This document shows positions 1 through 64,000 of a stretch of DNA of 64,000 nt, one piece after another; positions within the stretch are counted from its first letter, which is position 1, and every line of letters starts with the position of its first letter. Source of the DNA: an uncultured Thermoleophilia bacterium (lineage in GTDB: Bacteria; Actinomycetota; Thermoleophilia; UBA2241); the NCBI GenBank assembly GCA_963702475.1, contig CAVPCT010000002.1:350009-414008 (forward strand), read 5' to 3'. The notes under the pieces are model-generated. The model saw only the letters and a list, made by a program, of their open reading frames with translations. It had not been told where the DNA came from and did not search any database. The translations under genes were made by a program, and so were the position numbers.

Positions 1-3
1 ACC

Positions 4-1806
4 GTGCGCGCTACCCGCACGCGGCAGCGCGACCGCCGCCGTCCCAAGGCGATCGTCCGGCAGGACGAGGGCAGCGGACTCGACACCTACACGGTCACGG
101 CTCCCAGCCGCCGGATCGACGTCGACGTCGCGGAGCCCAAGCGCAAGGTCATCCTCGCCTCCGACGACGGCCAGGAGCTGCGCGTGGCGCTCGTGGAGGA
201 CGGCCGCCTCGCGGAGATCTACATCGAGCGGCCGGACAAGAAGTCGTACCTCGGCGACATCTACCAGGGCAGGGTCGAGAACGTGCTCGGCGGCATCGAC
301 GCCGCGTTCGTGGACTTCGGCCTGGAAAAGAACGGCTTCCTCTACGTGGACGAGGTCACCACACCGGAGGGCGAGAAGCGCGCCCGCCGTATCGGCGACG
401 CGCTGAAGCCTGGGCAGGAGGTGCTGGTCCAGGTCACCAAAGACCCGATGGGCAGCAAGGGCGCCCGGCTCAGCACGAAGATCTCCCTGGCGGGGCGGTA
501 CCTCGTGTACGTGCCCGGCGGGAGCGGGGTGGGCGTGTCACGCCGCCTCTCACAGGGCGAGCGTGACCGGCTTCGCGACATCAGCAAGGAGCTGAAGCCC
601 AAGAACGCCGGGCTCATCGTGCGCACGATCGCTGAGGGGCACGGGCTGGAGGACCTGAAGCGCGACATGCAGTACCTCTCCCGCCTCTGGTCACGCCTCA
701 AGCGAAAGGCGGATACCGTCAAGGCGCCGGGGCTCGTGCACAAGGAGGTCGACATCTCCATCGAAGTGGCGCGCGACCTGTTCAACGACACGTGCGAGAG
801 CCTGATCGTCGACGACGTCAAACGCCACAAGGCGATCGTCTCATTCCTCGACAAGGAAGCGCCCGAGCTGTTGCCCAAGGTGCATCAGCACACGGGCGTC
901 GAGCCGCTCTTCGAGGCTTACGGCATCGAGGAACAGATCGCCAAGGCACTCGAGCGCCGCGTGCCGCTGCCGAGCGGCGGCAACCTGATGATCGACCACG
1001 CCGAGGCGCTCACCGTCATCGACGTGAACACCGGCCGGTTCACGCGCGGCAAGGGTCTCGAGGACACCATCACCAAGACCAACCTCGAGGCCGCCCACGA
1101 GGTGGTCAAGCAGCTCCGCCTGCGCGACATCGGCGGCATCATCATCATCGACTTCATCGATATGGCGCACGCCGCCAACCGCGAGATGGTGCTGGCCACG
1201 CTCGAGGCCCAGCTGGAGACCGACCGCACGAAGACCTACGTGGTCGAACTCTCGCCCCTGGGCCTTGTCGAGATGACGAGGCAGAACACCACCGACGGCG
1301 CGCGCGGCATCATGACGCGCTCCTGCCCGTGTTGTACGGGCAAGGGCCGGGTGCTCAGCGAGGAGACCATGGCCCTCGCGGTCGAGCGCCGCGTGCGTGC
1401 GCTGGCGCGCAAGTCGCAGGCCAAGGCCTGGCTCATCGAGGTCAACGGCGGCGTCGCGGACCGGCTCAGCGACCAGCGGCTCAAGAAGCTGGAGAAGGCG
1501 GTCGGCAGTCGCGTGTTCTTCGAGGGCGCGACGTCTCTGCCGGTCGACACCTTCCGCGTCATCGCGGAGGGCACCGCGGCACACGTGCAGGAGCAGCGCG
1601 TCCCGGTCAAGGAGGGTCAGGAGGTCGAGCTGGAGCTCGAGTTCAGTCTCACGTACAGCCCTCGGGACGCTGTCGGCTACATCGACGGGTACATGGTCAT
1701 CGTGGAGGGCGGCCGGCAGCACCTCGGCCAGCGGCGCAAGGTGAAGATCACCAGCACCGAGCGGACGGGTGCCCATGCGACCGTCGTCAAGCAGGGGTCG
1801 AATTGA
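4..1806 (+). CDS. rne: Rne/Rng family ribonuclease (RNase E/G) with C-terminal TRAM-like domain; 5' end probably outside the window
   Basis: S1 region (YLGDIYQGRVENV...AAFVDFG), motifs VIDVNTG and RLRDIGGIIIIDFIDM, CPCC Zn-link; sits upstream of rplU-rpmA-obgE. Confidence 0.93.
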   Translation: MRATRTRQRDRRRPKAIVRQDEGSGLDTYTVTAPSRRIDVDVAEPKRKVILASDDGQELRVALVEDGRLAEIYIERPDKKSYLGDIYQGRVENVLGGIDAAFVDFGLEKNGFLYVDEVTTPEGEKRARRIGDALKPGQEVLVQVTKDPMGSKGARLSTKISLAGRYLVYVPGGSGVGVSRRLSQGERDRLRDISKELKPKNAGLIVRTIAEGHGLEDLKRDMQYLSRLWSRLKRKADTVKAPGLVHKEVDISIEVARDLFNDTCESLIVDDVKRHKAIVSFLDKEAPELLPKVHQHTGVEPLFEAYGIEEQIAKALERRVPLPSGGNLMIDHAEALTVIDVNTGRFTRGKGLEDTITKTNLEAAHEVVKQLRLRDIGGIIIIDFIDMAHAANREMVLATLEAQLETDRTKTYVVELSPLGLVEMTRQNTTDGARGIMTRSCPCCTGKGRVLSEETMALAVERRVRALARKSQAKAWLIEVNGGVADRLSDQRLKKLEKAVGSRVFFEGATSLPVDTFRVIAEGTAAHVQEQRVPVKEGQEVELELEFSLTYSPRDAVGYIDGYMVIVEGGRQHLGQRRKVKITSTERTGAHATVVKQGSN

Positions 1807-1831
1807 CGGTCCCCACGCACTTGGTTATCAT
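1803..1831 (+). promoter_or_regulatory. sigma70/SigA-type promoter for rplU-rpmA-obgE
   Basis: TTGACG (1803-1808), 17 bp, TATCAT (1826-1831), about 30 nt upstream of the rplU ATG. Confidence 0.7.
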
Positions 1832-1860
1832 TTACGGCCGTTGTCTTTCGGGGAGTTGAA

Positions 1861-2214
1861 ATGACGAAGTCTCATACCACCTACGCGGTCATCCGCGTCG
1901 GCGGGCAGCAGTACAAGGTGAGCGCCGGCGACACCATCGTCGTCGACCGCGTGGACGCCGACGAGGGCAAGCACGTCACGTATGCCACTCTCGCGGTGCG
2001 CACCGACAGCGGCGAATTCGACGCCGACGTTGCCAAGCACGCCAAGGTCAAGGCCAAGGTCGAAGAGCACGTCCTCGGTGAGAAGATCAAGGTCTTCACC
2101 TACAAGCCCAAGAGCACGTTCAAGAAGACGAAGGGCCATCGCAGTCGTCTCACCAAGCTGACGATCGAGTCGATCACCCTCAAGGAGTCGAAGGAGAAGC
2201 CCAGTGGCGCATAA
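1861..2214 (+). CDS. rplU: 50S ribosomal protein L21
   Basis: [17 protein letters not shown] start, KTKGHR motif, canonical gene order. Confidence 0.96.
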
Positions 2215-2458
2215 GAAGGGCGCCGGCACCAGCCGCAACGGGCGCGACTCCGAGGCCAAGCGCCTCGGCGTCAAGGCGTTCGCCGGCCAGGTGGTCCCGG
2301 CAGGATCGATCATCGTGCGTCAGCGCGGCACCAGGTTCCGCCCCGGCGAGAATGCCGGCATCGGCGTCGACCACACCATCTTCGCGAAGGTGACGGGCAG
2401 GCTCGTGTTCACCGAGAAGGGCGCGGGGCGCTTCATCTCGGTCGTCCCCGAGGCCTGA
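2204..2458 (+). CDS. rpmA: 50S ribosomal protein L27 (no N-terminal extension)
   Basis: [23 protein letters not shown] and RQRGT signatures. Confidence 0.97.
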
Positions 2459-2504
2459 CCCGCCGGCCGGCGCTCGGCCTCCGGGCCGGCCGGCCTCACC
2501 TCTC

Positions 2505-3779
2505 ATGCTCGACAGGGCAAGCATCTGCGTGCGCGGCGGTCACGGCGGCAACGGCTCCGCCAGCATGCGCCGTGAGAAGTACGTGCCCAAGGGCGGCCCC
2601 GACGGCGGCGACGGCGCCCCCGGCGGAGACGTCGTCCTCGTCGCGACGCGGCAGCTGCACGACCTCAGCCAGTTCCGCCACAAGCACCACTTCCGGGCCG
2701 AGGCAGGCGGCCACGGCCGCGGCGCCAACAAGCGCGGCGCCGATGGGCCGGTGCTCGAGGTCAAGGTGCCGGTGGGCACCGAAGTCCGTGACGCCGAGGG
2801 CGGACTGCTCGGCGACCTCGTAGCCGAGGGCCAGCGCCTGCTCGTGGCACGCGGTGGCGAGGGCGGACGCGGCAACGTCAACTTCAAGACTTCCACGCGT
2901 CAGGCGCCCCGCTTCGCGGAGCACGGCCTGGAGGGTGAGGAGCTGTGGCTCACCCTCACGCTCAAGCTCCTCGCAGACGTCGGCCTCGTCGGCCTCCCCA
3001 ACGCCGGCAAGTCGTCCCTGCTGGCGGCGCTGACGCGCGCCCATCCCAAGATCGCGTCATATCCGTTCACCACCATCGAGCCGAACCTGGGCGTCATGTA
3101 CCTCGGGGAGGGCGCGGCGGTGATCGCCGACATCCCCGGGCTCATCGAGGGCGCCAGCGAGGGGGCCGGACTCGGGCACCGGTTCCTGGCTCACATCGAG
3201 CGCACTGCCGTGCTGGTCTACGTGCTCGACGGCGGCGACGGCGCCGACGGGTGGCCTGCGGCACTGGCGACCGTGCGTGCAGAGCTCGGCGCGTTCCGTG
3301 CCGCGATGCTGGACCGACCCGCGCTCGTGCTCGTCAACAAGGCCGACCTGCTGGACGAGGTCGGCAGAGAAGAGGCGGCCGCGTTCCTGGCCGGCCTCGC
3401 GTGGCCGGCCGCGGCGCTCCTGGCCTCGGCGGAGAGCGGGGAGGGGCTGCTCGAGGTGCGCGAGGCTCTCGAGGGAGCCGTCAACGCCGCCCGCGAGGCT
3501 CTCGCCGCGGTCGAGCCGTCGGAGGTCGCCCCGGCGGTGCTGCGCCCCGGCGAGGACCGCCTCGAGTCGTTCACCTTGGAGCGCGTGGAGGACTACTTCG
3601 TCGTCCACGGGCGCCAGGTCGAGCGCCTCTTCGCCAAGGCGGACCTCGACAACGATGACGCCGTGGCCTACCTGCAGCAGCTCATCGAGCGCGCCGGCCT
3701 GAACCAGGCCCTGCGCAAGGCCGGCGCCGTGCCCGGTGACACGGTGGTCGTCGGCGACCAGGAGTTCGAGTTCTCCTGA
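2505..3779 (+). CDS. obgE: GTPase ObgE with C-terminal Obg-associated domain
   Basis: Gly-rich Obg fold (GGPDGGDG), GLPNAGKS, YPFTT, DIPGLIEGA, NKAD. Confidence 0.97.
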   Translation: MLDRASICVRGGHGGNGSASMRREKYVPKGGPDGGDGAPGGDVVLVATRQLHDLSQFRHKHHFRAEAGGHGRGANKRGADGPVLEVKVPVGTEVRDAEGGLLGDLVAEGQRLLVARGGEGGRGNVNFKTSTRQAPRFAEHGLEGEELWLTLTLKLLADVGLVGLPNAGKSSLLAALTRAHPKIASYPFTTIEPNLGVMYLGEGAAVIADIPGLIEGASEGAGLGHRFLAHIERTAVLVYVLDGGDGADGWPAALATVRAELGAFRAAMLDRPALVLVNKADLLDEVGREEAAAFLAGLAWPAAALLASAESGEGLLEVREALEGAVNAAREALAAVEPSEVAPAVLRPGEDRLESFTLERVEDYFVVHGRQVERLFAKADLDNDDAVAYLQQLIERAGLNQALRKAGAVPGDTVVVGDQEFEFS

Positions 3780-3935
3780 TGCACCGCGCCGGGGGTACGC
3801 CGGCGCTCCGGCGTGGTCTACCGCGCGATGACCTCCGGTGAGCCTGCGGAGCAGCGCCCGAGGAGGTCCGGACGCTCCCGCCGGCGTGGTGGGGCGAGGC
3901 CGCCGGCGTGGTGACGGATCAGCGACGCGGGCACG

Positions 3936-3997
3936 TTGACTTCGGCACATCCTTGAGATAGTCTCCGCTATAACTTCGTATACGAACTCTGATACGT
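3936..3997 (+). promoter_or_regulatory. Promoter plus operator, copy 1
   Basis: TTGACT (3936-3941)-N17-TAGTCT (3959-3964), then AACTTCGTATACGAACTC-TG-ATACGT. Confidence 0.85.
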
Positions 3998-4348
3998 AGT
4001 TGGTTCCGAGAGTCGGTCGCGCAAACGAGAAGGTGTGTCGAGAGAAGACTCCCGCCGCGGTGCTCGTCGCACCGCCTTGAACCACTGACCACTGCTCCCC
4101 CCTGGCAGGATGGAAGTGGCGCGGGAGGGCGGCCCTTGGCCCCAGCCTTGCGACAGGGCGCCGGCCGGATCGCTGGTGGCAGCAGCGGCCGGCGCCGGAC
4201 GACGGGGCATGGCCGCCGGACCGGCGGGGAGGCTCCACAGGAGGTCCCCATCGCTCCCACGCGGCGCGTCCTTCGCGCCATGATGGAGACGGAGCCTTCG
4301 CCGGCGAGCCGGAGGCGCCGTCCGCCGCGAGCGGGCGGCGCCTCCGGC
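3970..4348 (+). ncRNA. Candidate structured leader or sRNA from promoter copy 1
   Basis: No convincing ORF; several stems with G-U pairs favouring the + strand; ends in an 18-bp hairpin. Confidence 0.3.
4308..4348 (+). terminator. Strong GC hairpin (terminator-like)
   Basis: GCCGGAGGCGCCGTCCGC-cgcga-GCGGGCGGCGCCTCCGGC followed by AGTTT. Confidence 0.5.
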
Positions 4349-4368
4349 AGTTTCCAGGGCGCGGACTC

Positions 4369-4428
4369 TGGACTTCGAGAGCGGCCTGCGGTACCTTGAG
4401 GTAACTTCGTATACGAACTCGGATACGT
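4369..4428 (+). promoter_or_regulatory. Promoter plus operator, copy 2 (drives operon 4458-14078)
   Basis: TGGACT (4369-4374)-N17-TACCTT (4392-4397), then AACTTCGTATACGAACTC-GG-ATACGT. Confidence 0.85.
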
Positions 4429-4457
4429 TGATTGCTCAGCACACCTGGAGCGGCCAT

Positions 4458-5409
4458 ATGACAGACACCGGAAGAGTCCTCATCGTCGGCGCCGGCACGA
4501 TGGGGGAGGGGATCGCGCAGACGTTCGCCCAGCACGGGTCCGGCGTCCGCCTCGTGGACATCAACGACGAGTCCGTCTCCCGCGCGCTCGGTCAGATCAA
4601 GCGCAACGTCCTGCAGTTCGCCGACTTCGGGCTCATCAAGGAGCCCGTCGACCAGGTGATGGGCCGCATCGAGGGCATGGTCACCACCGACATGGCACGG
4701 GCGGCCGACGGCTGCACCTACGCCGTCGAGGCCGTCCAGGAGATCCTCGAGCAGAAGCTCGACCTGTTCGCCCGGCTGCAGGCGGCCGCCCCCGAGCTGG
4801 CCATCGGCAGCAACACGGGCAGCTTCACCATGGACACGCTCGTCCGAGGGGCTGCCCCGCCCCGACAGGGTGATCGGCATCCACTACTTCAACCCGGCGC
4901 ACATCATCCCGCTGGTGGAGATCCACCGTGGCAGCGCCTGCTCGGACGCGACCTACGAGGAGACGAAGACCCTGCTCGAGGCCTCGGGCAAGAAGACGGT
5001 GCTGGTGCGCGTCGAGCGTCCCGGCTTCATCGTCAACCGTCTCATGGGGGCCCTTGAACGCGAGATCGACTACCTCCTCGACGAGGGCATCGTGACGCCC
5101 GAGGACCTGGACGTCGCCGTGAAGTCGAGCACCGGTTTCCGCTTCGCCTGTCTCGGGCCCATGGAGGTGGAGGACATGATCGGCCTCGACATCGCCGCGA
5201 CGGTGTCGGGACGCGTCTTCAAGGGCCTCTCCAACGCCACCGAGCCGTCGCCCATGCTGCTCGAGAAGGTCGAGCGCGGCGAGCTCGGGATCAAGGCCGG
5301 CAAGGGCTGGTACGACTACAGCGGCAGGACGCGTGCGGAGGTCCTGGAGGAGAAGAACGCCAAGCTGCTTCCGCAGCTCAAGCTGTTCCTGGACGCGCAG
5401 AAGGACTGA
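4458..5409 (+). CDS. 3-hydroxyacyl-CoA dehydrogenase family protein (frameshift near 4860); candidate 3-hydroxy-5-oxohexanoate dehydrogenase
   Basis: GAGTMGEGIA Rossmann motif, EAVQE, SNTGS, then HYFNPAHIIPLVE, PGFIVNRL and GELGIKAGKGWYDY in the next frame. Confidence 0.88.
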
Positions 5410-5450
5410 AGGCCGGGGAACCCGGTCGCCCGCAGACTGAAGGAGGTCCG

Positions 5451-6206
5451 GTGTTCGATCTTACGGGCAAGGTTGCGATCGTGACCGGCGGCGGCGGCGG
5501 CCTGGGCCGTCCCATCTCGGTCGCGCTGGCGCAGTGCGGCGCCGACGTGCTGGTCGACGACTTCGACGCCGATCACCTGGCGGCGACGGTCGCCGAGATC
5601 GAGGCGCTGGGGCGCAGGTGCGTGGCCGTCACGGCCGACCTCACCAGCGCCGCCGCCATGAAAGACATGGCCGACAGGGCCGTGCAGGAGTTCGGCAGGA
5701 TAGACATCCTCGTCAACGTGGCCGGCACCAACGCGCGGTTCGACGCCGAGGCGATGCCGCCCGAGGAGTTCGAGCGCGTCCTCCGCGTCAACGTGCTGGG
5801 CGTGTTCCTGGCCTGCCAGGCGGTCGGCCGGGTCATGATCGAGCAGGGGCAGGGCGTGATCGTCAACATGTCGTCGGTGAGAGGGAGGGTCGCTCCCGGC
5901 ATGGGCGGCTCGGCCTACGCCACGAGCAAGGGCGGCGTGGACCAGCTCACGCGCACGCTGGCGGCCGAGTGGGCCAAGTACGGCATCCGTGTCAACGCCG
6001 TGGCGCCGGCGCTGATCATGACCGACATGACCCGCGATTTCCTGTCCAAGCCCGAGGTCTACTCCAAGATGACCGCCGAGATCCCGATGCGGCGCCTGGG
6101 CGAGCCGGGCGAACTGGTCGGGCCGGTCGTTCTGCTGGCCTCGGACGAGTCCAGCTTCATGACCGGCCAGATCGTCTACGTCGACGGCGGGCTCTCCGCC
6201 GTCTGA
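5451..6206 (+). CDS. SDR oxidoreductase, phloroglucinol-reductase-like
   Basis: TGGGGGLG, catalytic Ser in NMSSVRGR, YATSK, VDGG; specific activity inferred from recalled similarity and context. Confidence 0.85.
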   Translation: MFDLTGKVAIVTGGGGGLGRPISVALAQCGADVLVDDFDADHLAATVAEIEALGRRCVAVTADLTSAAAMKDMADRAVQEFGRIDILVNVAGTNARFDAEAMPPEEFERVLRVNVLGVFLACQAVGRVMIEQGQGVIVNMSSVRGRVAPGMGGSAYATSKGGVDQLTRTLAAEWAKYGIRVNAVAPALIMTDMTRDFLSKPEVYSKMTAEIPMRRLGEPGELVGPVVLLASDESSFMTGQIVYVDGGLSAV

Positions 6207-6248
6207 TCCGCGGCCGGACGCTCGAGACCCGATGGGAGGGCACGACGT

Positions 6249-6590
6249 GTGAAGAAGATCGCGCGCGCGGACGTGACGAAGTACGGCGTCCCGCCCAAGC
6301 ACTTCAACGTCAACTCCTGCCGTCTGCAGGGCGAGGCCGAATCGGGGCTCAAGAGCTTCTGGATCGGCTGCTCGCACTACCTGCCCGGCGGCGGCATCGA
6401 GTGGTCGGGCGAAGATTCCGCCGAGGAGAAGGTCTCCATCGTCATCGAGGGCGAGCTCACGGTGAAGGGGGAGGACGAGGAGTTCGCGCTCGGGCCGCTC
6501 GACTCCCTCTACATCGGCCCCAACGAGGCCCGGTCGGTCGTCAACAACGGCACCAGACCGGCCATCATGCTGGTGGTCGTCAACACCTGA
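6249..6590 (+). CDS. Cupin domain protein
   Basis: 113 aa; SHYLPGGG...EKVSIVIEGEL...DSLYIGPNEARSVVN cupin pattern with the usual His ligands largely replaced. Confidence 0.8.
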   Translation: MKKIARADVTKYGVPPKHFNVNSCRLQGEAESGLKSFWIGCSHYLPGGGIEWSGEDSAEEKVSIVIEGELTVKGEDEEFALGPLDSLYIGPNEARSVVNNGTRPAIMLVVVNT

Positions 6591-6619
6591 TGGGTCCTGT
6601 GCCGGCCGAGGAGCGAGAC

Positions 6620-9208
6620 GTGAAGCAGGCCGTACGGCTCACGAACCTCACCACCGGCGGTCCGGTGCACGTCGACGTGCGCGACGGCAGGATCCTGCGC
6701 ATGGTCCCCCTTGAGCTGGACGAGAGCGACGGGCCGTCGTGGAGCATCACGGCGAGGGGGCGCACGTTCACGCCTCCCCGCCGCACCACGCTCTCACCGT
6801 TCACCGTCGCTCACCGCTCCACCATCTACTCTCCCCGGCGCATCCTCACGCCGCTCAAGCGAGTTGACTTCGACCCCGCGGGCCAGCGCAACACGCACAA
6901 CCGCGGCAGTTCAGGTTACGAGCCCATCTCGTGGGACGAGGCCCTGGACCTCACCGCCGGCGAGATGACGCGCCTCAGGCGCGAGCACGGCCCGGCCGCC
7001 ATGCTGACCTCGCCCGGCTCCCACCACCTGTGGGGGACCCACGGCTACCGCACCAGCGCCTACTACCGCTTCATGGACCTCGTCGGGTTCACGTACGGAG
7101 AGCACAACCCGGACAGCTGGGAGGGCTGGCACTGGGGCGGCATGCACATGTGGGGCTTCAGCTGGCGCCTCGGCATCCCCGAGCAGTACGACCTCCTCGA
7201 GGACGCGCTGCAGCACACCGAGCTGCTCGTCTTCTGGTCTTCCGACCCTGAGAGCACCGGCGGCGGCATCTACACGGCCTTTGAGAGCACGCCCAGGCGG
7301 TACTGGTTCAAGGAGCTGGGCGTGAAGATGGTCTTCATCGACCCGTACTTCAACCACACGGCCGAGCTCTTCGGCGACAAGTGGTTCGCGCCGCGGCCGG
7401 GCACCGACGTGGCGATGGGGCTGGCGATCGCTTCCACGTGGCTCTCCGAGGGCCTCTACGACGAGGAGTACGTGGTTACGCGCACCGTCGGCTTCGACGA
7501 GTGGAAGGACTACGTGCTCGGCAGGACCGACAACGTGCCCAAGACGCCGGAGTGGGCCGAGGGGGAGTGCGGCATCCCGGCGCGCCAGATCCGCGCCCTG
7601 GCGCGCGAGTGGGGCACGAAGAGGACCATGCTGGCCGCCGGCGGCAAGGGCGGGTTCGGCGGCGCCTGTCGCTCGGCCACCGGCAACGAGTGGGCGCGCA
7701 CCATGATCGCCCTCGCGGCCATGCAGGGCTTGGGCAAGCCGGGCGTCAACATCTGGTCGACGACGCAGGGCGTACCCTGCGACACCGGCTTCTGGTTCCC
7801 CGGCTACAACGAGGGCGGCATCTCGGCCGACGCCAACACCCTGAGCGGCTTCCGTCTGGCCAATCGTCTCTGGCCGGACGGAGGCCCGTGCGGCAACCCG
7901 CACCACTCCACCGAGGGCCAGACTGTCAGCCGTCTCCTCATCCCCGAGGCCATGAGGGGCCAGAGCCTCGAGTGGCGGGGCAAGGGCTTCTGCGGCTCCT
8001 CCATCGAGTCGCAGTTCCAGAAGTACGAGTACCCCGCCCCCGGCTACGACCCGTGCCGTATGTACTACAGGTACGGCGGGTCCTTCATCGGCACCATGAC
8101 CGAGACCAACCGCTACGTCCGAGCCTACCGCGAGGGCGACGTCGAGTTCGTGGTCAACCAGTCGATCTGGTTCGAGGGCGAGGCGCGCTTCGCCGACGTC
8201 ATCCTCCCGGCGTGCACCAACTTCGAGCGCTGGGACATCGGGGAGTGGGCGGCGCCCACCGGCGCCGGGGCGTCGTCCACCGACGCCTGCAACCACCGCC
8301 TCATCGTCTTCCAGCAGAAGTGCATCGAGCCGCTCGGCGAGTCGAAGCCGGACTACGAGATCTTCGCCCTCCTCGCCGGGCGCCTCGGCCTCGGCCACCT
8401 GTACACCCAGGGCCTCACCGACCTGGACTGGGTCAAGCGGCTGTTCCTCGCCAGCGACCTGCCGCAGCGGATCTCCTGGGACGACTTCGCGCGCAAGGGC
8501 TACTACGTGGTGCCCGTGCCTCCGGAAAGGAAGCGCACCCCGGCGCTGCGCTGGTTCGCGGAAGACCGCGAGCGGGACACGCCGGACCTGGGGCCCAGAC
8601 CGTGGGAGACCGATCGCCTCAAGGGCCTGCAGACGGCGTCGGGCAGGATCGAGTTCGTCGCTTCCAGCCTCCGGCGCTTCGAGCGCTCCGGGGCCGTCGA
8701 CCCCGAACGGCCCGCGCTGGGGCCGCAGTACATCCCCAGCTGGGAGGGCCACCGCACGGCGGAGCTCGTGGCCCGGTACCCGCTGCAACTCATCAGCCCG
8801 CACCCGCGCTTCTCGTTCCACACCATGGGCGACGGCAAGGGCTCGTGGACCGACGACGTCGCGGACCACCGCGTGCTCGTCGACGGCCACCACTACTGGA
8901 TCCTTCGCCTGAACAGCGCCGACGCGCGGGCGCGCGGCGTCGCCGACGGCGACCTCATCCGGGCCTTCAACGACCGCGGCGAGGTCATCCTCGCCGCCCA
9001 GGTCACGGAGCGCGTGGGCCCCGGCACCGTGCACTGCTACGAGTCGGTCGCCGACTATCTCCCGCTGGGAGAGCCGGGCCACTCGCCGGACGCCGCCGGC
9101 TGCATCAACATCCTCACGCCCAAGCGGTTTGTCACCCCGACCTCGACCGGCATGGCGCCCAACTCCTGCCTCATCCAGGTGGAGCGGTGGGAGCCGGCAC
9201 CGGTCTGA
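6620..9208 (+). CDS. Mo-bisMGD oxidoreductase, pyrogallol hydroxytransferase large-subunit (AthL) family, paralog 1
   Basis: GTG start after GAGGAG; N-terminus VRLTNLTTGGPV, SHHLWG, HNPDSWEGWHWGGMHMWGFSWRLG (Ser Mo ligand), FPGYNEGG, SPHPRFSFHT; no Tat signal and no N-terminal Fe-S Cys motif. Confidence 0.93.
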   Translation: MKQAVRLTNLTTGGPVHVDVRDGRILRMVPLELDESDGPSWSITARGRTFTPPRRTTLSPFTVAHRSTIYSPRRILTPLKRVDFDPAGQRNTHNRGSSGYEPISWDEALDLTAGEMTRLRREHGPAAMLTSPGSHHLWGTHGYRTSAYYRFMDLVGFTYGEHNPDSWEGWHWGGMHMWGFSWRLGIPEQYDLLEDALQHTELLVFWSSDPESTGGGIYTAFESTPRRYWFKELGVKMVFIDPYFNHTAELFGDKWFAPRPGTDVAMGLAIASTWLSEGLYDEEYVVTRTVGFDEWKDYVLGRTDNVPKTPEWAEGECGIPARQIRALAREWGTKRTMLAAGGKGGFGGACRSATGNEWARTMIALAAMQGLGKPGVNIWSTTQGVPCDTGFWFPGYNEGGISADANTLSGFRLANRLWPDGGPCGNPHHSTEGQTVSRLLIPEAMRGQSLEWRGKGFCGSSIESQFQKYEYPAPGYDPCRMYYRYGGSFIGTMTETNRYVRAYREGDVEFVVNQSIWFEGEARFADVILPACTNFERWDIGEWAAPTGAGASSTDACNHRLIVFQQKCIEPLGESKPDYEIFALLAGRLGLGHLYTQGLTDLDWVKRLFLASDLPQRISWDDFARKGYYVVPVPPERKRTPALRWFAEDRERDTPDLGPRPWETDRLKGLQTASGRIEFVASSLRRFERSGAVDPERPALGPQYIPSWEGHRTAELVARYPLQLISPHPRFSFHTMGDGKGSWTDDVADHRVLVDGHHYWILRLNSADARARGVADGDLIRAFNDRGEVILAAQVTERVGPGTVHCYESVADYLPLGEPGHSPDAAGCINILTPKRFVTPTSTGMAPNSCLIQVERWEPAPV

Positions 9209-9247
9209 GTCCCTCAGTCCCACACCCGACCAGGAAGAGCCACGACC

Positions 9248-10063
9248 ATGGATCCCATCATCACCGCCTCGCTCACCGGCCCGGCCGCCACCAAGAAGGA
9301 CAACCCGGCGATCCCCGGGACGCCGGAGGAGATCGCGCGGAGCGCCGGGGAGGCCTACGACGCCGGCGCCGCCGTCATCCACATCCACCTGCGCGACAAC
9401 GACGACTTCACGACCGACCTCGAGGTGGCGCGGCGCACCGTGGAGCTGGTGCGCGAGCAGTGCCCGGGGATCGTTCAGCTCTCCACCGGGGGTGGGTTCG
9501 AGTACGAGGACCGCATGCGCATCGTCGAGGCGAGACCGGCGATGGCCACCCTGAACCCGGGCACCATGACGATCGGCGACCACGAGTTCCGCAACCCGCC
9601 CAGGCAGATGTACAAGCTCGCCGAGCGCATGCTCGAACTGGGCATCAAGGCCGAGGTGGAGATCTACGACACCGGCCACCTCGGCCTCGCCCTGGACCTG
9701 CTCAAGAAAGGGCTTCTCACCGAGCCGCTGCAGGTCTCGTTCGTGATGGGCGTCAAGGGCGGCATGCCGGCCGACCCGCGCCTGCTCGGCTACCTCGTCA
9801 ACGAGCTCCCGGCCGGCACCAGCTGGCAGGTGATCGCCATCGCGAAGGCCAACCTGCCGCTCACCACCATCGGCCTGGCCATGGGCGGCAACGCTCGCAC
9901 CGGCCTTGAGGACACGCTCTACATCAGGCCGAAGGAGCTCGCCTCGTCCAACGCCCAGCTCGTCGAGGCGCTGGTGAACGTGGCGCGCTCGCAGCACCTG
10001 GAGCCCGCGGGAGTCGAGGAGGTCATCGACCGCCTCAAGCTCAACCGCGACCTGATCGGGTGA
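9248..10063 (+). CDS. Beta-keto acid cleavage enzyme (BKACE/DUF849, Kce family)
   Basis: IITASLTG, AGAAVIHIHLRD (Zn HxH), STGG, EIYDTGH, RTGLED. Confidence 0.92.
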   Translation: MDPIITASLTGPAATKKDNPAIPGTPEEIARSAGEAYDAGAAVIHIHLRDNDDFTTDLEVARRTVELVREQCPGIVQLSTGGGFEYEDRMRIVEARPAMATLNPGTMTIGDHEFRNPPRQMYKLAERMLELGIKAEVEIYDTGHLGLALDLLKKGLLTEPLQVSFVMGVKGGMPADPRLLGYLVNELPAGTSWQVIAIAKANLPLTTIGLAMGGNARTGLEDTLYIRPKELASSNAQLVEALVNVARSQHLEPAGVEEVIDRLKLNRDLIG

Positions 10064-10095
10064 CGGAGCAAACCGAGGACCTGGGGGAGGCCGAG

Positions 10096-10945
10096 ATGGC
10101 GGAGCAAGACTACGTGCACATGCCGTCGCTGGAGGAGTACTCGAAGCGGTTCGAGCGCTTCTTCAAGTTCACGCGGTCCGACGACGGCATCCTCGAGGTG
10201 CGGATGCACACATGCGACGGTCCGGTGCGCTGGAGCTACCAGATGCACCACGCCATCTCGGAGCTCTGGACGGCCGTCGGGCACGACGTCAAGAACGAAG
10301 TGCTCATCTTCACGTCCACCGGCGACCAGTGGATCAACGAGGTGGACGCTTCGTCCTTCAAGGATGTCGAGCAGTCCGACGACGACGACCAGCGTTTCAA
10401 CGTCCAGATCTACGACACCCTCAAGGTCGTCGAGAACTTCGTCAACGACATCGAGATCCCGACGATCTGCGCCGTCAACGGCCGCGGCATCCACTGGGAG
10501 ATGGCGATGATGAGCGACATCACGCTCTGCACGCCGGACTTCATCCTGCAGGACGACCACTTCGTGATGAAGGGCGGCCACGTGCCCGGCGACGGCATGA
10601 CGATGGCCTTGCAGCAGGTCCTCGGCATCAAGCGCGGCAACTACATGAGCTACACCAACGCGGGCATCGACGCCGAGACCTGCCTCAAGCTCGGCGCGGT
10701 CAACGAGATCGTCGAGCGCGAGCGCATCGTCGAGCGCGCCTGGGAGCTGGCGCGCATGATCATGAAGACCAACCGCTCCACTCGCCGCCTCACCCACCAC
10801 GTCGCCGTGCGGCCGTGGCGCGAACTGGTGGAGCAGAACCTGCGCCAGCACGTGTACGCGGAGATGTACTCGTTCAACCTGGTCAAGTCGTCCCACGACT
10901 TCGACTCAGATCGCCTACTGCGACGACAAGATGGCGGAGATGTGA
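10096..10945 (+). CDS. Crotonase-superfamily beta-diketone hydrolase (6-oxocamphor hydrolase-like), paralog 1; frameshift near the 3' end
   Basis: EVRMHT..W, AVNGRGIHWE, QDDHF, VPGDG and YAE match the OCH pattern; corrected end HDF...IAYCDDKMAEM-stop. Confidence 0.85.
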
Positions 10946-10966
10946 GGAACGGAAGGAGACCTGACC

Positions 10967-11822
10967 ATGGCGATGCAGCCGTACGTGCACGTGGAGACCG
11001 CTCGAGGAGTACGCAGAGCGGTTCAAGGACTTCGCCCACCTGGAGCGCAACGACGAGGGCATCCTCTTCTGCCGCCTCCACTGGAAGGGCGAGGCCTGCG
11101 TGTGGAGCTACCAGACCCAGAACGCCTACGGCGAGCTCTGGACGGCCATCGGTCACGACAAGGAGACCGAGATCGTCATCCTCACCTGCGCCGACCCCTA
11201 CTGGATCACGCAGCGCAGCGACCCCGCCTCCTTCGACGAGGTCGAGGACTCAGACTCCACCACGCTCAAGTACAACTGCAACGTGCCCGACACGATGAAC
11301 TTCGTCGAGAACTTCATCAACGACATCGAGGTGCCGGTCATCACGGCCATCAACGGCATCGGCCAGCACTACGAGTTCGGGCTCATGGCCGACATCTGCA
11401 TCTGCGACCCGGACTTCTACTTCTCGGATGCGCACTTCTCGCACAACATCGTCCCGGGCGACGGCATGAACTTCTCCTACCGTATGTGCCTGGGGCAGAG
11501 GCGCGCCTCGTACATGGCGTACATGGAGCCGAAGATCGACGCGCAGACCGCCCTGGCGTGGGGGCTGGTCGACGAGATCGTCGCCCACGACGAGCTCGTC
11601 CCGCGCGCCTACGAGATCGCCCGGCATATCCTCAAGACCGGCCGGGCGGTCCGCCGCCTCACGCACGAGCTCGTCATGCGCCCGTGGAAGCGCTTCCTGC
11701 AGGACGACGAGCGCGTGCGCGTGCTGGCCGAGATGTACGCCGTCCAGCTCGAGGCCACCCGGCACAACTTCGCCAAGATCGCCGCCGACTTCACCGGGGG
11801 GCGGCCCCAGCACAAGAAGTGA
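10967..11822 (+). CDS. Crotonase-superfamily beta-diketone hydrolase (OCH-like), paralog 2; frameshifts near the 5' end
   Basis: AINGIGQHYE, SDAHF, VPGDG, LAEMY; clear paralog of the upstream gene. Confidence 0.85.
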
Positions 11823-11973
11823 GCGGCGTGCCTGCGGACCGCCGCTCCACGCCTCACCTGCGGTGGGAATCGAGCACGGCGGCGAAGACCGTGAGGCCGG
11901 GACCCCACCCTGAGGGGGTCCCGGCCGCCGTCCGCCGGGACCAGCCACGACACTCCCTGGATAGAGGTGGCAG

Positions 11974-12672
11974 ATGAGCGGCGCGATCGAGATCATCGAG
12001 AAGGCCCGGAGCGCTGGACGGACCGTCCTCACGGAGGCGGAGTCCAAACAGCTCCTCGCCGATCTGGGCATCCGGACCACGGAGATGCGGCTGGCGGCCA
12101 CCCGCGAGGAGGCCGTGGCCGCCGGTCGCCTGATCGGCTATCCCTGCGTGCTCAAGGTGTCGTCGCCGGACATCACGCACAAGAGCGACGCCGGCGGGGT
12201 GAAGGTGGCGCTGGCCGACGAGGAACAGTTGGCCGAGGCCTGGGACGACATCATGGCGTCGTGCCGGGCGAAGTACCCCGACGCCGTGATCGAGGGCGTC
12301 AGCGTGCAGAACATGGCGCCGCAGGGGCTCGAGGTCATCGTCGGCATGGCGACCGACCCTCAGTTCGGCCCCGTCCTCATGTTCGGCCTGGGCGGCGTGT
12401 GGGTCGAGGTGCTCAAGGACGTCAGCTTCAAGATCGTCCCCCTGACGAGGGACGACGCGCGCAACGCCATCAGAGAGACCATCGCCTCGAGGCTCCTCGA
12501 GGGGTTTCGCGGCTCGGATCCGGTGGACACGGCCGCCCTCGAGGACATCCTGCTGCGCGTCTCGGACTTCGTGGCGGCCACGCCGGAAGTGAGGGAGATG
12601 GACATCAACCCCATCTTCGCGTACCCGCACGGCGCTATGGCCGTCGACGCCCGCGTCATCCTGGGGGAGTGA
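11974..12672 (+). CDS. ADP-forming acetate/acyl-CoA ligase beta subunit (ATP-grasp)
   Basis: LTEAESKQLL, HKSDAGGV, DPQFGPVLMFGLGG, EMDINP, AVDAR. Confidence 0.92.
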   Translation: MSGAIEIIEKARSAGRTVLTEAESKQLLADLGIRTTEMRLAATREEAVAAGRLIGYPCVLKVSSPDITHKSDAGGVKVALADEEQLAEAWDDIMASCRAKYPDAVIEGVSVQNMAPQGLEVIVGMATDPQFGPVLMFGLGGVWVEVLKDVSFKIVPLTRDDARNAIRETIASRLLEGFRGSDPVDTAALEDILLRVSDFVAATPEVREMDINPIFAYPHGAMAVDARVILGE

Positions 12673-12677
12673 GAGCC

Positions 12678-14078
12678 ATGTCATCGCAGACCGTCGAACA
12701 GCTGGCGCACATCTGCAACGCCGAGTCGGTGGCGCTCGTCGGCGCCAGCGACAAGGAGGGCAGCTTCGGACGCCTCTTCCTCGAGGGCCTCAGGGACGCC
12801 GGCTGCCGCAGGATCTACCCGGTCAACCCCAAGCGCGAGGAGATCCTCGGCATCACCGCCTACCCGAGCATCAGCGCCGTGCCGGACGAGATCGACCTGG
12901 CCATCCTCCTCACCCCGACCGGCGTCGCGCTGGACCTGGTCAAGGAGTGCGTCGCCAACCGGGTGAAGGGCGCCGTGGTGTTCGCCTCCGGCTTCGGTGA
13001 GCTCGGCGCGGAGGGCAAGGAGCTCGAGCGCGAGATCGGCCGCGTCGGCAGGGAGGGCGGCACGCGCGTCGATCGGCCCGAACTGCATCGGCCTCTTCAA
13101 CCCCAGGGCGGGCGTCATCACCTACCCGCAGGTGCTGATGAAGGGCATCCCCAGGGAGCCCGGCTCGGTCGGCGGCTTCTCGCAGAGCGGCTCGTTCGTC
13201 GACTATCTCGTGTGGTTCCTGGCCGAGAAGGGCCTGCGCTTCAGCACCATCGTGAGCTGCGGCAACGAGTGCGACCTGGCCGCCGAGGACTACCTGGAGT
13301 ACTTCGGGCAGGACGAGCAGACGAAGACGATCGTCGCCTACATGGAGGGCGTCAAGGACGGCCGCCGCTTCTTCGAGGTGGCTCGGGACGTCGGGCCGCC
13401 GGAAGCCGATCATCCTGTGGAAGGGCGGGCATGAGCGAGCACGGCGCCCGGGCCGCGGCGTCACACACCGGCGCGCTGGCCGGGTCCGCCGAGCATCTGG
13501 CGCGCGATGTTCAGGCAGACGGGCATCATCGACGTCACCAGCGTGGCGGAGGTCGTCGACTGCGCCGTGGCGTTCCACGCACCTGCCGCTGCCCAAAGGG
13601 CCGCAGAGTGGCGCGTCATCGGCGGGCAGGGCGGGACCGGCGTGGGGACGGCGGACAACTGCTACGCGCTCGGGCTGGAGCTGCCGCGCCTGCTCGGAGC
13701 AGCACGGTCGCCCGCCTGCGCGAGGTGCTGCCGCCGGTCGGCACGTCGGTCGGCAACCCGACCGACACCGGCGTGGCCTCGCTGCTCGACCCGGGCCTGT
13801 ACGAGAAGGCCATCGAGATCGTCGCCGACGACGAGGGCATCGACATGATCCTCGTCATCTCGACGCCCGTGCCGGAGTGCCTCGACGCACGTGGCCGCGG
13901 CCGCCAAGGCGATCGACAAGCCGCTGGCGGTCTCCGTGTACGCCCTGCCCGAGTCGGAGCCGGAGATCTACGCGTCGCTGGGCGCCAGGGCGTGGCCGCG
14001 TACCCGGACCCGAAGCGCGCGGCCTACGTGCTCGCGCGCATGGCCGAGTACGCGAGGTTCCGTGAGAGCTCGAAGTAG
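12678..14078 (+). CDS. ADP-forming acetate/acyl-CoA ligase alpha subunit (CoA-binding); several frameshifts
   Basis: SVALVGAS, IYPVNPK, GPNCIG, SQSG, GNECDL, AAASHTGALAGS (phospho-His motif), GNPTD across frames. Confidence 0.88.
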   Translation: MSSQTVEQLAHICNAESVALVGASDKEGSFGRLFLEGLRDAGCRRIYPVNPKREEILGITAYPSISAVPDEIDLAILLTPTGVALDLVKECVANRVKGAVVFASGFGELGAEGKELEREIGRVGREGGTRVDRPELHRPLQPQGGRHHLPAGADEGHPQGARLGRRLLAERLVRRLSRVVPGREGPALQHHRELRQRVRPGRRGLPGVLRAGRADEDDRRLHGGRQGRPPLLRGGSGRRAAGSRSSCGRAGMSEHGARAAASHTGALAGSAEHLARDVQADGHHRRHQRGGGRRLRRGVPRTCRCPKGRRVARHRRAGRDRRGDGGQLLRARAGAAAPARSSTVARLREVLPPVGTSVGNPTDTGVASLLDPGLYEKAIEIVADDEGIDMILVISTPVPECLDARGRGRQGDRQAAGGLRVRPARVGAGDLRVAGRQGVAAYPDPKRAAYVLARMAEYARFRESSK

Positions 14079-14194
14079 CACCGCTCGGAGGCGGTGCGCC
14101 CGCTGCGGGGCGCCGCCGGCCGGCGCCCCGTCCGTCCCGACGACGGGACGGTTGGAGCGGTCGTCGCCCCAAGAAGATAGGCAGCGGGATGGTG

Positions 14195-14250
14195 TTGACT
14201 TCCCTCCGGACGAGCGGTAGTCTGCGATAACTTCGTATACGAACTCGCAT
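14195..14250 (+). promoter_or_regulatory. Promoter plus operator, copy 3
   Basis: TTGACT (14195-14200)-N17-TAGTCT (14218-14223), then AACTTCGTATACGAACTC-GC-AT. Confidence 0.85.
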
Positions 14251-14293
14251 TCTAGTAGGCCTGTCGCTAGTTCCAGGGGGGTGTCGAAGCCTC

Positions 14294-14352
14294 TTGACTC
14301 TCACGCAGGCGGGCGCTACGCTCTGATACTCCGTATACGAACTCGGATACGT
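14294..14352 (+). promoter_or_regulatory. Promoter plus operator, copy 4 (drives operon from 14416)
   Basis: TTGACT (14294-14299)-N17-TACGCT (14317-14322), then TACTCCGTATACGAACTC-GG-ATACGT. Confidence 0.85.
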
Positions 14353-14415
14353 AGTGAGGGCGCGTCCCGTCATGACCCGTGCCGACCAACATCGACTCCG
14401 CTGCGAGGGATACAG

Positions 14416-15461
14416 ATGATCATCGACGCCAACATGCACTGGCTCCCCGAGGACCTGTTCACCGAACATCGAGCTGCGTGACGCGTTCCTCGCCTGCGTC
14501 CCCAAGGAGGAGGGCGAGCACGCCTACGTCACGCCGATGCCCGGCACCGACCTCGAGCAGATCGTGATCGCCAAGCCCGAGGGTCACGAGAACCTGAACT
14601 ACGCCGAGAACCAGTACGACCCGGCGCTGCGCGTCAAGGACATGGACGGCGCCGGCGTCGACCTCGCCGTGCTGCGTATCCCCGTGTTCCAGAGCTGGCT
14701 GCCGCTCGACCTGTGCACGCAGGTCAACGACCGGCTCGCCGCCCACGTGGCCGACTACCCGGAGCGCGTGCGCGCGCTGGCCGTGGCTCCGCCCGACGGC
14801 ACCCCCGAGTGCCTGGCCGAGGTGGAGCGCGCCCTCGCCCTGCCCGGCTTCGTCGGCGTGCAGATGGCGGCCCACTACGGCAGCGATAGGAGCGGACTAC
14901 CTCGACCACCCCCGCTTCCGCAGCTACTTCAAGGCGCTCGACGCCCTCGGCGTCCCGGTGGTCGTGCACCACACGCCGCTGCCGGTCGAGTGGGCGAGCC
15001 TCGTGACCTACACCAACATGCGCCGCCAGTACGGGCGCTGCGTCGACCAGGGCACGGCCGTCGGCCGCGAGATCTTCAGCGACCTCTTCGAGGAGTGCCC
15101 CAACCTGCGGCTCATCCACTCCATGCTCGGCGGCGGCTTCTTCGCCTACGCCAACATGCTGGCGCCGCGCAGCAAGAAGTCCAACGAGGAGCTGGAGCGG
15201 TTCGACCCGGCGGCCGGCGTGCGCGAGCGCCTCGAGACCAACATCTACTTCGACACGTCCGGCGCCGCCCAGTGGGGCAAGGACCAGCTCGAGTGCGCCG
15301 TCAAGGTGTTCGGCGCCGACCACATCCTGTACGGCAGCTCGTATCCCGTGCGCCGCGAGTGGTTCGCCCAGGGCATCGACTTCGTCAAGGCCCTGGACAT
15401 CCCGCAGGAGAGCAAGGACCTCATCCTCGCCGGCAACGCACAGCGGATGTTCGACCTCTGA
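14416..15461 (+). CDS. Amidohydrolase_2 family protein with atypical metal motifs; frameshifts near 14470 and 14890
   Basis: IIDANMHW, DMDGAGVDLAVL, VNDRLA, VVVHH, IHSMLGGG, IYFDT, FGADHILYGSSYP, ILAGNAQRMF. Confidence 0.85.
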
Positions 15462-15531
15462 GACTGACACGCCGGACGACGATCGGCCGCCCGGCTTGGC
15501 TGGACTGCACCTTCGGAAAAGGAGACAAGTC

Positions 15532-16686
15532 GTGAGTCATCAGTTGGGGATCCCCAAGGCAGCGCTTGATGCGCTGATTCAATTGGTGGACTACGACGCG
15601 CAGGTCAAGCCGGGCATGGAGGTCCTCATCGGGGCCCACCTCGACGGCGCCTACGGCAGTGAGAACCTGGTGGATCCGGTGGTCGTCAGCTGGGTCCAGG
15701 CCATGGTCGCTTCGCGCGGCGCCAATTGCTCGGTCCTCTGGATCGACGAGATCATGAAGAAGCACGAGTGGCGCGTGCCGCCCATCCTCAAGGGCGCCAT
15801 CACCGACGCCGATCTGTTCATCAACTTCTCTCTCGATCTGGCCATCGAGGAGAACGCGGAGTTCCGGCAGTACATCGAGAAGACGAAGACCTGGTACGTG
15901 CGCATGTTCCCCGTCACCACGGCCCTGCTGATGACCGATTGGGCGCGGACGCCGCATGAGCTCGTGGTCATGGTCCGCCACGTCAGCTCCGATCCGTTCA
16001 TGAACCACATGGCCAAGTTCGTCATGAGCGACACCAACGGCACGGAGCTCGAAGGCAACATCCTCGATCCGGTGAAGCGCGAGGGTATCCCCGGCATGCC
16101 CTACAACTCCTGGCGCAGGGACGCCAGCCACTACATCCCGTGGCCTGAGTGGGTCCACCCGCCGGTCAACTGCAAGAACGTCAACGGCGTCCTGTTCTTC
16201 GACTGCATGCTGCCCTACTGGGCGCGCTACATGGGCATCGCCCCGGCCTGGCAGGACCCGGTCCGCGTGGATGTCGTCGACAACAAGATGGTCAAGATCT
16301 CCGGCGGCAAGGAAGCCGACGCGATCAACCGCGCCCTGAAGGACCTGGAGACCAAGGTCGGCGACGGCATCTGGAAGTTCGACACCTTCCACTTCGGCAT
16401 CCACCCGAACGCGAGCGTCACGCACGACCAGTGCCCGAACGACATCTACAGGCGGATCATCGAGCACTCGCACCCCTCCAACATGCATTGGCACCTCGGT
16501 TCGGCGCCGGCCAACGAGAACTACAACTTCTATCCTCACGTCACTGCCGACATCCGCAACTGCACCCTCAAGATCGCCGACGAGCTCGTGTGGGACAACG
16601 GCTACATGCTGTGCCAGCAGGACCCGAGAGTGCTCGAGGTCGCTGCCAAGTACCCCGATCTCCCCGGCATTCCCGAGCGGGTCTAG
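15532..16686 (+). CDS. Aminopeptidase T (M29)/NicX-fold metalloprotein of unknown function
   Basis: VKPGMEVLI, DTNGTELEG, NGVLFFD, PVRVDVVDNKMVKISGG, FHFGIHPNA, HWHLGS, HVTADIRNCTL; GTG start after AAGGAG. Confidence 0.65.
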   Translation: MSHQLGIPKAALDALIQLVDYDAQVKPGMEVLIGAHLDGAYGSENLVDPVVVSWVQAMVASRGANCSVLWIDEIMKKHEWRVPPILKGAITDADLFINFSLDLAIEENAEFRQYIEKTKTWYVRMFPVTTALLMTDWARTPHELVVMVRHVSSDPFMNHMAKFVMSDTNGTELEGNILDPVKREGIPGMPYNSWRRDASHYIPWPEWVHPPVNCKNVNGVLFFDCMLPYWARYMGIAPAWQDPVRVDVVDNKMVKISGGKEADAINRALKDLETKVGDGIWKFDTFHFGIHPNASVTHDQCPNDIYRRIIEHSHPSNMHWHLGSAPANENYNFYPHVTADIRNCTLKIADELVWDNGYMLCQQDPRVLEVAAKYPDLPGIPERV

Positions 16687-16716
16687 GCGATCGAGCGACA
16701 GACAGGAGAAGAAGGT

Positions 16717-17902
16717 ATGAGCAGGCTGATCGCCTACATCGGGCGCAACCACGTGGGCGGCTTCAAGGGCGGCGGCATCGACATCCTCGAGATCAGCGAG
16801 GACGGCAGCAGCATCACCCCGCTGCCCGGCGGCGCCGTGGACATGCCGAAGCGGGCGGGCTACCTCGCCTACGCGCCCAAGGCGGGCGTCCTCTACTCGG
16901 TCGACGAGCGGAAGACCGACGGACGCGGCCCCAAGCAGCCGGCCTCGTCCGTGATGGCGTTCAAGGTGGACCAGGAGACCGGCGCGCTGACCTTCCTGAA
17001 CCAGCAGCCCACCGTGGGGGCCATGCCGGCCTCCATCACGGTGGACGAGGACAAGAGGCTCCTCTGGACCGCCAACCACGGCTTCTTCGACCACGTGGTC
17101 AAGGCGGTCCAGCTCGCCGACGGCACGTGGGTCGAGAAGTTCGAGTACGACGACTCGACGGTGGTCCAGTACGGCCTGAACGACGACGGCTCCATCGGCC
17201 CGGTCCAGGACGTGCACGTGCTGACCGGCTACGGCACCGACCCGAACGACTCGCCGCAGGGCGGCGGCCACGCGCAGGCCAGCCCTCACGCGCACATCGT
17301 CGTGATCGACCCGTCGGGCAAGTTCATGGTGGCGTGCGAGAAGGCCGGGCGAGCGCATCTACGTCTACCGCATCGGCGGCAAGAGACTGGAGCTCGCCTC
17401 CGTCTACCAGTGCCCGGCGGGCACCGGCCCCCGGCACGTCGCGTTCCACAAGGACACGGGCCGCATGTTCATGACGTGCGAGTTCTCGTCCGAGCTCTGG
17501 TCCTTCGACTTCGACGGCGAGACCGGCGTGCTGAGCTTCATCGACAAGCAGTCGACGCTCGACGGGTTCACGGGCCGCAACGAGACGGCCACCGTGCAGG
17601 TGCACCCGAGCGGCCGCTTCGTGTACATGAACAACCGCGGCCAGGACGACGTCGTCTGGTTCACCGTCTCCGACGACGGCCATCTCACGAAGTCCGGACG
17701 GGTCGAGCTGAGCCGGTGCGAGGATCCCAAGGACGCGACGCGGGCGATGACGCTCTCGCCGTCCGGCGCGTTCCTGCTCGTCCCGGACCGCCCGGCGGAC
17801 ATCGTCCGGGCGTACGCAGTGGACCCGGACGACGGGAGCCTGAAGGCCGTGGCCGAAGTCCCGGTCGAGAACCCGGTCTTCATCCAGTTCGTCGAGCTCT
17901 GA
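16717..17902 (+). CDS. Lactonase family 7-bladed beta-propeller (6-phosphogluconolactonase/carboxymuconate cyclase-like); frameshift near 17350
   Basis: TGALTFLNQQPT, TANHG, QASPHAH, DPSGKF, GPRHVAFH, HPSGRFVYMNNRGQDD. Confidence 0.85.
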
Positions 17903-17915
17903 GCCGGTCTGACCA

Positions 17916-17964
17916 CGTCGCTCCCGGCCCCCATGGGGGTGCCCCGTGGGGGCCGGGAGCGACG
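17916..17964 (+). terminator. Long inverted repeat between the lactonase and AthL paralog 2
   Basis: CGTCGCTCCCGGCCCCCATGGGG...CCCCGTGGGGGCCGGGAGCGACG. Confidence 0.5.
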
Positions 17965-18172
17965 GCCGGACCGGACCTCTCCTCCGCCGCCGGCGGAGGG
18001 CGGGCACGCGCCGATCAGAGGCCCCGGAGGCTTCGCAGCCACCAGGAGCCTCTGATGGGCGGCATCTCCGCCCTGGTCCCGGCAATCGGGTGAGGGATGG
18101 ATCCGAACCAGTGAGCACGCGACTTCACACGACGAACGACAGCCTGCGAGGTGCACGAGAGGTGGTTGTCCT

Positions 18173-20714
18173 ATGAGCGAGGAGCAGGTCTTCACCCAGT
18201 GCACGGTCGGCGGGCCGGTGCGCGTGTACGTCGAGGACGGCGTCATCAAGCGGATGCGCCCCATCATCTTCGATGAGGACGACGCCGCGTCCTGGACGAT
18301 CGAGGCGCGCGGCCGGAAGTTCACGCCGCCGCGCAAGACCACCCTGCAGAGCTACGAGGTGCCCGAGCGGACGCGCGTCTACACGAACCGCATCCAGTAC
18401 CCGCTGAAGCGCAAGAACTTCGACCCGAACGGCGAGCGGCATCCCGAGCTGCGCGGCAAGGACGAGTACGTGCGCATCTCCTGGGACGAGGCCCTCGACC
18501 TCGTGGCCGGTGAGATCACCCGCATCCGCGAGACCCACGGTCCCGCGGCCATCACCGCCATGACCCCGTCCCACCAGAACTGGGGCTTCCTGCACTACAA
18601 GCTCGGCCCGCTCGGGCGCTTCTTCAACATCCTCGGCTACAGCCAGTGCCTGGACAATCCCGACAGCTGGGAGGGCTGGCACTGGGGCGCCACCCACGCC
18701 TGGGGCTACTGGTGGCGCCTGGGCCACTGCGAGCAGTCCGAGCTCCTGCAGGACGCGCTCAAGCACACCGAGCAGGTCATCTTCTGGTCGGTGGACCCCA
18801 ACAGCACCTCCTACATGTACAGCGGCCAGGAGAACCTCATCTGGCGCCACTGGATGAAGGAGCTCGGCATCCAGTTCGTGGTCATCGACCCGTACGACAA
18901 CTGCACCGCGAGCACCATGGGCGACAAGTGGATCGCGCCGCGCCCGGGCACCGACGCGGCGCTGGCCCAGGCGATCGGCTACGTGTGGCTCACCGAGGAC
19001 ACCTACGACCACTTCTTCGTCGAGAACCGCACCTACGGCTTCGACGAGTGGAAGCAGTACATCCTGGGCGAGGGCGAGGACGGCACGCCCAAGACGCCGG
19101 AGTGGGCCGCCGCCATCTGCGACGTGCCGGCCCACACCATCAGGGCGCTGGCGCGCGAGTGGGCGGCCAAGAAGACCATGCTGGCCGTGGCCAGCATCTT
19201 CGGCGCCACCGGCGCCTGCCGCCAGGCCTACGCCACCGAGTGGACCCGGCTGTGCATCTACCTCATGTCCATGCAGGGCTTCGGCAAGCCGGGCGTCAAC
19301 TTCTGGGGCGGCACCGGCAAGGGCGCGCCGCTGGACATGGGCTTCCACATGTTCGGCTACTCGGACAACGGCTGGGACGCCTTCGGCACCGTGGCCGAGA
19401 AGGCCTACTTCCCCGAGGGCAACACGGTCACCCAGAAGACCTACCGCCACCTGCTGCCGGACATCGTCATGGACCCGCCGGTGAGCTGGATCGGCGAGGG
19501 CTTCTGCGGCCAGAGCATCGAGCAGCAGTTCCGCCCCTTCACCTGCCCGGAGGAGGGGCCGGACGGCGCCCCCATCAAGATGATCCACCGCCAGGGCGGG
19601 TCGTTCATCAGCACGATGAGCGAGACCAACAAGTGGGTGCGGATGTACCAGCACCCCAACCTCGAGTTCGTCGTGATGCAGGACTGCCACTGGTCCAGCG
19701 AGACCAGGTTCGGCGACGTCATCCTGCCGGTGAGCACCAACTTCGAGCACTCCGACCTCTCGGAGTGGGGAGCCGCCGGCGGCTACGGCTTCAACGACTT
19801 CAACAGCAACCACCGCATCTGCATCTACCAGCACAAGTGCATCGAGCCGCTCTGGGAGTCCAAGCCCGACTACGAGATCTACACGCTCCTCGCGGCGCGG
19901 CTGGGCTTCGAGGAGGAGTACACGGAGGGCAACAGCATCGAGGACTGGAACCGCATCGTCTTCGACAAGTCCGACCTGCCCAAGTACGTCACCTACGAGG
20001 AGTTCAAGGAGAAGGGCTACTTCGTGGTGCCGGCCAGGCCGGACGACGAGGAGCCGGTCGTCTCCTTCCGCTGGTTCTACGAGGGCACGGACGCGGCGGT
20101 GCCGTCGGAGATGAGGACCCCGCCCGGCCCGCCGCGACAACGGCTCCGACCTGGCCACCCCGAGCGGCAAGGTGGAGTTCGTCTCGCAGACCCTCACGGC
20201 GTTCGACCCGGACGACGAGGAACGGCCGCCCATGGCGCGCTACATCCCGAGCTGGGAGGGCTACGACACCGAGGGCCTGGTCGAGAAGTGGCCGCTGCAG
20301 ATGGTCTCGCCGCACCCGCGGTTCTCGTACCACACGCACAACGACAACAAGAGCCTCTGGCTGGACGACATCCCGCAGCACCGGGTCAAGATCGACGGCT
20401 ACGCCTACTGGCCGGTGCGCATCAACCCGGCGGACGCGGCGGCTCGCGGCATCAAGCACCACGACCTGGTGAAGGTCTTCAACGACCGCGGCGCCGTCAT
20501 CTGCGCGGCGATCGTGACCGAGCGGATGCGGCCCGGCGTCGTCCACTCCTACGAGGCGGGCGCGAAGTACGACCCGCTGGAGCCCGGCAAGCCCGGCAGC
20601 CCCGACCGGGGCGGCTGCGTGAACCTGCTGACGCCCTCGAGGATGGTCTCCAGGAACGCGCCGGGCGAGGCGCAGAACTCCTGCCTGGTCGAGGTGGCCA
20701 GGTGGGACGGCTAG
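18173..20714 (+). CDS. AthL-family Mo-bisMGD large subunit, paralog 2; frameshift near 20135
   Basis: CTVGGPVRVYVEDG, WTIEARGRKFTPPRKT, DNPDSWEGWHWG, SPHPRFSYHT, DRGGCVNLLTP. Confidence 0.92.
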
Positions 20715-20735
20715 GCGAGGAGGTGAGAGAACTTC

Positions 20736-23274
20736 ATGGCAGAGCAGGAATTCATCAACTGCTGCATCGGCGGCATGGTCAAGGTCACCGTCGAGGACGG
20801 CGTGATCAAGCGCATGCGCCCTCTGCGTCTGACCGAAGAGGACGGCGGCCGCTGGACGCATCGAGGCCAAGGGCAAGCGGTTCACCGACCCGCGCAAGAC
20901 CACGATCAACCCGTTCAACATCGCCGAGCGCACGCGCGTGTACGCGGAGAACCGCATCAAGTACCCGATGAAGCGCAAGAACTTCGACCCCGAACGGCGA
21001 GCGGCACCCCGAGCTGCGCGGCAAGGACGAGTACGTGCGCATCACCTGGGACGAGGCGCTGGACCTGGTCACCAGCGAGATCACGCGCGTGCGCGAGACC
21101 TACGGCCCGGCGGCCATCACCGCCTTCGTCTCGCTCGCACCACAACTACGGGCTGCTGTACTACAAGATGGGCCCCATGCCGCGCTTCTACAACATCCTC
21201 GGCTACACCCAGCTCCTGGACAATCCGGACAGCTGGGAGGGCTGGCACTGGGGCAGCATGCACACCTGGGGCTGGTACTGGCGGTTCGGCCAGTGCGACT
21301 GCTTCGACATGCTGGCCGAGGCGCTCAAGAACACCGAGCAGCTCATCTACTGGTCGGTGGACCCCAACACCTCGGCCGGCGGCTACGGCGGCCAGGAGAC
21401 CGTGATCTGGCGCGAGTGGCTGCGCGAGCTGGGCGTCGGCGCCATCTTCATCGACCCCTACTGCAACGCGACCGCCGCGCACATGGCCGACAAGTGGCTC
21501 GCGCCGCGGCCCGGCACCGACGCGGCGCTGGCGCAGGCGATCGCCTGGCAGTGGATCGTGGACGACACCTACGACCACTGGTTCATCGAGAACCGCACCG
21601 TCTACTTCGACGAGTGGAAGGACTACATCCTCGGCAAGGTCGACGGCGTGCCCAAGACGCCCGAGTGGGCGGCCCCCATCTGCGACATCCCGGCGCACAC
21701 CATCAAGGCGGTGGCCAGGCAGTGGATGTGCAAGAAGACGATGCTGGCCACCGGGTCCATGTACGGCACCGCCGGGGCCTGCCGCAACTCGTTCGCCACC
21801 GAGTGGGCCAGCCTCATGATCCACCTGGCCGCGATGATGGGCATCGGCAAGGAGGGCGTGAACATCTGGGGCGGAGCCGCTCACGGCGCTCCGCTGGACA
21901 TGCGCTTCAAGAGCGCCGGCTACTCCGACTGCGGCTGGGACGTCTTCGGCCTGGTGGCCGAGCAGCCCACCTTCCCCGACCGCAACTCGGTCACGCAGAA
22001 GGTGTACCGGCTCAGCCTGCCGGAGGCGATCCTCGACGGCCACATCGAGTGGTACGGCGAGGGCTTCTGCGTGCAGTACCCCGAGCAGCAGTTCAAGCCC
22101 ATGCAGTACCCCGAGCCCGGCCCGAACGGCGCCGAGATCAAGATGATCCACCGCCACGGCGGCTCGTTCATCAGCACCATGAGCGACACCAGCAAGTGGG
22201 TGCGCATGTACCAGAGCCCCAAGCTGGAGTTCGTGGTGATGCAGGACTGCCACTGGCAGAGCGAGACGAAGTTCGGCGACGTGATCCTGCCGGCCTCCAC
22301 CAACTTCGAGCACAACGACATCTCGGAGTGGGCGCAGCCGGGCGGCTACGGCAACGGCAACGTCAACTGCAACCACCGCATCCTGATGTACCAGCAGAAG
22401 TGCATCGAGCCGCTGTGGGAGTCCAAGCCGGACTACCAGATCTACTGCGAGCTGGCCGAGCGCCTGGGCTTCCTCGAGGAGTACACCGAGGGCAACTCGG
22501 AAGAGGACTGGATCAAGAAGGTCTTCGCGATCACCGACCTGCCCAAGCACCTCACCTACGAGGAGTTCAAGGAGAAGGGCTACTTCGTGGTGCCGTCGGT
22601 GCCCGACGACTACGAGCCCACGATCTCCAACCAGTGGTACTACGAGGGACGCCCGGTCGACACGCCGGACAGGTTCAACCCGCTGGCCGACACCGAGCAC
22701 GCCACCGAGATGGCCACCCCCTCGGGCAAGATCGAGTTCAAGCGGACCATCCTCGAGAAGTACTTCCCCGACGACGAGGAGCGGCCGATCATGCCGCGCT
22801 ACATCCCGCTGTACGAGGGGCACGAGACCACCGGGCCTCGTGGACAAGTACCCGCTCATCATCATGACGCCGCACGCCAAGTTCTCGTACCACACGCACC
22901 AGGACAACAAGATCCAGTGGCTCAACGACATCAGGCAGCACCGGATCATCAAGGACGGCTACCCGTACTGGCCGATGCGCCTGAACCCGGGTGACGCCGA
23001 GGAGCGGGGCATCAAGGACGGCGACATCGTCGAGGTCTACAACGACCGCGCCAGGGTGCTCGGCGTGGCCCTGGTGACCGAGCGCTGCCGCCCGGGCCTG
23101 GTGCACTCCTACCAGGCCGGCGCCAAGTACGACCCGCTCGAGCCCGGCAACGCCGACAGCGTGGACAGAGGCGGGTGCGTCAACCTGCTGTCGCCGTCTC
23201 GCTACACCAGCAAGAACGCCTGCGGCGAGGCCAACATGTCCTATCTCGTCGAAGTCCGCAAGTGGGAGGCCTGA
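20736..23274 (+). CDS. AthL-family Mo-bisMGD large subunit, paralog 3; several frameshifts
   Basis: CCIGGMVKVTVEDG, DNPDSWEGWHWG, TPHAKFSYHT, DRGGCVNLLSP; closely similar to paralog 2. Confidence 0.9.
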
Positions 23275-23276
23275 CA

Positions 23277-24107
23277 ATGACCCGGTATGGGATGGTGATC
23301 GACGTCGACAGGTGCGTGGGGTGCTACAACTGCTTCCTCACCTGCCGCGACGAGTACGCCGGCAACGCGTACCCCGGCTACTCCGCCCCTCAGCCGATGA
23401 GCGGCATGGACTGGATGAAGGTCAACGAGATCGAGCGCGGGCAGTACCCGCACGTCAAGGTCGACCACGTGCCCGTGACCTGCGCGCACTGCGACTCCGC
23501 CGTCTGCGTCACCCTGGACCAGACCGGGGCCATCTCACCGGCGCGCGGACGGCATCGTGCTGATCGACCCGGAGAAGGCCAAGGGCAACAAGGGCCTGGT
23601 GGCGCTGTGCCCGTATCGCCAGATCGAGTGGAACGAGGAGCTCCAGCTGGCGCAGAAGTGCACCCTGTGCGCGCACCTGCTGGACGCGGGCGACCCGGAG
23701 CCCCGCTGCGTGGAGTCCTGCCCGAGCGGGGCGATCGATCTTCGGCGACCTCGACGACCCCAGCAGCAAGGTCGCCGCGCTGGTGGCCTCGGGGACCGAG
23801 GTCGATTCACCCCGAGTACGCGATGGGCGAGAAGGTCACGTACAAGGGCCTGCCCAAGAAGTTCGTCGCCGGCACCGTCGTCTACGGCGACGTGGACGAG
23901 GTCGCCGCCGGGATCGACGTGGTGCTGACCGGCGACGGCGTGAGCGAGACCATGAAGACCAACGGCTTCGGCGACTTCGAGTTCGACGGCCTCGCGGACG
24001 CCGCCACCTACACGGTCACCGTCGAGGCGCCGGGCTACGCGCCCGCCACCCTGAAGGCCACGACGCGCAGGGACCTCTACCTGGGCGAGATCGTCCTGCA
24101 GAAGTAG
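23277..24107 (+). CDS. Transhydroxylase-type Fe-S small subunit (AthS/RehS-like) with C-terminal beta-sandwich domain; internal frameshifts
   Basis: MVIDVDRCVGCYNCFLTC, CAHCDSAVC, DGIVLIDPEKAKG, CPY, QKCTLCAHLLD, PRCVESCP, TNGFGDFEFDGL. Confidence 0.9.
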   Translation: MTRYGMVIDVDRCVGCYNCFLTCRDEYAGNAYPGYSAPQPMSGMDWMKVNEIERGQYPHVKVDHVPVTCAHCDSAVCVTLDQTGAISPARGRHRADRPGEGQGQQGPGGAVPVSPDRVERGAPAGAEVHPVRAPAGRGRPGAPLRGVLPERGDRSSATSTTPAARSPRWWPRGPRSIHPEYAMGEKVTYKGLPKKFVAGTVVYGDVDEVAAGIDVVLTGDGVSETMKTNGFGDFEFDGLADAATYTVTVEAPGYAPATLKATTRRDLYLGEIVLQK

Positions 24108-24113
24108 GCCGGC

Positions 24114-25564
24114 ATGCCTGGGATCACAGCATACGGAGCGTACATCCCGCTGCACCGGCTGAGCCGGGCGGAGATCGCGCGGGCGTGGGGCGGCAAGGCG
24201 GCCCCGGGCGAGCGCGCGGTCGCGAGCTACGACGAGGACAGCCTCACCATGGCCGTGGCCGCGGCGCGGGACTGCCTCAGGGACGCGGACCGCGCCACGG
24301 TCGGCGCGGTGTACTTCGCCTCCACCACGGCGCCCTACAAGGAGAAGCAGTCGGCCGCCGACCATCGCGTCGGTGCTGGACCTGCCGCCGGACACGGCGA
24401 CCGCGGACTTCGGCGGCTCGCTGCGCTGCGGCACCAACGCCCTCAAGGCGGCGCTGGACGCGGTGGCGGCCGGGAGCGCGCAGAGCGTGCTGGTCTGCGC
24501 CGCGGACATGCGCCTCGGGCTACCCCGCCGGCCCCGGCGAGATGAACTTCGGGGACGGCGCCGTGGCGCTGCTGGTCGGCGCCGGCGAGACGCTCGCCGA
24601 GGTCGAGCACTTCGACAGCCGCTACTGGGAGATCCAGGACACCTGGCGCTCGGACCAGGACACCTTCGTGCGCACGGCCGAGGACCGCTTCTCGATGGAC
24701 GAGGGCTACGCCGACGTCATGGTGCACAGCGTGGCGGCGGCCCTCGAGAAGTACGGGCTGGCCGCCGCCGACGTGGCGCACTTCGCCTTCAACGCCCCCA
24801 ACGTGCGCCAGGTCAAGGGCGTCGCGAAGAAGCTCCGCTTCGACGAGCAGACCCAGGTCAACGACGTGCTGCACGCGTCGGTGGGCGACACGGGCTGCGC
24901 CGCGAGCCTGCTCAGCCTGGTCGCGGCGCTGGAGCAGTCCAGGGGCGGCGAGACGATCCTCCTGGCCTGCTACGGCAACGGCTGCGACACCGCCGTCCTG
25001 CGGACGACGGACCGCGTCGGCTCCGTGCCGGCCTGTCGCGGCGTGCGCGGGCACATCGAGTCCCGGCGCGAGCTGAGGAACTACGAGCAGTACCTGCGCT
25101 GGCGCGGGCTGCTCCCGATCCAGCCGGCCGCGCGCCCGCCCGTCGAGGAGCGCATGCCCTCGCCGGCGGCCCAGTGGCGCGAGGTGCCCTGGGAGATGCG
25201 GCTCACGGGCACGAGGTGCCTGCACTGCGGCACGCCGCAGTACCCGCCGCAGCGCGTGTGCGTCACGTGCCACACCAAGGACGAGATGGAGCCGTACCGG
25301 TTCACCGACGTGCCGGCGAGGCTGTTCTCGTTCTCGCACGACTACGTGATGGAGACCCTGGACACGCCGGTCACCGTGACCTTCGTCGACTTCGAGGGCG
25401 GCGGCCGCCTCATGTGCGACATGACCGACCGCGACCCGGACGAGGTCGCGGTCGGCATGCCCCTCGAGATGTCGTTCCGCCGTCTCTACTACGTGAACGG
25501 CGTCTACAACTACTGGTGGAAGTGCCAGCCGGTCAGGTGCCGGCAGACCGGGACCGAGGTGTGA
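24114..25564 (+). CDS. HMG-CoA-synthase-like domain fused to Zn-ribbon/OB-fold (DUF35); PhlA+PhlB-like; two frameshifts
   Basis: GITAYGAYIP, DEDSLTMAV, DFGGSLR, GDGAVA, YGNG; C-terminal CLHC...CVTC, VDFEGGGR, YWWK. Confidence 0.85.
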
Positions 25565-25566
25565 CC

Positions 25567-26753
25567 GTGGAGAGCATCAAGGACAGAGTCGCGATCGTCG
25601 GCATGGGCTGCGTCAAGTTCGGCGAGAACTGGGGCCAGAGCCTCGAGGACATGATCATCGACGCCGCCTACGAGGCGTTCGAGGACGCCGGCATCGGGCC
25701 GGACGACATCCAGGCGGCGTGGTGGGGCACGGTGTTCGCCGGCCACACCGGCCAGATCCTGGCCGCGCCGCTCAAGCTCGCCTACATCCCCGTCACGCAC
25801 GTCGAGAACGCCTGCGCGACGGGCTCCGAGGCCATCAGGAACGCCTGCTACGCGGTGGCCGCCGGCCAGTACGACATCGTGCTCGCCGTCGGCGCCGAGA
25901 AGCTCAAGGACTTCGGCTACTCCGGCCTGCCGCAGACGCGGCCGGTCGCCACCTGGAGCTACCGGCTCACCACCCAGACGCCGGCGGCCGGGTTCGCCAT
26001 GATGGCCACCGCCTACTTCGCCAAGTACGGGCTCGAGTACGACGTGGGCAAGGACCTCCTCGGGCAGATCGCCGTCAAGAACCACCACAACGGCTCGCTC
26101 AACCCCAAGGCCCACTTCCAGCGCGAGATCACGCCTGGAGCAAGGCCGTCAACGCGCCGATGATCGCCTGGCCGCTCGGGCTGTTCGACTGCTGCGGCGT
26201 GAGCGACGGCGCGGCGGCCGCGGTCATCACCCGGGCCGACCTGGCCAAGAAGTTCCGGCCGGACCCCATCTACATCAAGGCCGCGCAGATCTGCCAGGGC
26301 CCGCGCGAGGGCTGGCTCAGCCAGGTCTACGACCTCGCGCACGTGGAGGAGACGTACCGCGGCGGCCAGGCCGCCTACGCGGAGGCCGGCATCAAGGACC
26401 CGCGCAAGGAGATCAGCATCGCCGAGGTGCACGACTGCTTCTCCATCACCGAGCTCACGATCATGGAGGACCTGCAGTTCAGCCCGCGGGGACGCGCCGG
26501 CGAGGACATCGAGGCCGGCACGTTCGCCATCGAGGGCGAGCTGCCGGTGAACACCGACGGGGGCCTCAAGTGCTTCGGCCACCCCATCGGTGCGACCGGC
26601 CTGCGCATGCTCTACGAGGTCTACAAGCAGCTGCAGGAGAAGGCCGGGCCTCGGCAGGTGAAGGACCCGCGCCTCGGCCTGACCCACAACCAGGGCGGCG
26701 AGCCCGGGTCCGCCACCGTCAGCGTCATCATCGCCGGCAACGAGCTGGGCTGA
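25567..26753 (+). CDS. Thiolase-like acetyl-CoA acetyltransferase (SCP2/PhlC-type); frameshift near 26135
   Basis: VAIVGMG, VENACATG (catalytic Cys), AVKNHHNG, SDGAAA, EVHDCF, NTDGGLKCFGHPIGATG, HNQGG. Confidence 0.9.
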
Positions 26754-26767
26754 GGGGGCCGAGGCTA

Positions 26768-26827
26768 TTGACTTCCCGGGGAGCCCGCACTACGATGTGG
26801 CAACTTCGTATACGAACTCGCATACGC
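26768..26827 (+). promoter_or_regulatory. Promoter plus operator, copy 5 (marR, autoregulatory position)
   Basis: TTGACT (26768-26773)-N17-TACGAT (26791-26796), then AACTTCGTATACGAACTC-GC-ATACGC. Confidence 0.85.
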
Positions 26828-26829
26828 AC

Positions 26830-27412
26830 ATGAAAACGTCCCCAGACAGCATGGCCGCGAGCGTGGTCGACGACCACAAGGGCCCAACGGGATCGGAGGG
26901 CGAATTGCCCGTCACAGAGTCTCGCTCGGTCTCCGACGAGTACTTCATGCTGTGGGTGCTGATCGCCCAGACCAAGGACGCGATCCTGCGTGCGCGAGAG
27001 CTCGAGTACGCGCGCTACGGCATCAGCAACGAGCGGCGCGCGATCCTGGCCATCATCCAGCGCAACGGCGGCCGCAGCACCCCGGTGGACATCGCCCGGG
27101 ACCTCTTCCGCGAGCTCCACTCCGTCACCGAGATGCTCGTGCGCATGGAGCGGGACGGCCTCATCGTGAGGCACAAGGGGACGGGCCGGTCCAAGGTGGA
27201 GGTCAGCCTCACCGAGCAGGGCCTCGACGTCTTCCACCAGTCCCTGAACAGCGAGGCGGACAGCAGGATCTTCTCGGTGCTCACCAAGAAGCAGCGTGAG
27301 CGCCTCTCGCAGTACCTGTGGAAGCTGCGCGGCAGGACCATGGAGCATCTCGGCATCCCCGAGTGGCAGCTCACCTTCCTGCCCGCAGCCCGACGAGAAG
27401 GAGGGACCCTGA
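26830..27412 (+). CDS. MarR family transcriptional regulator (probable frameshift at the 3' end; raw ORF runs to 27588)
   Basis: YGISNERRAIL, TPVDIARDL, SVTEMLVRMERDGLIVR, VSLTEQG winged-helix pattern. Confidence 0.88.
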
Positions 27413-27589
27413 CGCGCGCGACCGGGGCGGTCGCGCCGGCGGCCTGTGAGGGGCCGTCGCACAGGCGTCCACGACGAGGACGGACCGAAGGAGGCTGGTA
27501 TTCACCGAGGGGGTTCGATCAAGGTGTCACGACGCAAGCTGCATCGCACGGAGCACCAAGGAAGAGTCATGGCAAACAGGGGGAGTGAT

Positions 27590-28674
27590 ATGAAGAGTTC
27601 GAAATGGGCCATCGTGCTGCTGATCGTCATCCTGGCGGTGAGCCTCTCGGTCGTGCTCGCCGCCTGCGGCGGCGACGAGCCGGCGGCGGAGGAGTCCGCG
27701 GCGGCCGTCGAGGACACGGGCCAGACGTGGGACCTCAAGTTCAGCTACCCGACGCCTGAGCGCGCCAGCCTCGTACCGGCGTACCTCGTGCCGTGGAGCG
27801 AGGCCGTCACCATGGCCACCGACGACCGCGTGAAGATCACCCACTACGCCGAGAACTCGCTGGTCAAGGAAGAGCAGCAGTGGGACGCCCTGCTCTCGGG
27901 CACGTCGGACATCGCCCTGATCGAGCCGGAGTTCAACCCCGGCATGTTCCCGATCTCGGAAGTCGGCTCGCTGCCGTACCAGTTCCCGGACGCGGTCACG
28001 GCCGCCAAGACGTTCTGGGACGTCGTCACCCAGAAGGCCCAGGATGAGTGGAAGGACGTGCAGGTCCTCGGCGTGACGGTCATCGCGCCGGCCCAGTACC
28101 GCGGCAACGTCGAGGTCAAGGGCGACGTCACCAAGTTCGAGGGCACGCGCATGCGGTCCGGCGGCACGGATCGAGACCTGGATCGTCGAGGCGTTCGGCG
28201 CGACCCCGGTGGAGATCGGGACCGGCGACCTCTCGACGTCGCTCGAGCGCGGCATGGCCGACGGCGCCTTCCTCAGCTACTCGCTGATCCTGGCCATGGC
28301 CAAGGACTTCACCAAGTACACGACCGAGTGCAACATGTTCTATCGCTGCTGGGTCATCGCGATGAACAAGGACGTCTGGAACTCCATGCCGACGACCGTC
28401 CAGGACCAGATCATGGGCGTGAGCGGGCAGGAGGGCTCGGCCAAGTACTCGGCCGCCAACGCCGGAGTCGAAGCGGCGAGAAGAAGGGCCTCGAGGGCGC
28501 CGACAAGGGCATGGGCAATCCGCCGATCTACGTGCTGACCGCGGCGAGCTCGCCACGTGGACCGAGGCGTGCCAGCCGGTCATCCAGAAGTGGATCGACC
28601 AGCTGTCCGACCCGGCGACCGGCCAGGAGGTCATCGACTTCATCGCCGCGCAGAACGCGACCTACGCCCAGTAA
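27590..28674 (+). CDS. TRAP transporter substrate-binding lipoprotein (DctP family); frameshifts
   Basis: Signal peptide with lipobox LAAC; PGMFPISEVGSLPY, GTRMRSGG, LERGMADG, MNKDVWNSMP. Confidence 0.85.
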
Positions 28675-28687
28675 GCGACACGTGACT

Positions 28688-28728
28688 GACGGCCGGCCCC
28701 GGCCCAGTCCTCGCCGGGGCCGGCCGTC
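28688..28728 (+). terminator. Hairpin after dctP (stabiliser or attenuator)
   Basis: GACGGCCGGCCCCGGC...GCCGGGGCCGGCCGTC. Confidence 0.5.
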
Positions 28729-28752
28729 CCATACAGCAGTGAAGGGACGCCT

Positions 28753-29310
28753 ATGAACGAACATGGACGACCGGAGGGTGACGCGGCGCTGCCGGCCTCA
28801 GGGCTGGTGCGGTTCGCCGACTCGTTCGAGGCCCTCCTCGGGAAGATCTACACGGCCGATCGCGTGGGTCGGGGCCGCCACCTTGGCTGCGCTGGTCGTG
28901 GCGATGTTCTGCTCCGTCATCGGGCGCAGGTTCTTCAACTCCCCGCTGGAGGGCTCCGGGGACATCATCGAGATGTCGCTGCTGATCATGACCGCCACGG
29001 TCCTGGGCCTGGAGCACCTCGGCCACGAGAAGATGACCGTCGACATCCTCAGCAAGCAAGTTCTCGAAGAAGGCGCAGGCGATCATCGCTCCGTCATCTA
29101 CTGCCTCGCCATCGCCATCCTGTGCCGTGGCGTTCTAGAGTTGATGGTGTGGGCCGGCAAGCTCTTCGAGCGCGGCGAGACCACGCCCGGGCGTGCTGGA
29201 GCTCCCCAAGTACCCCTTCGCCTACCTGATCGCGTTCGGGATCCTCACGCTGGTCCCCATCTACGTGGTCCGGCTGCTGCGGGCCATCGGACGAGGTGAG
29301 GCGGCCATGA
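28753..29310 (+). CDS. TRAP small permease (DctQ); frameshifts
   Basis: VIGRRFFNSPLEGSGDI, HEKMTVDIL, GETT...LELPKYPF; about 4 TM segments. Confidence 0.8.
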
Positions 29311-30627
29311 GCACCCTTCCGCTGTGGGCCTGCGGCATCATCGGCGCGGGGGTCTTCTTCGGCCTCATGTTCCTCAAGCTCCACGTCGGCCTCTCGATGA
29401 TGATCGGCGGGTTCGTGGGCTTCATCCTGACCCGGGGTCTGCCGGCCGCAGAGATCGACCCTGCGAGGACGATCTTCGAGGTGTCCACCTCGCCGATCCT
29501 GGTCATCATCCCGCTGTTCGTGCTGATGGGCGTCATCGCGGGGGCCGGCGGAGTCATCGCCGCCGCGTTCGAGACCTTCGACAAGTGGCTGGGGCACCTG
29601 CGCGGCGGCCTGGCCATGGCCACCGTGGGCGCGTGCGCCGCGTTCGGGGCCGTGTGCGGCGACAACATCGCCACGGCGGTGACGATGAACAAGGCGGCCC
29701 TGCCCGCAGATGCGGAAGCTGGGGTACGACGACAAGCTCTCCTTCGGCTCCATCGCCGCCGGCGGCAACCTCGGCATCCTGATCCCGCCGAGCGCCGCGT
29801 TCGTGGTGTACGGCTTCATCACCGAGAACAACATCGCCAACCTGTTCGTCTCGGGCATCCTGCCCGGCATCATCCTGACCGCGATGTTCATGGTCGACGA
29901 TCGCGATCTGGTGCAAGCGTGACCCGAGCCTGTCCTCGAAGCACGAGCCCCAGACCCATGAAGGTCAGGCTGGCCTCGCTGCAAGGGGCTGATCGGCATC
30001 GTCGCGGTGTTCGTGCTCGTGATGGGCGGCCTCATGGGCGGCGTCTTCACGCCGCAGGAGGCCGGCGCCGTGGGTACGGTCGCGATGATCGTCGTGAGCC
30101 TCTTCTACAGGCAGCTCACGTGGAAGAAGCTGGGCCACGCCCTGGTGGAGTCGACGAAGACGTCCGCCATGATCCTGCTGCTCATCATGGGGGCGAGGTA
30201 CTTCAGCTACTTCATCACCACGACGGAGCTGCCGCAGACGCTCTCCGACCTGATCCTCAACGCGAACCTCAACGGCTACATCGTGATCATCCTGGTGTGC
30301 ATCCTGTGGATCATCCTGGGCATGCTCATGGACATCTGGTCGGTGATGATCATCACGCTGCCGATCTTCTACGGCATCCTGCTCACCCTGGGGTTCGACC
30401 CGCTGCAGCTGGGCGTGATCGTGGTGCTGTGCATCATGCTGGGCTGCGTCACCCCGCCGGTGGGCGTGGTGGTGTTCTCGCTGGCCGGCATGCACAGGGA
30501 CGTGCCGATGTACACCATCTTCAAGGGTGTCTGGCCGTTCATCTACGCGATGGTCATCTTCCTGCTGATGATCATCTTCATCCCTTGGATCAGCACGTTC
30601 CTGCCTAGCCTCGTGGTACCAGGCTAG
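29307..30627 (+). CDS. TRAP large permease (DctM); frameshifts
   Basis: IPLFVLMG, GHLRGGLA, GGNLGILIPPS, FTPQEAGAVG, TPPVG. Confidence 0.88.
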
Positions 30628-30647
30628 CCAGCCGACCTGCAGAATGG

Positions 30648-30688
30648 AGACTCCCCTGCCTCGTCCGGCGGATGAGGCAGGGGAGTCT
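30648..30688 (+). terminator. Hairpin closing the marR-TRAP operon
   Basis: AGACTCCCCTGCCTCGTCC-ggc-GGATGAGGCAGGGGAGTCT. Confidence 0.55.
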
Positions 30689-30741
30689 GCTGCGAGCAGG
30701 AAGTGCACGGTGCACGAGCGACGACATCGGAGTGTGGCCTC

Positions 30742-32067
30742 TTGACTCTCGGCGAGTACCTCAGCCCCTGGCTCATCCTGCCCTTTGCCGGGCTGCTGCT
30801 CTGCATCGCCGTGCTGCCGCTGGCCACGCCGAAGTGGTTCGACAGCCTGCGCAACAAGGCGCTGGTGGCGGCGGTGTTCGGCGTACCCGTGGTGCTGTAC
30901 CTGGTGCTCGAGTTCGACGCCCTGGGTCGCCACACGGTGCTCACGACGGCGGAGGACTACTTCTCGTTCATCGTCCTGCTGCTGGCGCTGTTCGCGATCT
31001 CCGGAGGCATCTACCTCACCGGCGACCCGCTGGGCACGCCGCGCAACAACCTCACCTTTCTCGCCGTCGGGGCCGTGCTGGCCAACTTCGTCGGCACCAC
31101 CGGGGCCGCCATGCTCCTGGTGCGTCCCATGCTGCGCGCCAACTCCGAGCGGACCAAGGTGCGCCACATCTTCGTCTTCCTGATCTTCGTGGTCTGCAAC
31201 CTCGGCGGCCTGCTCACGCCGATCGGCGACCCGCCGCTGTTCCTCGGCTTCCTGAACGGAGTGAGCTTCACCTGGACGCTCCGCCTGGCGCCGCAGTGGC
31301 TCCTGGCCAACAGCCTCGTGCTCGCCGTCTTCTACGTGCTGGACACCTACTACTACCGCAAGGAGCCGCTCTCGGCGATCGTCGCCGACGAGGCCGAGTA
31401 CGTGCCCATCCGCCTGCTCGGCAAGATCAACCTGCTCTTCCTCGCCGGCGTCATCGCCGCGGTGGTGTTCTCGGAGCCGCTGGCCACCCTGGGCGAGGCG
31501 GTGCACGTCCCGTTCCTGCGCGAGATCGTCATGCTGGTGATGGTGGGGCTCTCGCTGCGGTACGGACCGGCAGAGCCGCGGCGCCTCAACCGCTTCGCGT
31601 GGGCGCCGATCGGCGAGGTGGCGATCGTGTTCGCCGGCATCTTCGCTTCCATGGTGCCGGCGCTCGCCATCCTCGAGGCCCGCGGCGACCAGCTCGGCCT
31701 CACCCTGCCGTGGCAGTACTTCTGGGCGTCGGGGGTGCTCTCGTCGTTCCTCGACAACGCCCCCACCTACCTCACCTTCACGGCCGCCGCCCAGGGCTTC
31801 CTCGGCGTACCGACCACCGGCGGGCTGATGTCCCCGGACGTGATCCCGGGGTTCGCCGCAGCCCCCGCCGCCTTCCTGGCGGCGATCTCCTGCGGCGCCG
31901 TGTTCATGGGCGCGAACACGTACATCGGCAACGCGCCCAACTTCATGGTCCGGAGCATCGCGGAGGGGCACGGCGTCCCCATGCCCAACTTCTTCCACTA
32001 CATGGCGTGGTCGGCGGCGGTGCTCCTGCCGGTGTTCGCGATCGTCACCGTCGTCTTCTTCCTGTGA
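30742..32067 (+). CDS. Ion-transporter superfamily Na+/H+ antiporter-like protein
   Basis: GTTGAAMLL, NLGGLLTPIGDPPLFLGF, SSFLDNAPTY, TYIGNAPNFMV; TTG start inferred. Confidence 0.85.
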   Translation: MTLGEYLSPWLILPFAGLLLCIAVLPLATPKWFDSLRNKALVAAVFGVPVVLYLVLEFDALGRHTVLTTAEDYFSFIVLLLALFAISGGIYLTGDPLGTPRNNLTFLAVGAVLANFVGTTGAAMLLVRPMLRANSERTKVRHIFVFLIFVVCNLGGLLTPIGDPPLFLGFLNGVSFTWTLRLAPQWLLANSLVLAVFYVLDTYYYRKEPLSAIVADEAEYVPIRLLGKINLLFLAGVIAAVVFSEPLATLGEAVHVPFLREIVMLVMVGLSLRYGPAEPRRLNRFAWAPIGEVAIVFAGIFASMVPALAILEARGDQLGLTLPWQYFWASGVLSSFLDNAPTYLTFTAAAQGFLGVPTTGGLMSPDVIPGFAAAPAAFLAAISCGAVFMGANTYIGNAPNFMVRSIAEGHGVPMPNFFHYMAWSAAVLLPVFAIVTVVFFL

Positions 32068-32100
32068 CGGTCTGAGCGCGCGAGCGAGCCCGGCGCCGCG

Positions 32101-32418
32101 TCAGGCCGGGCGCACTCCGCGGTGGTGGCAGGTCCGGCAGTCGTCGCCGCAGTCAGCCGTGCCGCCGAGCCTGGGGCAGCCGGCGGCGGTCGCCGGGGGA
32201 GCCTCGACCGCGAGAACGGGGGACTCCGCCAGGCCACGCTCCGCCATCGCCCACCGCCCGCCGAGGTCGTGCTGATCGACCTCGTGGCCGGGGTGCTCGT
32301 GACCGTGATGCGCATACCCGTGGTGGCCGTGCGCGTGACGCTCGTGCCGTCCACCGTGACCACGGCTGTGTGCGCCGTGGCGATGCCCGGTATGGTGGTC
32401 GTGTGCGTGCTGGTGCAT
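32101..32418 (-). CDS. Small His-rich protein with C-terminal Cx8Cx3Cx2C motif
   Basis: 20 His in the first 50 aa; GAGGAG Shine-Dalgarno just upstream of the ATG. Confidence 0.55.
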   Translation of the reverse strand: MHQHAHDHHTGHRHGAHSRGHGGRHERHAHGHHGYAHHGHEHPGHEVDQHDLGGRWAMAERGLAESPVLAVEAPPATAAGCPRLGGTADCGDDCRTCHHRGVRPA

Positions 32419-32443
32419 GGACTCCTCTGCGTACTTTCCAATA

Positions 32444-32463
32444 TGTCTCGATATATCGTAACA
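32444..32463. promoter_or_regulatory. Palindromic operator-like site between divergent genes
   Basis: TGT-CT-CGATATATCG-TA-ACA, an AT-rich dyad in a high-GC background. Confidence 0.5.
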
Positions 32464-32504
32464 GGTGCGTCAACTGGCCGTCCGCGGTCCGAGGGGGCGT
32501 GGTC

Positions 32505-33744
32505 GTGAGCGAGCGGTGGAAGATGTGGCACGACCCGGCCGGCCGCGGCTACATCCTCCTCGCCGCTGATGACGCTGGCGTTCGGCCTCTCGATGAACAC
32601 CAGCAACGCCGTGACGACCAACTACTTCGCCGACGTCCTGCACTTCACGGGGCCGCAGTTCGGCTACATCACGGCGATCCGCGAGATCCCCGGGCTGCTG
32701 CTCATCTTCATCACGGCGCTGCTGTACCGCATGTCGCAGCAGCGCCTCACGGCCCTCGCGCTCGTCGTCCTCGGCGTGGGGATCGCCGGCTACGCGCTGG
32801 CGACGGACTTCCGCAGCGTCCTCCCCTGGGTCGTCCTGGGCAGCCTGGGGTTCCACACCGTCCTGCAGACGCAGGTGGCGCTCGGCATGAGCCTCTCGGT
32901 GGAGTCGCGGAGCGGGCGCATCCTCGGCAACATGGCCGGCATCGGGCAGGCGGGAGCGCTGGTGGGCATGGGGGCGGTGTTCGTGCTGTTCCTGAGGTGG
33001 CCCGACCTCTACCACCAGGTCTACGTGGTCTGCGGCCTCATCGCCCTGCTCGGCGCCGCGGCCATCATCGGCTTTCCGCACCTCCACGAGGGCAAGGCCA
33101 TCGCGGCGCAGATGCCGCGGCAACGGATCGTGGTCAAGCGGGACTACCGCTACTACTACGTCCTCAACGTGCTGGACGGCGCGCGGCAGCAGCTGTTCTT
33201 CTCGTTCGGGCTGTGGGTGCTGGTGAGCCGGTTCGGCATGGGGGTGTCCGCGGTCTCGCTGGTCGTGATCGTCTCGACCGTGGTGGCGATGGTGTTCTCG
33301 CCGTGGGCCGGCAGGATGATCGACCGCCACGGCGAGCGCCACACGCTCTCGGCGATCAACGTCGCCTACATCGTGGCGCTGGCCGGCTACGCGCTCATGG
33401 GCAACGTGTGGCTGGCGTGCGCCTTCTACGTGCTCTACAGCTTCATCGCGCCGTTCTCGGCGATCGGGGCGGCGACCTACCTGCGCAAGATCGCCGTGCC
33501 CGCCGACATCGCCCCCAGCCTGGCGATGGGGGTGACCCTGCTGCACGCGACGGCGATCGTGGTGCCCGTCGCCGCCGGCCTGATCCTCAACTACGTGGGC
33601 TACCAGGTGCCGTTCTTCATCGGCTGCGGCTTCGCGCTCGTCGCCGCGCTGGTGACGCTGCGGCTGGACCCCGTGCGGCAGCGGGCGGCGGCCAAGGTCG
33701 CGCTGGACGAGGCCGGCCGCGATGAGGCGGCGGTCGCGCCATGA
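32505..33744 (+). CDS. MFS transporter (frameshift near 32565)
   Basis: About 12 hydrophobic segments, AIREIPGLL, GRMIDRHGER motif A. Confidence 0.85.
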
Positions 33745-34963
33745 CGCAGGCCGCCGCGCACCGGTCGCGCACGCTGGCGGTGCTGATCCTCGGCCACGTC
33801 AGCGTGGACCTCGCCGCCGGCGCCCTGTTCGCCCTGCTCCCCTTCCTGGTCGCCGAGCGCCACTACACGCTGGCGGCCGTCGGCACGTTCGCGCTCGTCG
33901 CCAACGTCACCAACGGGGCCTGCCAGCCGCTCTTCGGCGCGCGCGGCGACCTCCGTGAGGCGCGCTGGATGCTGCCGCTCGGTCTCGTCCTCGCCGGCGT
34001 GGGCATCGGCGCCGCCGGGCTGACCACGCGCTTCCCCGCGACGCTCCTCGCGGTGGTCGTTTGCATGGCCGGCGTGGCGGCGTATCACCCCGAGGGCGGC
34101 GCGCCTGGCTCGCGGCACGGCGATGGGGCGCATCGAGGCCAAGATGGGGCTGTTCTCCGTCGGCGGAGGGATCGGCTACATGCTGGGGCCGCTGATGGTC
34201 GCCGCCGTGCTGGCCTCTCTCGGCCTGGGCGGGACGGTGCTGGTGGGCCTCGTGCCGCTGGTCGCCGCCGCCGGCGTCGCGCTCGCCCTGCGGCGCGTCG
34301 GAGCGGCGGTCAAGGAGGCGGCGCGCGCAGTCGGCGGCTCGGCGGGGGCGCCGGAGTGGCGTCCCTTCGCCCTGCTGGTGGGCATGTTCTGCCTCTCGAG
34401 CGCCGATCGCGACCGGGCTGCTCGTGTACCTCCCGGTGTTCCTCGTCCAGGAGCGGGGCACGAGCCCGGCCGCGGCCAGCATCATGTCGAGCATCATGAT
34501 GGGCGCGGGGGCGGCCGGCATGGTGCTGGGCGGCTTCGTCGCCCAGCGGTTCAGCCGGCGCCTGGTGCTGCTGGCGCCGGAGCTCCTGCTCGTGCCGGCC
34601 ATCGCTCTGCTGCCGAGCCTCGGCTACGCGGCGCATGGTCCCGGTGGCCGCGCTCGCGCGGGCTCGCGATGGAGGCCAACTTCAGTCTGGTGATCGTGAT
34701 GGGGCAGGAGTACCTGCCGGCGCGCATGGGGCTCGTCGACGGGGCTGCTCAACGGCTTCTGCACCGCGGTCGCCGGCGTCGTGGTCTACGGCCTCGGCGT
34801 GCTCGGCGACCTCACGGCGCCCGTGTGGGTGCTGTACGCGCTGGCGCTGCTGCCGGTGGGCGTGGCGGCGCTGGCGCTGCTCCTGCCGCGTCCCGCGGCC
34901 GCTCCAGCGCAGACGAGGTGGAGCCTCGCGCGTGGTGGCGGCAGCCGCGTGAGGGTGCGCTAG
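33741..34963 (+). CDS. MFS transporter, Fsr-like; several frameshifts
   Basis: GHVSVDL, QPLFG, AAYHPEG, MGLFSVGGGIG, GQEYLP. Confidence 0.75.
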
Positions 34964-34972
34964 GGTCGAGGC

Positions 34973-35753
34973 ATGAAGCTCGACGGCATCGACGGCCTGC
35001 TGCTGGACATGGACGGCGTGCTCGGCGTCAGCTGGACGCCGCTGCCCGGCGCCGCGGAGGCGGTGACGCGCCTGCATGCGGCGCTGCCCGTGCGCCTGCT
35101 GACCAACACCACGGCGCTTCCGCAGGCCAGGTTCGGCGCGCTGCTGCGCGAGGCCGGGTTCCCGTTCGCCGACGAGGAGATCCTCTCGGCGTCGGTGCTG
35201 GCGGCCGAGTGGCTGCGGGCGGAGCGGCCGGGCGCGCGCGTGTTCCTGCTCGGCGACGCGCAGGCGGAGGACCTGGGCGGCGTCGAGCTCGTGGGGGCGG
35301 ACGAGGCGCCGGACCTGGTGCTGGTCTCCGGCGCCGACGAGACGTTCTGCTTCGAGGCCTTCAACACCGTGCTGGCCCTGCTGCGCGGCGGCGCCGAGCT
35401 GGCGGCCATGCACCGCAACCTGTTCTGGATGACCCGGCGCGGCGAGAAGCTGGACGCCGGGGCCTACCTGCTGGGCCTCGAGGCGGCCACGGGGCTCGAG
35501 GCCGTGGTGCTCGGCAAGCCGGCGGCCGGCGCGTTCCGCGCCGGCCTCGACGCTCTGGGCCTGCCGGCGCGGCCGCGTGGCCATGGTCGGCGACGACGTG
35601 GAGAACGACGTGCTCGCCGCCCAGGCCGTCGGCGTCACCGGCGTGCTCGTGCGCACGGGCAAGTTCCGCGAGGACCAGCTGGCCCGTGCCTCCGGCGCCC
35701 CGGACCTCGTCGTCGACTCCATCTGCGACGTGCCGGGGCTGCTCGGCCTGTAG
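34973..35753 (+). CDS. HAD-IIA family hydrolase (LHPP/HDHD2-like); frameshift near 35572
   Basis: DMDGVL, LTNTT, LGKP, MVGDDVENDV, LVRTGKFR. Confidence 0.88.
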
Positions 35754-35766
35754 GGCGCCCGCCGCC

Positions 35767-36042
35767 TCAGAGGAGGCGGCTGCCCTCGCCGGACTCGAGG
35801 AAGATGACGGTCGGCGCCGCACCGCCGTCGGGGCGTGCGATGAAGCCTCCCGTCACGCTCTCGAGTGCGTCGTCGGGGAGCGCCGCGTCGAGCGCGGCGA
35901 CCTCCTCGGCCGTGCAGTCGTAGCCCTCGGCGCGGACCAGCTCCAGGCGCGCCTCCGCTCCGTCCGCGGCAAGCACCTTCTCGCGGAACTCCTCATCGGA
36001 CTCGAGACGCTCGACCAGCGCCATGGCGGACTCCTGCGACAT
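35767..36042 (-). CDS. Nif11-like leader peptide family precursor
   Basis: MSQESAMALVERLESDEEFREKV...AEGYDCTAEE...LPDDALESVTGG double-Gly motif followed by a 25-aa core; GAAGGGAG SD. Confidence 0.8.
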   Translation of the reverse strand: MSQESAMALVERLESDEEFREKVLAADGAEARLELVRAEGYDCTAEEVAALDAALPDDALESVTGGFIARPDGGAAPTVIFLESGEGSRLL

Positions 36043-36183
36043 CTCGGCTCCCTTCGCCATCCCGTGGCCCCCGTCACCCCGCTACCTTGTCTTTCTGCCC
36101 GCAGGCTCTATCATCGAGGCTGTGAACTTCGTCGTGCGCCCGCGCGGCCGCCGGCCGCTCGCAGCGCGCGGAAAGGGGTCGGT

Positions 36184-37108
36184 ATGGGGGGCTGGGTCGC
36201 ACTCATCGTCATCGTCATCGTCCTGCTGTTCATCATCATCGGGATCCTCTCGGGCATCCGCATCGTCCGTCCGACGCATCGCGGGCTGGTGGAACGCCTG
36301 GGTAAGTACAGCCGGTTCGCGGGACCGGGCATCCACCTCACCATCCCGTTCGGCATCGAGCGCATGTTCCAGGTGGACATCCGCGAGACACTGGTCGACG
36401 CGACGCCGCAGACCATCATCACCAACGACAACCTCAACGCCCGCGTCGACGCGCAGGTCTACCTCAAGGTCAAGCCGGACGAGGAGAGCGTCAAGGCGTC
36501 GCAGTACAACGTCGCCAACTACCAGCTGCAGATCGTGCAGCTGGCGCGGACCACGCTGCGCAACATCATCGGCACCCTGAGCCTCAAGTCGGCCAACAGC
36601 GAGCGCGGCCGCATCAACGAGGAGCTGCGCACCACGCTCCGCACCGAGACCGCCAACTGGGGCCTCGAGATCCTGCGCACCGAGCTCAAGGAGATCGACC
36701 CGCCGGCGGACGTGCAGGAGACCATGAACAAGGTCGTCAAGGCCGAGAACGAGAAGATCGCCGCCGTGGACTACGCCACCGCCACCGAGACGCAGGCCGA
36801 CGGCCAGCGCCGCGCCGAGATCAAGAAGGCGGAGGGCATCAAGCAGGCCAAGGTCCTCGCCGCCGAGGGCGAGGCGCAGGCCATCCAGCTCGTCAACGAG
36901 GCGGCCGAGAAGTTCTTCGTCGGCAACGCCCAGGTGCTGCGCAAGCTCGAGACGGTGGAGAAGGCGTTCTGGCAGAACGCCAAGATCATCGTCCCGGCGG
37001 ACGGGGACCTGGTCAACGTGATCGGCGACCTCGCCGGCATCACGCCGGTGCCGGTCAAGGCCGCGCAGCCGAACCCGACGCCGGGCCAGACCGCAGCAGC
37101 GGAGGTAG
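36184..37108 (+). CDS. SPFH/band-7 membrane protein (QmcA-like); 3' end inferred (raw ORF to 37290)
   Basis: N-terminal TM helix, GLVERLGKY, ITNDN, TTLRNIIG, AEGEAQAI. Confidence 0.88.
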
Positions 37109-37135
37109 ACGCCGGCGGCCTCAGGGCCGCGGGTG

Positions 37136-37183
37136 CGAGGGGGCGGGCCGGGAGCCGGAAGAGGCTCCCGGCCCGCCCCCTCG
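37136..37183. terminator. Perfect 21-bp hairpin between convergent genes
   Basis: CGAGGGGGCGGGCCGGGAGCC-ggaaga-GGCTCCCGGCCCGCCCCCTCG. Confidence 0.65.
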
Positions 37184-37255
37184 TCACGTCCGGCGTCAGC
37201 CGGACGATCCGGACGACGCCGAACGGCTCCGGACGGCTCCGGACGGGCCGGCCCC

Positions 37256-37624
37256 TCAGTCCCGCGGCTTGTACCGGTTGTGCAGCATGAGCGAGTTGCC
37301 GTCGGGGTCGGAGAACAGGGCCATGTGGCACACGCCGGTGTCGTAGGTGTCGCCGTGGAACGTGATGCCCTTTGCCTCCAGGGCGGTCCTGGCCGCCGCC
37401 ATGTCGTCCACGTGCAGCGCCAGGTGCGCCGCGGTCTGCGGGGCGAACGGCATGCCGGCCTTGGCCGGCTCCCAGATGCCGAAGCACGTCTCGCCGACCC
37501 AGAACTCGAAGTGGGCCTTGGGGTCGGGACGCAGGCCGAGCGTCTCGACGTAGAACGCGCGCGAGCGCTCGGCGTCGGTGGACGGGACGGCGACGAAGTC
37601 GAGCTTGCGGATGAGAGTCTCCAC
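37256..37624 (-). CDS. VOC/glyoxalase family protein
   Basis: DAERSRAFYVETLGL, HLALHVDDM, FSDPDGN. Confidence 0.88.
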   Translation of the reverse strand: METLIRKLDFVAVPSTDAERSRAFYVETLGLRPDPKAHFEFWVGETCFGIWEPAKAGMPFAPQTAAHLALHVDDMAAARTALEAKGITFHGDTYDTGVCHMALFSDPDGNSLMLHNRYKPRD

Positions 37625-37638
37625 GGGGCCTCCTGTGG

Positions 37639-38017
37639 TCAGCGCTTCTTCTTGCGCGGCTTCTTCACCTTGGGCGGCAGCGAGGCGGCGTACTCGGCCG
37701 CCTTGCGCACCCAGTCACGGGCGACGTCGCGGTCGGCCACGAGCGCCGGCGGCAGCGCGACGTACTCCTTCATCGCGCGCCCCGGGGCCGGCTCGAACGG
37801 GCGGCCGCCGGCCGCGACCACCTGCGCCCGGCCGGCCTCGTCCAGGCGCAGCATCACCGTCTCCTGCCAGACGCCGGCGAACAGGTTGCCCCCGGTGAAG
37901 TACGCGGGGCACCCGAACATGGGGCGGAAGTCCACGGGCTGGTCGAACTCGATGCGCGCCGATCGTCTCATCGAGCAGCTTGACGAGGTCCTCGTCGGGC
38001 TTGCGCCACTTCTCCAT
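37639..38017 (-). CDS. TfoX/Sxy N-terminal domain protein (frameshift near 37965)
   Basis: RPMFGCPAYFTGGNLFAG, PFEPAPGRAMKEYV, SLPPK. Confidence 0.8.
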
Positions 38018-38050
38018 CGCCGTCTCCTGCCCGCGCCGGCCGCGGCCGGG

Positions 38051-38518
38051 CTACTTCTTGTCGTGCCGCGGCACCACGAGCACGGGGATGTCGCTGTGGT
38101 GGAGCAGCTTGAGCGCCGTGGAGCCGAGGAACGCGGCCGACATGGCGCCCTCTCCGTGGCTGCCGACGACGATGGCGGCGGCCTGCTTCTCGCGCGCCGC
38201 CTCGAGCAGCACGTCCACCGGCTTGCCCTCGCGCGCGTCGCCGGAGGCCGCGACGCCCGCGGCCTGCAACTCCTTGACCGCCTCGGCGATCTGCTGGTCG
38301 CAGGCGGAGCGCACGAGGTCCACGTGCTGGTCGTACTCGGCGCTGATCATGATGGGCGAGTCGGTCATGCCCATGGGGACGTAGCCGATCGAGAACTCGA
38401 ACGCGCTGACGACGAACACCTCGCCGTCGTCCAGGTGCCTGGCCAGCTCGGCGGTGTGTGCGAGCGCCTTCTTGCCGGTGTCGGACCCGTCATAGCCCAG
38501 AACGAGCGTGGTCGGCAT
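38051..38518 (-). CDS. Universal stress protein
   Basis: LVLGYDGS, IVVGSHG, FLGSTALKLLHHSDIPVLVV. Confidence 0.92.
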   Translation of the reverse strand: MPTTLVLGYDGSDTGKKALAHTAELARHLDDGEVFVVSAFEFSIGYVPMGMTDSPIMISAEYDQHVDLVRSACDQQIAEAVKELQAAGVAASGDAREGKPVDVLLEAAREKQAAAIVVGSHGEGAMSAAFLGSTALKLLHHSDIPVLVVPRHDKK

Positions 38519-38659
38519 CGTGTCCCTCCTCGTGGGTTGGTCTCTGCCCCGACTATTTCACATGGTGGCGGGGGCCGAAACGGCGCCGCCGGGCGCGCGG
38601 CTCTCGCGCCGGCTCGGCCGGAGCGGTCTGTCCCGGCGCCGAAGGGCGCTGGACGGGCG

Positions 38660-39504
38660 TCAGACGGCGCGGCGCAGCGCCCTGCGGGCGAGCAGGCCGC
38701 GCCGCGGGGCGAAGATGTACGCGAGCAGGAAGGCGGCGGTGGCGACCAGCACGACCGCCGCCCCGGACGCCACGTCGAGGTAGTAGCTCGCGTACAGGCC
38801 GGCGACACTCGAGAAGGCGCCGACGACGGCGGAGACGACCATCATCGCCGCCAGGCGCCGCGTGAGCAGGTAGGCGGTCGCCGCCGGGGTGACCAGCATC
38901 GCGGCGACCAGGCCCACGCCGACCGTCTGCAGGCCGACGACGATGGTGAGCGCCAGCAGGATCAGCATCGTGAACCGCAGCGTCTCCGGCCGCTTGCCCA
39001 GCATGTGCGCGAGCACGGGGTCGAACGAGGCCAGCTGGAACTCCTTGAAGAAGAGGACCAGCACGGTGAGCACGATCACAGCGAGGATGCCGGTGAGCCA
39101 CAGGTCGCCGGCGCTGACGCCGAGCACGTTGCCGAACAGGATGTGCGTAAGGTCGGTGGCGTAGGACCGCACCGTGCTCATGAGCAGGACGCCGAGGGCG
39201 AGCGCCGCGGCGAAGAGGATGCCGATGGCGGTGTCCTCCTTGACGCCGCCGCGCCGCGAGAACAGGCCGATGCCGACGGCTACGAGGACGGCGGCGACGA
39301 GCGCGCCGAGCAGCAGGTTGGCGCCGAGCAGGTAGGCGATGGCGACGCCGGGCAGGATGGCGTGGGCCAGGGCGTCGCCCAGGAACGCCATGGCGCGGAG
39401 CACCACGAACGTGCCGATCACCGAGCACAGCACGCCGACGATGAGCGACGCCATGAGGGCGCGCTGCATGAACTCGAACGCGAACGGGTCGGTGAGCCAG
39501 GCGA

Positions 39505-39508
<4 letters not shown>
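38660..39508 (-). CDS. Zn/Mn ABC transporter permease (ZnuB-like)
   Basis: [36 protein letters not shown]. Confidence 0.92.
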
Positions 39509-40334
<826 letters not shown>

Positions 40335-40338
<4 letters not shown>

Positions 40339-41313
40339 TTGAGCGCGTCCACGATCCGTCGCGTGTCGTACTTCATCATGTCGATGTAGGTGGCCGCCTC
40401 GCCGTCCGGTTCGCTCAGGGAGTGGTCGCGCAGGTCGTCGACGACAACGATACCCGTCTCGGCGGCGATCTGGTCGGCGAGCTGCGGATTCTCCTCCAGT
40501 CTCCACGAAGATGGCGCGCACGCCCTCCGCGCGGATGGTCTCCGTCAGTTCGGCGAGCTGTTTGGCGGTGGGTGACTCGCCGGTGGCCACACTGGGGATG
40601 ACGGCGCCGGCGATGCGGAAGCCGTACCTGTCGGCGAAGTAGCCGTGGCTCACGTGGTTCATGACCAGCAGCCGGTCTTCCTCGGGCAGGGTGGCGACCT
40701 CCTCCTCGATCCAGGCGTCCAGCTCCTCGAGCTTCGCGACGTAGGCCTCGGCATTGGCCGTGTACTCGGCCTTGCCCTCCGGGTCGGCGGCGATGAACGC
40801 GTCGCGGATGTTCTCGACGTAGGCGATCACGAGCGTCGGGTCCAGCCAGAAGTGGGGGTCGGCCTCGTCGTGGCCCTCCTCCTCGCCCTCGTGCTCGTGC
40901 AGCGGCTCGCTCGGCTGCGGCTCGCGGGGAGGGATGCCCTCGGAGGCATCCACGAACGTCGTGCCGGACGCCGCGGTGCGCAACGTGTCCTCGAGCGTCT
41001 CCTCGAGACCTCCGCCGTTGAGGATGAAGAGGTCGGACTCCGCTACGGTCGCCACGTCGCGCGGCGTGGGCTCGAACGCGTGGAGGTCGGCGTCGCGCGG
41101 CACAAGAGACTCGACGGTGAAGCGGTCCCCGGCCACGTTCTGGGCGATGTCGGCGAGGAACGTGGCTGTGGCCAGCACCTGCAGCGCGCCGCCGTCAGCG
41201 GCGGCATCGTCGCCGCCGCCGCAGCCCGCGGCCGCGAGGATCCCGGAGGCCGCGACTGCGATGAGCAGCAGCGCGAGCGTGATGCGGTGGCGGTGCGGTT
41301 GACGCTGCCTCAT
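40335..41313 (-). CDS. Zn/Mn ABC substrate-binding lipoprotein (ZnuA-like); frameshift near 40495
   Basis: AAGC lipobox, DLHAFEPTP, His/Glu-rich loop, DPHFWLDP, HGYFADRYG. Confidence 0.9.
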
Positions 41314-41761
41314 GGGTCCCTCCGGGGCTGATCGTCGCGGGTGTGCACCCGGCGCAGAGGCCGGTGAGCTGCAGGAAGTGGTCGGTGATGCGGTACCCCG
41401 TCTCGATTGACGCCGCGTCGGTGATGCCGCGCATGTCGCAGGCGGTGAACTCGGTGACGCGGCCGCAGCCGCTGCAGACCACGGTGTGCCCGTGTTCGGC
41501 GCCGGCCGGGACGAAGCTCTCACAGTGGCCGTCGCCGTGGACACGGCGCAGCGCGCCGATCTCGTCCAGCACCTCGAGGGTACGGTAGACGGTGGTCAGG
41601 CCGAGCTCCGGGCACTGCTCGCGCGCGGCGTCGAAGACCTGCACGGGGCTCTGGCTGCACGGCGCCGCCGCGATCGCGTCCAGTACCGCGCGTCGCTGGC
41701 GGGTGAGGCGCAGACCGCGCGCGGCCAGGGCGGCGGAGACCTCTGAGGCGTCGAAGCTCAC
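41310..41761 (-). CDS. zur: Fur-family regulator, probably Zur (3' end uncertain; raw ORF to 41195)
   Basis: GLRLTRQR, TVYRTL, HGHTVVCSGCG, GLCAGC; heads a Zn ABC operon that has a Zur-type box. Confidence 0.8.
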
Positions 41762-41779
41762 GGTGTTCCTTTCTGAAAG

Positions 41780-41794
41780 TGAAAACCCTTTTCA
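41780..41794. promoter_or_regulatory. Actinobacterial Zur box
   Basis: TGAAAA-CCC-TTTTCA dyad about 20 bp upstream of zur; matches the TGAAAAnnnTTTTCA pattern. Confidence 0.8.
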
Positions 41795-41869
41795 GTAAGG
41801 AGCGCAGCCTAGCACGCGAGCTGCGGGGTGCGCAACGGCTACGGGGTCAGTGCGACGAGAGGAGCGGCG

Positions 41870-42547
41870 TCAGTGATGCGACGAGTAGGGGCAGGCGGCG
41901 ATGCAGATACCGCAGATCTCGGCCTCGACGCTGGTGAAGAGCGCCATGTGGTGGCGGCAGGCGCCGGCGTCGAAGAGGAGCTCGCGCGCCATGCCCGGCC
42001 GCCACAACACGTCCCGGCCGCAGCCGGCCGGGCACGCGTCGACGCACGCGCGGCAGTCGCCGCAGTCGCTCTCCGTGACCGGCTCGCCGGCCGGCAACTC
42101 GAGGTCGGTGAACACCGTGGCGAGGCGCACCGCGGGGCCGAACTGAGGCGAGATGAACAGGGCCGTCTTGCCGATCCAGCCGAGCCCGGCGGAGGTGGCC
42201 GCGGTCTTGTGCGGGAAGGTCGCGGAGCCGTTGGCGCCGTCGTAGGTGGCCCGCACGCGCTCGGCCGAGTGCCCGTGGACCGTGAGCACGTCCACCAGAG
42301 TCCCTGTCGCGTCGTCGAGGGCGACGTTCACGCGCAGGTACTCCTGATGGTAGTCATGGGTGGGACCGTGAGTGAGGCCGCGCACCACCAACGGGTCGAG
42401 GCGCATGAGCATGGAGATGGCGATGGGGTAGTCCGGGGCGCCCGGCAGCCGTGGGTCGTTGGCGGCGACGCCCCAGGCGTCGACGTCTTTGGTGCGCAGG
42501 ATCTGGCCGATGGCGTGACGGTCGAGCACGTGCAGCATGGGTCGCAT
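41870..42547 (-). CDS. QueG-like (epoxyqueuosine reductase-like) 4Fe-4S protein
   Basis: FPHKTAATSAGLGWIGK, FGPAVRL, CGDCRACVDACP, CGICIAACP. Confidence 0.8.
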   Translation of the reverse strand: MRPMLHVLDRHAIGQILRTKDVDAWGVAANDPRLPGAPDYPIAISMLMRLDPLVVRGLTHGPTHDYHQEYLRVNVALDDATGTLVDVLTVHGHSAERVRATYDGANGSATFPHKTAATSAGLGWIGKTALFISPQFGPAVRLATVFTDLELPAGEPVTESDCGDCRACVDACPAGCGRDVLWRPGMARELLFDAGACRHHMALFTSVEAEICGICIAACPYSSHH

Positions 42548-42743
42548 GGTCGCATCGACCCGCAGCGCCGCCCACAATGGACGGGCGAACGGATTTCACT
42601 GCCGGCGTTGTCCCAATTGGCGTGTGGCGCGAGAGAGAGAATGGAGTGGGCGCTCGTGACCCAGTTCACAAGCGTGGTTTATTTTGACAGGATTCGGGAC
42701 ATTCTCAGGAGTGCCAACCGCGACGCGAGGAGGAGGTGAGACC

Positions 42744-42812
42744 ATGGGACCTGTCCCGTTCAACAAGACGCGGGTCAAGCAGGAGGATCGCTACGGCAAG
42801 CGCCGCAAGTGA
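42744..42812 (+). CDS. Small basic peptide MGPVPFNKTRVKQEDRYGKRRK (22 aa)
   Basis: Near-perfect SD AGGAGGTGA upstream of the ATG; downstream hairpin at 42860-42898. Confidence 0.45.
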   Translation: MGPVPFNKTRVKQEDRYGKRRK

Positions 42813-43173
42813 TCGAGGCGGACGATGAACGGCTCATCAGACAACGTGTCTTCGCCACCCGGGAGGGGCGGTTCCGTGAGTCAGGACCGCCCCTCTCGTC
42901 GCGTACGGGGACGGTGACGCCGACCTCCTCGGCCTCCGCCCCTCGCTGCTGAGGTCAGCTCTCGCAGGCGTTCGGGCAACCCCGCCACGCCTTCATGTCC
43001 ATGCAGGGGCACTCTGGATCCGGAGACCCGTCGGGGACCCGCGACGACCCGGACGACCCGCCGAACAGCCTTTTCGGGTACCCGCCGGGTACCCGCAGAC
43101 CGAGTGCCCGGACGGACATCCCGTCTGCCCGGGTGTGTCGCCGCGGCCGGCTTGCGGGCCGGGGTGACGGCCG

Positions 43174-45651
43174 TCAGCCGGCCCGGAACCTCCGCAGCCG
43201 CAGGCTGTTGGTCACCACGGTGACGCTGCTCAGGCCCATCGCCGCGGCCGCGTAGATCGGGTTGAGCAGGATGCCGAACGCCGGGTAGAACACGCCGGCC
43301 GCCAGCGGGATGAGGGCGACATTGTAGGCGAACGCCCAGAAGAGGTTCTGCTTGACGGTGCGGATCGTCGCCCGCGAGAGCTGGACGGCGGTCGCCACGC
43401 CACCGACGTCACCCGACATGAGCGTGACGTCGCTCGCCTCCATGGCGACGTCGGTACCAGTGCCGATGGCGATGCCGACGTCGGCCTGGGCGAGCGCCGG
43501 CGCGTCGTTGATGCCGTCGCCGACCATGGCCACGCGGCGGCCGTCCTGCTGCAGCGCGGCCACCTCGGCCGCCTTCTGCTCCGGCAGCACCCCGGCGACC
43601 ACGCGCTCGATGCCGACCTGCGCGGCGATCGCCCTCGCCGTCGCCTCCTGGTCGCCGGTCAGCATGAGGACGTCGAGGCCGAGATGCTTGAGGCGCGCCA
43701 CGGCCGCCGCGGAGCTCGGCTTGACCGTGTCGGCGATGGCGATCACCCCGACGGGCTCGTCGTCCACGACGACGGTCACCAGGGTCTTGCCCTGGCCCGC
43801 GAGCTTCGCCGCCCGCGCTCCTGCGGCGCCGGCGAGCCGCTCGTTGCCGGCCACGACCACGTGGCCGTCGACCTCGGCGCGGATGCCGTGGCCGGCGATG
43901 GCCTCGAACCCGGTCGCCGGCGGGACCTCGATGCCCCGCTCGGCGGCGGCGGCCAGGATGGCCACGGCGAGCGGGTGCTCGCTGCCGCGCTCGGCGCCGG
44001 CCACCAGCCGCAGGAGGCCGGCGTTGTCGAAGTGGTCGCCGACCGCGAAGTCGCTCCCGTGCCCGGACCCGAACAGCACCACGTCGGTCACGCGCGGTTT
44101 GCCCTCCGTGATCGTGCCCGTCTTGTCCAGCACCACGACGTCCAGCTTGTGCGCCGTCTCGAGCGCCGCGCCGTCGCGGATGAGCACGCCGTTCTCGGCG
44201 CCCTTGCCGGTGCCGACCATGATCGCCGTCGGGGTCGCCAGTCCCAGGGCGCAGGGACACGCGATGACGAGCACGGCGACGAAGTTGAGCAGCGCGTAGT
44301 TGAGCGCCGGCGACGGGCCGAGGACGAGCCAGACGACCAGCGTGACGGTCGCGATGACGATGACGGCCGGCACGAACCAGGCGGCGATCACGTCGGCCAG
44401 CCGGGCGATGGGCGGCTTGGAGCCCTGCGCCTGCTCGACGAGGCGCACGATCTGGGCCAGGGCGGTCTCGCTCCCGACCTTGGTCGCGCGGAAGGTGAAC
44501 GATCCGGTGGTGTTCATCGTGGCGCCGATGACCTCGTCGCCCGTGTGCTTGGTCACCGGGATCGGCTCGCCGGTGAGCATGCTCTCGTCCACCGGCGACG
44601 AGCCCTCCTCGAGGACGCCGTCCACCGGCACCTTCTCGCCGGGGCGCACGACGACGAGGTCGCCGACCAGCACCTGCGCGACCGGCACATCGGTCTCGGC
44701 GCCGCCCCGCACCACGCGCGCCGTCTTGGGCTGCAGGCCGATGAGCGCCTTGATGGCGGCTCCGGTCTGCCCCTTGGCGCGCGCCTCGAGCAGCCGCCCG
44801 AGCAGGATGAGCGTGATGATGAAGGCCGAGGAGTCGAAGTACATCGGCTCGCCGAGGCCCTGGTGCTCGAAGAACGCCGGGAAGAGCACGCCGAGCACGC
44901 TGTAGATGTAGGCCGCGGACGACCCCATCGCGACGAGCGTGTTCATCGTCGTCGTGCCGTGCTTCAGCGCCGCCCACGCGGTGGTGTAGAACTGCCAGCC
45001 GACCCAGAACTGCACGACGCTCGCGAGCGCCCACAGGAAGTAGCCGTTGTGCATCCACTCCGGCAGGAAAGTGAACCAGTGCGGCTGCATCGTGCCGGCG
45101 AAGATGACGACGCTGAGGACGAAGCCGACGGTGACCTTGAGCTTGAGCTTGCGGTAGGCGGCGGCGCGGGCGGCGTCTTCGGCGTCCGCCGCCGCCTCCA
45201 CGCCCTCCTCGCCCGTGCCGGGCGCCGGCTCCACGACGTCGTAGCCGGCGCCGCGCACGGCCTCCACGAGGTCGCGGTAGCTCGCCTGGCCGGGGATGTA
45301 CGTCACCGTCGCCTTCTCGGTGGCGAGGTTGACGTCGGCCTTGAGGACGCCGGGCGGGTTGCGCAGCGCCTTCTCCACCCGCCCGACGCAGCTCGCGCAG
45401 GTCATGCCGATGATCGGCAGCGTCTCCTGCGCGGTCACGACGCCGTAGCCGGCGCCCTCGATGGCCCCGACCAGGTCGCCGGTGGAGACCTCGCCCGGGT
45501 CGAACGTCACGGTCGCCTTCTCCGTGGCGAGGTTGACGGACGCCTTGCCGACGCCGTCCGCCTTGCCGATGGCGCGCTCGACCCTCGCGACGCAACTCGC
45601 GCAGGTCATGCCGGTGACCGGCAGTTCGATGGTGGTCTCGTGGTCGCTCAT
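43174..45651 (-). CDS. copA: Cu(I)-exporting P1B-type ATPase with two HMA domains
   Basis: Two GMTCASC, TGEP, CPC, DKTGT, SEHP, GDGIND, YN and MxxSS Cu(I) signatures. Confidence 0.95.
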
Positions 45652-45687
45652 CTGCCTTCACGTGTGTTCCCGGGCTCAAACCGATGG

Positions 45688-45701
45688 TACCCCTCAGGGT
45701 A
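45688..45701. promoter_or_regulatory. CsoR-type operator upstream of copA
   Basis: TACCC-CTCA-GGGTA dyad about 37 bp upstream of the copA start. Confidence 0.7.
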
Positions 45702-45770
45702 TCTGCTGAGCGACTCCCCTCGCGCCCGGTATGATTGCCCGCGGCACGACAGCGACGAAGCGAGAGAACG

Positions 45771-47075
45771 ATGGCCATCTGGGACCCGCAGCACGAGACC
45801 ATGGACCGCGAGCGCGTGGAGGCGTTGCAGCTCGAGCGGCTGCGCACGTTGCTCGCACGCGTGTACGACGGGTCCCGTTCTACCGCGGCGCGCTCGACGA
45901 GGCCGGGTTCGCGCCCGGCGACCTCTCCAGCCTCGACGACCTGAGCCGCCTGCCGTTCACGGAGAAGAACGACTTCCGCGACGCGTATCCCTACGGCTTG
46001 TTCGCCGTCCCGCTGGACGAGGTGGTCGAGATCCACTCGTCGTCCGGGACCACGGGCAAGGCCGTCGTCGGCGGCTACACGCGCGCCGACCTCGAGATCT
46101 GGACGGAGCTGGTCTGCCGCCTCTCCGTCGCCGCCGGCGCGCACAGCGGCGACATCGCGCAGATCGCCTTCGGCTACGGCATGTTCACCGGCGGGTTCGG
46201 CCTGCACTACGGGCTGCAGAAGGCCGGCGTCGCGGTGGTGCCCATCAGCGCCGGCAACACGGCGCGCCAGATCAAGGTCATGGAGGACTTCGGCACGACG
46301 ATCCTCATCGCCACGCCGTCCTACGCGCTCTACATCGGCGAGGTGCTCCAGAAGCATGGCATCGACCCGGCGAGCCTCAAGCTGCGGCTGGGCATGTTCG
46401 GCGCCGAGACCTGCAGCGAGGAGATGCGGGCGCAGATCGAGGCCCGCCTGCCGATGGTCGCCACCGACAACTACGGGCTCACCGAGCTCACCGGATCCGG
46501 GCGTGGCCGGCGAGTGCGAGTGCCGCGCCGGCATGCACATCGCCGAGGACCACTTCATCGCCGAGTGCCTCGACCCGGTCACCGGCGAGCCGGTGCCGGA
46601 GGGCGAGGTCGGCGAGCTGGTCGTCACGGCCATGACGCGGGAGTGCTCGCCGGTGCTGCGCTACCGCACCCGCGACCTCACCACGCTCACGCGCGAGCCC
46701 TGCGCCTGCGGGCGCACCACCGCGCGCATGGGCAAGGTCGTCGGCCGCACCGACGACATGTTCATCATCAGCGGCGTCAACATCTTCCCCTCGCACGTCG
46801 AGAGCGTGCTCTTCCAGATCGAGGGGGTCGAGCCGTTCTACCAGATCGTGCTGGGCCGCTCGCCTTCGGGGCTGGACACGTTCGAGGTGCACGTGGAGGT
46901 CACGGACACCCTGTTCGACGGCTGGATGGACGACCTGAGGGCGTTCGAGCGCCGAGTGACCGAAGAGCTCCGCTCGGCGCTCCTGGTGCGGCCCAGGGTC
47001 AAGCTCGTCGAGCCGGGCTCGCTCGAGCGCAGCGAGGGCAAGGCCAAGCGCGTCATCGACGAGCGGCCGGCCTGA
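45771..47075 (+). CDS. Phenylacetate-CoA ligase family (PaaK-like); two frameshifts
   Basis: LQLERL, YPYGLF, SSGTTGK, GYGMFTGGFG, NYGLTE, RYRTRD, GRTDDM, KAKRVID. Confidence 0.9.
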
Positions 47076-47514
47076 CCCTGCGGCGGCCGGCCCGGACGCG
47101 GTTGTCGGGCCGCGGGGCCAGGTACACGTACAGGCCGACGGCGCGAGCCCCCGCTTCGCGCCGCCGGCCAGTGTCAAGGTCGACTTGGAAGGAATCTCTC
47201 TCTCAGAGTCTTCCGGTCTCCTGGCCCTAGTGTCGGGCCCTCGCGCGGACTAGCGGATAGAACAGGCGTCTAGACGCCCGCGCCGGCGTCGCCGGGGCGG
47301 ACAACGTCCGCCGAGGAGATGCCCTTCTGATGGGCGCGGCGCATGGGCGAGCGGCATTCGAGCCGCCGGTCAACGGCGACTGTCATCCCGATTCGCGATT
47401 CGTCTATATCATTCATCCAGTAGGACCCTTGCCAAGAAGCAGAGTCCGATGTAACGTTTTGCGTGGGTAGACAATCGAAACGCCCGATTACGGGCCTCGC
47501 GAGGAGGGGTTTCA

Positions 47515-48730
47515 ATGCTCAAGCGCTTGAGCGTGTTCCTGCTGGTCACTACGATCCTGGTGCTGGCGTTGGCTGTGCCCGCGCTGGCTCAAGCCAAGGT
47601 CTCTTCGGTGACCAAGCCCAAGTTCTCGGCTCCACCAGTCGCGGGTATCCCGTTCACCGCGTCGGGAGCTGGTGCGGCCGAAGGCTACCGCGGGGTCGGC
47701 GACCGTGGTCAAGCTCGGTCTGTACGCGTTCGCCGACGGGAAGTGGGGAGCACGGGGCGTGTACCGCGCGAAGCTCGACGTCTCCGGCGCGCAGTACTCC
47801 CGGCAGCTCACCGTCGCGGCGGAGGGCAAGTACGGCGTCAGGGCGTTTCACTACCGCGCGGGGAAGCTCGTCGCCAAGTCCGCACTCTCCAAGTTCGACG
47901 TGGCGCTGCGGGTCACCATCGACTCCAACGTCAACGGGTGGATGGCTCCGGAGCTCGGCGAGGCGACGGCACCGGCTGGCACTCCCCTGGACGTCGTGTT
48001 CACGACGCCGTCCGACTGGGCCTCCGGCGCGTCTACGCAAGCTCAACGGCGCAGCGCACTTCATCTGGGGTGACTTCCAGAAGGTCGACGCCGACGGGCT
48101 GATCTGGCACACCGACGGCCTGGAGGCCGGCCGCTACGACTGGATGCGCGACACGATGCCCAAGTGGGGCACGGGCTGCCTGGTCGTCGCGCAGCAGATC
48201 GAGCATCGACAAGATGTCGCACGAGGACACAGCACGCACTGCCGTACCTTCCGGCGGACATCTCCTTCGGCGAGGTCGAGCTCCGCCGGTATGGGCTGCG
48301 ACCGCAGCATCGCCTTCGTCACGCGCATCTTCTCGCAGACGAGCGCGGATCCGCTCGTGTGGCACACCGACGGCCTCGTACCCGGCAACTACGACTGGAA
48401 GTGCTGGATGGACGACTGCTACTTCGGCAAGCTGGTGGTCGACGATGCCGCCGACGTGGCCGTAGATTCCGGGAGTCCGCACGACGTCGTGACCAACGTG
48501 GCGGCGAGCACGCCGTTCAGACTTCGTCTTCACGGGGCCGGCGCACGAGATGATGTGCTGGCGGACCATCCACTTCACGACGGCGGGCAGCGACCTCACC
48601 AAGACCACGTCGTTCACCCCGACGGACCAGCACGCTGACCTGGCACACGGATGGTCTCGCCGCCGGCTCTTACGAGTGGGAGTGCTGGATGGGGCCGCAG
48701 TGCCACCACGGCACCGTCGTGGTCAACTAG
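47515..48730 (+). CDS. Secreted protein with a basic beta-rich N-domain and three cupredoxin-like repeats; heavily frameshifted
   Basis: Signal peptide; repeats IWHTDGLEAGRYDW, VWHTDGLVPGNYDWKCWMDDC and TWHTDGLAAGSYEWECWMGPQC reconstructed across frames. Confidence 0.65.
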
Positions 48731-48740
48731 GAGGAAGACA

Positions 48741-49148
48741 ATGCGCAAGACCCTGACGGGCATCGTCATGGTGGTCCTGGTCGCGGCACTGCTGGCCTGC
48801 GCGACCACGGTCGCCGGCGCCCGGGTCAAGTACACCACCAGCAAGCCGGCGGTCTCCAACGCGCCGAAGAAGGACAGGCCGTTCGTCACCTCCGGCTACA
48901 TCACGCCCAAGTCCACGGCGTCCAACCGCGCCACCGTCAAGATCATCCTCTGGATGAAGTACGACGACGGCTGGGGCGTCATGGACACGTACTGGACCAA
49001 GCTCTCGGCGCGGAACTCGAAGAGCACCAAGTACTCGGTCACCATCACCATCCCGATGAAGGGTGACCACGGGGTGCAGGCCATCCAGTACCGCAAGGGC
49101 AAGAAGGTCTCCAAGTCCGCGACCAGGTACTTCTACGTCACGCCGTAG
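48741..49148 (+). CDS. Secreted basic beta-rich hypothetical protein
   Basis: GGAGG SD, signal peptide, resembles the N-domain of the upstream protein. Confidence 0.7.
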   Translation: MRKTLTGIVMVVLVAALLACATTVAGARVKYTTSKPAVSNAPKKDRPFVTSGYITPKSTASNRATVKIILWMKYDDGWGVMDTYWTKLSARNSKSTKYSVTITIPMKGDHGVQAIQYRKGKKVSKSATRYFYVTP

Positions 49149-49153
49149 GCACG

Positions 49154-49693
49154 ATGGCTGACGAGGAGCAAGGGGAGGAGCGCGTCACGCGGCCACGCAC
49201 GTGGGTCCGTGACGCGCTCCTGCTCGTCGTCGTGTTCGCCGTGGCCGTGCCCGCGGTCCTGCTGGTCGCCAAGGCCATGACGCACGACGACGACCTCAAG
49301 ATGGTCGCGGGGGCGTCCGCGAGCGCCGCCGCCCTCCCGAGTCCCACCGGCGCGCCCCAGTCCTGCACGAGTTGCTGGGTGGACAAGGGCGCGCCGTCCC
49401 CGGACTTCCCCGGCGAGACCACGCTCGTGGACGGCGTCCAGGTGCTGAACGTCGGCCTCGTCGGCGGCTACTACCGGCCCAACCGGTTCACGGTGCAGGC
49501 CGGCGTCCCCGTGAAGGTGGTGTTCACCGGATACGCCCAGGACTGCCTCGGCCAGCCGGAGTTCCCGGAGCTCGGGCTCAAGGGAGACATGAGCAGCGGT
49601 CAGGCCGTGTTCCCGCTGGGCGAGCTCGAGCCGGGCACCTACCAGTTCACCTGCAGCATGGGGGTCAACGAGGGCGAGATCACGGCGGAGTGA
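49154..49693 (+). CDS. Membrane-anchored cupredoxin-domain protein (CupA-like)
   Basis: TM helix, CTSC, YRPNRFTVQAGVPVKVVF, DC, PGTYQFTCSMG. Confidence 0.78.
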   Translation: MADEEQGEERVTRPRTWVRDALLLVVVFAVAVPAVLLVAKAMTHDDDLKMVAGASASAAALPSPTGAPQSCTSCWVDKGAPSPDFPGETTLVDGVQVLNVGLVGGYYRPNRFTVQAGVPVKVVFTGYAQDCLGQPEFPELGLKGDMSSGQAVFPLGELEPGTYQFTCSMGVNEGEITAE

Positions 49694-49720
49694 CGGCGAC
49701 CGGGCGCGCGCCGCCGCCGG

Positions 49721-51763
<2,043 letters not shown>

Positions 51764-52135
51764 ACTGACCTCCCGCCGGGTCATGCTCAGTCTAGCGTAT
51801 CGGCACGCGGCGGTGAGGCTTGATGCGACGTCCGGGGTGGATGTTCGCGGGTGACGTTGCGGCGGGTGGCGGGGAGAAAGTGCCGGGCCGGCGGGGGCCT
51901 TCACCGGATGCGGGCTGTCCGATATATGGAACGAAGGAGACCGGCCCGGCTGAGAGAGAGGATGAGATGCCGGACCGAAGCCCGGTGAGTAGTCCTACCC
52001 GTGTCTCGCACCCCTGCGTATCGGCAGTGGGGGGTCCCTCTTGAGGGGGCCGGCCGGCAAAGCGTTGTCAGGCCGGACGGTCGCCGGCGACCGCGCGTCG
52101 GCTATACTGCGGCGTCAAAGATGCAAGGAGCGCCC

Positions 52136-53475
52136 GTGTTCAGCAAGATCCTCATCGCCAACCGCGGAGAGATCGCCATCCGCGTCATCCGCGCCTGTCG
52201 CGAGCTCGGCGTCGCCTCGGTCGCCGTGTACAGCGAGGCCGACGCCGACTGCCTGCACGTCCGGTATGCCGACGAGGCCGTGTGCATCGGGCCGGCGCCG
52301 GCAGCGCAGAGCTACCTCGTCATGCCGGCGCTCATCCAGGCCGCGCTGCAGAGCGGCGCCGAGGCCATCCACCCCGGGTACGGGTTCCTGGCCGAGCGCG
52401 CCGAGTTCAGCCGCCTCTGCCGGGAGCAGGACATCAAGTTCATCGGCCCCTCGCCGGAGAGCATCGAGATGATGGGCGACAAGGCGCAGGCACGCGCGAC
52501 GATGACCGCCGCCGGCGTGCCGGTCACGCCCGGGTCGGAGGGCATCATCGAGAGCGCCGCCGAGGCTGAGGTCGTCGCCCGCGACATCGGCCTGCCGGTG
52601 ATGGTCAAGGCGTCCGCCGGTGGCGGAGGCAAGGGCATCCGCATCGTCAAGGAGGCCTCCGAGCTGGCCGGCGCCGTGCGTCAGGCGCAGGCAGAGGCCG
52701 AGGCGGCGTTCGGCAACGGCGCCGTCTACGTGGAGAAGTACATCGGCGCGCCGCGCCACATCGAGATCCAGGTGCTTGCCGACGGCAAGGGCCACGGCAT
52801 CCACCTCGGCGAGCGCGACTGCAGCATCCAGCGGCGCCACCAGAAGCTCATCGAAGAGGCGCCGTCGCCGGCCGTGAGCCCCGAGCTGCGCGCGCAGATG
52901 GGCGAGGCGGCCGTCGCCGCCGCCGTGGCCGCGCACTACGAGGGCGCCGGCACCGTCGAGTTCCTGCTCGACAGCGACGGCAGCTTCTACTTCATGGAGA
53001 TGAACACCCGCGTGCAGGTCGAGCACTGCGTCACGGAGATGGTGAGCGGCGTGGACATCGTCAAGACCGGCATCCGCATCGCCGCCGGCGAGGGGCTGCC
53101 GCTCGCGCAGGACGACATCCGCTCGAGGGCCACGCCATCGAGTTCCGCATCAACGCCGAGGACCCGGCGGAGAACTTCATGCCGTCACCCGGCGTGGTCA
53201 CGCAGTGGATCCCGCCGGGCGGTCCGTGGGTGCGTCTCGACAGCCACGTCTACCAGGGCTACCTGGTGCCGCCGTTCTACGACAGCCTGCTCGGCAAGCT
53301 CATCGTCTGGGGGCGCGACCGCGAGGAGTGCCTCGCGCGCTCTCGCTGGGCGCTCGACCAGTTCCTCGTGGACGGCGTCAAGACCGTGATCCCGTTCCAC
53401 CGCCTGGTGATCGACCACCCGTTGTTCGTGGCTGGCGACGTCAACACGCACTTCATCGAGGACCACCTGGGCTGA
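52136..53475 (+). CDS. accC: Biotin carboxylase (frameshift near 53125)
   Basis: [56 protein letters not shown]. Confidence 0.93.
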
Positions 53476-53529
53476 GCGACGGCGCGGGCGGCGTGGCCTC
53501 GCGCGCTGGTCCCGCGCCTCGAGGCCGCG

Positions 53530-53768
53530 TCACGTCGCGCGAGCGAACGGCGGTCCGCTCGCGATGCTGTCAGAGCGACGAGCCGCCGATCCACACGACG
53601 GCCACACCGGCGCCGACGACTCCGCTTACCACATGGCCTATCATGCCACGAGGCGCGAACACCACGGACACCAGGACCACGATGACGCCCAGAAGACCGC
53701 ATGGCCCGTACTTGTCCAGGAAGTCGACGAACCAGGTGAGGGCGCGGGCGCGCGGCGTGGCTCCTCAT
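53530..53768 (-). CDS. Possible small membrane protein, frameshifted
   Basis: Hydrophobic frame LTWFVDFLDKYGPCGLLGVIVVLVSVVF...VVWIGG directly downstream of the CinA-like gene; ends uncertain. Confidence 0.3.
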
Positions 53769-53790
53769 CGCCTGGCCCCGCGCGCGAGCA

Positions 53791-54675
53791 TCAGTCGTCC
53801 GCGCCGGGCGGGTCGGGAGGCGCGGGGCGGACGGCGAAGCCGGCGGCGGCGACCTGCGCCAGCAGCTGGTCCGCCGCCGGCGTCAGGAGCGCGGCGACGG
53901 CGGCTTCGTCCTCGCCGCGCCCGCTCAGCGTGACCTTGATCACGCGCGTGCTGCCCAGCACCTTGGCGCGCGACTTGACGTACACCGCCGGGTGCTGCTC
54001 CTCGGCGGCGCGCAGGATGTCGGCGATCGCCGACTCGTCCTGCAGCTCCACCTCGAGCGAGCGCTCCTCGTAGCACGCGTCGCCGAACACCTCGGCCGCC
54101 AGCGGGCCGAGCGACTCGTCGACGATCGCCTTGAGCTCGCCCGGCACGCCGGGCAGCGAGACGACGCGCGTCTCGCCGCTGCGGCAGAGCACGCCGGGGG
54201 CGCCGCCGATGGGGTTGACCAGCGGCTCGGCGCCGGCCGGCAGCCGCGCCATCTTGCGCCGGTTCTCGTTGAGCTCCGGGAACGGCACGAAGCCGGCGGC
54301 GTGGAACTCCACGTACTTCGCCGCCACCATCTTCTCGGCCTCGGGGTGCAGCTCCAGCGGGACCCCGAGGCCCAGGGCGACGCCCTCGAGCGTGCGGTCG
54401 TCGCTGGTCGGGCCGAGCCCGCCGACGGTGAAGACGAGTGCGGGCACGCGGCCGAGGCAGCTGCGCAGCTCGGCCCCGATCGCGTCCACGTCGTCGCGCA
54501 GCATCACCGTCCGGCGCACGAGCCCGCCGAGCGCCGTGACGCGCGTGCACAGCCAGTTGGTGTTGGTGTCGAGCACGTCGCCGATGAGCACCTCGTTGCC
54601 CGCCGAGACGATCTCGACGATGGGCGCGCCGGTGGCCGGGTCGACGGGGCCGTGCGTCGGGATGCTGCCGCTCAT
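53791..54675 (-). CDS. CinA-like protein (molybdopterin-binding/MocF domain, no PncC domain)
   Basis: SAGNEVLIGDVLDTN, GGLGPTSDDRT, NPIGGAPG, LPGVPGE. Confidence 0.88.
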   Translation of the reverse strand: MSGSIPTHGPVDPATGAPIVEIVSAGNEVLIGDVLDTNTNWLCTRVTALGGLVRRTVMLRDDVDAIGAELRSCLGRVPALVFTVGGLGPTSDDRTLEGVALGLGVPLELHPEAEKMVAAKYVEFHAAGFVPFPELNENRRKMARLPAGAEPLVNPIGGAPGVLCRSGETRVVSLPGVPGELKAIVDESLGPLAAEVFGDACYEERSLEVELQDESAIADILRAAEEQHPAVYVKSRAKVLGSTRVIKVTLSGRGEDEAAVAALLTPAADQLLAQVAAAGFAVRPAPPDPPGADD

Positions 54676-54784
54676 GGGTGCAGTCTCGCAGACGGCCCGC
54701 GGAACGGGCAAGGCCGCGGAGGGAACGCCGGGGCCGGCGCCCGCAGCGGGTATACTCCCGAGCGTACTCGAGGAGGAGCAGCCG

Positions 54785-55489
54785 ATGCCGACCAAGCCCC
54801 TGACCATCGTCCAGCACGAGCCCGACGACCCGCCCGGCAGCATCGCCGTGGCGCTCGAGGAGCTCGGCGTGCCGTTCGAGGTGTGCCGCGTCGACCTGGG
54901 CGAGGCGCTGCCGTCGACGCCGCAGGACACAGCCGGCCTCATCAGCCTGGGCGGCGCGATGCACGCCGACCAGCAGCACGAGTACCCCTTCCTCGAGACC
55001 GAGATCCACCTGATGCGGCGCATGGTCCACGAGGGTGCGCCGGTCTGGGGCATCTGCCTCGGCGCGCAGCTCCTCGCCATCGCCGCCGGCGGCGCCGCCT
55101 ACAAGCGCAAGCGCGCCGAGGTGGGCTGGACCAGCATCGAGAAGGTCGCCGACGACCCGCTGCTGCACGGCATCTCGTCGCCGTTCGTCGCCTTCAACTG
55201 GCACGCCTACTCCTGCAAGATCTCCCCGACGTCGCACCTCGTGGCCGTGTGCGGCGACGGCGTCCAGGTGTTCCGCGCCGGAGGGCGCGCCTGGGGCACG
55301 CAGTTCCACCCCGAGGTCGACGCCGAGATGGCGCCGCACTGGGTGCGCGACGCCGTCCAGGAGCAGAAGCACCTGGGGCCGTCGTTCGCGGAGGACCTGC
55401 AGAGGGAGACCGACGAGCGCCTCGCGGCCTACCCTGCGTTCTGCCGCCGGATCACTGAGAACTTCGTCGTCAACTCCGGCCTCGTCTAG
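54785..55489 (+). CDS. Class I glutamine amidotransferase-like protein
   Basis: LGG oxyanion strand, GICLGAQ, QFHPE. Confidence 0.9.
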   Translation: MPTKPLTIVQHEPDDPPGSIAVALEELGVPFEVCRVDLGEALPSTPQDTAGLISLGGAMHADQQHEYPFLETEIHLMRRMVHEGAPVWGICLGAQLLAIAAGGAAYKRKRAEVGWTSIEKVADDPLLHGISSPFVAFNWHAYSCKISPTSHLVAVCGDGVQVFRAGGRAWGTQFHPEVDAEMAPHWVRDAVQEQKHLGPSFAEDLQRETDERLAAYPAFCRRITENFVVNSGLV

Positions 55490-55526
55490 GCCGACAAGAC
55501 TCCGTAGCAGGCGACCCGACCCGTAC

Positions 55527-55675
55527 GCACAAAGGCGGCGCCGGGGAAGCGCCGCCTCGTGCACCAGTTTCCTGGCAGCCCCCCGGGGAGGGGGGCCTGT
55601 GAAAGGAGCCATGGGGTGGTACCCGGAGGTACCTTGCGTAGAGGAGGGGTGTGTGGAGGGGGACTCCGCTACGCA
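55527..55675 (-). ncRNA. Candidate multi-hairpin sRNA with C-rich loops
   Basis: Extended -10 TGGTAATAT (minus strand, 55690-55682) just upstream; five stems; three A-C mismatches on + become G-U pairs on -; GAAA tetraloop. Confidence 0.55.
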
Positions 55676-55768
55676 GACGGTATATTACCACCACCATGAC
55701 AGTTGAAACCACATCCGTAGTGTTAAGCAATGTGAAGCGGGCTCACGACGGGCTCGGGAGGGGCGAAC

Positions 55769-57386
55769 ATGGCTGATACGCAGGCCCGGAGGGCGACGCG
55801 CCGCACGCTGTTCGAGGTCGAGCAGGAGAAGCGCTGGCGCATCTGGGCGCTGTTCGGCCTCCTCCTCGTGCTGGCGTTCGTGAGCGCGTGGGTCGGCTGC
55901 CTCATCGTCACCGGCGTGCTCTACCTCATGCTGCCCGAGCCCGCCATCGTGGGCTGGCTCTTCACGCCCGGCGGCGTGGCGCTGGTCCTCGGCGCGTCTC
56001 TCGCCTGCTCCCTCGTGTACTGGGGTCTCTCCCGCATCGGCGCCCGCTGACCGGCTGCTGCGCGCCATGCACTGCCGCCCGCTCGACCCCGGAGACAGGT
56101 ACCACGACCGGCTGGCCAACATCGTCGAGGAGATGCGCATCGCCACCGGCGCTCCGCGCATCGAGTGCGTCACCGTGCGCACCGTGGGGCTCAACGCCTT
56201 CGCGTTCAGCGACCTGCACGGCGCGGGAGTGATCGGCGTGACGGAGGGGGCGCTCGCGCGGCTCTCCCGCCAGCAGCTCCAGGCGGTGGTGGCCCACGAG
56301 TTCGCGCACGTCCTCTCCGGCAGCTACGTCACGGTCACCGTCTCGTGCCTGCTGTTCGGCATCTACTCGTCGCTCGTGGAGCGCATCGACGACGCCGCGG
56401 ACGTGACCTCGGACACGGATGCGGCCGGGTCGGCGCTGGTGGCCATGGTGCCGCTGCGCGGCTGGCTGTGGCTGATGCAGCTGGCGGCGTCGGTCGTGAA
56501 CGCCGCCATCAGCCGCCAGCGCGAGTGGCAGGCGGACCTCGCCGCGGCGCGCTACACGCGGGACCCGCTGGCGCTGGCGGAGGCGCTCCGGGTGGTCTCG
56601 AGGCACCCCGGCGGCGCCGGGTACATCCCGGAGGGCCTGGGGCCGCTGTGCATCAGGGCCACCGGGAGCCTCGGCTGGCCGGCCGTGGCGTGGCGCGACA
56701 CGCACCCGCCGCTCGAGGCTCGCATCCGCACGCTCCTGGGCATCGCCCACGTCTCTCCGGCCGAGTTCGAGCGGCAGGCGGCGGAGGCCGGCGAGCACTT
56801 CGAGCGCCGGGAGCACTGGGCGCCGGCGCCGGCGCCCGCGGTGAAGCCGGCGCCGCTCGTCCCGACCTCGCCCGTCGCGGCGCCGCTCGCCGCTGCGGCT
56901 GCGCCGCTCGTCGCGCCGCTCGGGGCGCAGCTCGCCGAGCAACTCGCGGCGCCGCGCAGGCCCGCCGAGGCCGCGCCGGCGCCCGCCGGCATGACCTGCC
57001 CGGCTTGCGGCGCCGGACTGGTGCGCATCCCCTACGAGGGCATCGACATCGTCGCCTGTGCCGGCTGCGGCGGCCGGCTGGTCAGCACGGCGCAGGTGGG
57101 CAAGCTGCTCGCGCGCCGGGAGGCCGGCTTCTCCGAGGAGCAGCAGCGGATCGCCGATCTCGTCACGGCGTCCGGCGACCACCTGCGCCGCGCCGCCGTA
57201 CTGGCGCGCGGCCACTCCGGCACGGCCCTCGTCCCGTGCCCCGGGTGCGAGGCGCCGATGATGCGCCGCCACTACAGCTACGAGCACGCTGTGGAGATCG
57301 ACCACTGCGTGCGCTGCGACCTCCTGTGGTTCGAGAAGGACGAGCTGGAGGCTCTGCAGATCCTCGTGGAGCGCCAGGCGGGCTGA
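55769..57386 (+). CDS. M48 (HtpX-like) Zn metalloprotease fused to two TFIIB-type Zn ribbons; frameshift near 56045
   Basis: Two TM helices, NIVEEMRIA, LNAFA, VAHEFAH (HExxH), SRQREWQAD, THPP; CPAC...CAGC and CPGC...CVRCDLLWFEKDEL. Confidence 0.85.
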
Positions 57387-57554
57387 GCGGCACGCCGGGC
57401 CGACCGGCAGGCGGGCGGCTCCGGCCTCCTGCGCGGGAGACAGGCGCGGCGGTGTCCTCTACACTGAGGCATCGCACCCGGCGGGGTGGTGGCGCGTCTC
57501 CACGTCGTCGCGCTTCCGCCGGCGCGGCCTTCGCCTGCCACGGCTCACGACTTG

Positions 57555-59408
57555 ATGAACGACCAGCACCGCGACCCAGACGCCGCCAGCGTGCCGACCC
57601 TGCTCGCCGGCCGCTACCGCATCCTCTCCCCGCTCGGGAGCGGGGGGATGGCCGACGTGTACCTCGCCGAGGACGAGCGGCTGGGGCGCAAGGTCGCGGT
57701 CAAGGTGCTCAAGGCGCGGCTGGCCGCCGACGACGAGTTCGTCGAGCGGTTCCGTATCGAGGCGCGGGCCGCGGCCAGCCTCAACCACTCCAGCATCGTC
57801 GCCGTGTACGACCGCGGCACCGCGGACGGAGCGGACGGCGGGGACGGCGCCACCTACATCGCCATGGAGTACGTCGCCGGCGAGTCGCTCAAGCAGCGGC
57901 TGCGCCGCGACGGGGCGCTGCCGCCCGACGAGGCGGTGCCGATCGCGCTCGCCGTCCTCTCGGCGCTGGGCGCCGCGCACGAGCGGCGCATCGTCCACCG
58001 CGACGTCACCTCCTACAACGTCATGCTGGCGGAGGACGGGCGCGTGGTGGTCACCGACTTCGGCATCGCGCGCATGGGCGACTCCGCGCTCACGCGGACC
58101 GGCGCCATGATGGGGACCTCGTCGTACCTCTCGCCGGAGCAGGCGCAGGGCAGGCCGGCGGACGAGCGCTCGGACCTCTACAGCCTCGGCGTGGTGCTCT
58201 ACGAGATGCTCACCGGGCGCGTGCCGTTCAAGGGCGAGACCGACGTGGCCGTCGCCATGCAGCACGTGCAGGCGGCGCCGCCCAACCCGCGCACGCTCAC
58301 TCCGGCGGTCTCGGAGGCGCTCGCCGGTGCGGTGATGCGCGCCCTCAGCAAGGATCCGGCCGACAGGTTCCAGGATGCCGACGAGTTCGCCGCGGCGCTG
58401 CGCAAGGCGCGGCGGCCGGCGCGGAACGGCCGCGGCGTGAGCGTCGCGGTCGGCGACGGCGCCGGCCACGGCACGCTCGCGGCCGCCGGCGTGGCCGCCG
58501 GCGTGGCCGCGGCGAGTGCGGCCGGCGTGGCCGCGGGAGCGGCGGCCGGACCGGCCGTGTTCGCGACGAGCGCGCCGGTCGTGCCGGAGGCGCCGGTGCC
58601 GGCTCCTCCCGCGCCTCCCGCGCCGGACCTGGAGCCGCTGGTCACCGTGGTCGCAGCCGAGGCCCCCACGCGCTACCGGGCCGCCGAGCCGGCGACCACC
58701 GTGCGTCCGAGGCCCCGCCGCCGGGTCCGCAAGTACCTGCTGATCGCGCTGCTTATCGCGGTCGCTCTGGCCGCGGCCTGGGTGGCGTACATCACCTGGC
58801 TCGCCCCGGGGACGACGGTGCCCAAGGTCGTCGGCGACCGCCGGTCCGACGCCGTGCAGGCGCTTCGCGACGACGGTCTGCGGCCGGAGATCCACTACGT
58901 CTGGGCGGACCGGTACGACGCCGGCCAGGTCGCCCGCCAGGCGCCGCGCGGCGGCGCCAGGGTCGAGGACGGCGTCAAGGTCGACCTCTGGGTGAGCCGC
59001 GGGCCCCTGCATCTGCCTGCGCCCGGCCTCGCCGGTCTCACGGCCACGGCGGCGAAGGACGCGCTGGAGCGGGAGTCGCTCGCGTACAAGAGCCACCGCT
59101 CCGCCTCCGAGGAGGTCCCCAAAGGACAGGTGATCCGGCAGAAGCCGGCCGCCGGCCAGAGGGTGGAGCGCGGTGACACGGTGACGTTCTGGGTGAGCAG
59201 CGGGCCGCCCAAGGTGGATGTGCCCGACGTCGTCGGCCTCTCCCAGGGCGACGCCCAGGCCACGCTCGAGGACGCCGGCTTCGTGGTGAGCGTGGACTAC
59301 GTCGCCGGGTGGGGAGTGTTCCCGGGTGACGTGGTGGCTCAGGACCCGCTCGCCGGCACCAGGGGACGGGCCGGCGACGAGATCGTGATCCAGGTGGCCA
59401 TCTTCTGA
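57555..59408 (+). CDS. PknB/Stk1-type Ser/Thr kinase with TM helix and three PASTA domains
   Basis: LGSGGMADVY, VAVK, HRDVTSYN, DFGIAR, YLSPEQ, VPKVVG and VPDVVG PASTA starts. Confidence 0.9.
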   Translation: MNDQHRDPDAASVPTLLAGRYRILSPLGSGGMADVYLAEDERLGRKVAVKVLKARLAADDEFVERFRIEARAAASLNHSSIVAVYDRGTADGADGGDGATYIAMEYVAGESLKQRLRRDGALPPDEAVPIALAVLSALGAAHERRIVHRDVTSYNVMLAEDGRVVVTDFGIARMGDSALTRTGAMMGTSSYLSPEQAQGRPADERSDLYSLGVVLYEMLTGRVPFKGETDVAVAMQHVQAAPPNPRTLTPAVSEALAGAVMRALSKDPADRFQDADEFAAALRKARRPARNGRGVSVAVGDGAGHGTLAAAGVAAGVAAASAAGVAAGAAAGPAVFATSAPVVPEAPVPAPPAPPAPDLEPLVTVVAAEAPTRYRAAEPATTVRPRPRRRVRKYLLIALLIAVALAAAWVAYITWLAPGTTVPKVVGDRRSDAVQALRDDGLRPEIHYVWADRYDAGQVARQAPRGGARVEDGVKVDLWVSRGPLHLPAPGLAGLTATAAKDALERESLAYKSHRSASEEVPKGQVIRQKPAAGQRVERGDTVTFWVSSGPPKVDVPDVVGLSQGDAQATLEDAGFVVSVDYVAGWGVFPGDVVAQDPLAGTRGRAGDEIVIQVAIF

Positions 59409-59410
59409 GC

Positions 59411-59848
59411 ATGGACGTCGTGCTGCAGGTACTCGGCGTCGCCGCGATCGCCGTCGTGGAGCTGTGGGCCGCCGTGCCGGCCGGTCTGGCCATGGGGCTG
59501 CCGGCGCCACTCGTGTGGGCCGCAACCCTGGCCGGCGCCTTCCTCAGCATCGTGGTCGTGGTGGCGGCGGGAGACCGACTACGGACGTGGCTGGTGGAGC
59601 GCTTCGGCCACGGCGGCGCGCGGGAGGGAAGCCGCCTGCGACGGCTCTGGGACCGCTACGGCGTGATCGGCTGGGGGCTGCTCGCGCCGCTGCTGCTCGG
59701 CGCTCCGCTGGCGGCGGCCATCGGCGTCGCCCTCGGTGCGGGGCGGCGGCGTCTCGTGCTCTGGCTCGGCGCCGGGGCCGCGATCTGGACGACCGTGCTC
59801 ACGCTGGCCGTCGCGCTGGGCGCCGACGCCGTGACGACCTGGCTCTGA
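59411..59848 (+). CDS. Small multidrug-export family membrane protein
   Basis: ELWAAVPAGLAMG, WDRYGVIGWGLLAP; four hydrophobic segments. Confidence 0.75.
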   Translation: MDVVLQVLGVAAIAVVELWAAVPAGLAMGLPAPLVWAATLAGAFLSIVVVVAAGDRLRTWLVERFGHGGAREGSRLRRLWDRYGVIGWGLLAPLLLGAPLAAAIGVALGAGRRRLVLWLGAGAAIWTTVLTLAVALGADAVTTWL

Positions 59849-59932
59849 CCGCGGCCGGCGTTCCGTGCGCGAGCCGGCCGGGTCGGTCAGGTCGCAGGGC
59901 TCAGTCGTGCGGCCGGGCCGCGTGCGCGGTCC

Positions 59933-61549
59933 TCAGAACTGCAGTCGCTCCCAGGGGGGCTCGTACACGGTGAGCGCATGGTCGGTATCGTCGTGCGTCA
60001 CTCGCACCTTGTAGCGGCCGGGAGGGATCTTCATGGTGCCGGTGACGAATGTCGACGCGCCCGCGGACCTGTCCGCCGCCTTGGCGCGCGCGCCCGCCTG
60101 GACGCGGTACGAGCCGTCTCGCTGTCGCTTCAGGAGCTGCACGCGGGCGACGCTCGAGCCTGCCCGATGCCGCGGCAGGATGGTGCCTGTGATGCGAACG
60201 TACCTGACGGCGCCCGTGAGATGCGTGGCATGGAACTCGACGCCGCGGATCGAGGCGCCGACCTCGACGTCGAGCACCGGGCTCGCGACCGGGACGTACC
60301 TGTCATCCCCCCTGAACACGACCCGGAACGTGGCCTTGCGCAAGAGGTGCTCCAGCTTCAGGGAGCCGGTAGTGTCGGAGACGTCCGCCGAGACAGAGGT
60401 CTTGAAGGCGCGTCCGTTCCGCCAGTCGTATTTCCAGACGAGTGCAGCGGGGATGAAGGAGTCGTCGGCCTGCAGCTCACAGAAGACCGAGGTCGAACCG
60501 TTGTAGGAGACCGTGGCGTGGTCCGGGTCGTTCACCCTGAGGTAGGGCGTGCGGAAGCCGGCGAAGTAGATGTCGGTGTCGCCGGCCCGTTCGTCCTGCC
60601 AGGCGATGCGTCCGTACTCCGCGCTGTGCCAGGCCACCGGCGTTTGCTGTGCGGACGAATGGTCCGTGAAGCGCTTCTCGACGCCGGCCACGAGATGAGT
60701 GCCGTAGATGTCGGCCGTACCGTTGCGCCCGTCCTGGTAGACGATCCAGTCGCCCGAGATCGCCGGGACGGTCTGGGCGTAGGGGTTGGTGGTGATCCGC
60801 CGCTCCTCACCGGTCGCGAGCGAGTACAAGTAGATGTCCGGATCGCCGTTGCGGCCGTCCACGTAGGCGACGCGGCGTCCTTCCACGCAGGGTGAGGTCT
60901 GAGCCGACCGGTTGGTCGTGACGTGCTTCGGCGTCGTGCGGCCCAGCGTCGTGACGACGACGTCCCAGTTGCCGGCGCCGTTGTCGGCCCAGGCGACGAC
61001 CGATCCCTCGATGGCAGGGTCGACCTGGAGGGCGGAGCCCTTGGCCAGGAGTGCGGACGTCTTCTTGACGAGATCGAAGACGCGGATGTCCGAGCCGCCC
61101 CCCTGTCTGTCCTCGAACACGACTCTCGCTCCGCTCACAGCGGGATCGAGCTGGTCGGCACTCCCCGTGCTGACACGGACCTCCAGCCCGGTGCTGGTGT
61201 TGTAGGCGTAGATGTCCCAGTTGCCGTTGCGGGCGTCCTCATAGGCGATCCATGGCGAGTCAGGGGAGACCGAGGGTCGCCGCTGGTCGCCAGCTGGAGC
61301 CGGGATGGCTGCGGCGGGCAGACCGTAGCTCCCGGTGTCCAGGTAGACGTCCCAGTCTCCGCCGCGGTCGTCCTCCCATGCGAGGCCGGACTGCCCGTGG
61401 CTGGGGGCCCGCTGTGCGGCGGTGGTGCCGGCGGTGACGAGCTGCTCGACGACCCAGGCGGGCGTCGCGCCGGCGACGGCGACAGCCGTCAGGGCGACGA
61501 CCAGCAGGGATGTGGCGAGGACCGAGACTTGGAGGAGTTGTCGCCGCAT
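59933..61549 (-). CDS. Secreted TolB-like beta-propeller surface protein with C-terminal beta-sandwich domains
   Basis: Signal peptide; about 7 repeats of (W/Y/F)xDxRxGxxD(I/V)Y. Confidence 0.82.
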   Translation of the reverse strand: MRRQLLQVSVLATSLLVVALTAVAVAGATPAWVVEQLVTAGTTAAQRAPSHGQSGLAWEDDRGGDWDVYLDTGSYGLPAAAIPAPAGDQRRPSVSPDSPWIAYEDARNGNWDIYAYNTSTGLEVRVSTGSADQLDPAVSGARVVFEDRQGGGSDIRVFDLVKKTSALLAKGSALQVDPAIEGSVVAWADNGAGNWDVVVTTLGRTTPKHVTTNRSAQTSPCVEGRRVAYVDGRNGDPDIYLYSLATGEERRITTNPYAQTVPAISGDWIVYQDGRNGTADIYGTHLVAGVEKRFTDHSSAQQTPVAWHSAEYGRIAWQDERAGDTDIYFAGFRTPYLRVNDPDHATVSYNGSTSVFCELQADDSFIPAALVWKYDWRNGRAFKTSVSADVSDTTGSLKLEHLLRKATFRVVFRGDDRYVPVASPVLDVEVGASIRGVEFHATHLTGAVRYVRITGTILPRHRAGSSVARVQLLKRQRDGSYRVQAGARAKAADRSAGASTFVTGTMKIPPGRYKVRVTHDDTDHALTVYEPPWERLQF

Positions 61550-61627
61550 GGATGCCCCCGTTCTCGTTTGTCGGCGCGCCCTCCTGCACCGGGTCCGTGA
61601 GGATGATAGCAGTCAGTCAGGCGCGGC

Positions 61628-64000
61628 TCAGCCCGTCCGGCCGGGCCGCGTGCGCGGCTCGACGGCCGGGAGCTCCCACGCGTCCGCCCGGCGGGTGGTG
61701 AGGCCGCCGGGGACGTTGGGGTCGGGTGGCCTTCCGGGGCCGCCGGGGATGAGACTCTCGCCGGCGGCCGGGCCGGCTGTGGTGAGCGCAGCCTGGAGAC
61801 CGGCCGTAGCCGGCGCGCCCTGCGCCGTCCGTCCGTGGTCCGCACCCCGCTTGCGCGCCTCGGTGCGGCCGATGGCCCGCAGCAGGTCGCTGACCCGGTG
61901 CGCCACCACCGCGAGCCCGTGCTCCTCGTCGTTCTGCAGCTCGCCCTCGACCAGCAGGTACACCGCGTCCTTGAGCACCCGCCCGTACTTGAGATAGACG
62001 TCGTTGAAGACCACCACCTGGCCGAGCTCGGTCTCGTCCTCGAGCGTGAGGAACATGGTGCGGTGGCCGCTGCGGATCCAGGGCATCTGGGCGCGCTCGA
62101 GCACGCCGGCGAGGCGCACCCGGCGGCCGTGACGGAGCTCGGGGAGCCGCGCCATGGGCGTGACCCCGAGCGCCTTGATCTGGTCGCGCACGAAGCGCAA
62201 CGGGTGGGCGCCGACGTTGAGGCCGAGCAGCTCGAGCTCGACGGCGGCGCGCCGCTCGGCCGGCCAGTCCGGCAGGAAGCCGAGCGGGGCGAACTGCTCG
62301 TCGAGCGCGAGGCGCGGCTGGTCGAGGCCGGAGCCGGCGCCGCCGGCGAGCGGGGCGGGGCCGGGCGCCGCCCGCCCCGCCGGCCGTGCGCCGGCGTACA
62401 GCAGCGGCGTCTGCGCGATCAGCTCCTCGCGGCGCACGCCGAGCGCGTCGAAGGCGCCGAGCCGCGCGAGGTTCTCGGTGATCTCGCGGCTGACCCGCGT
62501 GCGCGCGACGAAGTCGGAGAGTGAGGTGAACGGCCGCGGCGGCCCGCCCTCGGGCCGCGGCCCTTTGCCCGGCCGGTCGCCGCGTGCCTCGACGATGGCG
62601 CGGCGCGCCACCGCGCTCATCTCCTTGACGTAGGCCAGCCCCACGCGCAGCGCCGTGCCGTCCCGCTCGACCTCGAACCACTCGCCGCTCAGGTTGACGT
62701 CGAGCGGCAGCACCGCGAGGCCGAAGCGCCGCGCGTCGTTGAGCACCACGCGCGGCGAGTAGAAGCCCATGGGCTGGTTGTTGAGGATGCCGGCGTAGAA
62801 CTCGGCCGGGTAGTGCGCCTTGAGCCAGGCTGAGGCGTTGCAGACGATGGCGAAGCAGGCGGCGTGCGCCTTGTTGAAGCCGTAGGCGGCGAACCCGCGG
62901 AGCTGGCGGAAGACCTCGTCGGCCACCTCCTGCGAGGCGCCGCGAGCCATCGCCTTCTCCACGAAGTTGCGGCCGATGGCGTCCATCTCCTCCATGGAGC
63001 GCTCGTGGGTCATGGTGCGGCGCAGCAGGTCGGCCTCGGCGAGGCTGAAGCCGGCGACCGCCGAGGCCACCTCGATGACCTGCTCCTGGTAGACGATGAC
63101 CCCGTAGGTGCGCCGCAGGATGCGCTCCATGGCGGGGTGCGGCACGACGACCGGCTCCCTGCCGTGCCGCCGCCGGACGAACGGCGCGATCATGTCGGCC
63201 TGCAGCGGCCCCGGGCGGAAGAGCGAGATGGCCGCGATGACGTCCTCGAAGTCGCGCTCCTGCAGCCGCGTGGCGAGGTTGCGCTGCCCCGAGCTCTCGA
63301 GCTGGAACAGCCCGACGGTGCGCGCCGAGCGGATGAGCTCGTACACCTTGGGGTCGTCGCGCGGGAGCTCCCAGGCGCTGACGCGCTCGCCGGTGCGCGC
63401 CTCGATGCGGCGCACCGCCTCGGCGATGGCCGAGTGCATCTTGAGCGCGAGGATGTCCATCTTGACGAGGCCCAGCGTCTCGACGTCGTCCTTGTCGAAC
63501 TGCGCGACCACCACGCCCTTGGCCGCCCACTGCAGCGGCACGCGGTCGGTGAGCGGGTCGCGCGAGAGGATGAACCCGCCCAGGTGCGTGCCGAGGTGGG
63601 CGGGGAACCCGGACAGCCGCTCGGCGACGTCGACCAGACGCCGGTAGTGCGGCTGCTGGAACTCGTGGTCGGCGAGCTCGGGGCGCTCGGCGAGCATCTC
63701 CCCGAGCTTGGACGCGCTGCCCCACGGCACGCGCCGGGAGAGGCTGTTGATCTCGTCCGGCGTGAACCCGAACGCGCGGCTGACGATGCGCACCGCCGAC
63801 GGCGCGCGCACGGTGTTGACGGTGGCCACCATGGCGACCCTGTCGTGGCCGAAGCGCTCGTAGATGTACTGGATGACCTCGTCGCGGCGCGCCGAGCAGA
63901 AGTCGATGTCCACGTCCGGCATGCCGCGGCGGTGCGGGTTGAGGAAGCGCTCGAAGAGCAGCTCGTTGGCGATGGGGTCGGCGTCGGTGATGCGCAGCAC
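61628..64000 (-). CDS. dnaE2: DNA polymerase III alpha subunit, error-prone DnaE2 type; 5' part outside the window
   Basis: LLFERFL, PDVDIDF, HLGTHLGG, KMDILAL, YGFNKAH, NNQPMGFYSP, C-terminal OB fold (FLTLEDETE). Confidence 0.85.
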   Translation of the reverse strand: MLRITDADPIANELLFERFLNPHRRGMPDVDIDFCSARRDEVIQYIYERFGHDRVAMVATVNTVRAPSAVRIVSRAFGFTPDEINSLSRRVPWGSASKLGEMLAERPELADHEFQQPHYRRLVDVAERLSGFPAHLGTHLGGFILSRDPLTDRVPLQWAAKGVVVAQFDKDDVETLGLVKMDILALKMHSAIAEAVRRIEARTGERVSAWELPRDDPKVYELIRSARTVGLFQLESSGQRNLATRLQERDFEDVIAAISLFRPGPLQADMIAPFVRRRHGREPVVVPHPAMERILRRTYGVIVYQEQVIEVASAVAGFSLAEADLLRRTMTHERSMEEMDAIGRNFVEKAMARGASQEVADEVFRQLRGFAAYGFNKAHAACFAIVCNASAWLKAHYPAEFYAGILNNQPMGFYSPRVVLNDARRFGLAVLPLDVNLSGEWFEVERDGTALRVGLAYVKEMSAVARRAIVEARGDRPGKGPRPEGGPPRPFTSLSDFVARTRVSREITENLARLGAFDALGVRREELIAQTPLLYAGARPAGRAAPGPAPLAGGAGSGLDQPRLALDEQFAPLGFLPDWPAERRAAVELELLGLNVGAHPLRFVRDQIKALGVTPMARLPELRHGRRVRLAGVLERAQMPWIRSGHRTMFLTLEDETELGQVVVFNDVYLKYGRVLKDAVYLLVEGELQNDEEHGLAVVAHRVSDLLRAIGRTEARKRGADHGRTAQGAPATAGLQAALTTAGPAAGESLIPGGPGRPPDPNVPGGLTTRRADAWELPAVEPRTRPGRTG

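Follow-up and report, generated by a model that had tools for sequence, protein, structure and literature searches.

A conserved actinobacterial gene island with a possible cyclase-free route of phloroglucinol-type ring breakdown

The characterised phloroglucinol pathway relies on a cyclase-family dihydrophloroglucinol cyclohydrolase, whereas the island described here carries 6-oxocamphor-hydrolase-like (OCH-like) enzymes. The island lies in a window of 64,000 nucleotides, the whole stretch of DNA that was analysed, from a soil or wetland actinobacterium. Pfam scans of all plus-strand open frames, together with tblastn searches using intact orthologues, placed 21 co-oriented plus-strand genes at 4458-30627, straight after obgE (2505-3779), or 20 if both subunits of the ADP-forming synthetase are taken as one; the 20 genes in three operons reported by a sequence-only reading of this DNA were borne out. 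We hold, with a little more belief than doubt, that this MarR-repressed island serves the uptake of polyhydroxylated aromatic acids and their O2-independent, phloroglucinol-type ring breakdown through a non-orthologous ring hydrolase. If this reading is true, the island breaks down the rings of plant polyphenols in the absence of oxygen with a ring-opening enzyme that differs from that of the one pathway studied so far, and it carries two conserved enzymes besides.

A canonical set is encoded in the same genome, on contig C3, where SDR, 3HCDH, cyclase, cupin and BKACE genes are found along with AthL and AthS genes; this cluster went unmentioned in the earlier reading. The genome's only Pfam Cyclase genes lie on C3 and C9, and three cyclase queries matched none of 33 related loci. 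Since a canonical reductase/cyclase/dehydrogenase/BKACE cluster exists elsewhere in the genome, the island is, judged by its gene content, a paralogous variant without a cyclase. The system had been called complete, a description that did not hold, as the island lacks a cyclase-type DPGC and the Pfam scan revealed no acetoacetate-activating enzyme in it. Overall, the observations of the sequence-only reading, its operator and its tested family and fold calls stood (three AthL-like proteins with one AthS, SDR, 3HCDH, BKACE, ADP-forming synthetase, OCH-like pair, NicX fold, beta-propeller lactonase, TRAP transporter and MarR), and its interpretation survived in part, with completeness, fermentation, PhlABC likeness and novelty in the lineage either unsupported or claimed too strongly. 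None of the island enzymes reached an NCBIfam equivalog cut-off.

In the proposed flow, the families come from these searches, and we infer every substrate as well as the step order. The TRAP system (DctP, 27590-28756; DctQ, 28753-29299; DctM, 29307-30627; all frame-broken, with the respective Pfam domains in several frames) would take in a carboxylated polyphenol; the DctP orthologue in the related locus L014 scores above the NCBIfam TRAP_S1 cut-off. The amidohydrolase-2 protein would strip a carboxyl ortho to a hydroxyl, or instead hydrolyse a cyclic beta-diketone. Three AthL-family Mo subunits with one common AthS would shift hydroxyls to yield a 1,3,5-oxygenated ring, which the SDR would convert to a cyclic beta-diketone, probably with NADH in the present strain. 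Retro-Claisen hydrolysis by two OCH-like crotonases would open the ring, replacing the cyclase-family cyclohydrolase, and the 3-hydroxyacyl-type dehydrogenase and BKACE would turn the 3-hydroxy-5-oxo acid into acetoacetate and acetoacetyl-CoA. The thiolase would then produce acetyl-CoA, and the ADP-forming acyl-CoA synthetase ATP and acetate.

The island is arranged in three units, with promoter-like boxes and a palindrome ahead of each. A pattern search located the palindrome TTCGTATACGAA at 3975, 4406, 14232, 14330 (one mismatch) and 26805, that is, five matches in the window versus 0.01 expected by chance, and only nine at up to one mismatch in the 4.3-Mb genome. Every copy follows, at a distance of 7-10 nt, a TTGACT (or TGGACT)-17 nt-TAnnnT promoter-like pair, and this placement therefore defines three transcription units, two of them with tandem promoter/operator sites. 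The first is preceded by P1a (3936..3986; TTGACT 3936-3941, 17-nt spacer, TAGTCT 3959-3964, palindrome 3975-3986) and P1b (4369..4417; TGGACT 4369-4374, 17-nt spacer, TACCTT 4392-4397, palindrome 4406-4417), the latter 41 nt ahead of the dehydrogenase start codon. The second has P2a (TTGACT 14195, TAGTCT 14218, palindrome 14232-14243) and P2b (TTGACT 14294, TACGCT 14317, one-mismatch palindrome 14330-14341) within 14195..14341, and the third has P3 (26768..26816; TTGACT 26768-26773, TACGAT 26791-26796, palindrome 26805-26816). Genome G009 likewise has two palindrome copies upstream of its dehydrogenase orthologue (8284 and 8538 in L009). The palindrome is kept in 20 of 33 relatives' loci and, in the loci checked, stands just upstream of transporter, amidohydrolase, MarR or dehydrogenase genes, so that the operator earlier claimed to be common to all three promoters is well founded. 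The MarR-family regulator (26830..27588; Pfam MarR_2 4.1e-5, below cut-off) has an open frame about 85 aa longer than its 165-aa L014 orthologue, to which it is 71% identical over 155 aa, and the palindrome is conserved beside relatives' MarR genes. MarR is predicted to bind the palindrome overlapping each transcription start, and a phenolic of the pathway would presumably release it.

Among the Mo enzymes, AthL1 (6625..9208, start approximate), a homologue of the pyrogallol-hydroxytransferase large subunit, aligned to the P. acidigallici enzyme (PDB 4v4c_A) with 1167.8 bits over residues 11-868 (848 aligned). It keeps S175, which we take to be the Mo ligand, and H144, R153, D174 and Y404; W354 is replaced by F and Y560 by A. 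The AthL copy on C4, which has its own AthS, matches all P. acidigallici pocket motifs compared, whereas AthL1 does not, and many syntenic loci have no AthL1. For AthL2 (18173..20714; Pfam AhtL-like_1st, Molybdopterin and Molydop_binding; break at about 20140-20200), the L014 orthologue has 52% identity with AthL1 and keeps D174, S175, H144 and Y404, with R153 changed to K. AthL3 (20736..23274; at least three frame breaks) is 63% identical to AthL2, as compared between the L014 orthologues. The AthS-like Fe-S beta subunit (23277..24107; Fer4_11 and CarboxypepD_reg; several frame breaks) is present in a single copy in the island.

The candidate ring reductase is a 251-aa SDR (5451..6206; Pfam adh_short) with no fewer than 120 environmental clusters that are 69-92% identical to it and almost all 251 aa long. 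Its earlier assignment as a phloroglucinol reductase found no support: phloroglucinol reductases carry an NADPH-type TR(S/N) motif (PMC10470551), which a motif comparison showed to be absent from the island SDR, where an NAD-type 'VLVDDFD' (Asp-Asp) follows beta-strand 2. Its orthologues have a motif of either DD or TSR type, and its identity to the canonical-cluster SDR is just 48%. The 3HCDH-family 3-hydroxyacyl dehydrogenase (4458..5409; TfD-like by position) is only 34-39% identical to its canonical C3 counterpart; Pfam 3HCDH_N and 3HCDH fall in two frames, and the intact 316-aa G009 orthologue matched in two tblastn pieces, with a frame break near 4841-4862 and, compared with L009, one extra nucleotide at 4841. 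The small cupin (6249..6590; 113 aa; Pfam Cupin_2) is missing in the orthologous operon of G009; most sister-family loci and the C3 cluster have it. BKACE (9248..10063; 271 aa; Pfam BKACE 284 bits), a TAL-like beta-keto-acid cleavage enzyme, stayed under all four NCBIfam equivalog cut-offs and is 69-71% identical to two same-genome paralogues. The synthetase comprises an ATP-grasp (beta) subunit (11974..12672; Pfam ATP-grasp_5 291 bits; 211 bits against NCBIfam archaeal acetate--CoA ligase, short of that family's cut-off) and a CoA-binding/ligase (alpha) subunit (12669..14078; Pfam CoA_binding_2 and Succ_CoA_lig across frames).

The supposed PhlABC-like complex proved nearer to the archaeal thiolase/HMGCS/DUF35 complex, which scores above PhlA, PhlB and PhlC. 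The protein that joins an HMG-CoA-synthase-like domain to a DUF35 Zn-ribbon/OB domain (24114..25564; two frame breaks; 482 aa in the L014 orthologue) matched archaeal HMGCS 6esq_I (9.8e-31), PhlA 5m3k_A (4.2e-28), DUF35 6esq_E (1.1e-13) and PhlB (4e-4), and reached 208.7 bits against NCBIfam PRK04262 (cut-off 244). The Zn ribbon has its four Cys invariant, and where the nucleophile was expected there was no invariant Cys. The thiolase (25567..26753; one frame break, about 26130) matched 6esq_A (2e-54) and PhlC (6.2e-27), with Cys83 and His338 invariant in eight sequences.

That the OCH-like pair opens the ring is something we infer. OCH-like hydrolase 1 (10099..10964; crotonase fold; frame break near the 3' end, about 10908) has as its best PDB matches the two crotonase-fold beta-diketone hydrolases of solved structure, Anabaena beta-diketone hydrolase 2j5g (5e-35) and 6-oxocamphor hydrolase 1o8u (5.3e-34), and its residues at the positions of OCH H122, H145 and D154 are conserved. 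Hydrolase 2 (10967..11822; frame breaks at about 10998 and near 11680) is 45-46% identical to it, and its G009 orthologue retains the His/His/Asp positions. An OCH-like gene adjoins the dehydrogenase-SDR-cupin-BKACE-synthetase genes in L009, L018-L020, L037 and L040, and in all eight sister-family loci fetched. The amidohydrolase-2 protein (14416..15461; Pfam Amidohydro_2 in two frames; two frame breaks) could open the ring instead, as its family includes a ring-cleaving steroid ring-A beta-diketone hydrolase (PMC11780191); the intact L014 orthologue matched LigW 4icm best (1.3e-22), followed by ACMSD and gamma-resorcylate decarboxylase 2dvt, and the sequence points either to the ortho-hydroxybenzoate-decarboxylase type or to a beta-diketone hydrolase. 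The same role could fall to a very conserved metalloprotein of NicX/M29 fold (15532..16686), which had no sequence match in Pfam, NCBIfam or PDB. Its AF2 model (pLDDT 85.9) gave NicX 7cn3_A as the top Foldseek match (E 1.5e-19, TM 0.60/0.67), followed by M29 aminopeptidases, and ESM Atlas returned NicX clusters with a score of 0.95. Relatives 56-90% identical occur in 30 loci from several phyla, where the gene shares the locus with an AthL-family gene in 23 and adjoins the gene of a 7-bladed beta-propeller lactonase (16717..17902; Pfam Lactonase in two frames; one break, about 17340-17430) in 25, and the two proteins are, judging from gene order, conserved partners. The OCH-like pair remains our preferred ring opener.

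In the present host, the cupin or the NicX-like protein may have an O2-dependent role, given that the genome encodes aerobic terminal oxidases, namely haem-copper oxidase subunit I and cytochrome bd oxidase; because of these oxidases, the anaerobic fermentation proposed earlier is unproven.

In the present assembly, 1-nt frame breaks interrupt 14 of the 21 genes, leaving the SDR, cupin, AthL1, BKACE, synthetase beta subunit, NicX-like protein and MarR intact. A GC3-phase Viterbi scan counted 12 breaks in the 20-kb bin holding the island; over the 4.3-Mb genome it called 333, a mean of roughly 1.5 per 20 kb. Relative to intact G009 orthologues, the breaks are single-base indels, mostly insertions (12 insertions and one deletion in the synthetase alpha subunit, with the same places omitted in short-read contigs). 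Short-read contigs of two further metagenomes are one base shorter at 10998 (OCH-like hydrolase 2, in a soil contig), 13687, 13695, 13703, 13886, 20724, 20857/20858 and 21132 (both in AthL3), and 23736 and 23804 (both in the AthS-like gene), and the hot spots fall on two diverged island copies. Were the breaks real, most of the island would be dead in the present strain, but for these reasons they are most likely assembly errors, a caveat at which the earlier reading gave only a hint.

A lack of synteny in any other genome, which the earlier reading had named as grounds for its refutation, does not apply: many other genomes carry the genes in synteny, with the island found in some 20 related MAG loci and an OCH-like hydrolase gene in 22 of 61 sister-family genomes. 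Sister-family orthologues match the island proteins at 75-92% identity, whereas for ObgE the figure is only 52-55% and for the DnaE core 64-65%. Within the host's own family, the NicX-like gene occurs in just one other of 88 genomes (41% identity), and OCH-like genes in one of 88. Identity far above that of ObgE and DnaE, together with the rarity of island genes in the own family, makes horizontal acquisition of the island from the sister family probable; there, contrary to the suggestion that this lineage had no such cluster, it is widespread.

The window forms the last 64 kb of contig C2 in a bin of 4.3 Mb (9 contigs, roughly 70% GC, completeness 93.8%, contamination 6.5%). Behind the genes for RNase E/G, L21, L27 and ObgE, Pfam searches of every plus-strand open frame, together with tblastn using intact orthologues of relatives, delineated an island of 21 genes, all in plus orientation (3936-30627). 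Its first part encodes a 3HCDH-family dehydrogenase, an SDR, a cupin, AthL1, a BKACE, two crotonase-fold proteins and the beta and then the alpha subunit of an ADP-forming acyl-CoA synthetase. These are followed by an amidohydrolase-2, a 384-aa protein without family match, a 7-bladed propeller lactonase, AthL2, AthL3, an AthS-like Fe-S subunit, an HMGCS-like/DUF35 fusion and a thiolase, and finally by MarR, DctP, DctQ and DctM. No enzyme of the island attained an NCBIfam equivalog cut-off. At the island borders, a Pfam scan and a tRNA search found no integrase, transposase or tRNA, and the window as a whole gave 0 Rfam matches and 0 tRNA genes.

With its lower module (dehydrogenase, SDR, cupin, BKACE, both crotonase-fold proteins and the synthetase), the island resembles the anaerobic phloroglucinol pathway of Clostridium scatologenes, as presented in excerpts of PMC10470551 (Zhou et al., mBio 2023), in that an SDR (PGR there), a 3-hydroxyacyl-CoA-dehydrogenase-family enzyme (TfD) and a BKACE (TAL) share a cluster with thiolase, transporter and regulator genes, and in its logic of ring reduction, retro-Claisen opening, oxidation and second C-C cleavage. 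Measured against the same excerpts, the island differs in lacking the cyclase-family ring hydrolase DPGC and carrying two crotonase-fold, 6-oxocamphor hydrolase (OCH)-like genes instead, in an SDR motif of NAD type rather than TR(S/N), in predicted ATP formation via an ADP-forming synthetase rather than phosphotransacetylase plus acetate kinase, and in having no CoA transferase. It further adds three AthL subunits with AthS, an amidohydrolase-2, a NicX-fold protein, a lactonase and a cupin, and the canonical set is present elsewhere in the island's own genome.

Among solved structures, hydrolase 1 of the OCH-like pair is closest to the Anabaena beta-diketone hydrolase ABDH (2j5g, 5e-35) and to Rhodococcus OCH (1o8u, 5.3e-34), the next relative being enoyl-CoA hydratase at 5.4e-11. 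It keeps the residues aligned to OCH H122, H145 and D154, which we take to be catalytic; E244 falls outside the alignment. Orthologues of hydrolase 2 in the sister genome G009 and in locus L019 of a relative keep the His122, His145 and Asp154 positions as well. The pair thus shares with OCH and ABDH the crotonase fold, matches at E ~1e-34 and these conserved positions, and is unlike them in being a tandem of two proteins, 45-46% mutually identical, within a polyphenol cluster. Both OCH and ABDH cleave cyclic beta-diketones without CoA, according to excerpts of PMC11780191. PF04199, the DPGC-type cyclase family, had only three matches in the genome, on contigs C3 and C9 and none in the island. 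Three cyclase queries matched 0 of 33 related loci, and a cyclase-like gene lies several kb downstream in one of eight sister-family loci. A full-text literature search returned no paper linking OCH-like or NicX-like proteins to phloroglucinol-type pathways.

The SDR gene is intact and abundant in metagenomes. Where PGR has TR(S/N), a motif that binds the 2'-phosphate of NADPH (PMC10470551, in excerpts), its product reads VLVDDFD, and the SDR of a second cluster, on contig C3, reads VVVTSRR. The PDB matches of the SDR included no PGR, and neither did its named database hits, which bore generic names only. SDR orthologues in clusters of the same type have either a DD or a TSR motif; the idea that the NAD-type (DD) SDR is restricted to OCH-bearing clusters was refuted by loci L049, L054 and L012/L055, which have OCH-like genes with a TSR-type SDR. 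Pfam and NCBIfam searches placed the dehydrogenase in the 3HCDH family; in TfD, the corresponding Clostridium enzyme, CoA-binding Lys56 and Asn221 are lost and the catalytic His/Ser/Asn kept, as excerpts of PMC10470551 have it. The BKACE scored 284 bits against Pfam BKACE and is clustered with a 3-hydroxyacid dehydrogenase and a ring reductase, which together establish membership of the BKACE family at large, with all four NCBIfam BKACE equivalogs below cut-off. Lysine fermentation or carnitine catabolism, as suggested by NCBIfam matches of BKACE and dehydrogenase, was dropped because the partner genes are absent and the company consists of AthL-type enzymes. The pairing of dehydrogenase and BKACE argues for a 3-hydroxy-5-oxo acid as the opened product and, with it, for a ring of the phloroglucinol type.

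The C3 cluster (564-584 kb; locus L045, C3:564000-583999) holds a canonical set of SDR (TSRR motif), 3HCDH, cyclase and BKACE, along with a cupin, AthL, AthS, IclR regulators and MobA/B. On contig C9, a third cluster at 162-182 kb (L046, C9:162000-181999) combines BKACE, AthL, ADP-forming synthetase, 3HCDH and SDR with another crotonase, an OYE-type reductase and SnoaL-like and HpaB/AbfD-like genes. The island is thus a paralogous variant, with another phloroglucinol-type route alongside it in this organism. That one genome has three such paralogous clusters, each centred on a BKACE, favours different substrates, and the lower module might act on another ring, for instance hydroxyhydroquinone or 1,2,3,5-tetrahydroxybenzene (with NADH as reductant), a phloroglucinol bearing substituents or a cyclic 1,3-dione that is not aromatic, with the C3 cluster handling phloroglucinol. 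The NAD-type Asp-Asp motif of the SDR fits this idea, as do identities to the C3 counterparts of 34-39% for the dehydrogenase and 48% for the SDR; the BKACE, however, is 69% identical to that of the canonical cluster, and orthologous SDRs of the same cluster type also occur with the NADPH-type TSR motif. Desulfovibrio inopinatus has an NADH-dependent hydroxyhydroquinone reductase. Cyclohexane-1,3-dione hydrolase is described in excerpts of PMC11780191 as still lacking a known gene. By chemical inference, though, a 3-hydroxyacid dehydrogenase followed by a BKACE suits the product of a 5-hydroxy-1,3-dione (dihydrophloroglucinol), and the products of dihydroresorcinol or dihydro-hydroxyhydroquinone less well. 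We consider a different ring unlikely and retain a phloroglucinol-type ring as the more likely substrate of the lower module.

Upstream of this ring chemistry, the AthL subunits would supply the substrate. AthL1 aligned at full length with the large subunit of Pelobacter acidigallici transhydroxylase (4v4c_A; 1167.8 bits, 848 residues aligned, residues 11-868), at an identity of roughly 60% as judged by eye from the alignment. PF21423, the AhtL-like first domain, scored above cut-off in AthL1 and AthL2 and was split over two frames in AthL3. Whereas AthL1 keeps H144, R153, D174, S175 and Y404 (numbering verified against the chain), with Phe at 354 and Ala at 560, AthL2 and AthL3 keep D174, S175, H144 and Y404 and have Lys at 153. 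Based on the 2004 structure, we take S175, with D174, to be the Mo ligand and H144, R153 and Y404 to be pocket residues. At the sequence level, the kept residues show membership of the AthL family, not pyrogallol specificity. Orthologues of AthL2 and AthL3 in a sister-family locus (L014) are 63% identical to each other and 47-52% to AthL1. The single AthS-like gene follows AthL3, and none adjoins AthL1. Genome-wide, PF21423 had 16 matches, and the pocket residues vary among AthL1 and the 11 further copies aligned.

The likeness to P. acidigallici AthL/AthS (PDB 4V4C) comprises the end-to-end AthL1 alignment, the Mo-ligand Ser, the pocket residues and an AthS-like subunit with ferredoxin and Ig-like domains; the island is unlike it in having three alpha subunits per one beta gene, in Lys153 of AthL2/AthL3 and Phe354/Ala560 of AthL1, and in at least 12 genomic paralogues with varied pockets. 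One AthL copy outside the island, at C4:266736-269862 and with its own AthS, shows the motifs of P. acidigallici at all pocket positions that were compared. The anaerobic clusters that Aromatoleum anaerobium and Thauera aromatica AR-1 have for resorcinol and 3,5-dihydroxybenzoate likewise combine AthL-family hydroxylases with hydroxybenzoate uptake and a decarboxylation step. These clusters are oxidative, proceeding via hydroxybenzoquinone with nitrate, whereas the island's downstream genes are of the reductive phloroglucinol type.

At the other end of the route, the sequence-only reading had described the thiolase trio as a PhlABC-like complex. This comparison did not hold, as all three parts scored higher against the archaeal thiolase/HMGCS/DUF35 complex 6ESQ than against PhlA, PhlB and PhlC (HMGCS-like 110 versus 102 bits, DUF35 54 versus 22-24, thiolase 189 versus 98). 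A biosynthetic PhlACB function (Friedel-Crafts acyltransferase) was dropped on the same grounds. The island has the same three modules as 6ESQ and PhlACB (5M3K) but differs from both in that a single 482-aa protein contains the HMGCS-like part together with the DUF35 part, and in having no invariant Cys at the expected HMGCS nucleophile site. The aligned orthologues do share the Cys and His of the thiolase and all four Cys of the Zn ribbon without exception.

Using the NicX-like gene as a marker, we collected 30 loci, those from relatives spanning ~20 kb each. They come from MAGs labelled Actinomycetes, Thermoleophilia, Gaiellales, Dehalococcoidia, Chloroflexia, Acidobacteriota, Desulfobacterales, Lachnospiraceae and Erysipelotrichaceae, and from Enterocloster hominis. 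The lactonase adjoins the marker in 25 of 30 loci, and 23 have a gene of the AthL family. Eleven contain the whole AthL2-AthL3-AthS-HMGCS/DUF35-thiolase run, other loci breaking off before this can be judged, and parts of the lower module share the locus with the NicX-like gene in 12. Hydrolase 2 has orthologues of 80-97% identity beside dehydrogenase, SDR, cupin, BKACE and synthetase genes in L009, L018-L020, L037 and L040, and of 73% in an Acidobacteriota locus.

Regulation was addressed through promoter sequences. The perfect 12-bp palindrome TTCGTATACGAA occurs at window positions 3975, 4406, 14232, 14330 (one mismatch) and 26805, that is five observed matches versus 0.01 expected, a number attained in 0 of 100 shuffles. 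Nine sites with at most one mismatch exist in the whole genome; five are those of the island, one lies upstream of the MarR gene in a second island copy on C9, and another, at C9:20694, extends the motif. Each window operator is located 7-10 nt past a -10-like hexamer (TAGTCT, TACCTT, TACGCT or TACGAT), 17 nt from TTGACT or TGGACT, the position expected of a repressor. With one copy upstream of marR itself, this arrangement points to a predicted MarR-type regulon of three units (4458-14078, 14416-26753 and 26830-30627); the Pfam MarR_2 score of the island MarR was below cut-off. Twenty of 33 relatives' loci (L009-L041), all 20 of them actinobacterial, carry the palindrome, in the loci checked just upstream of transporter, amidohydrolase, MarR or dehydrogenase genes. 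The 12-bp operator offers a simple means of defining the regulon and of building a biosensor for its inducer.

A common operator bears on whether the island is one system at all. Its presence on all three units in this genome, and upstream of both modules in relatives, speaks against two independent neighbours, namely a lower module yielding acetyl-CoA and an upper one (TRAP transporter, amidohydrolase-2, NicX-like protein, lactonase, AthL2/AthL3/AthS) serving an unrelated lactone or ester polyphenol of the ellagic-acid or coumarin type. Such a division would agree with the altered gene order and the different regulators (two-component system, IclR) between the modules in relatives. It would agree, too, with NicX-like, lactonase and amidohydrolase-2 genes without a lower module in Acidobacteriota-, Desulfobacterales- and Chloroflexota-labelled loci, one of which also has an esterase and a dienelactone hydrolase. 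However, the modules adjoin in at least 12 of 30 loci and are directly fused in L048, and with loci of ~20 kb the absence of a module is weak evidence. Independent modules are, in our assessment, quite unlikely, and the island is more probably a single, co-regulated system.

Several smaller features of the regulatory regions were recorded. The MarR open frame (26830-27588) is ~85 codons longer than the 165-aa L014 orthologue and reaches the dctP start, which may reflect a stop lost to an assembly indel or a genuine extension. Upstream of the first gene, ~420 nt (3987-4405) separate the two operator-bearing promoters and include a GC-rich hairpin of 18-nt arms at 4308-4348; this stretch has neither a GC3 coding signal nor an Rfam match, and G009, with 254 nt between its two operators, does not conserve it. 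Sister-family loci carry a NarL/LuxR-type response regulator and a HisKA_3 histidine kinase between the two modules (L014 3106-5151, L019 7255-9231, L025 3852-5717), and L019 also an IclR-family gene upstream of its OCH-like gene. Both regulator types are absent from the window island, indicating that regulation has been rewired. Directly 3' of the island, and co-oriented with it, an intact CitMHS_2 carboxylate transporter gene and an MFS gene split over two frames (30676-34496) have no operator copy upstream, and unrelated genes lie beyond.

In the assembly, 14 of the 21 island genes are interrupted. Comparison with the G009 locus, which is 86-89% identical and has mostly intact genes, resolved the interruptions into single-base indels, mostly insertions in the window, 11 of them between 13072 and 13886. 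A GC3-phase Viterbi scan located 333 breaks genome-wide (~1.5 per 20 kb), with hot spots including the 20-kb interval that contains the island (12) and the beginning of C9 (8). Contigs built from short reads of two other metagenomes omit one base at least at 10998, 13687, 13695, 13703, 13886, 20724, 20857/20858, 21132, 23736 and 23804, several of which are sites of insertions relative to G009; coming from other samples, these contigs reflect relatives and are no proof for this strain. The first 13 kb of C9 (C9:1-13057, L047) are a colinear copy of window 17618-30605, from the 3' part of the lactonase to DctM, at 88-92% nucleotide identity. This copy begins exactly at the contig end, is also rich in frame breaks, and may be a genuine paralogue or come from a related strain binned together with this one, the bin having 6.5% contamination and C9 making up 8.6% of bases. 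Two ObgE copies in G009 (C9:7026-8306 and C17:29719-30999 of that assembly, 79% and 78% identical to the window ObgE) suggest that its bin mixes two strains, too.

We are fairly confident that the breaks are consensus errors of a long-read assembly in which two similar copies or strains competed. Genuine decay, with real frame breaks and most genes pseudogenes in this strain, is very unlikely: every break is a single-base indel with no in-frame stops, orthologue identity is equally high on either side of each break, about 333 such breaks run across the assembly, and the independent short-read contigs, themselves from relatives, do not have the extra bases at the same places. What decay would explain is the proportion of broken genes, an island break density ~8x the genome mean and the broken state of the diverged half-island copy on C9. 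The whole account rests on sequence inference from error-rich MAG assemblies.

The 384-aa protein of the upper module had no sequence-level match in Pfam (E<=1e-4), NCBIfam or the PDB, and only its fold was matched. Its model (pLDDT 85.9) hit 7cn3_A in Foldseek with E 1.5e-19 and TM 0.60/0.67, corresponding to the NicX / M29 aminopeptidase fold, and its ESM Atlas neighbours carry Pfam NicX. Fold is what it shares with NicX (2,5-dihydroxypyridine 5,6-dioxygenase, 7CN3) and with M29 aminopeptidases, the M29 hydrolase fold scoring nearly equal; it is unlike NicX in being 14% identical and in having orthologues in obligate anaerobes. Across the 30 loci the protein is 56-90% identical, with many invariant His, Asp and Cys. 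That it and/or the cupin is an O2-dependent ring-cleaving dioxygenase whose lactone the lactonase then hydrolyses, making part of the island aerobic or micro-aerobic, is highly improbable: the nearest solved fold is indeed the Fe(II) dioxygenase NicX, the genome encodes COX1 and cytochrome bd, and lactones are typical products of aerobic trihydroxybenzene cleavage, but relatives 56-68% identical occur in obligately anaerobic lineages (Lachnospiraceae, Erysipelotrichaceae and Desulfobacterales MAGs; Enterocloster hominis), NicX identity is so low with an M29 hydrolase fold nearly as good, and the remaining island enzymes are of oxygen-independent types. For the step of NicX-fold protein and lactonase, candidates include hydrolysis of triacetic acid lactone or another pyrone or lactone, or an alternative ring hydrolysis. 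The neighbouring amidohydrolase-2 is nearest to LigW, ACMSD and gamma-resorcylate decarboxylase, and its family includes the beta-diketone hydrolase that was recently found to act on ring A in anaerobic degraders of steroids (PMC11780191, in excerpts).

From the families, conserved residues, gene order, operator and distribution observed, we infer a route whose substrates, step order and ring-opening protein are all putative. The TRAP transporter would import a carboxylated polyphenol, which the amidohydrolase-2 protein would decarboxylate, and the AthL paralogues would shuffle its hydroxyls. The SDR would then reduce the ring and the OCH-like pair open it by retro-Claisen cleavage. Oxidation of the resulting 3-hydroxy acid, BKACE-dependent cleavage with acetyl-CoA and thiolysis would follow, and the ADP-forming synthetase would make ATP. 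The earlier designation as an anaerobic fermentation system stands for the oxygen-independent type of the pathway, whereas fermentation is at most a possible mode: the genome has genes for COX1 (541.6 bits) and for cytochrome bd subunit I (500.6 bits), and the host is thus not an obligate fermenter.

Distribution within the class points to an origin of the island outside its family. In a class-wide sample, hydrolase 2 was present in 26 of 401 genomes, among them 22 of 61 of a sister family (f4), two of 28 of a further family (f5) and one of 79 of the own family (f1). All eight f4 loci fetched contain the module and OCH-like genes, seven of them on the same contigs as earlier loci and hence not independent. 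Within the own family, OCH-like genes were found only in the window genome and G009 among 89 genomes, and the NicX-like gene only in the window genome, apart from a 41% homologue in genome G057. Housekeeping proteins are far closer to genus-mates than to f4 (ObgE 76-79% versus 52-55%, DnaE 86-95% versus 64-65%), whereas island proteins are 75-92% identical to f4 orthologues. On this discrepancy, the island was probably acquired horizontally from an f4-like donor.

The building blocks are already known from transhydroxylase and the reductive phloroglucinol pathway. Within the literature searched, the OCH-like hydrolases consistently replacing the cyclase appear new, and so do the predicted NicX-fold/lactonase/amidohydrolase-2 module conserved across phyla, the tandem AthL2/AthL3 with one common AthS, the putative MarR operator linking the units and the evidence of inter-family transfer. 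A full-text search yielded no paper on this gene combination; supplements and the Collinsella aldolase-pathway paper (PMC11337842) lay outside its coverage and could bear on novelty. One joint reading, possible though doubtful as a whole, would have the OCH-like proteins as a non-orthologous replacement of the cyclase-family DPGC, and the NicX-fold protein and lactonase (the pair being 56-90% identical from Actinomycetota to Acidobacteriota, Desulfobacterota and gut Firmicutes) as catalysts of a new O2-free ring or lactone reaction. Together with the AthLs, this pair would feed in diverse hydroxybenzoates or lactone polyphenols, and the island would have spread between soil and wetland lineages by horizontal transfer.

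Sequences of the island are present in environmental data sets. Of the 31-mers in window 14400-24399, about a third were found in each of 16 DNA runs, and near-identical sequence for part of this segment occurs in 20 rows from 12 studies (wetland, soil, sediment). Window 4400-24399 is covered in every one of its 30 bins by contigs of two metatranscriptome libraries (26 and 13 contigs, respectively, at a minimum of 99%), which denotes presence in RNA libraries and is no proof of transcription or of its regulation. Together, metagenome occurrence and RNA-library presence suggest that the system is probably ecologically relevant. Excerpts of PMC12203004 report that peat Actinomycetota genera, including RBG-16-64-13, express flavonoid-cleaving genes. 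Anaerobic turnover of tannin and flavonoid rings bears on carbon storage in peat and wetlands (the "enzyme latch" debate) and on gut polyphenol metabolism, and among the papers found one dihydrophloroglucinol ring-opening enzyme is characterised, the cyclase-type DPGC (PMC10470551, in excerpts). The island gives testable candidates for open steps of anaerobic polyphenol degradation, offering clonable genes for an alternative ring hydrolase, a cofactor-variant ring reductase and AthL paralogues with varied pockets, as well as a strongly conserved candidate metalloprotein, the NicX-fold protein, that is also found in human-gut Firmicutes.

In these gut Firmicutes (L041 9030-20179, L033 937-11167, L032, L038), among them Enterocloster hominis and a Lachnospiraceae MAG, the NicX-like gene is 56-60% identical. 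Its neighbours are a CitMHS transporter, LysR, DUF6282, a PIG-L-type hydrolase, up to three RraA-like (aldolase-family) genes and a POR-like (2-oxoacid:ferredoxin-oxidoreductase-like) gene, which together look like an undescribed anaerobic catabolic cluster. Full-text searches found no papers on DUF6282, PF19799, PF26233 or "NicX-like". In L033, genes for a BKACE and a 3HCDH lie at a distance of 8 kb, and the NicX-like gene is present in two copies both there and in L034. Finally, in an Acidobacteriaceae MAG (L029 1396-16264), NicX-like and lactonase genes are flanked by an amidohydrolase-2, two MFS transporters, a TonB-type outer-membrane barrel, an EstA-Ig-like esterase, a radical-SAM/SPASM protein and a dienelactone hydrolase; the gut Firmicutes and Acidobacteriaceae settings point to carboxylated lactone or ester substrates.

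Follow-up and report, generated by a model that had tools for sequence, protein, structure and literature searches.

The 64-kb window, i.e. the whole stretch of DNA that was analysed, comes from an uncultured actinobacterium and carries two separate catabolic operons that probably act on hydroxylated aromatics. Its assembly is noisy. The old paralogs alpha2 and alpha3 would form separate 1:1 complexes with one shared beta subunit, a reading to which a probability of about 0.5 is given. Three AthL-family alpha genes (alpha1, 6620-9208; alpha2, 18173-20714; alpha3, 20736-23274) and one AthS-like beta gene (23277-24107) were located, all on one strand within 17.5 kb. No other beta was found within the 64 kb. 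The alphas do not form a single unit: alpha1 is in its own operon and alpha2-alpha3-beta in another.

Operon A (approximately 4.4-14 kb) joins the beta-less alpha1 to phloroglucinol-pathway-type enzymes, namely an SDR, a 3HCDH-type dehydrogenase, a BKACE enzyme, beta-diketone-hydrolase-like crotonases and an ADP-forming CoA ligase. Its genes were as follows.

4437..5406, + strand: 3-hydroxyacyl-CoA-dehydrogenase-family gene (the family of TfD), split into two frames as assembled (two overlapping frame pieces matching Pfam 3HCDH_N and 3HCDH)
5451..6206, + strand: short-chain dehydrogenase (SDR), candidate phloroglucinol reductase at family level only (Pfam adh_short_C2, 5.9e-62; generic SDR models only in NCBIfam)
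6249..6590, + strand: small cupin_2 protein (Pfam Cupin_2, 7.8e-10)
6620..9208, + strand: alpha1, intact AthL-family molybdopterin subunit of 862 aa, no adjoining beta gene (4v4c_A, PF21423, PF00384, PF01568)
9248..10063, + strand: BKACE-family enzyme, candidate triacetate acetoacetate-lyase (Pfam BKACE, 1.1e-84; hits to NCBIfam Kce-type models stay under the cut-offs)
10060-10923 and 10971-11819, + strand: two crotonase-fold genes (Pfam ECH_1 on both)
11965..14078, + strand: genes of the ADP-forming acyl-CoA synthetase type, broken into several frame pieces (Pfam ATP-grasp_5, CoA_binding_2 and Succ_CoA_lig on separate pieces)

The gene after alpha1 (9248..10063) is a BKACE enzyme by Pfam and not a beta subunit. 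According to PMC10470551, phloroglucinol reductase (PGR) is an SDR and TAL is a BKACE member. Operon A has members of the families of PGR (SDR), TfD and TAL (BKACE) of the anaerobic Clostridium scatologenes phloroglucinol pathway. Unlike that pathway, it has two crotonase-fold genes in place of DPGC; no cyclase-family DPGC was found by Pfam among the 51 ORF pieces of the window, and cyclase-family genes occur elsewhere in the genome. The crotonase at 10060-10923 resembles CoA-independent beta-diketone hydrolases in sequence: its best PDB matches were beta-diketone hydrolase (2j5g, 4.6e-35) and 6-oxocamphor hydrolase (1o8u, 4.9e-34), compared with 5e-11 or weaker for enoyl-CoA hydratases.

Operon B (approximately 14.4-30.6 kb) runs in the order amidohydrolase_2, NicX-like protein, lactonase, alpha2, alpha3, beta, HMGCS/DUF35-thiolase, MarR and TRAP transporter. 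The orthologous operon of a relative (L011), in which all ORFs are intact, was used for comparison.

14441..15458, + strand: Amidohydrolase_2 gene (decarboxylase/hydrolase family) in two frames (Pfam Amidohydro_2 on two pieces; intact ortholog L011:7112-8164)
15532..16686, + strand: conserved 384-aa protein, predicted fold NicX/M29-like (structure prediction)
16717..17899, + strand: 7-bladed beta-propeller lactonase-family gene in two frames (Pfam Lactonase on two pieces; intact ortholog L011:9879-11078)
18173..20714, + strand: alpha2, AthL-family subunit, one extra base near 20134-20136 (ortholog L011:11213-13750, intact, 845 aa, 87% identical)
20736..23274, + strand: alpha3, AthL-family subunit, extra bases near 20857-59, 20993, 21132-34 and 22831-33 (intact ortholog L011:13756-16287)
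23277..24107, + strand: beta, AthS-like iron-sulfur subunit with C-terminal beta-barrel domain, three extra bases at ~23536, 23725-36 and 23803 (ortholog L011:16291-17121, intact, Fer4_11 and CarboxypepD_reg)
24114..25564, + strand: HMG-CoA-synthase-like protein fused to DUF35 (ChsH2 zinc-ribbon/OB), frame pieces (Pfam on pieces; HMG-CoA synthase models of Pfam and NCBIfam fall short of the cut-off with the intact ortholog L011:17129-18577)
25534..26753, + strand: thiolase of SCP-x/archaeal acetoacetyl-CoA thiolase type, frame pieces (Pfam Thiolase_N and Thiolase_C_1; ortholog L011:18581-19765, NCBIfam NF004810, 535.9 bits, cut-off 403)
26806..30624, + strand: MarR-type regulator and TRAP transporter (DctP, DctM), frame pieces (Pfam MarR_2, DctP and DctM; these genes stand upstream in the operon of L011)

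No Pfam or NCBIfam family was found for the 384-aa protein. Atlas NicX clusters scored 0.95, the AF2 model had a pLDDT of 79.5, and Foldseek returned NicX (7cn3_A; E 9.6e-19, TM 0.63/0.68). This protein adjoins the lactonase in at least 8 loci. The NicX-like protein and lactonase in Operon B are a poor fit to the classical phloroglucinol route.

The initial annotation had described three full-length AthL-family genes. Their coordinates and family were borne out by Pfam domains (AhtL-like_1st, Molybdopterin and Molydop_binding) and by matches to 4v4c_A, and 'full-length' failed for alpha2 and alpha3 as assembled. One break was present in alpha2, four in alpha3 and three in beta; alpha1 was intact. 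At face value this pattern would fit decay of alpha2, alpha3 and beta, with alpha1 alone functional. That explanation is very unlikely, as RNase E/G, Obg and DctM in the window, essential genes among them, are split likewise (32 frame-switch junctions across 64 kb), and break sites differ between the genome's two copies. A three-way alignment gave 8 private insertions of non-multiples of three in the window, 11 others in the second genomic copy and none in the relative. Read in the ortholog frame, dN/dS was 0.13 for alpha2, 0.08 for alpha3 and 0.25 for beta; all three are under purifying selection. At 7 of the 8 coding sites, independent short-read contigs (4 runs from 4 studies) left out one base no more than 3 bases away: at 20134 in alpha2 (2 of 4 runs), at 3 of 4 sites in alpha3 and at 3 of 3 in beta. 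Because housekeeping genes are split alike, the ortholog is intact, dN/dS is low and the short-read contigs are without the extra bases, the breaks look like assembly errors and not real lesions. The suspicion that two alphas might remain broken after polishing was thus not confirmed, as far as it could be tested by alignment, dN/dS and short-read contigs.

All three alphas and beta are of the same family as the pyrogallol-phloroglucinol transhydroxylase AthL/AthS (PgtL) of Pelobacter acidigallici (PDB 4v4c/4v4d/4v4e), a molybdenum enzyme acting on trihydroxybenzenes of plant origin. Alpha1 matched 4v4c_A with 1180 bits (E 0), and the intact alpha2 and alpha3 orthologs with 864 and 802 bits, respectively. 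The proposal that alpha1 is nearer to Pelobacter AthL than alpha2 and alpha3 stands. Genome-wide, the closest relative and near-ortholog of AthL is C4:267316-269892 (1715 bits), outside the window and with its own beta. The beta ortholog matched 4v4c_B (E 4.7e-62), and the window beta, like AthS, has aligned Cys motifs and a C-terminal barrel domain. Unlike AthL and AthS, for which the structure is solved and the genes are paired 1:1, alpha1 and alpha2 are without a beta gene of their own.

Inspection of residues agreed with the initial annotation in finding NPDSWEGWHWG in alpha1, alpha2 and alpha3 and no twin-arginine leader; an N-terminal Cys motif was also absent from all three. As in AthL, NPDSW with D174/S175, H144 and Y404 are kept and there is no export signal. 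Catalytic sites were judged from the residues of AthL. H144, Y152, D174, S175, Y404 and Y560 are all kept in alpha2 and alpha3, including the molybdenum-serine site, and, because this set is kept, both look catalytic. Unlike in AthL, R153 is replaced by Lys in both. Alpha1 retains H144, R153, D174, S175 and Y404, and its Y560 is replaced by Ala. The alpha2 and alpha3 clades have different residues at pocket positions 147, 151 and 401-402.

Resorcinol hydroxylase RhLS (Azoarcus anaerobius) and 3,5-dihydroxybenzoate hydroxylase DbhLS (Thauera aromatica AR-1) are two-subunit enzymes that pass electrons to an acceptor. Unlike for these, no acceptor module was seen in Operon B, and the likeness is by description, not sequence. 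A review (PMC10100899) places RhL and PgtL together among hydroxylating enzymes that are cytoplasmic and Ser-ligated.

Alpha2 and alpha3, previously taken for close tandem relatives, are 66% identical and fall into two old clades (alpha2, 12 rows, support 100; alpha3, 17 rows, support 95), each including Actinomycetota and Dehalococcoidia members. On this phylogeny they are old paralogs and not recent tandem copies. Alpha2 runs straight into alpha3-beta in 10 of 73 loci compared (L013, L014, L017, L018, L019, L020, L021, L023, L024 and L037), as well as in the window and the second copy; in L027 and L040 the two alphas are ~1 kb apart. Besides the window, at least 10 loci of Actinomycetota have the operon in which alpha2-alpha3-beta is followed by HMGCS/DUF35 and thiolase. 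Alpha3 is followed by beta in its tree rows, except at contig ends and in 2 rows. The alpha2 rows with beta next are L039 and L044 only, and both branch outside the Actinomycetota subclade. The gene order in L028 is alpha3-beta-alpha2-beta. Where alpha2 has its own beta, the beta tree places it in the alpha3-beta lineage in 3 of 5 loci (L039, L044 and L047) and in a different lineage in L016 and L033. The trees indicate an ancestral alpha-beta/alpha-beta pair that lost its first beta, the one after alpha2. In L043 (Dehalococcoidia), alpha2 is followed by neither beta nor alpha3, and the 728-aa protein in this position, a putative iron-sulfur flavoprotein, hints at another partner.

Across the whole genome, 15 alpha loci and 9 AthS-like beta loci were counted. 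The claim of a single beta therefore holds for the window only: 8 additional betas, a finding named beforehand as counting against the proposal, were found elsewhere, each beside an alpha of its own. Six of the 15 alphas have no beta directly downstream, and alphas outnumber betas in all 5 of the relatives checked. The alpha/beta imbalance is genuine and a usual feature of the lineage.

Sharing of a beta between interchangeable alphas had been proposed for all three. By comparison of loci this is supported for alpha2 and alpha3, but not for alpha1, which is 9 kb upstream, because alpha1 is in a separate conserved beta-less operon and its clade is accompanied by another beta lineage. Around alpha1 the arrangement is SDR-cupin-alpha1-BKACE with no beta; orthologs of 81-83% identity in 3 other genomes keep SDR-alpha1-BKACE, again without beta. 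The cupin was present upstream of the ortholog in L088 and was not detected upstream of those in L087 and L089. No beta was present within the 1.5 kb of flank examined in 17 of 20 alpha1-like loci. Those betas that do accompany the alpha1 clade in this genome (C4 and C3:568521 loci) differ in lineage from the window beta, and alpha and beta clades track each other. The shared strand, the 17.5-kb span and the lack of a second beta in the window would suit use of beta 23277-24107 by all three alphas, which is nevertheless improbable given these data and the eight further betas in the genome. Still less probable is a hetero-complex of alpha2, alpha3 and beta in which hydroxylation of a substrate on one alpha is coupled to dehydroxylation of another on the other alpha, with electrons passing via beta, so that the tetrahydroxybenzene co-substrate becomes unnecessary. 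The tight conserved gene order and the differing pocket residues are consistent with it. However, alpha2-beta occurs without alpha3 (L039, L044 and L047) and alpha3-beta without alpha2 (L015, L026 and L034), and Y404 and Y560 are kept in both, with no loss marking a specialised half-reaction; this part of the initial annotation found no support. We know of no DMSO reductase family enzyme with two alphas on a single beta.

A less likely reading than sharing is that beta serves alpha3 only and that alpha2, like alpha1 and the other orphans, works without an iron-sulfur subunit. The orphan alphas of this genome, the alpha excess in its relatives and the conserved alpha1 operon all favour this; beta-less alphas are common in the class, so beta may be something the alphas can do without and not a shared subunit. 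Transhydroxylation is redox-neutral in its net reaction and needs no electron transfer. After AthL, DMSO and TMAO reductases (1eu1, 7l5i and 4dmr among others) come next in the PDB for each of the three alphas. They are single-subunit enzymes working without an iron-sulfur subunit and so set a precedent, within this branch, for an enzyme with no beta. Unlike the window alphas, these act on S- and N-oxides and are without the AthL-type N-terminal domain PF21423. Against a stand-alone alpha2, it retains an alpha3-lineage beta in three loci and is translationally near alpha3-beta, and a literature search found no AthL-family enzyme described without a small subunit.

Sharing of one beta by alpha2 and alpha3 is supported because the two alphas are spaced by 21 bases in a conserved one-beta operon, because genes of the alpha3 clade retain a beta and most of those of the alpha2 clade do not, and because 3 of 5 of alpha2's own betas belong to the alpha3 lineage. 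From this we infer the sharing, and also the 1:1 stoichiometry: the remaining beta would form separate 1:1 complexes with alpha2 and with alpha3, as in AthL-AthS. The substrates of these candidate enzymes are guesses. Several hydroxyl shifts in one organism were reportedly described by Brune, Schnell and Schink in 1992. Pelobacter massiliensis, which converts hydroxyhydroquinone to phloroglucinol by sequential transhydroxylations for which we know of no genes, offers a possible reason for several alpha paralogs, by analogy only. With their different pockets, the two enzymes of Operon B may shift hydroxyl groups on tri- or tetrahydroxybenzenes, either one after the other or as alternatives.

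In genome coordinates the window is C2:350009-414008 of the source genome G000 (4.31 Mb in 9 contigs; completeness 93.78, contamination 6.49), with a G+C content of approximately 69%. All genes from approximately 4.4 to 32 kb lie on the plus strand, and the following are referred to below:

6620-9208, plus strand: alpha1, large subunit; a single open frame of 862 residues matched over its full length by 4v4c_A (1180 bits)
10060-10923 and 10971-11819, plus strand: crotonase-fold genes in the alpha1 operon
15532-16686, plus strand: conserved protein of 384 amino acids with no Pfam or NCBIfam family
18173-20714, plus strand: alpha2, large subunit with the same Pfam domains as alpha1; frame not open in the assembly
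20736-23274, plus strand: alpha3, large subunit with the same Pfam domains as alpha1; frame not open in the assembly
23277-24107, plus strand: beta, a genuine small-subunit gene, also broken in the assembly

The presence of three alphas and one beta within the window, as read in the initial annotation, was borne out by domain and PDB matches. The domains of AthL-type large subunits, which form the PgtL/RhL branch of the DMSO reductase family, are PF21423, Molybdopterin and Molydop_binding; all were found in alpha1 and were spread over the two pieces of alpha2. Because of the frame breaks, the PF21423 match of alpha3 was partial and under the cut-off (22.2 bits, compared with 63.5 bits for the intact ortholog). 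Beta comprises Fer4_11 and CarboxypepD_reg, i.e. the AthS-type ferredoxin-like part and the C-terminal beta-barrel domain. Its ortholog was aligned with 4v4c_B over residues 1-254, where the Cys motifs coincide, and the three frame pieces of the window beta carry the same motifs. The gene at 9248-10063, directly after alpha1, was considered as a second beta and rejected, since Pfam assigned it to BKACE. Large-subunit genes are not each accompanied by a small-subunit gene: after alpha1 comes BKACE, after alpha2 comes alpha3, and beta comes after alpha3 alone. Whereas AthLS of Pelobacter acidigallici, the solved heterodimer, pairs one large with one small subunit, alpha1 and alpha2 have no adjoining beta gene.

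Residue numbers are those of P. acidigallici AthL and were taken from the alignment of alpha1 with 4v4c_A. H144, Y152, D174 and S175 (NPDSW motif), and Y404 are present in alpha1, alpha2, alpha3 and their orthologs. We take S175 of the AthL NPDSW motif to be the Ser ligand to Mo, D174 to be the neighbouring Asp, H144 and Y404 to be further catalytic residues, and R153 and Y560 to be pocket residues of the Pelobacter enzyme. Position 153 is Arg in alpha1 and Lys in alpha2 and alpha3; position 560 is Ala in alpha1 and Tyr in alpha2 and alpha3. Positions 147, 151 and 401-402 distinguish alpha2 from alpha3. Neither a twin-arginine leader nor an N-terminal Fe-S Cys motif was seen on inspection of the N-termini of the alphas, which by their sequences appear cytoplasmic, as AthL-type subunits are. 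The catalytic set of H144, Y152, D174, S175 and Y404 is thereby complete in all three alphas, and beta is of the AthS type.

The genome contains 15 alpha loci (PF21423, 16 matches, two of them on alpha3), and tblastn was concordant. Searching with beta gave 9 loci with both the Fe-S part and the C-terminal domain, plus 4 further Fe-S proteins matching in the N-terminal part only. Contig C9 begins with a second copy of the locus; leaving it out lowers the totals to 13 alphas and 8 betas. The initial annotation had named betas elsewhere in the genome as a finding that would speak against it; 8 more were found, each directly 3' of an alpha, and its observation is partly confirmed. In six cases the gene directly after the alpha is not a beta: alpha1, alpha2 with its C9 copy, C3:573059, C9:108583 and C9:177860. 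By Pfam, two of the last three are situated among BKACE, SDR, 3HCDH and CoA-ligase genes. An alpha and a beta together comprise 1121-1138 residues. A promoter and terminator scan of 8000-27900 returned 1 promoter-like and 6 terminator-like sites, a yield not above that of shuffled sequences and uninformative on operon limits.

Further alphas were noted in the genome. Three genes (C3:557680-560073, C9:113999-116428 and C9:154236-156671) form a third, divergent clade with 33-37% identity to alpha1 and alpha2. H144, D174 and S175 are kept and Y152, R153, Y404 and the Y560 loop are missing; these proteins, each with its own beta from a separate beta lineage, probably catalyse a different reaction. 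Of all alphas in the genome, C4:267316-269892 and not alpha1 is nearest to Pelobacter AthL (1715 bits; approximately 85% identity on a rough reading of the alignment), and it has its own beta (pair at C4:266472-269892; minus strand, 4413-7893 of the fetched locus L106). So close a match is unexpected in an actinobacterial genome of 70% G+C, and the local dip to 64-66% G+C suggests gene transfer for this pair.

The reading frame changes once in alpha2, four times in alpha3 and three times in beta. Three of the alpha3 changes fall within its first 400 bases with a net return to the starting frame, and those of beta likewise restore the frame. Indispensable genes of the window, among them RNase E/G, Obg and the TRAP permease DctM, are split in the same way (10-1803, 2493-3776, 29166-30624 and elsewhere). 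A frame plot gave 32 overlapping frame-switch junctions in the 64 kb, including a few normal overlaps between genes. In the relative G021 (100% complete) all ORFs of the orthologous operon are intact, and DNA identity to the window operon is 83% over 8.6 kb. The second copy at the C9 start is 93.7% identical over 8.4 kb. A three-way alignment gave 8 private insertions that were not multiples of three in the window, 11 different ones in the C9 copy and 0 in the relative. Following the frame of the relative codon by codon, dN/dS between the window and C9 copies was 0.13 for alpha2, 0.08 for alpha3 and 0.25 for beta. Contigs from four public short-read runs of four studies were aligned to the locus at 90% likeness. 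One base was left out at most 3 bases from at least 7 of the 8 coding sites (20134, 20857-59, 21132-34, 22833, 23536-37, 23736 and 23804), and the contigs were also one base shorter at intergenic site 20724. Near 20993, no left-out base was seen among the matches listed. As these contigs represent related populations in other samples, they support the error reading without proving it.

On the evidence of the split housekeeping genes, the intact relative, the copy-specific insertions, the low dN/dS and the short-read contigs, the frame breaks are assembly errors. Alpha2, alpha3 and beta are under purifying selection. Their interpretation as pseudogenes, to which we give next to no weight, is rejected on the same evidence (insertions, split genes, dN/dS and short-read contigs). 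Given the frame-switch junctions and the split housekeeping and transport genes, any ORF-based annotation under-calls genes in the source genome. The second copy (C9:1-13057, locus L012; window 17618-30605) spans alpha2-alpha3-beta-HMGCS-thiolase-MarR-TRAP, starting at the contig edge. Identity is 94% in the alpha region and falls to 85-88% downstream, and the single-base insertions of this copy are its own. A true duplication and a co-binned strain are the two readings of this copy, the contamination estimate of the genome being 6.49.

Alpha1 and alpha2-alpha3-beta belong to two conserved operons, not one unit. Pfam placed SDR and cupin genes upstream of alpha1 and BKACE downstream, with a 3HCDH-family gene, the two crotonase-fold genes and an ADP-forming CoA ligase nearby. 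The closest orthologs of alpha1 (81-83% identity) were found in three genomes of another family (loci L087, L088 and L089). All three keep the order SDR-alpha1-BKACE and have no beta at the locus; the cupin was detected only in L088. With 1.5-kb flanks, beta lay directly downstream of alpha in 3 (L102, L104 and L105) of 20 alpha1-like loci, a set that includes the window's own, and two loci (L093 and L098) ran into a second alpha. In Clostridium scatologenes, the phloroglucinol-pathway enzymes PGR, TfD and TAL are members of the SDR, 3HCDH and BKACE families (PMC10470551), all three of which occur in the alpha1 operon. The full cluster (PGR, DPGC, TfD and TAL) is not present, as the window has no cyclase-family ring hydrolase: the cyclase family (DPGC) was absent from all 51 window pieces scanned with Pfam. 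Cyclase genes are located elsewhere in the genome (C3:580454 and C9:91337/92146). Because the window has no such DPGC, the crotonase-fold gene 10060-10923 may act on dihydrophloroglucinol as a non-orthologous ring hydrolase. It resembles CoA-independent beta-diketone hydrolases, and its PDB matches to 2j5g beta-diketone hydrolase (4.6e-35) and 1o8u 6-oxocamphor hydrolase (4.9e-34) were far better than those to enoyl-CoA hydratases.

The intact order in the relative is TRAP transporter, amidohydrolase_2, MarR, 384-aa protein, beta-propeller lactonase, alpha2, alpha3, beta, HMG-CoA-synthase-like/DUF35 fusion and thiolase. Genome contigs were scanned with the alpha3 of the relative as query, 73 loci were kept, and the operon proteins were mapped onto them. 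Alpha2 ran directly into alpha3-beta in 10 of the 73 loci, all from MAGs titled as Actinomycetota, as well as in the window and the C9 copy. Approximately 1 kb separated alpha2 from alpha3 in two Dehalococcoidia loci (L027 and L040), the gap in L027 being a crotonase-fold gene similar to window 10060-10923. Alpha2 was followed by beta in 5 loci (L039, L044, L047, L016 and L033) and lay at a contig edge in two; in L028 the order was alpha3-beta-alpha2-beta. In the Dehalococcoidia MAG locus L043, the alpha2 ortholog was followed by neither alpha3 nor beta but by a 728-aa protein (L043:10810-12996). From its sequence alone, we read this as an iron-sulfur flavoprotein whose N-terminus is NuoG-like (2Fe-2S/4Fe-4S) and which has a GltD-like part for NAD(P)H and flavin; it could serve alpha2 as an alternative redox partner.

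An alpha tree of 92 rows, RehL and DbhL not among them, was made using FastTree. In it, 12 rows make up the alpha2 clade (support 100) and 17 the alpha3 clade (support 95), and the two fall together in a clade of 31 rows (support 99). Alpha2 and alpha3 had been described in the initial annotation as close tandem relatives; they occupy separate clades, each with Actinomycetota and Dehalococcoidia members, which makes the duplication an old one and not a recent tandem event. Apart from contig ends and two rows, alpha3 rows are followed by beta. Alpha2 rows with beta next (L039 and L044) branch outside the Actinomycetota subclade having alpha2 then alpha3. In a quick-search beta tree of 71 rows, the betas after alpha2 in L039, L044 and L047 fell inside the lineage of betas after alpha3, and those in L016 and L033 in the lineage accompanying the third, divergent alpha clade. 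The simplest history would have two adjacent alpha-beta pairs from which the beta after alpha2 was lost, the remaining beta type having already been used with both alphas.

The 384-aa protein has many invariant His, Asp and Glu residues. A profile search against PDB sequences gave only a chance match (E 1.7). Its structural model (pLDDT 79.5) best matched 7cn3_A, the 2,5-dihydroxypyridine dioxygenase NicX (E 9.6e-19, TM 0.63/0.68, 14% identity), followed by M29 aminopeptidases, and the Atlas lead agreed with the NicX match. The predicted fold is closest to that of this ring-cleaving dioxygenase. AthL-like genes have the protein, the lactonase and the amidohydrolase as neighbours in Actinomycetota, a Desulfobacterales MAG (L041) and an Acidobacteriota MAG (L054); the association of the 384-aa protein was also seen in a Dehalococcoidaceae MAG. 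Desulfobacterales and Dehalococcoidaceae are mostly anaerobes. The NicX-like protein and its companions do not fit the classical phloroglucinol route, which limits what can be said of the products of alpha2 and alpha3.

This class has a much enlarged AthL family. Five near-complete relatives (G021, G056, G121, G110 and G068; 2.8-3.7 Mb) had 15-24 alpha matches per genome, with ratios of alpha to full-length beta matches of 15/12, 24/17, 20/15, 18/13 and 19/12-13; these are gene matches read from listings and not copy numbers. The class range including the source genome was 15-24 alpha versus 9-17 beta matches per genome. With a cut-off of E 1e-250, alpha1-like matches were present in 28 of 151 genomes of the class sample, and in 19 of 25 in one family. 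From the counts in relatives and the class sample, alpha excess is a feature of the lineage. Several tandem alpha-alpha pairs were also seen in the alpha1-like clade, e.g. G056:C1:124976/127658 and G121:C6:133714/136562. In each of 20 runs from 11 studies, between 6 and 41% of the sampled words of the locus were found. Most of these runs, which include the four aligned above, are metagenomes of wetland, soil or sediment, a hint at such a habitat; shares in RNA runs X15-X20 were 0.06-0.28.

For the alpha2-alpha3-beta operon, the reading that we favour, with a probability of about one half, is that alpha2 and alpha3 share the single beta. Each would bind it 1:1, like the solved heterodimer, giving two enzymes with different pockets that would shift hydroxyl groups on tri- or tetrahydroxybenzenes, in succession or on alternative substrates. 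One beta lineage occurs after both alpha2 and alpha3, and Pelobacter massiliensis reportedly performs sequential transhydroxylations within one organism. The main rival, which we hold possible but less probable, is that alpha2 needs no beta, as with alpha1 and other orphans. Orphan alphas are frequent, and the next-closest solved relatives are the DMSO and TMAO reductases, which are single-subunit enzymes.

The interpretation in the initial annotation, that interchangeable alphas are served by one beta, is partly supported: the comparison of loci speaks for it in alpha2 and alpha3, which have a beta lineage in common, but not in alpha1, which lies in a separate beta-less operon. Use of the window beta by alpha1 as well is unlikely, because alpha and beta lineages run in parallel. 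Slightly more doubtful still is the proposed hetero-complex of alpha2, alpha3 and beta as one particle, in which the Fe-S chain of beta would link two Mo sites; gene order is the sole point in its favour. That such a complex adds a hydroxyl on one alpha and removes it on the other, dispensing with the tetrahydroxybenzene co-substrate, is equally improbable. If true, two half-enzymes would together make up a self-contained transhydroxylase.

The transhydroxylase family is the gateway through which tannin- and lignin-derived trihydroxybenzenes enter the central metabolism of anaerobes and soil bacteria. To our knowledge, the Pelobacter enzyme is the only one solved, and the role of the Fe-S subunit in a redox-neutral reaction is unexplained. 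All parts described here belong to known families. It is their make-up that departs from the known systems, with beta-less alpha genes and with an HMGCS/DUF35-thiolase pair joined to the conserved alpha-alpha-beta operon. Our literature search found no description of either arrangement; earlier genome papers, in the parts available, merely count AthLS operons in Chloroflexi (PMC3971608, PMC4959651). The conserved alpha-alpha-beta operon, the conserved beta-less alphas and the alpha excess together constitute a natural experiment on beta. Beta is either exchangeable among related alphas or dispensable, and each answer would reveal its purpose.
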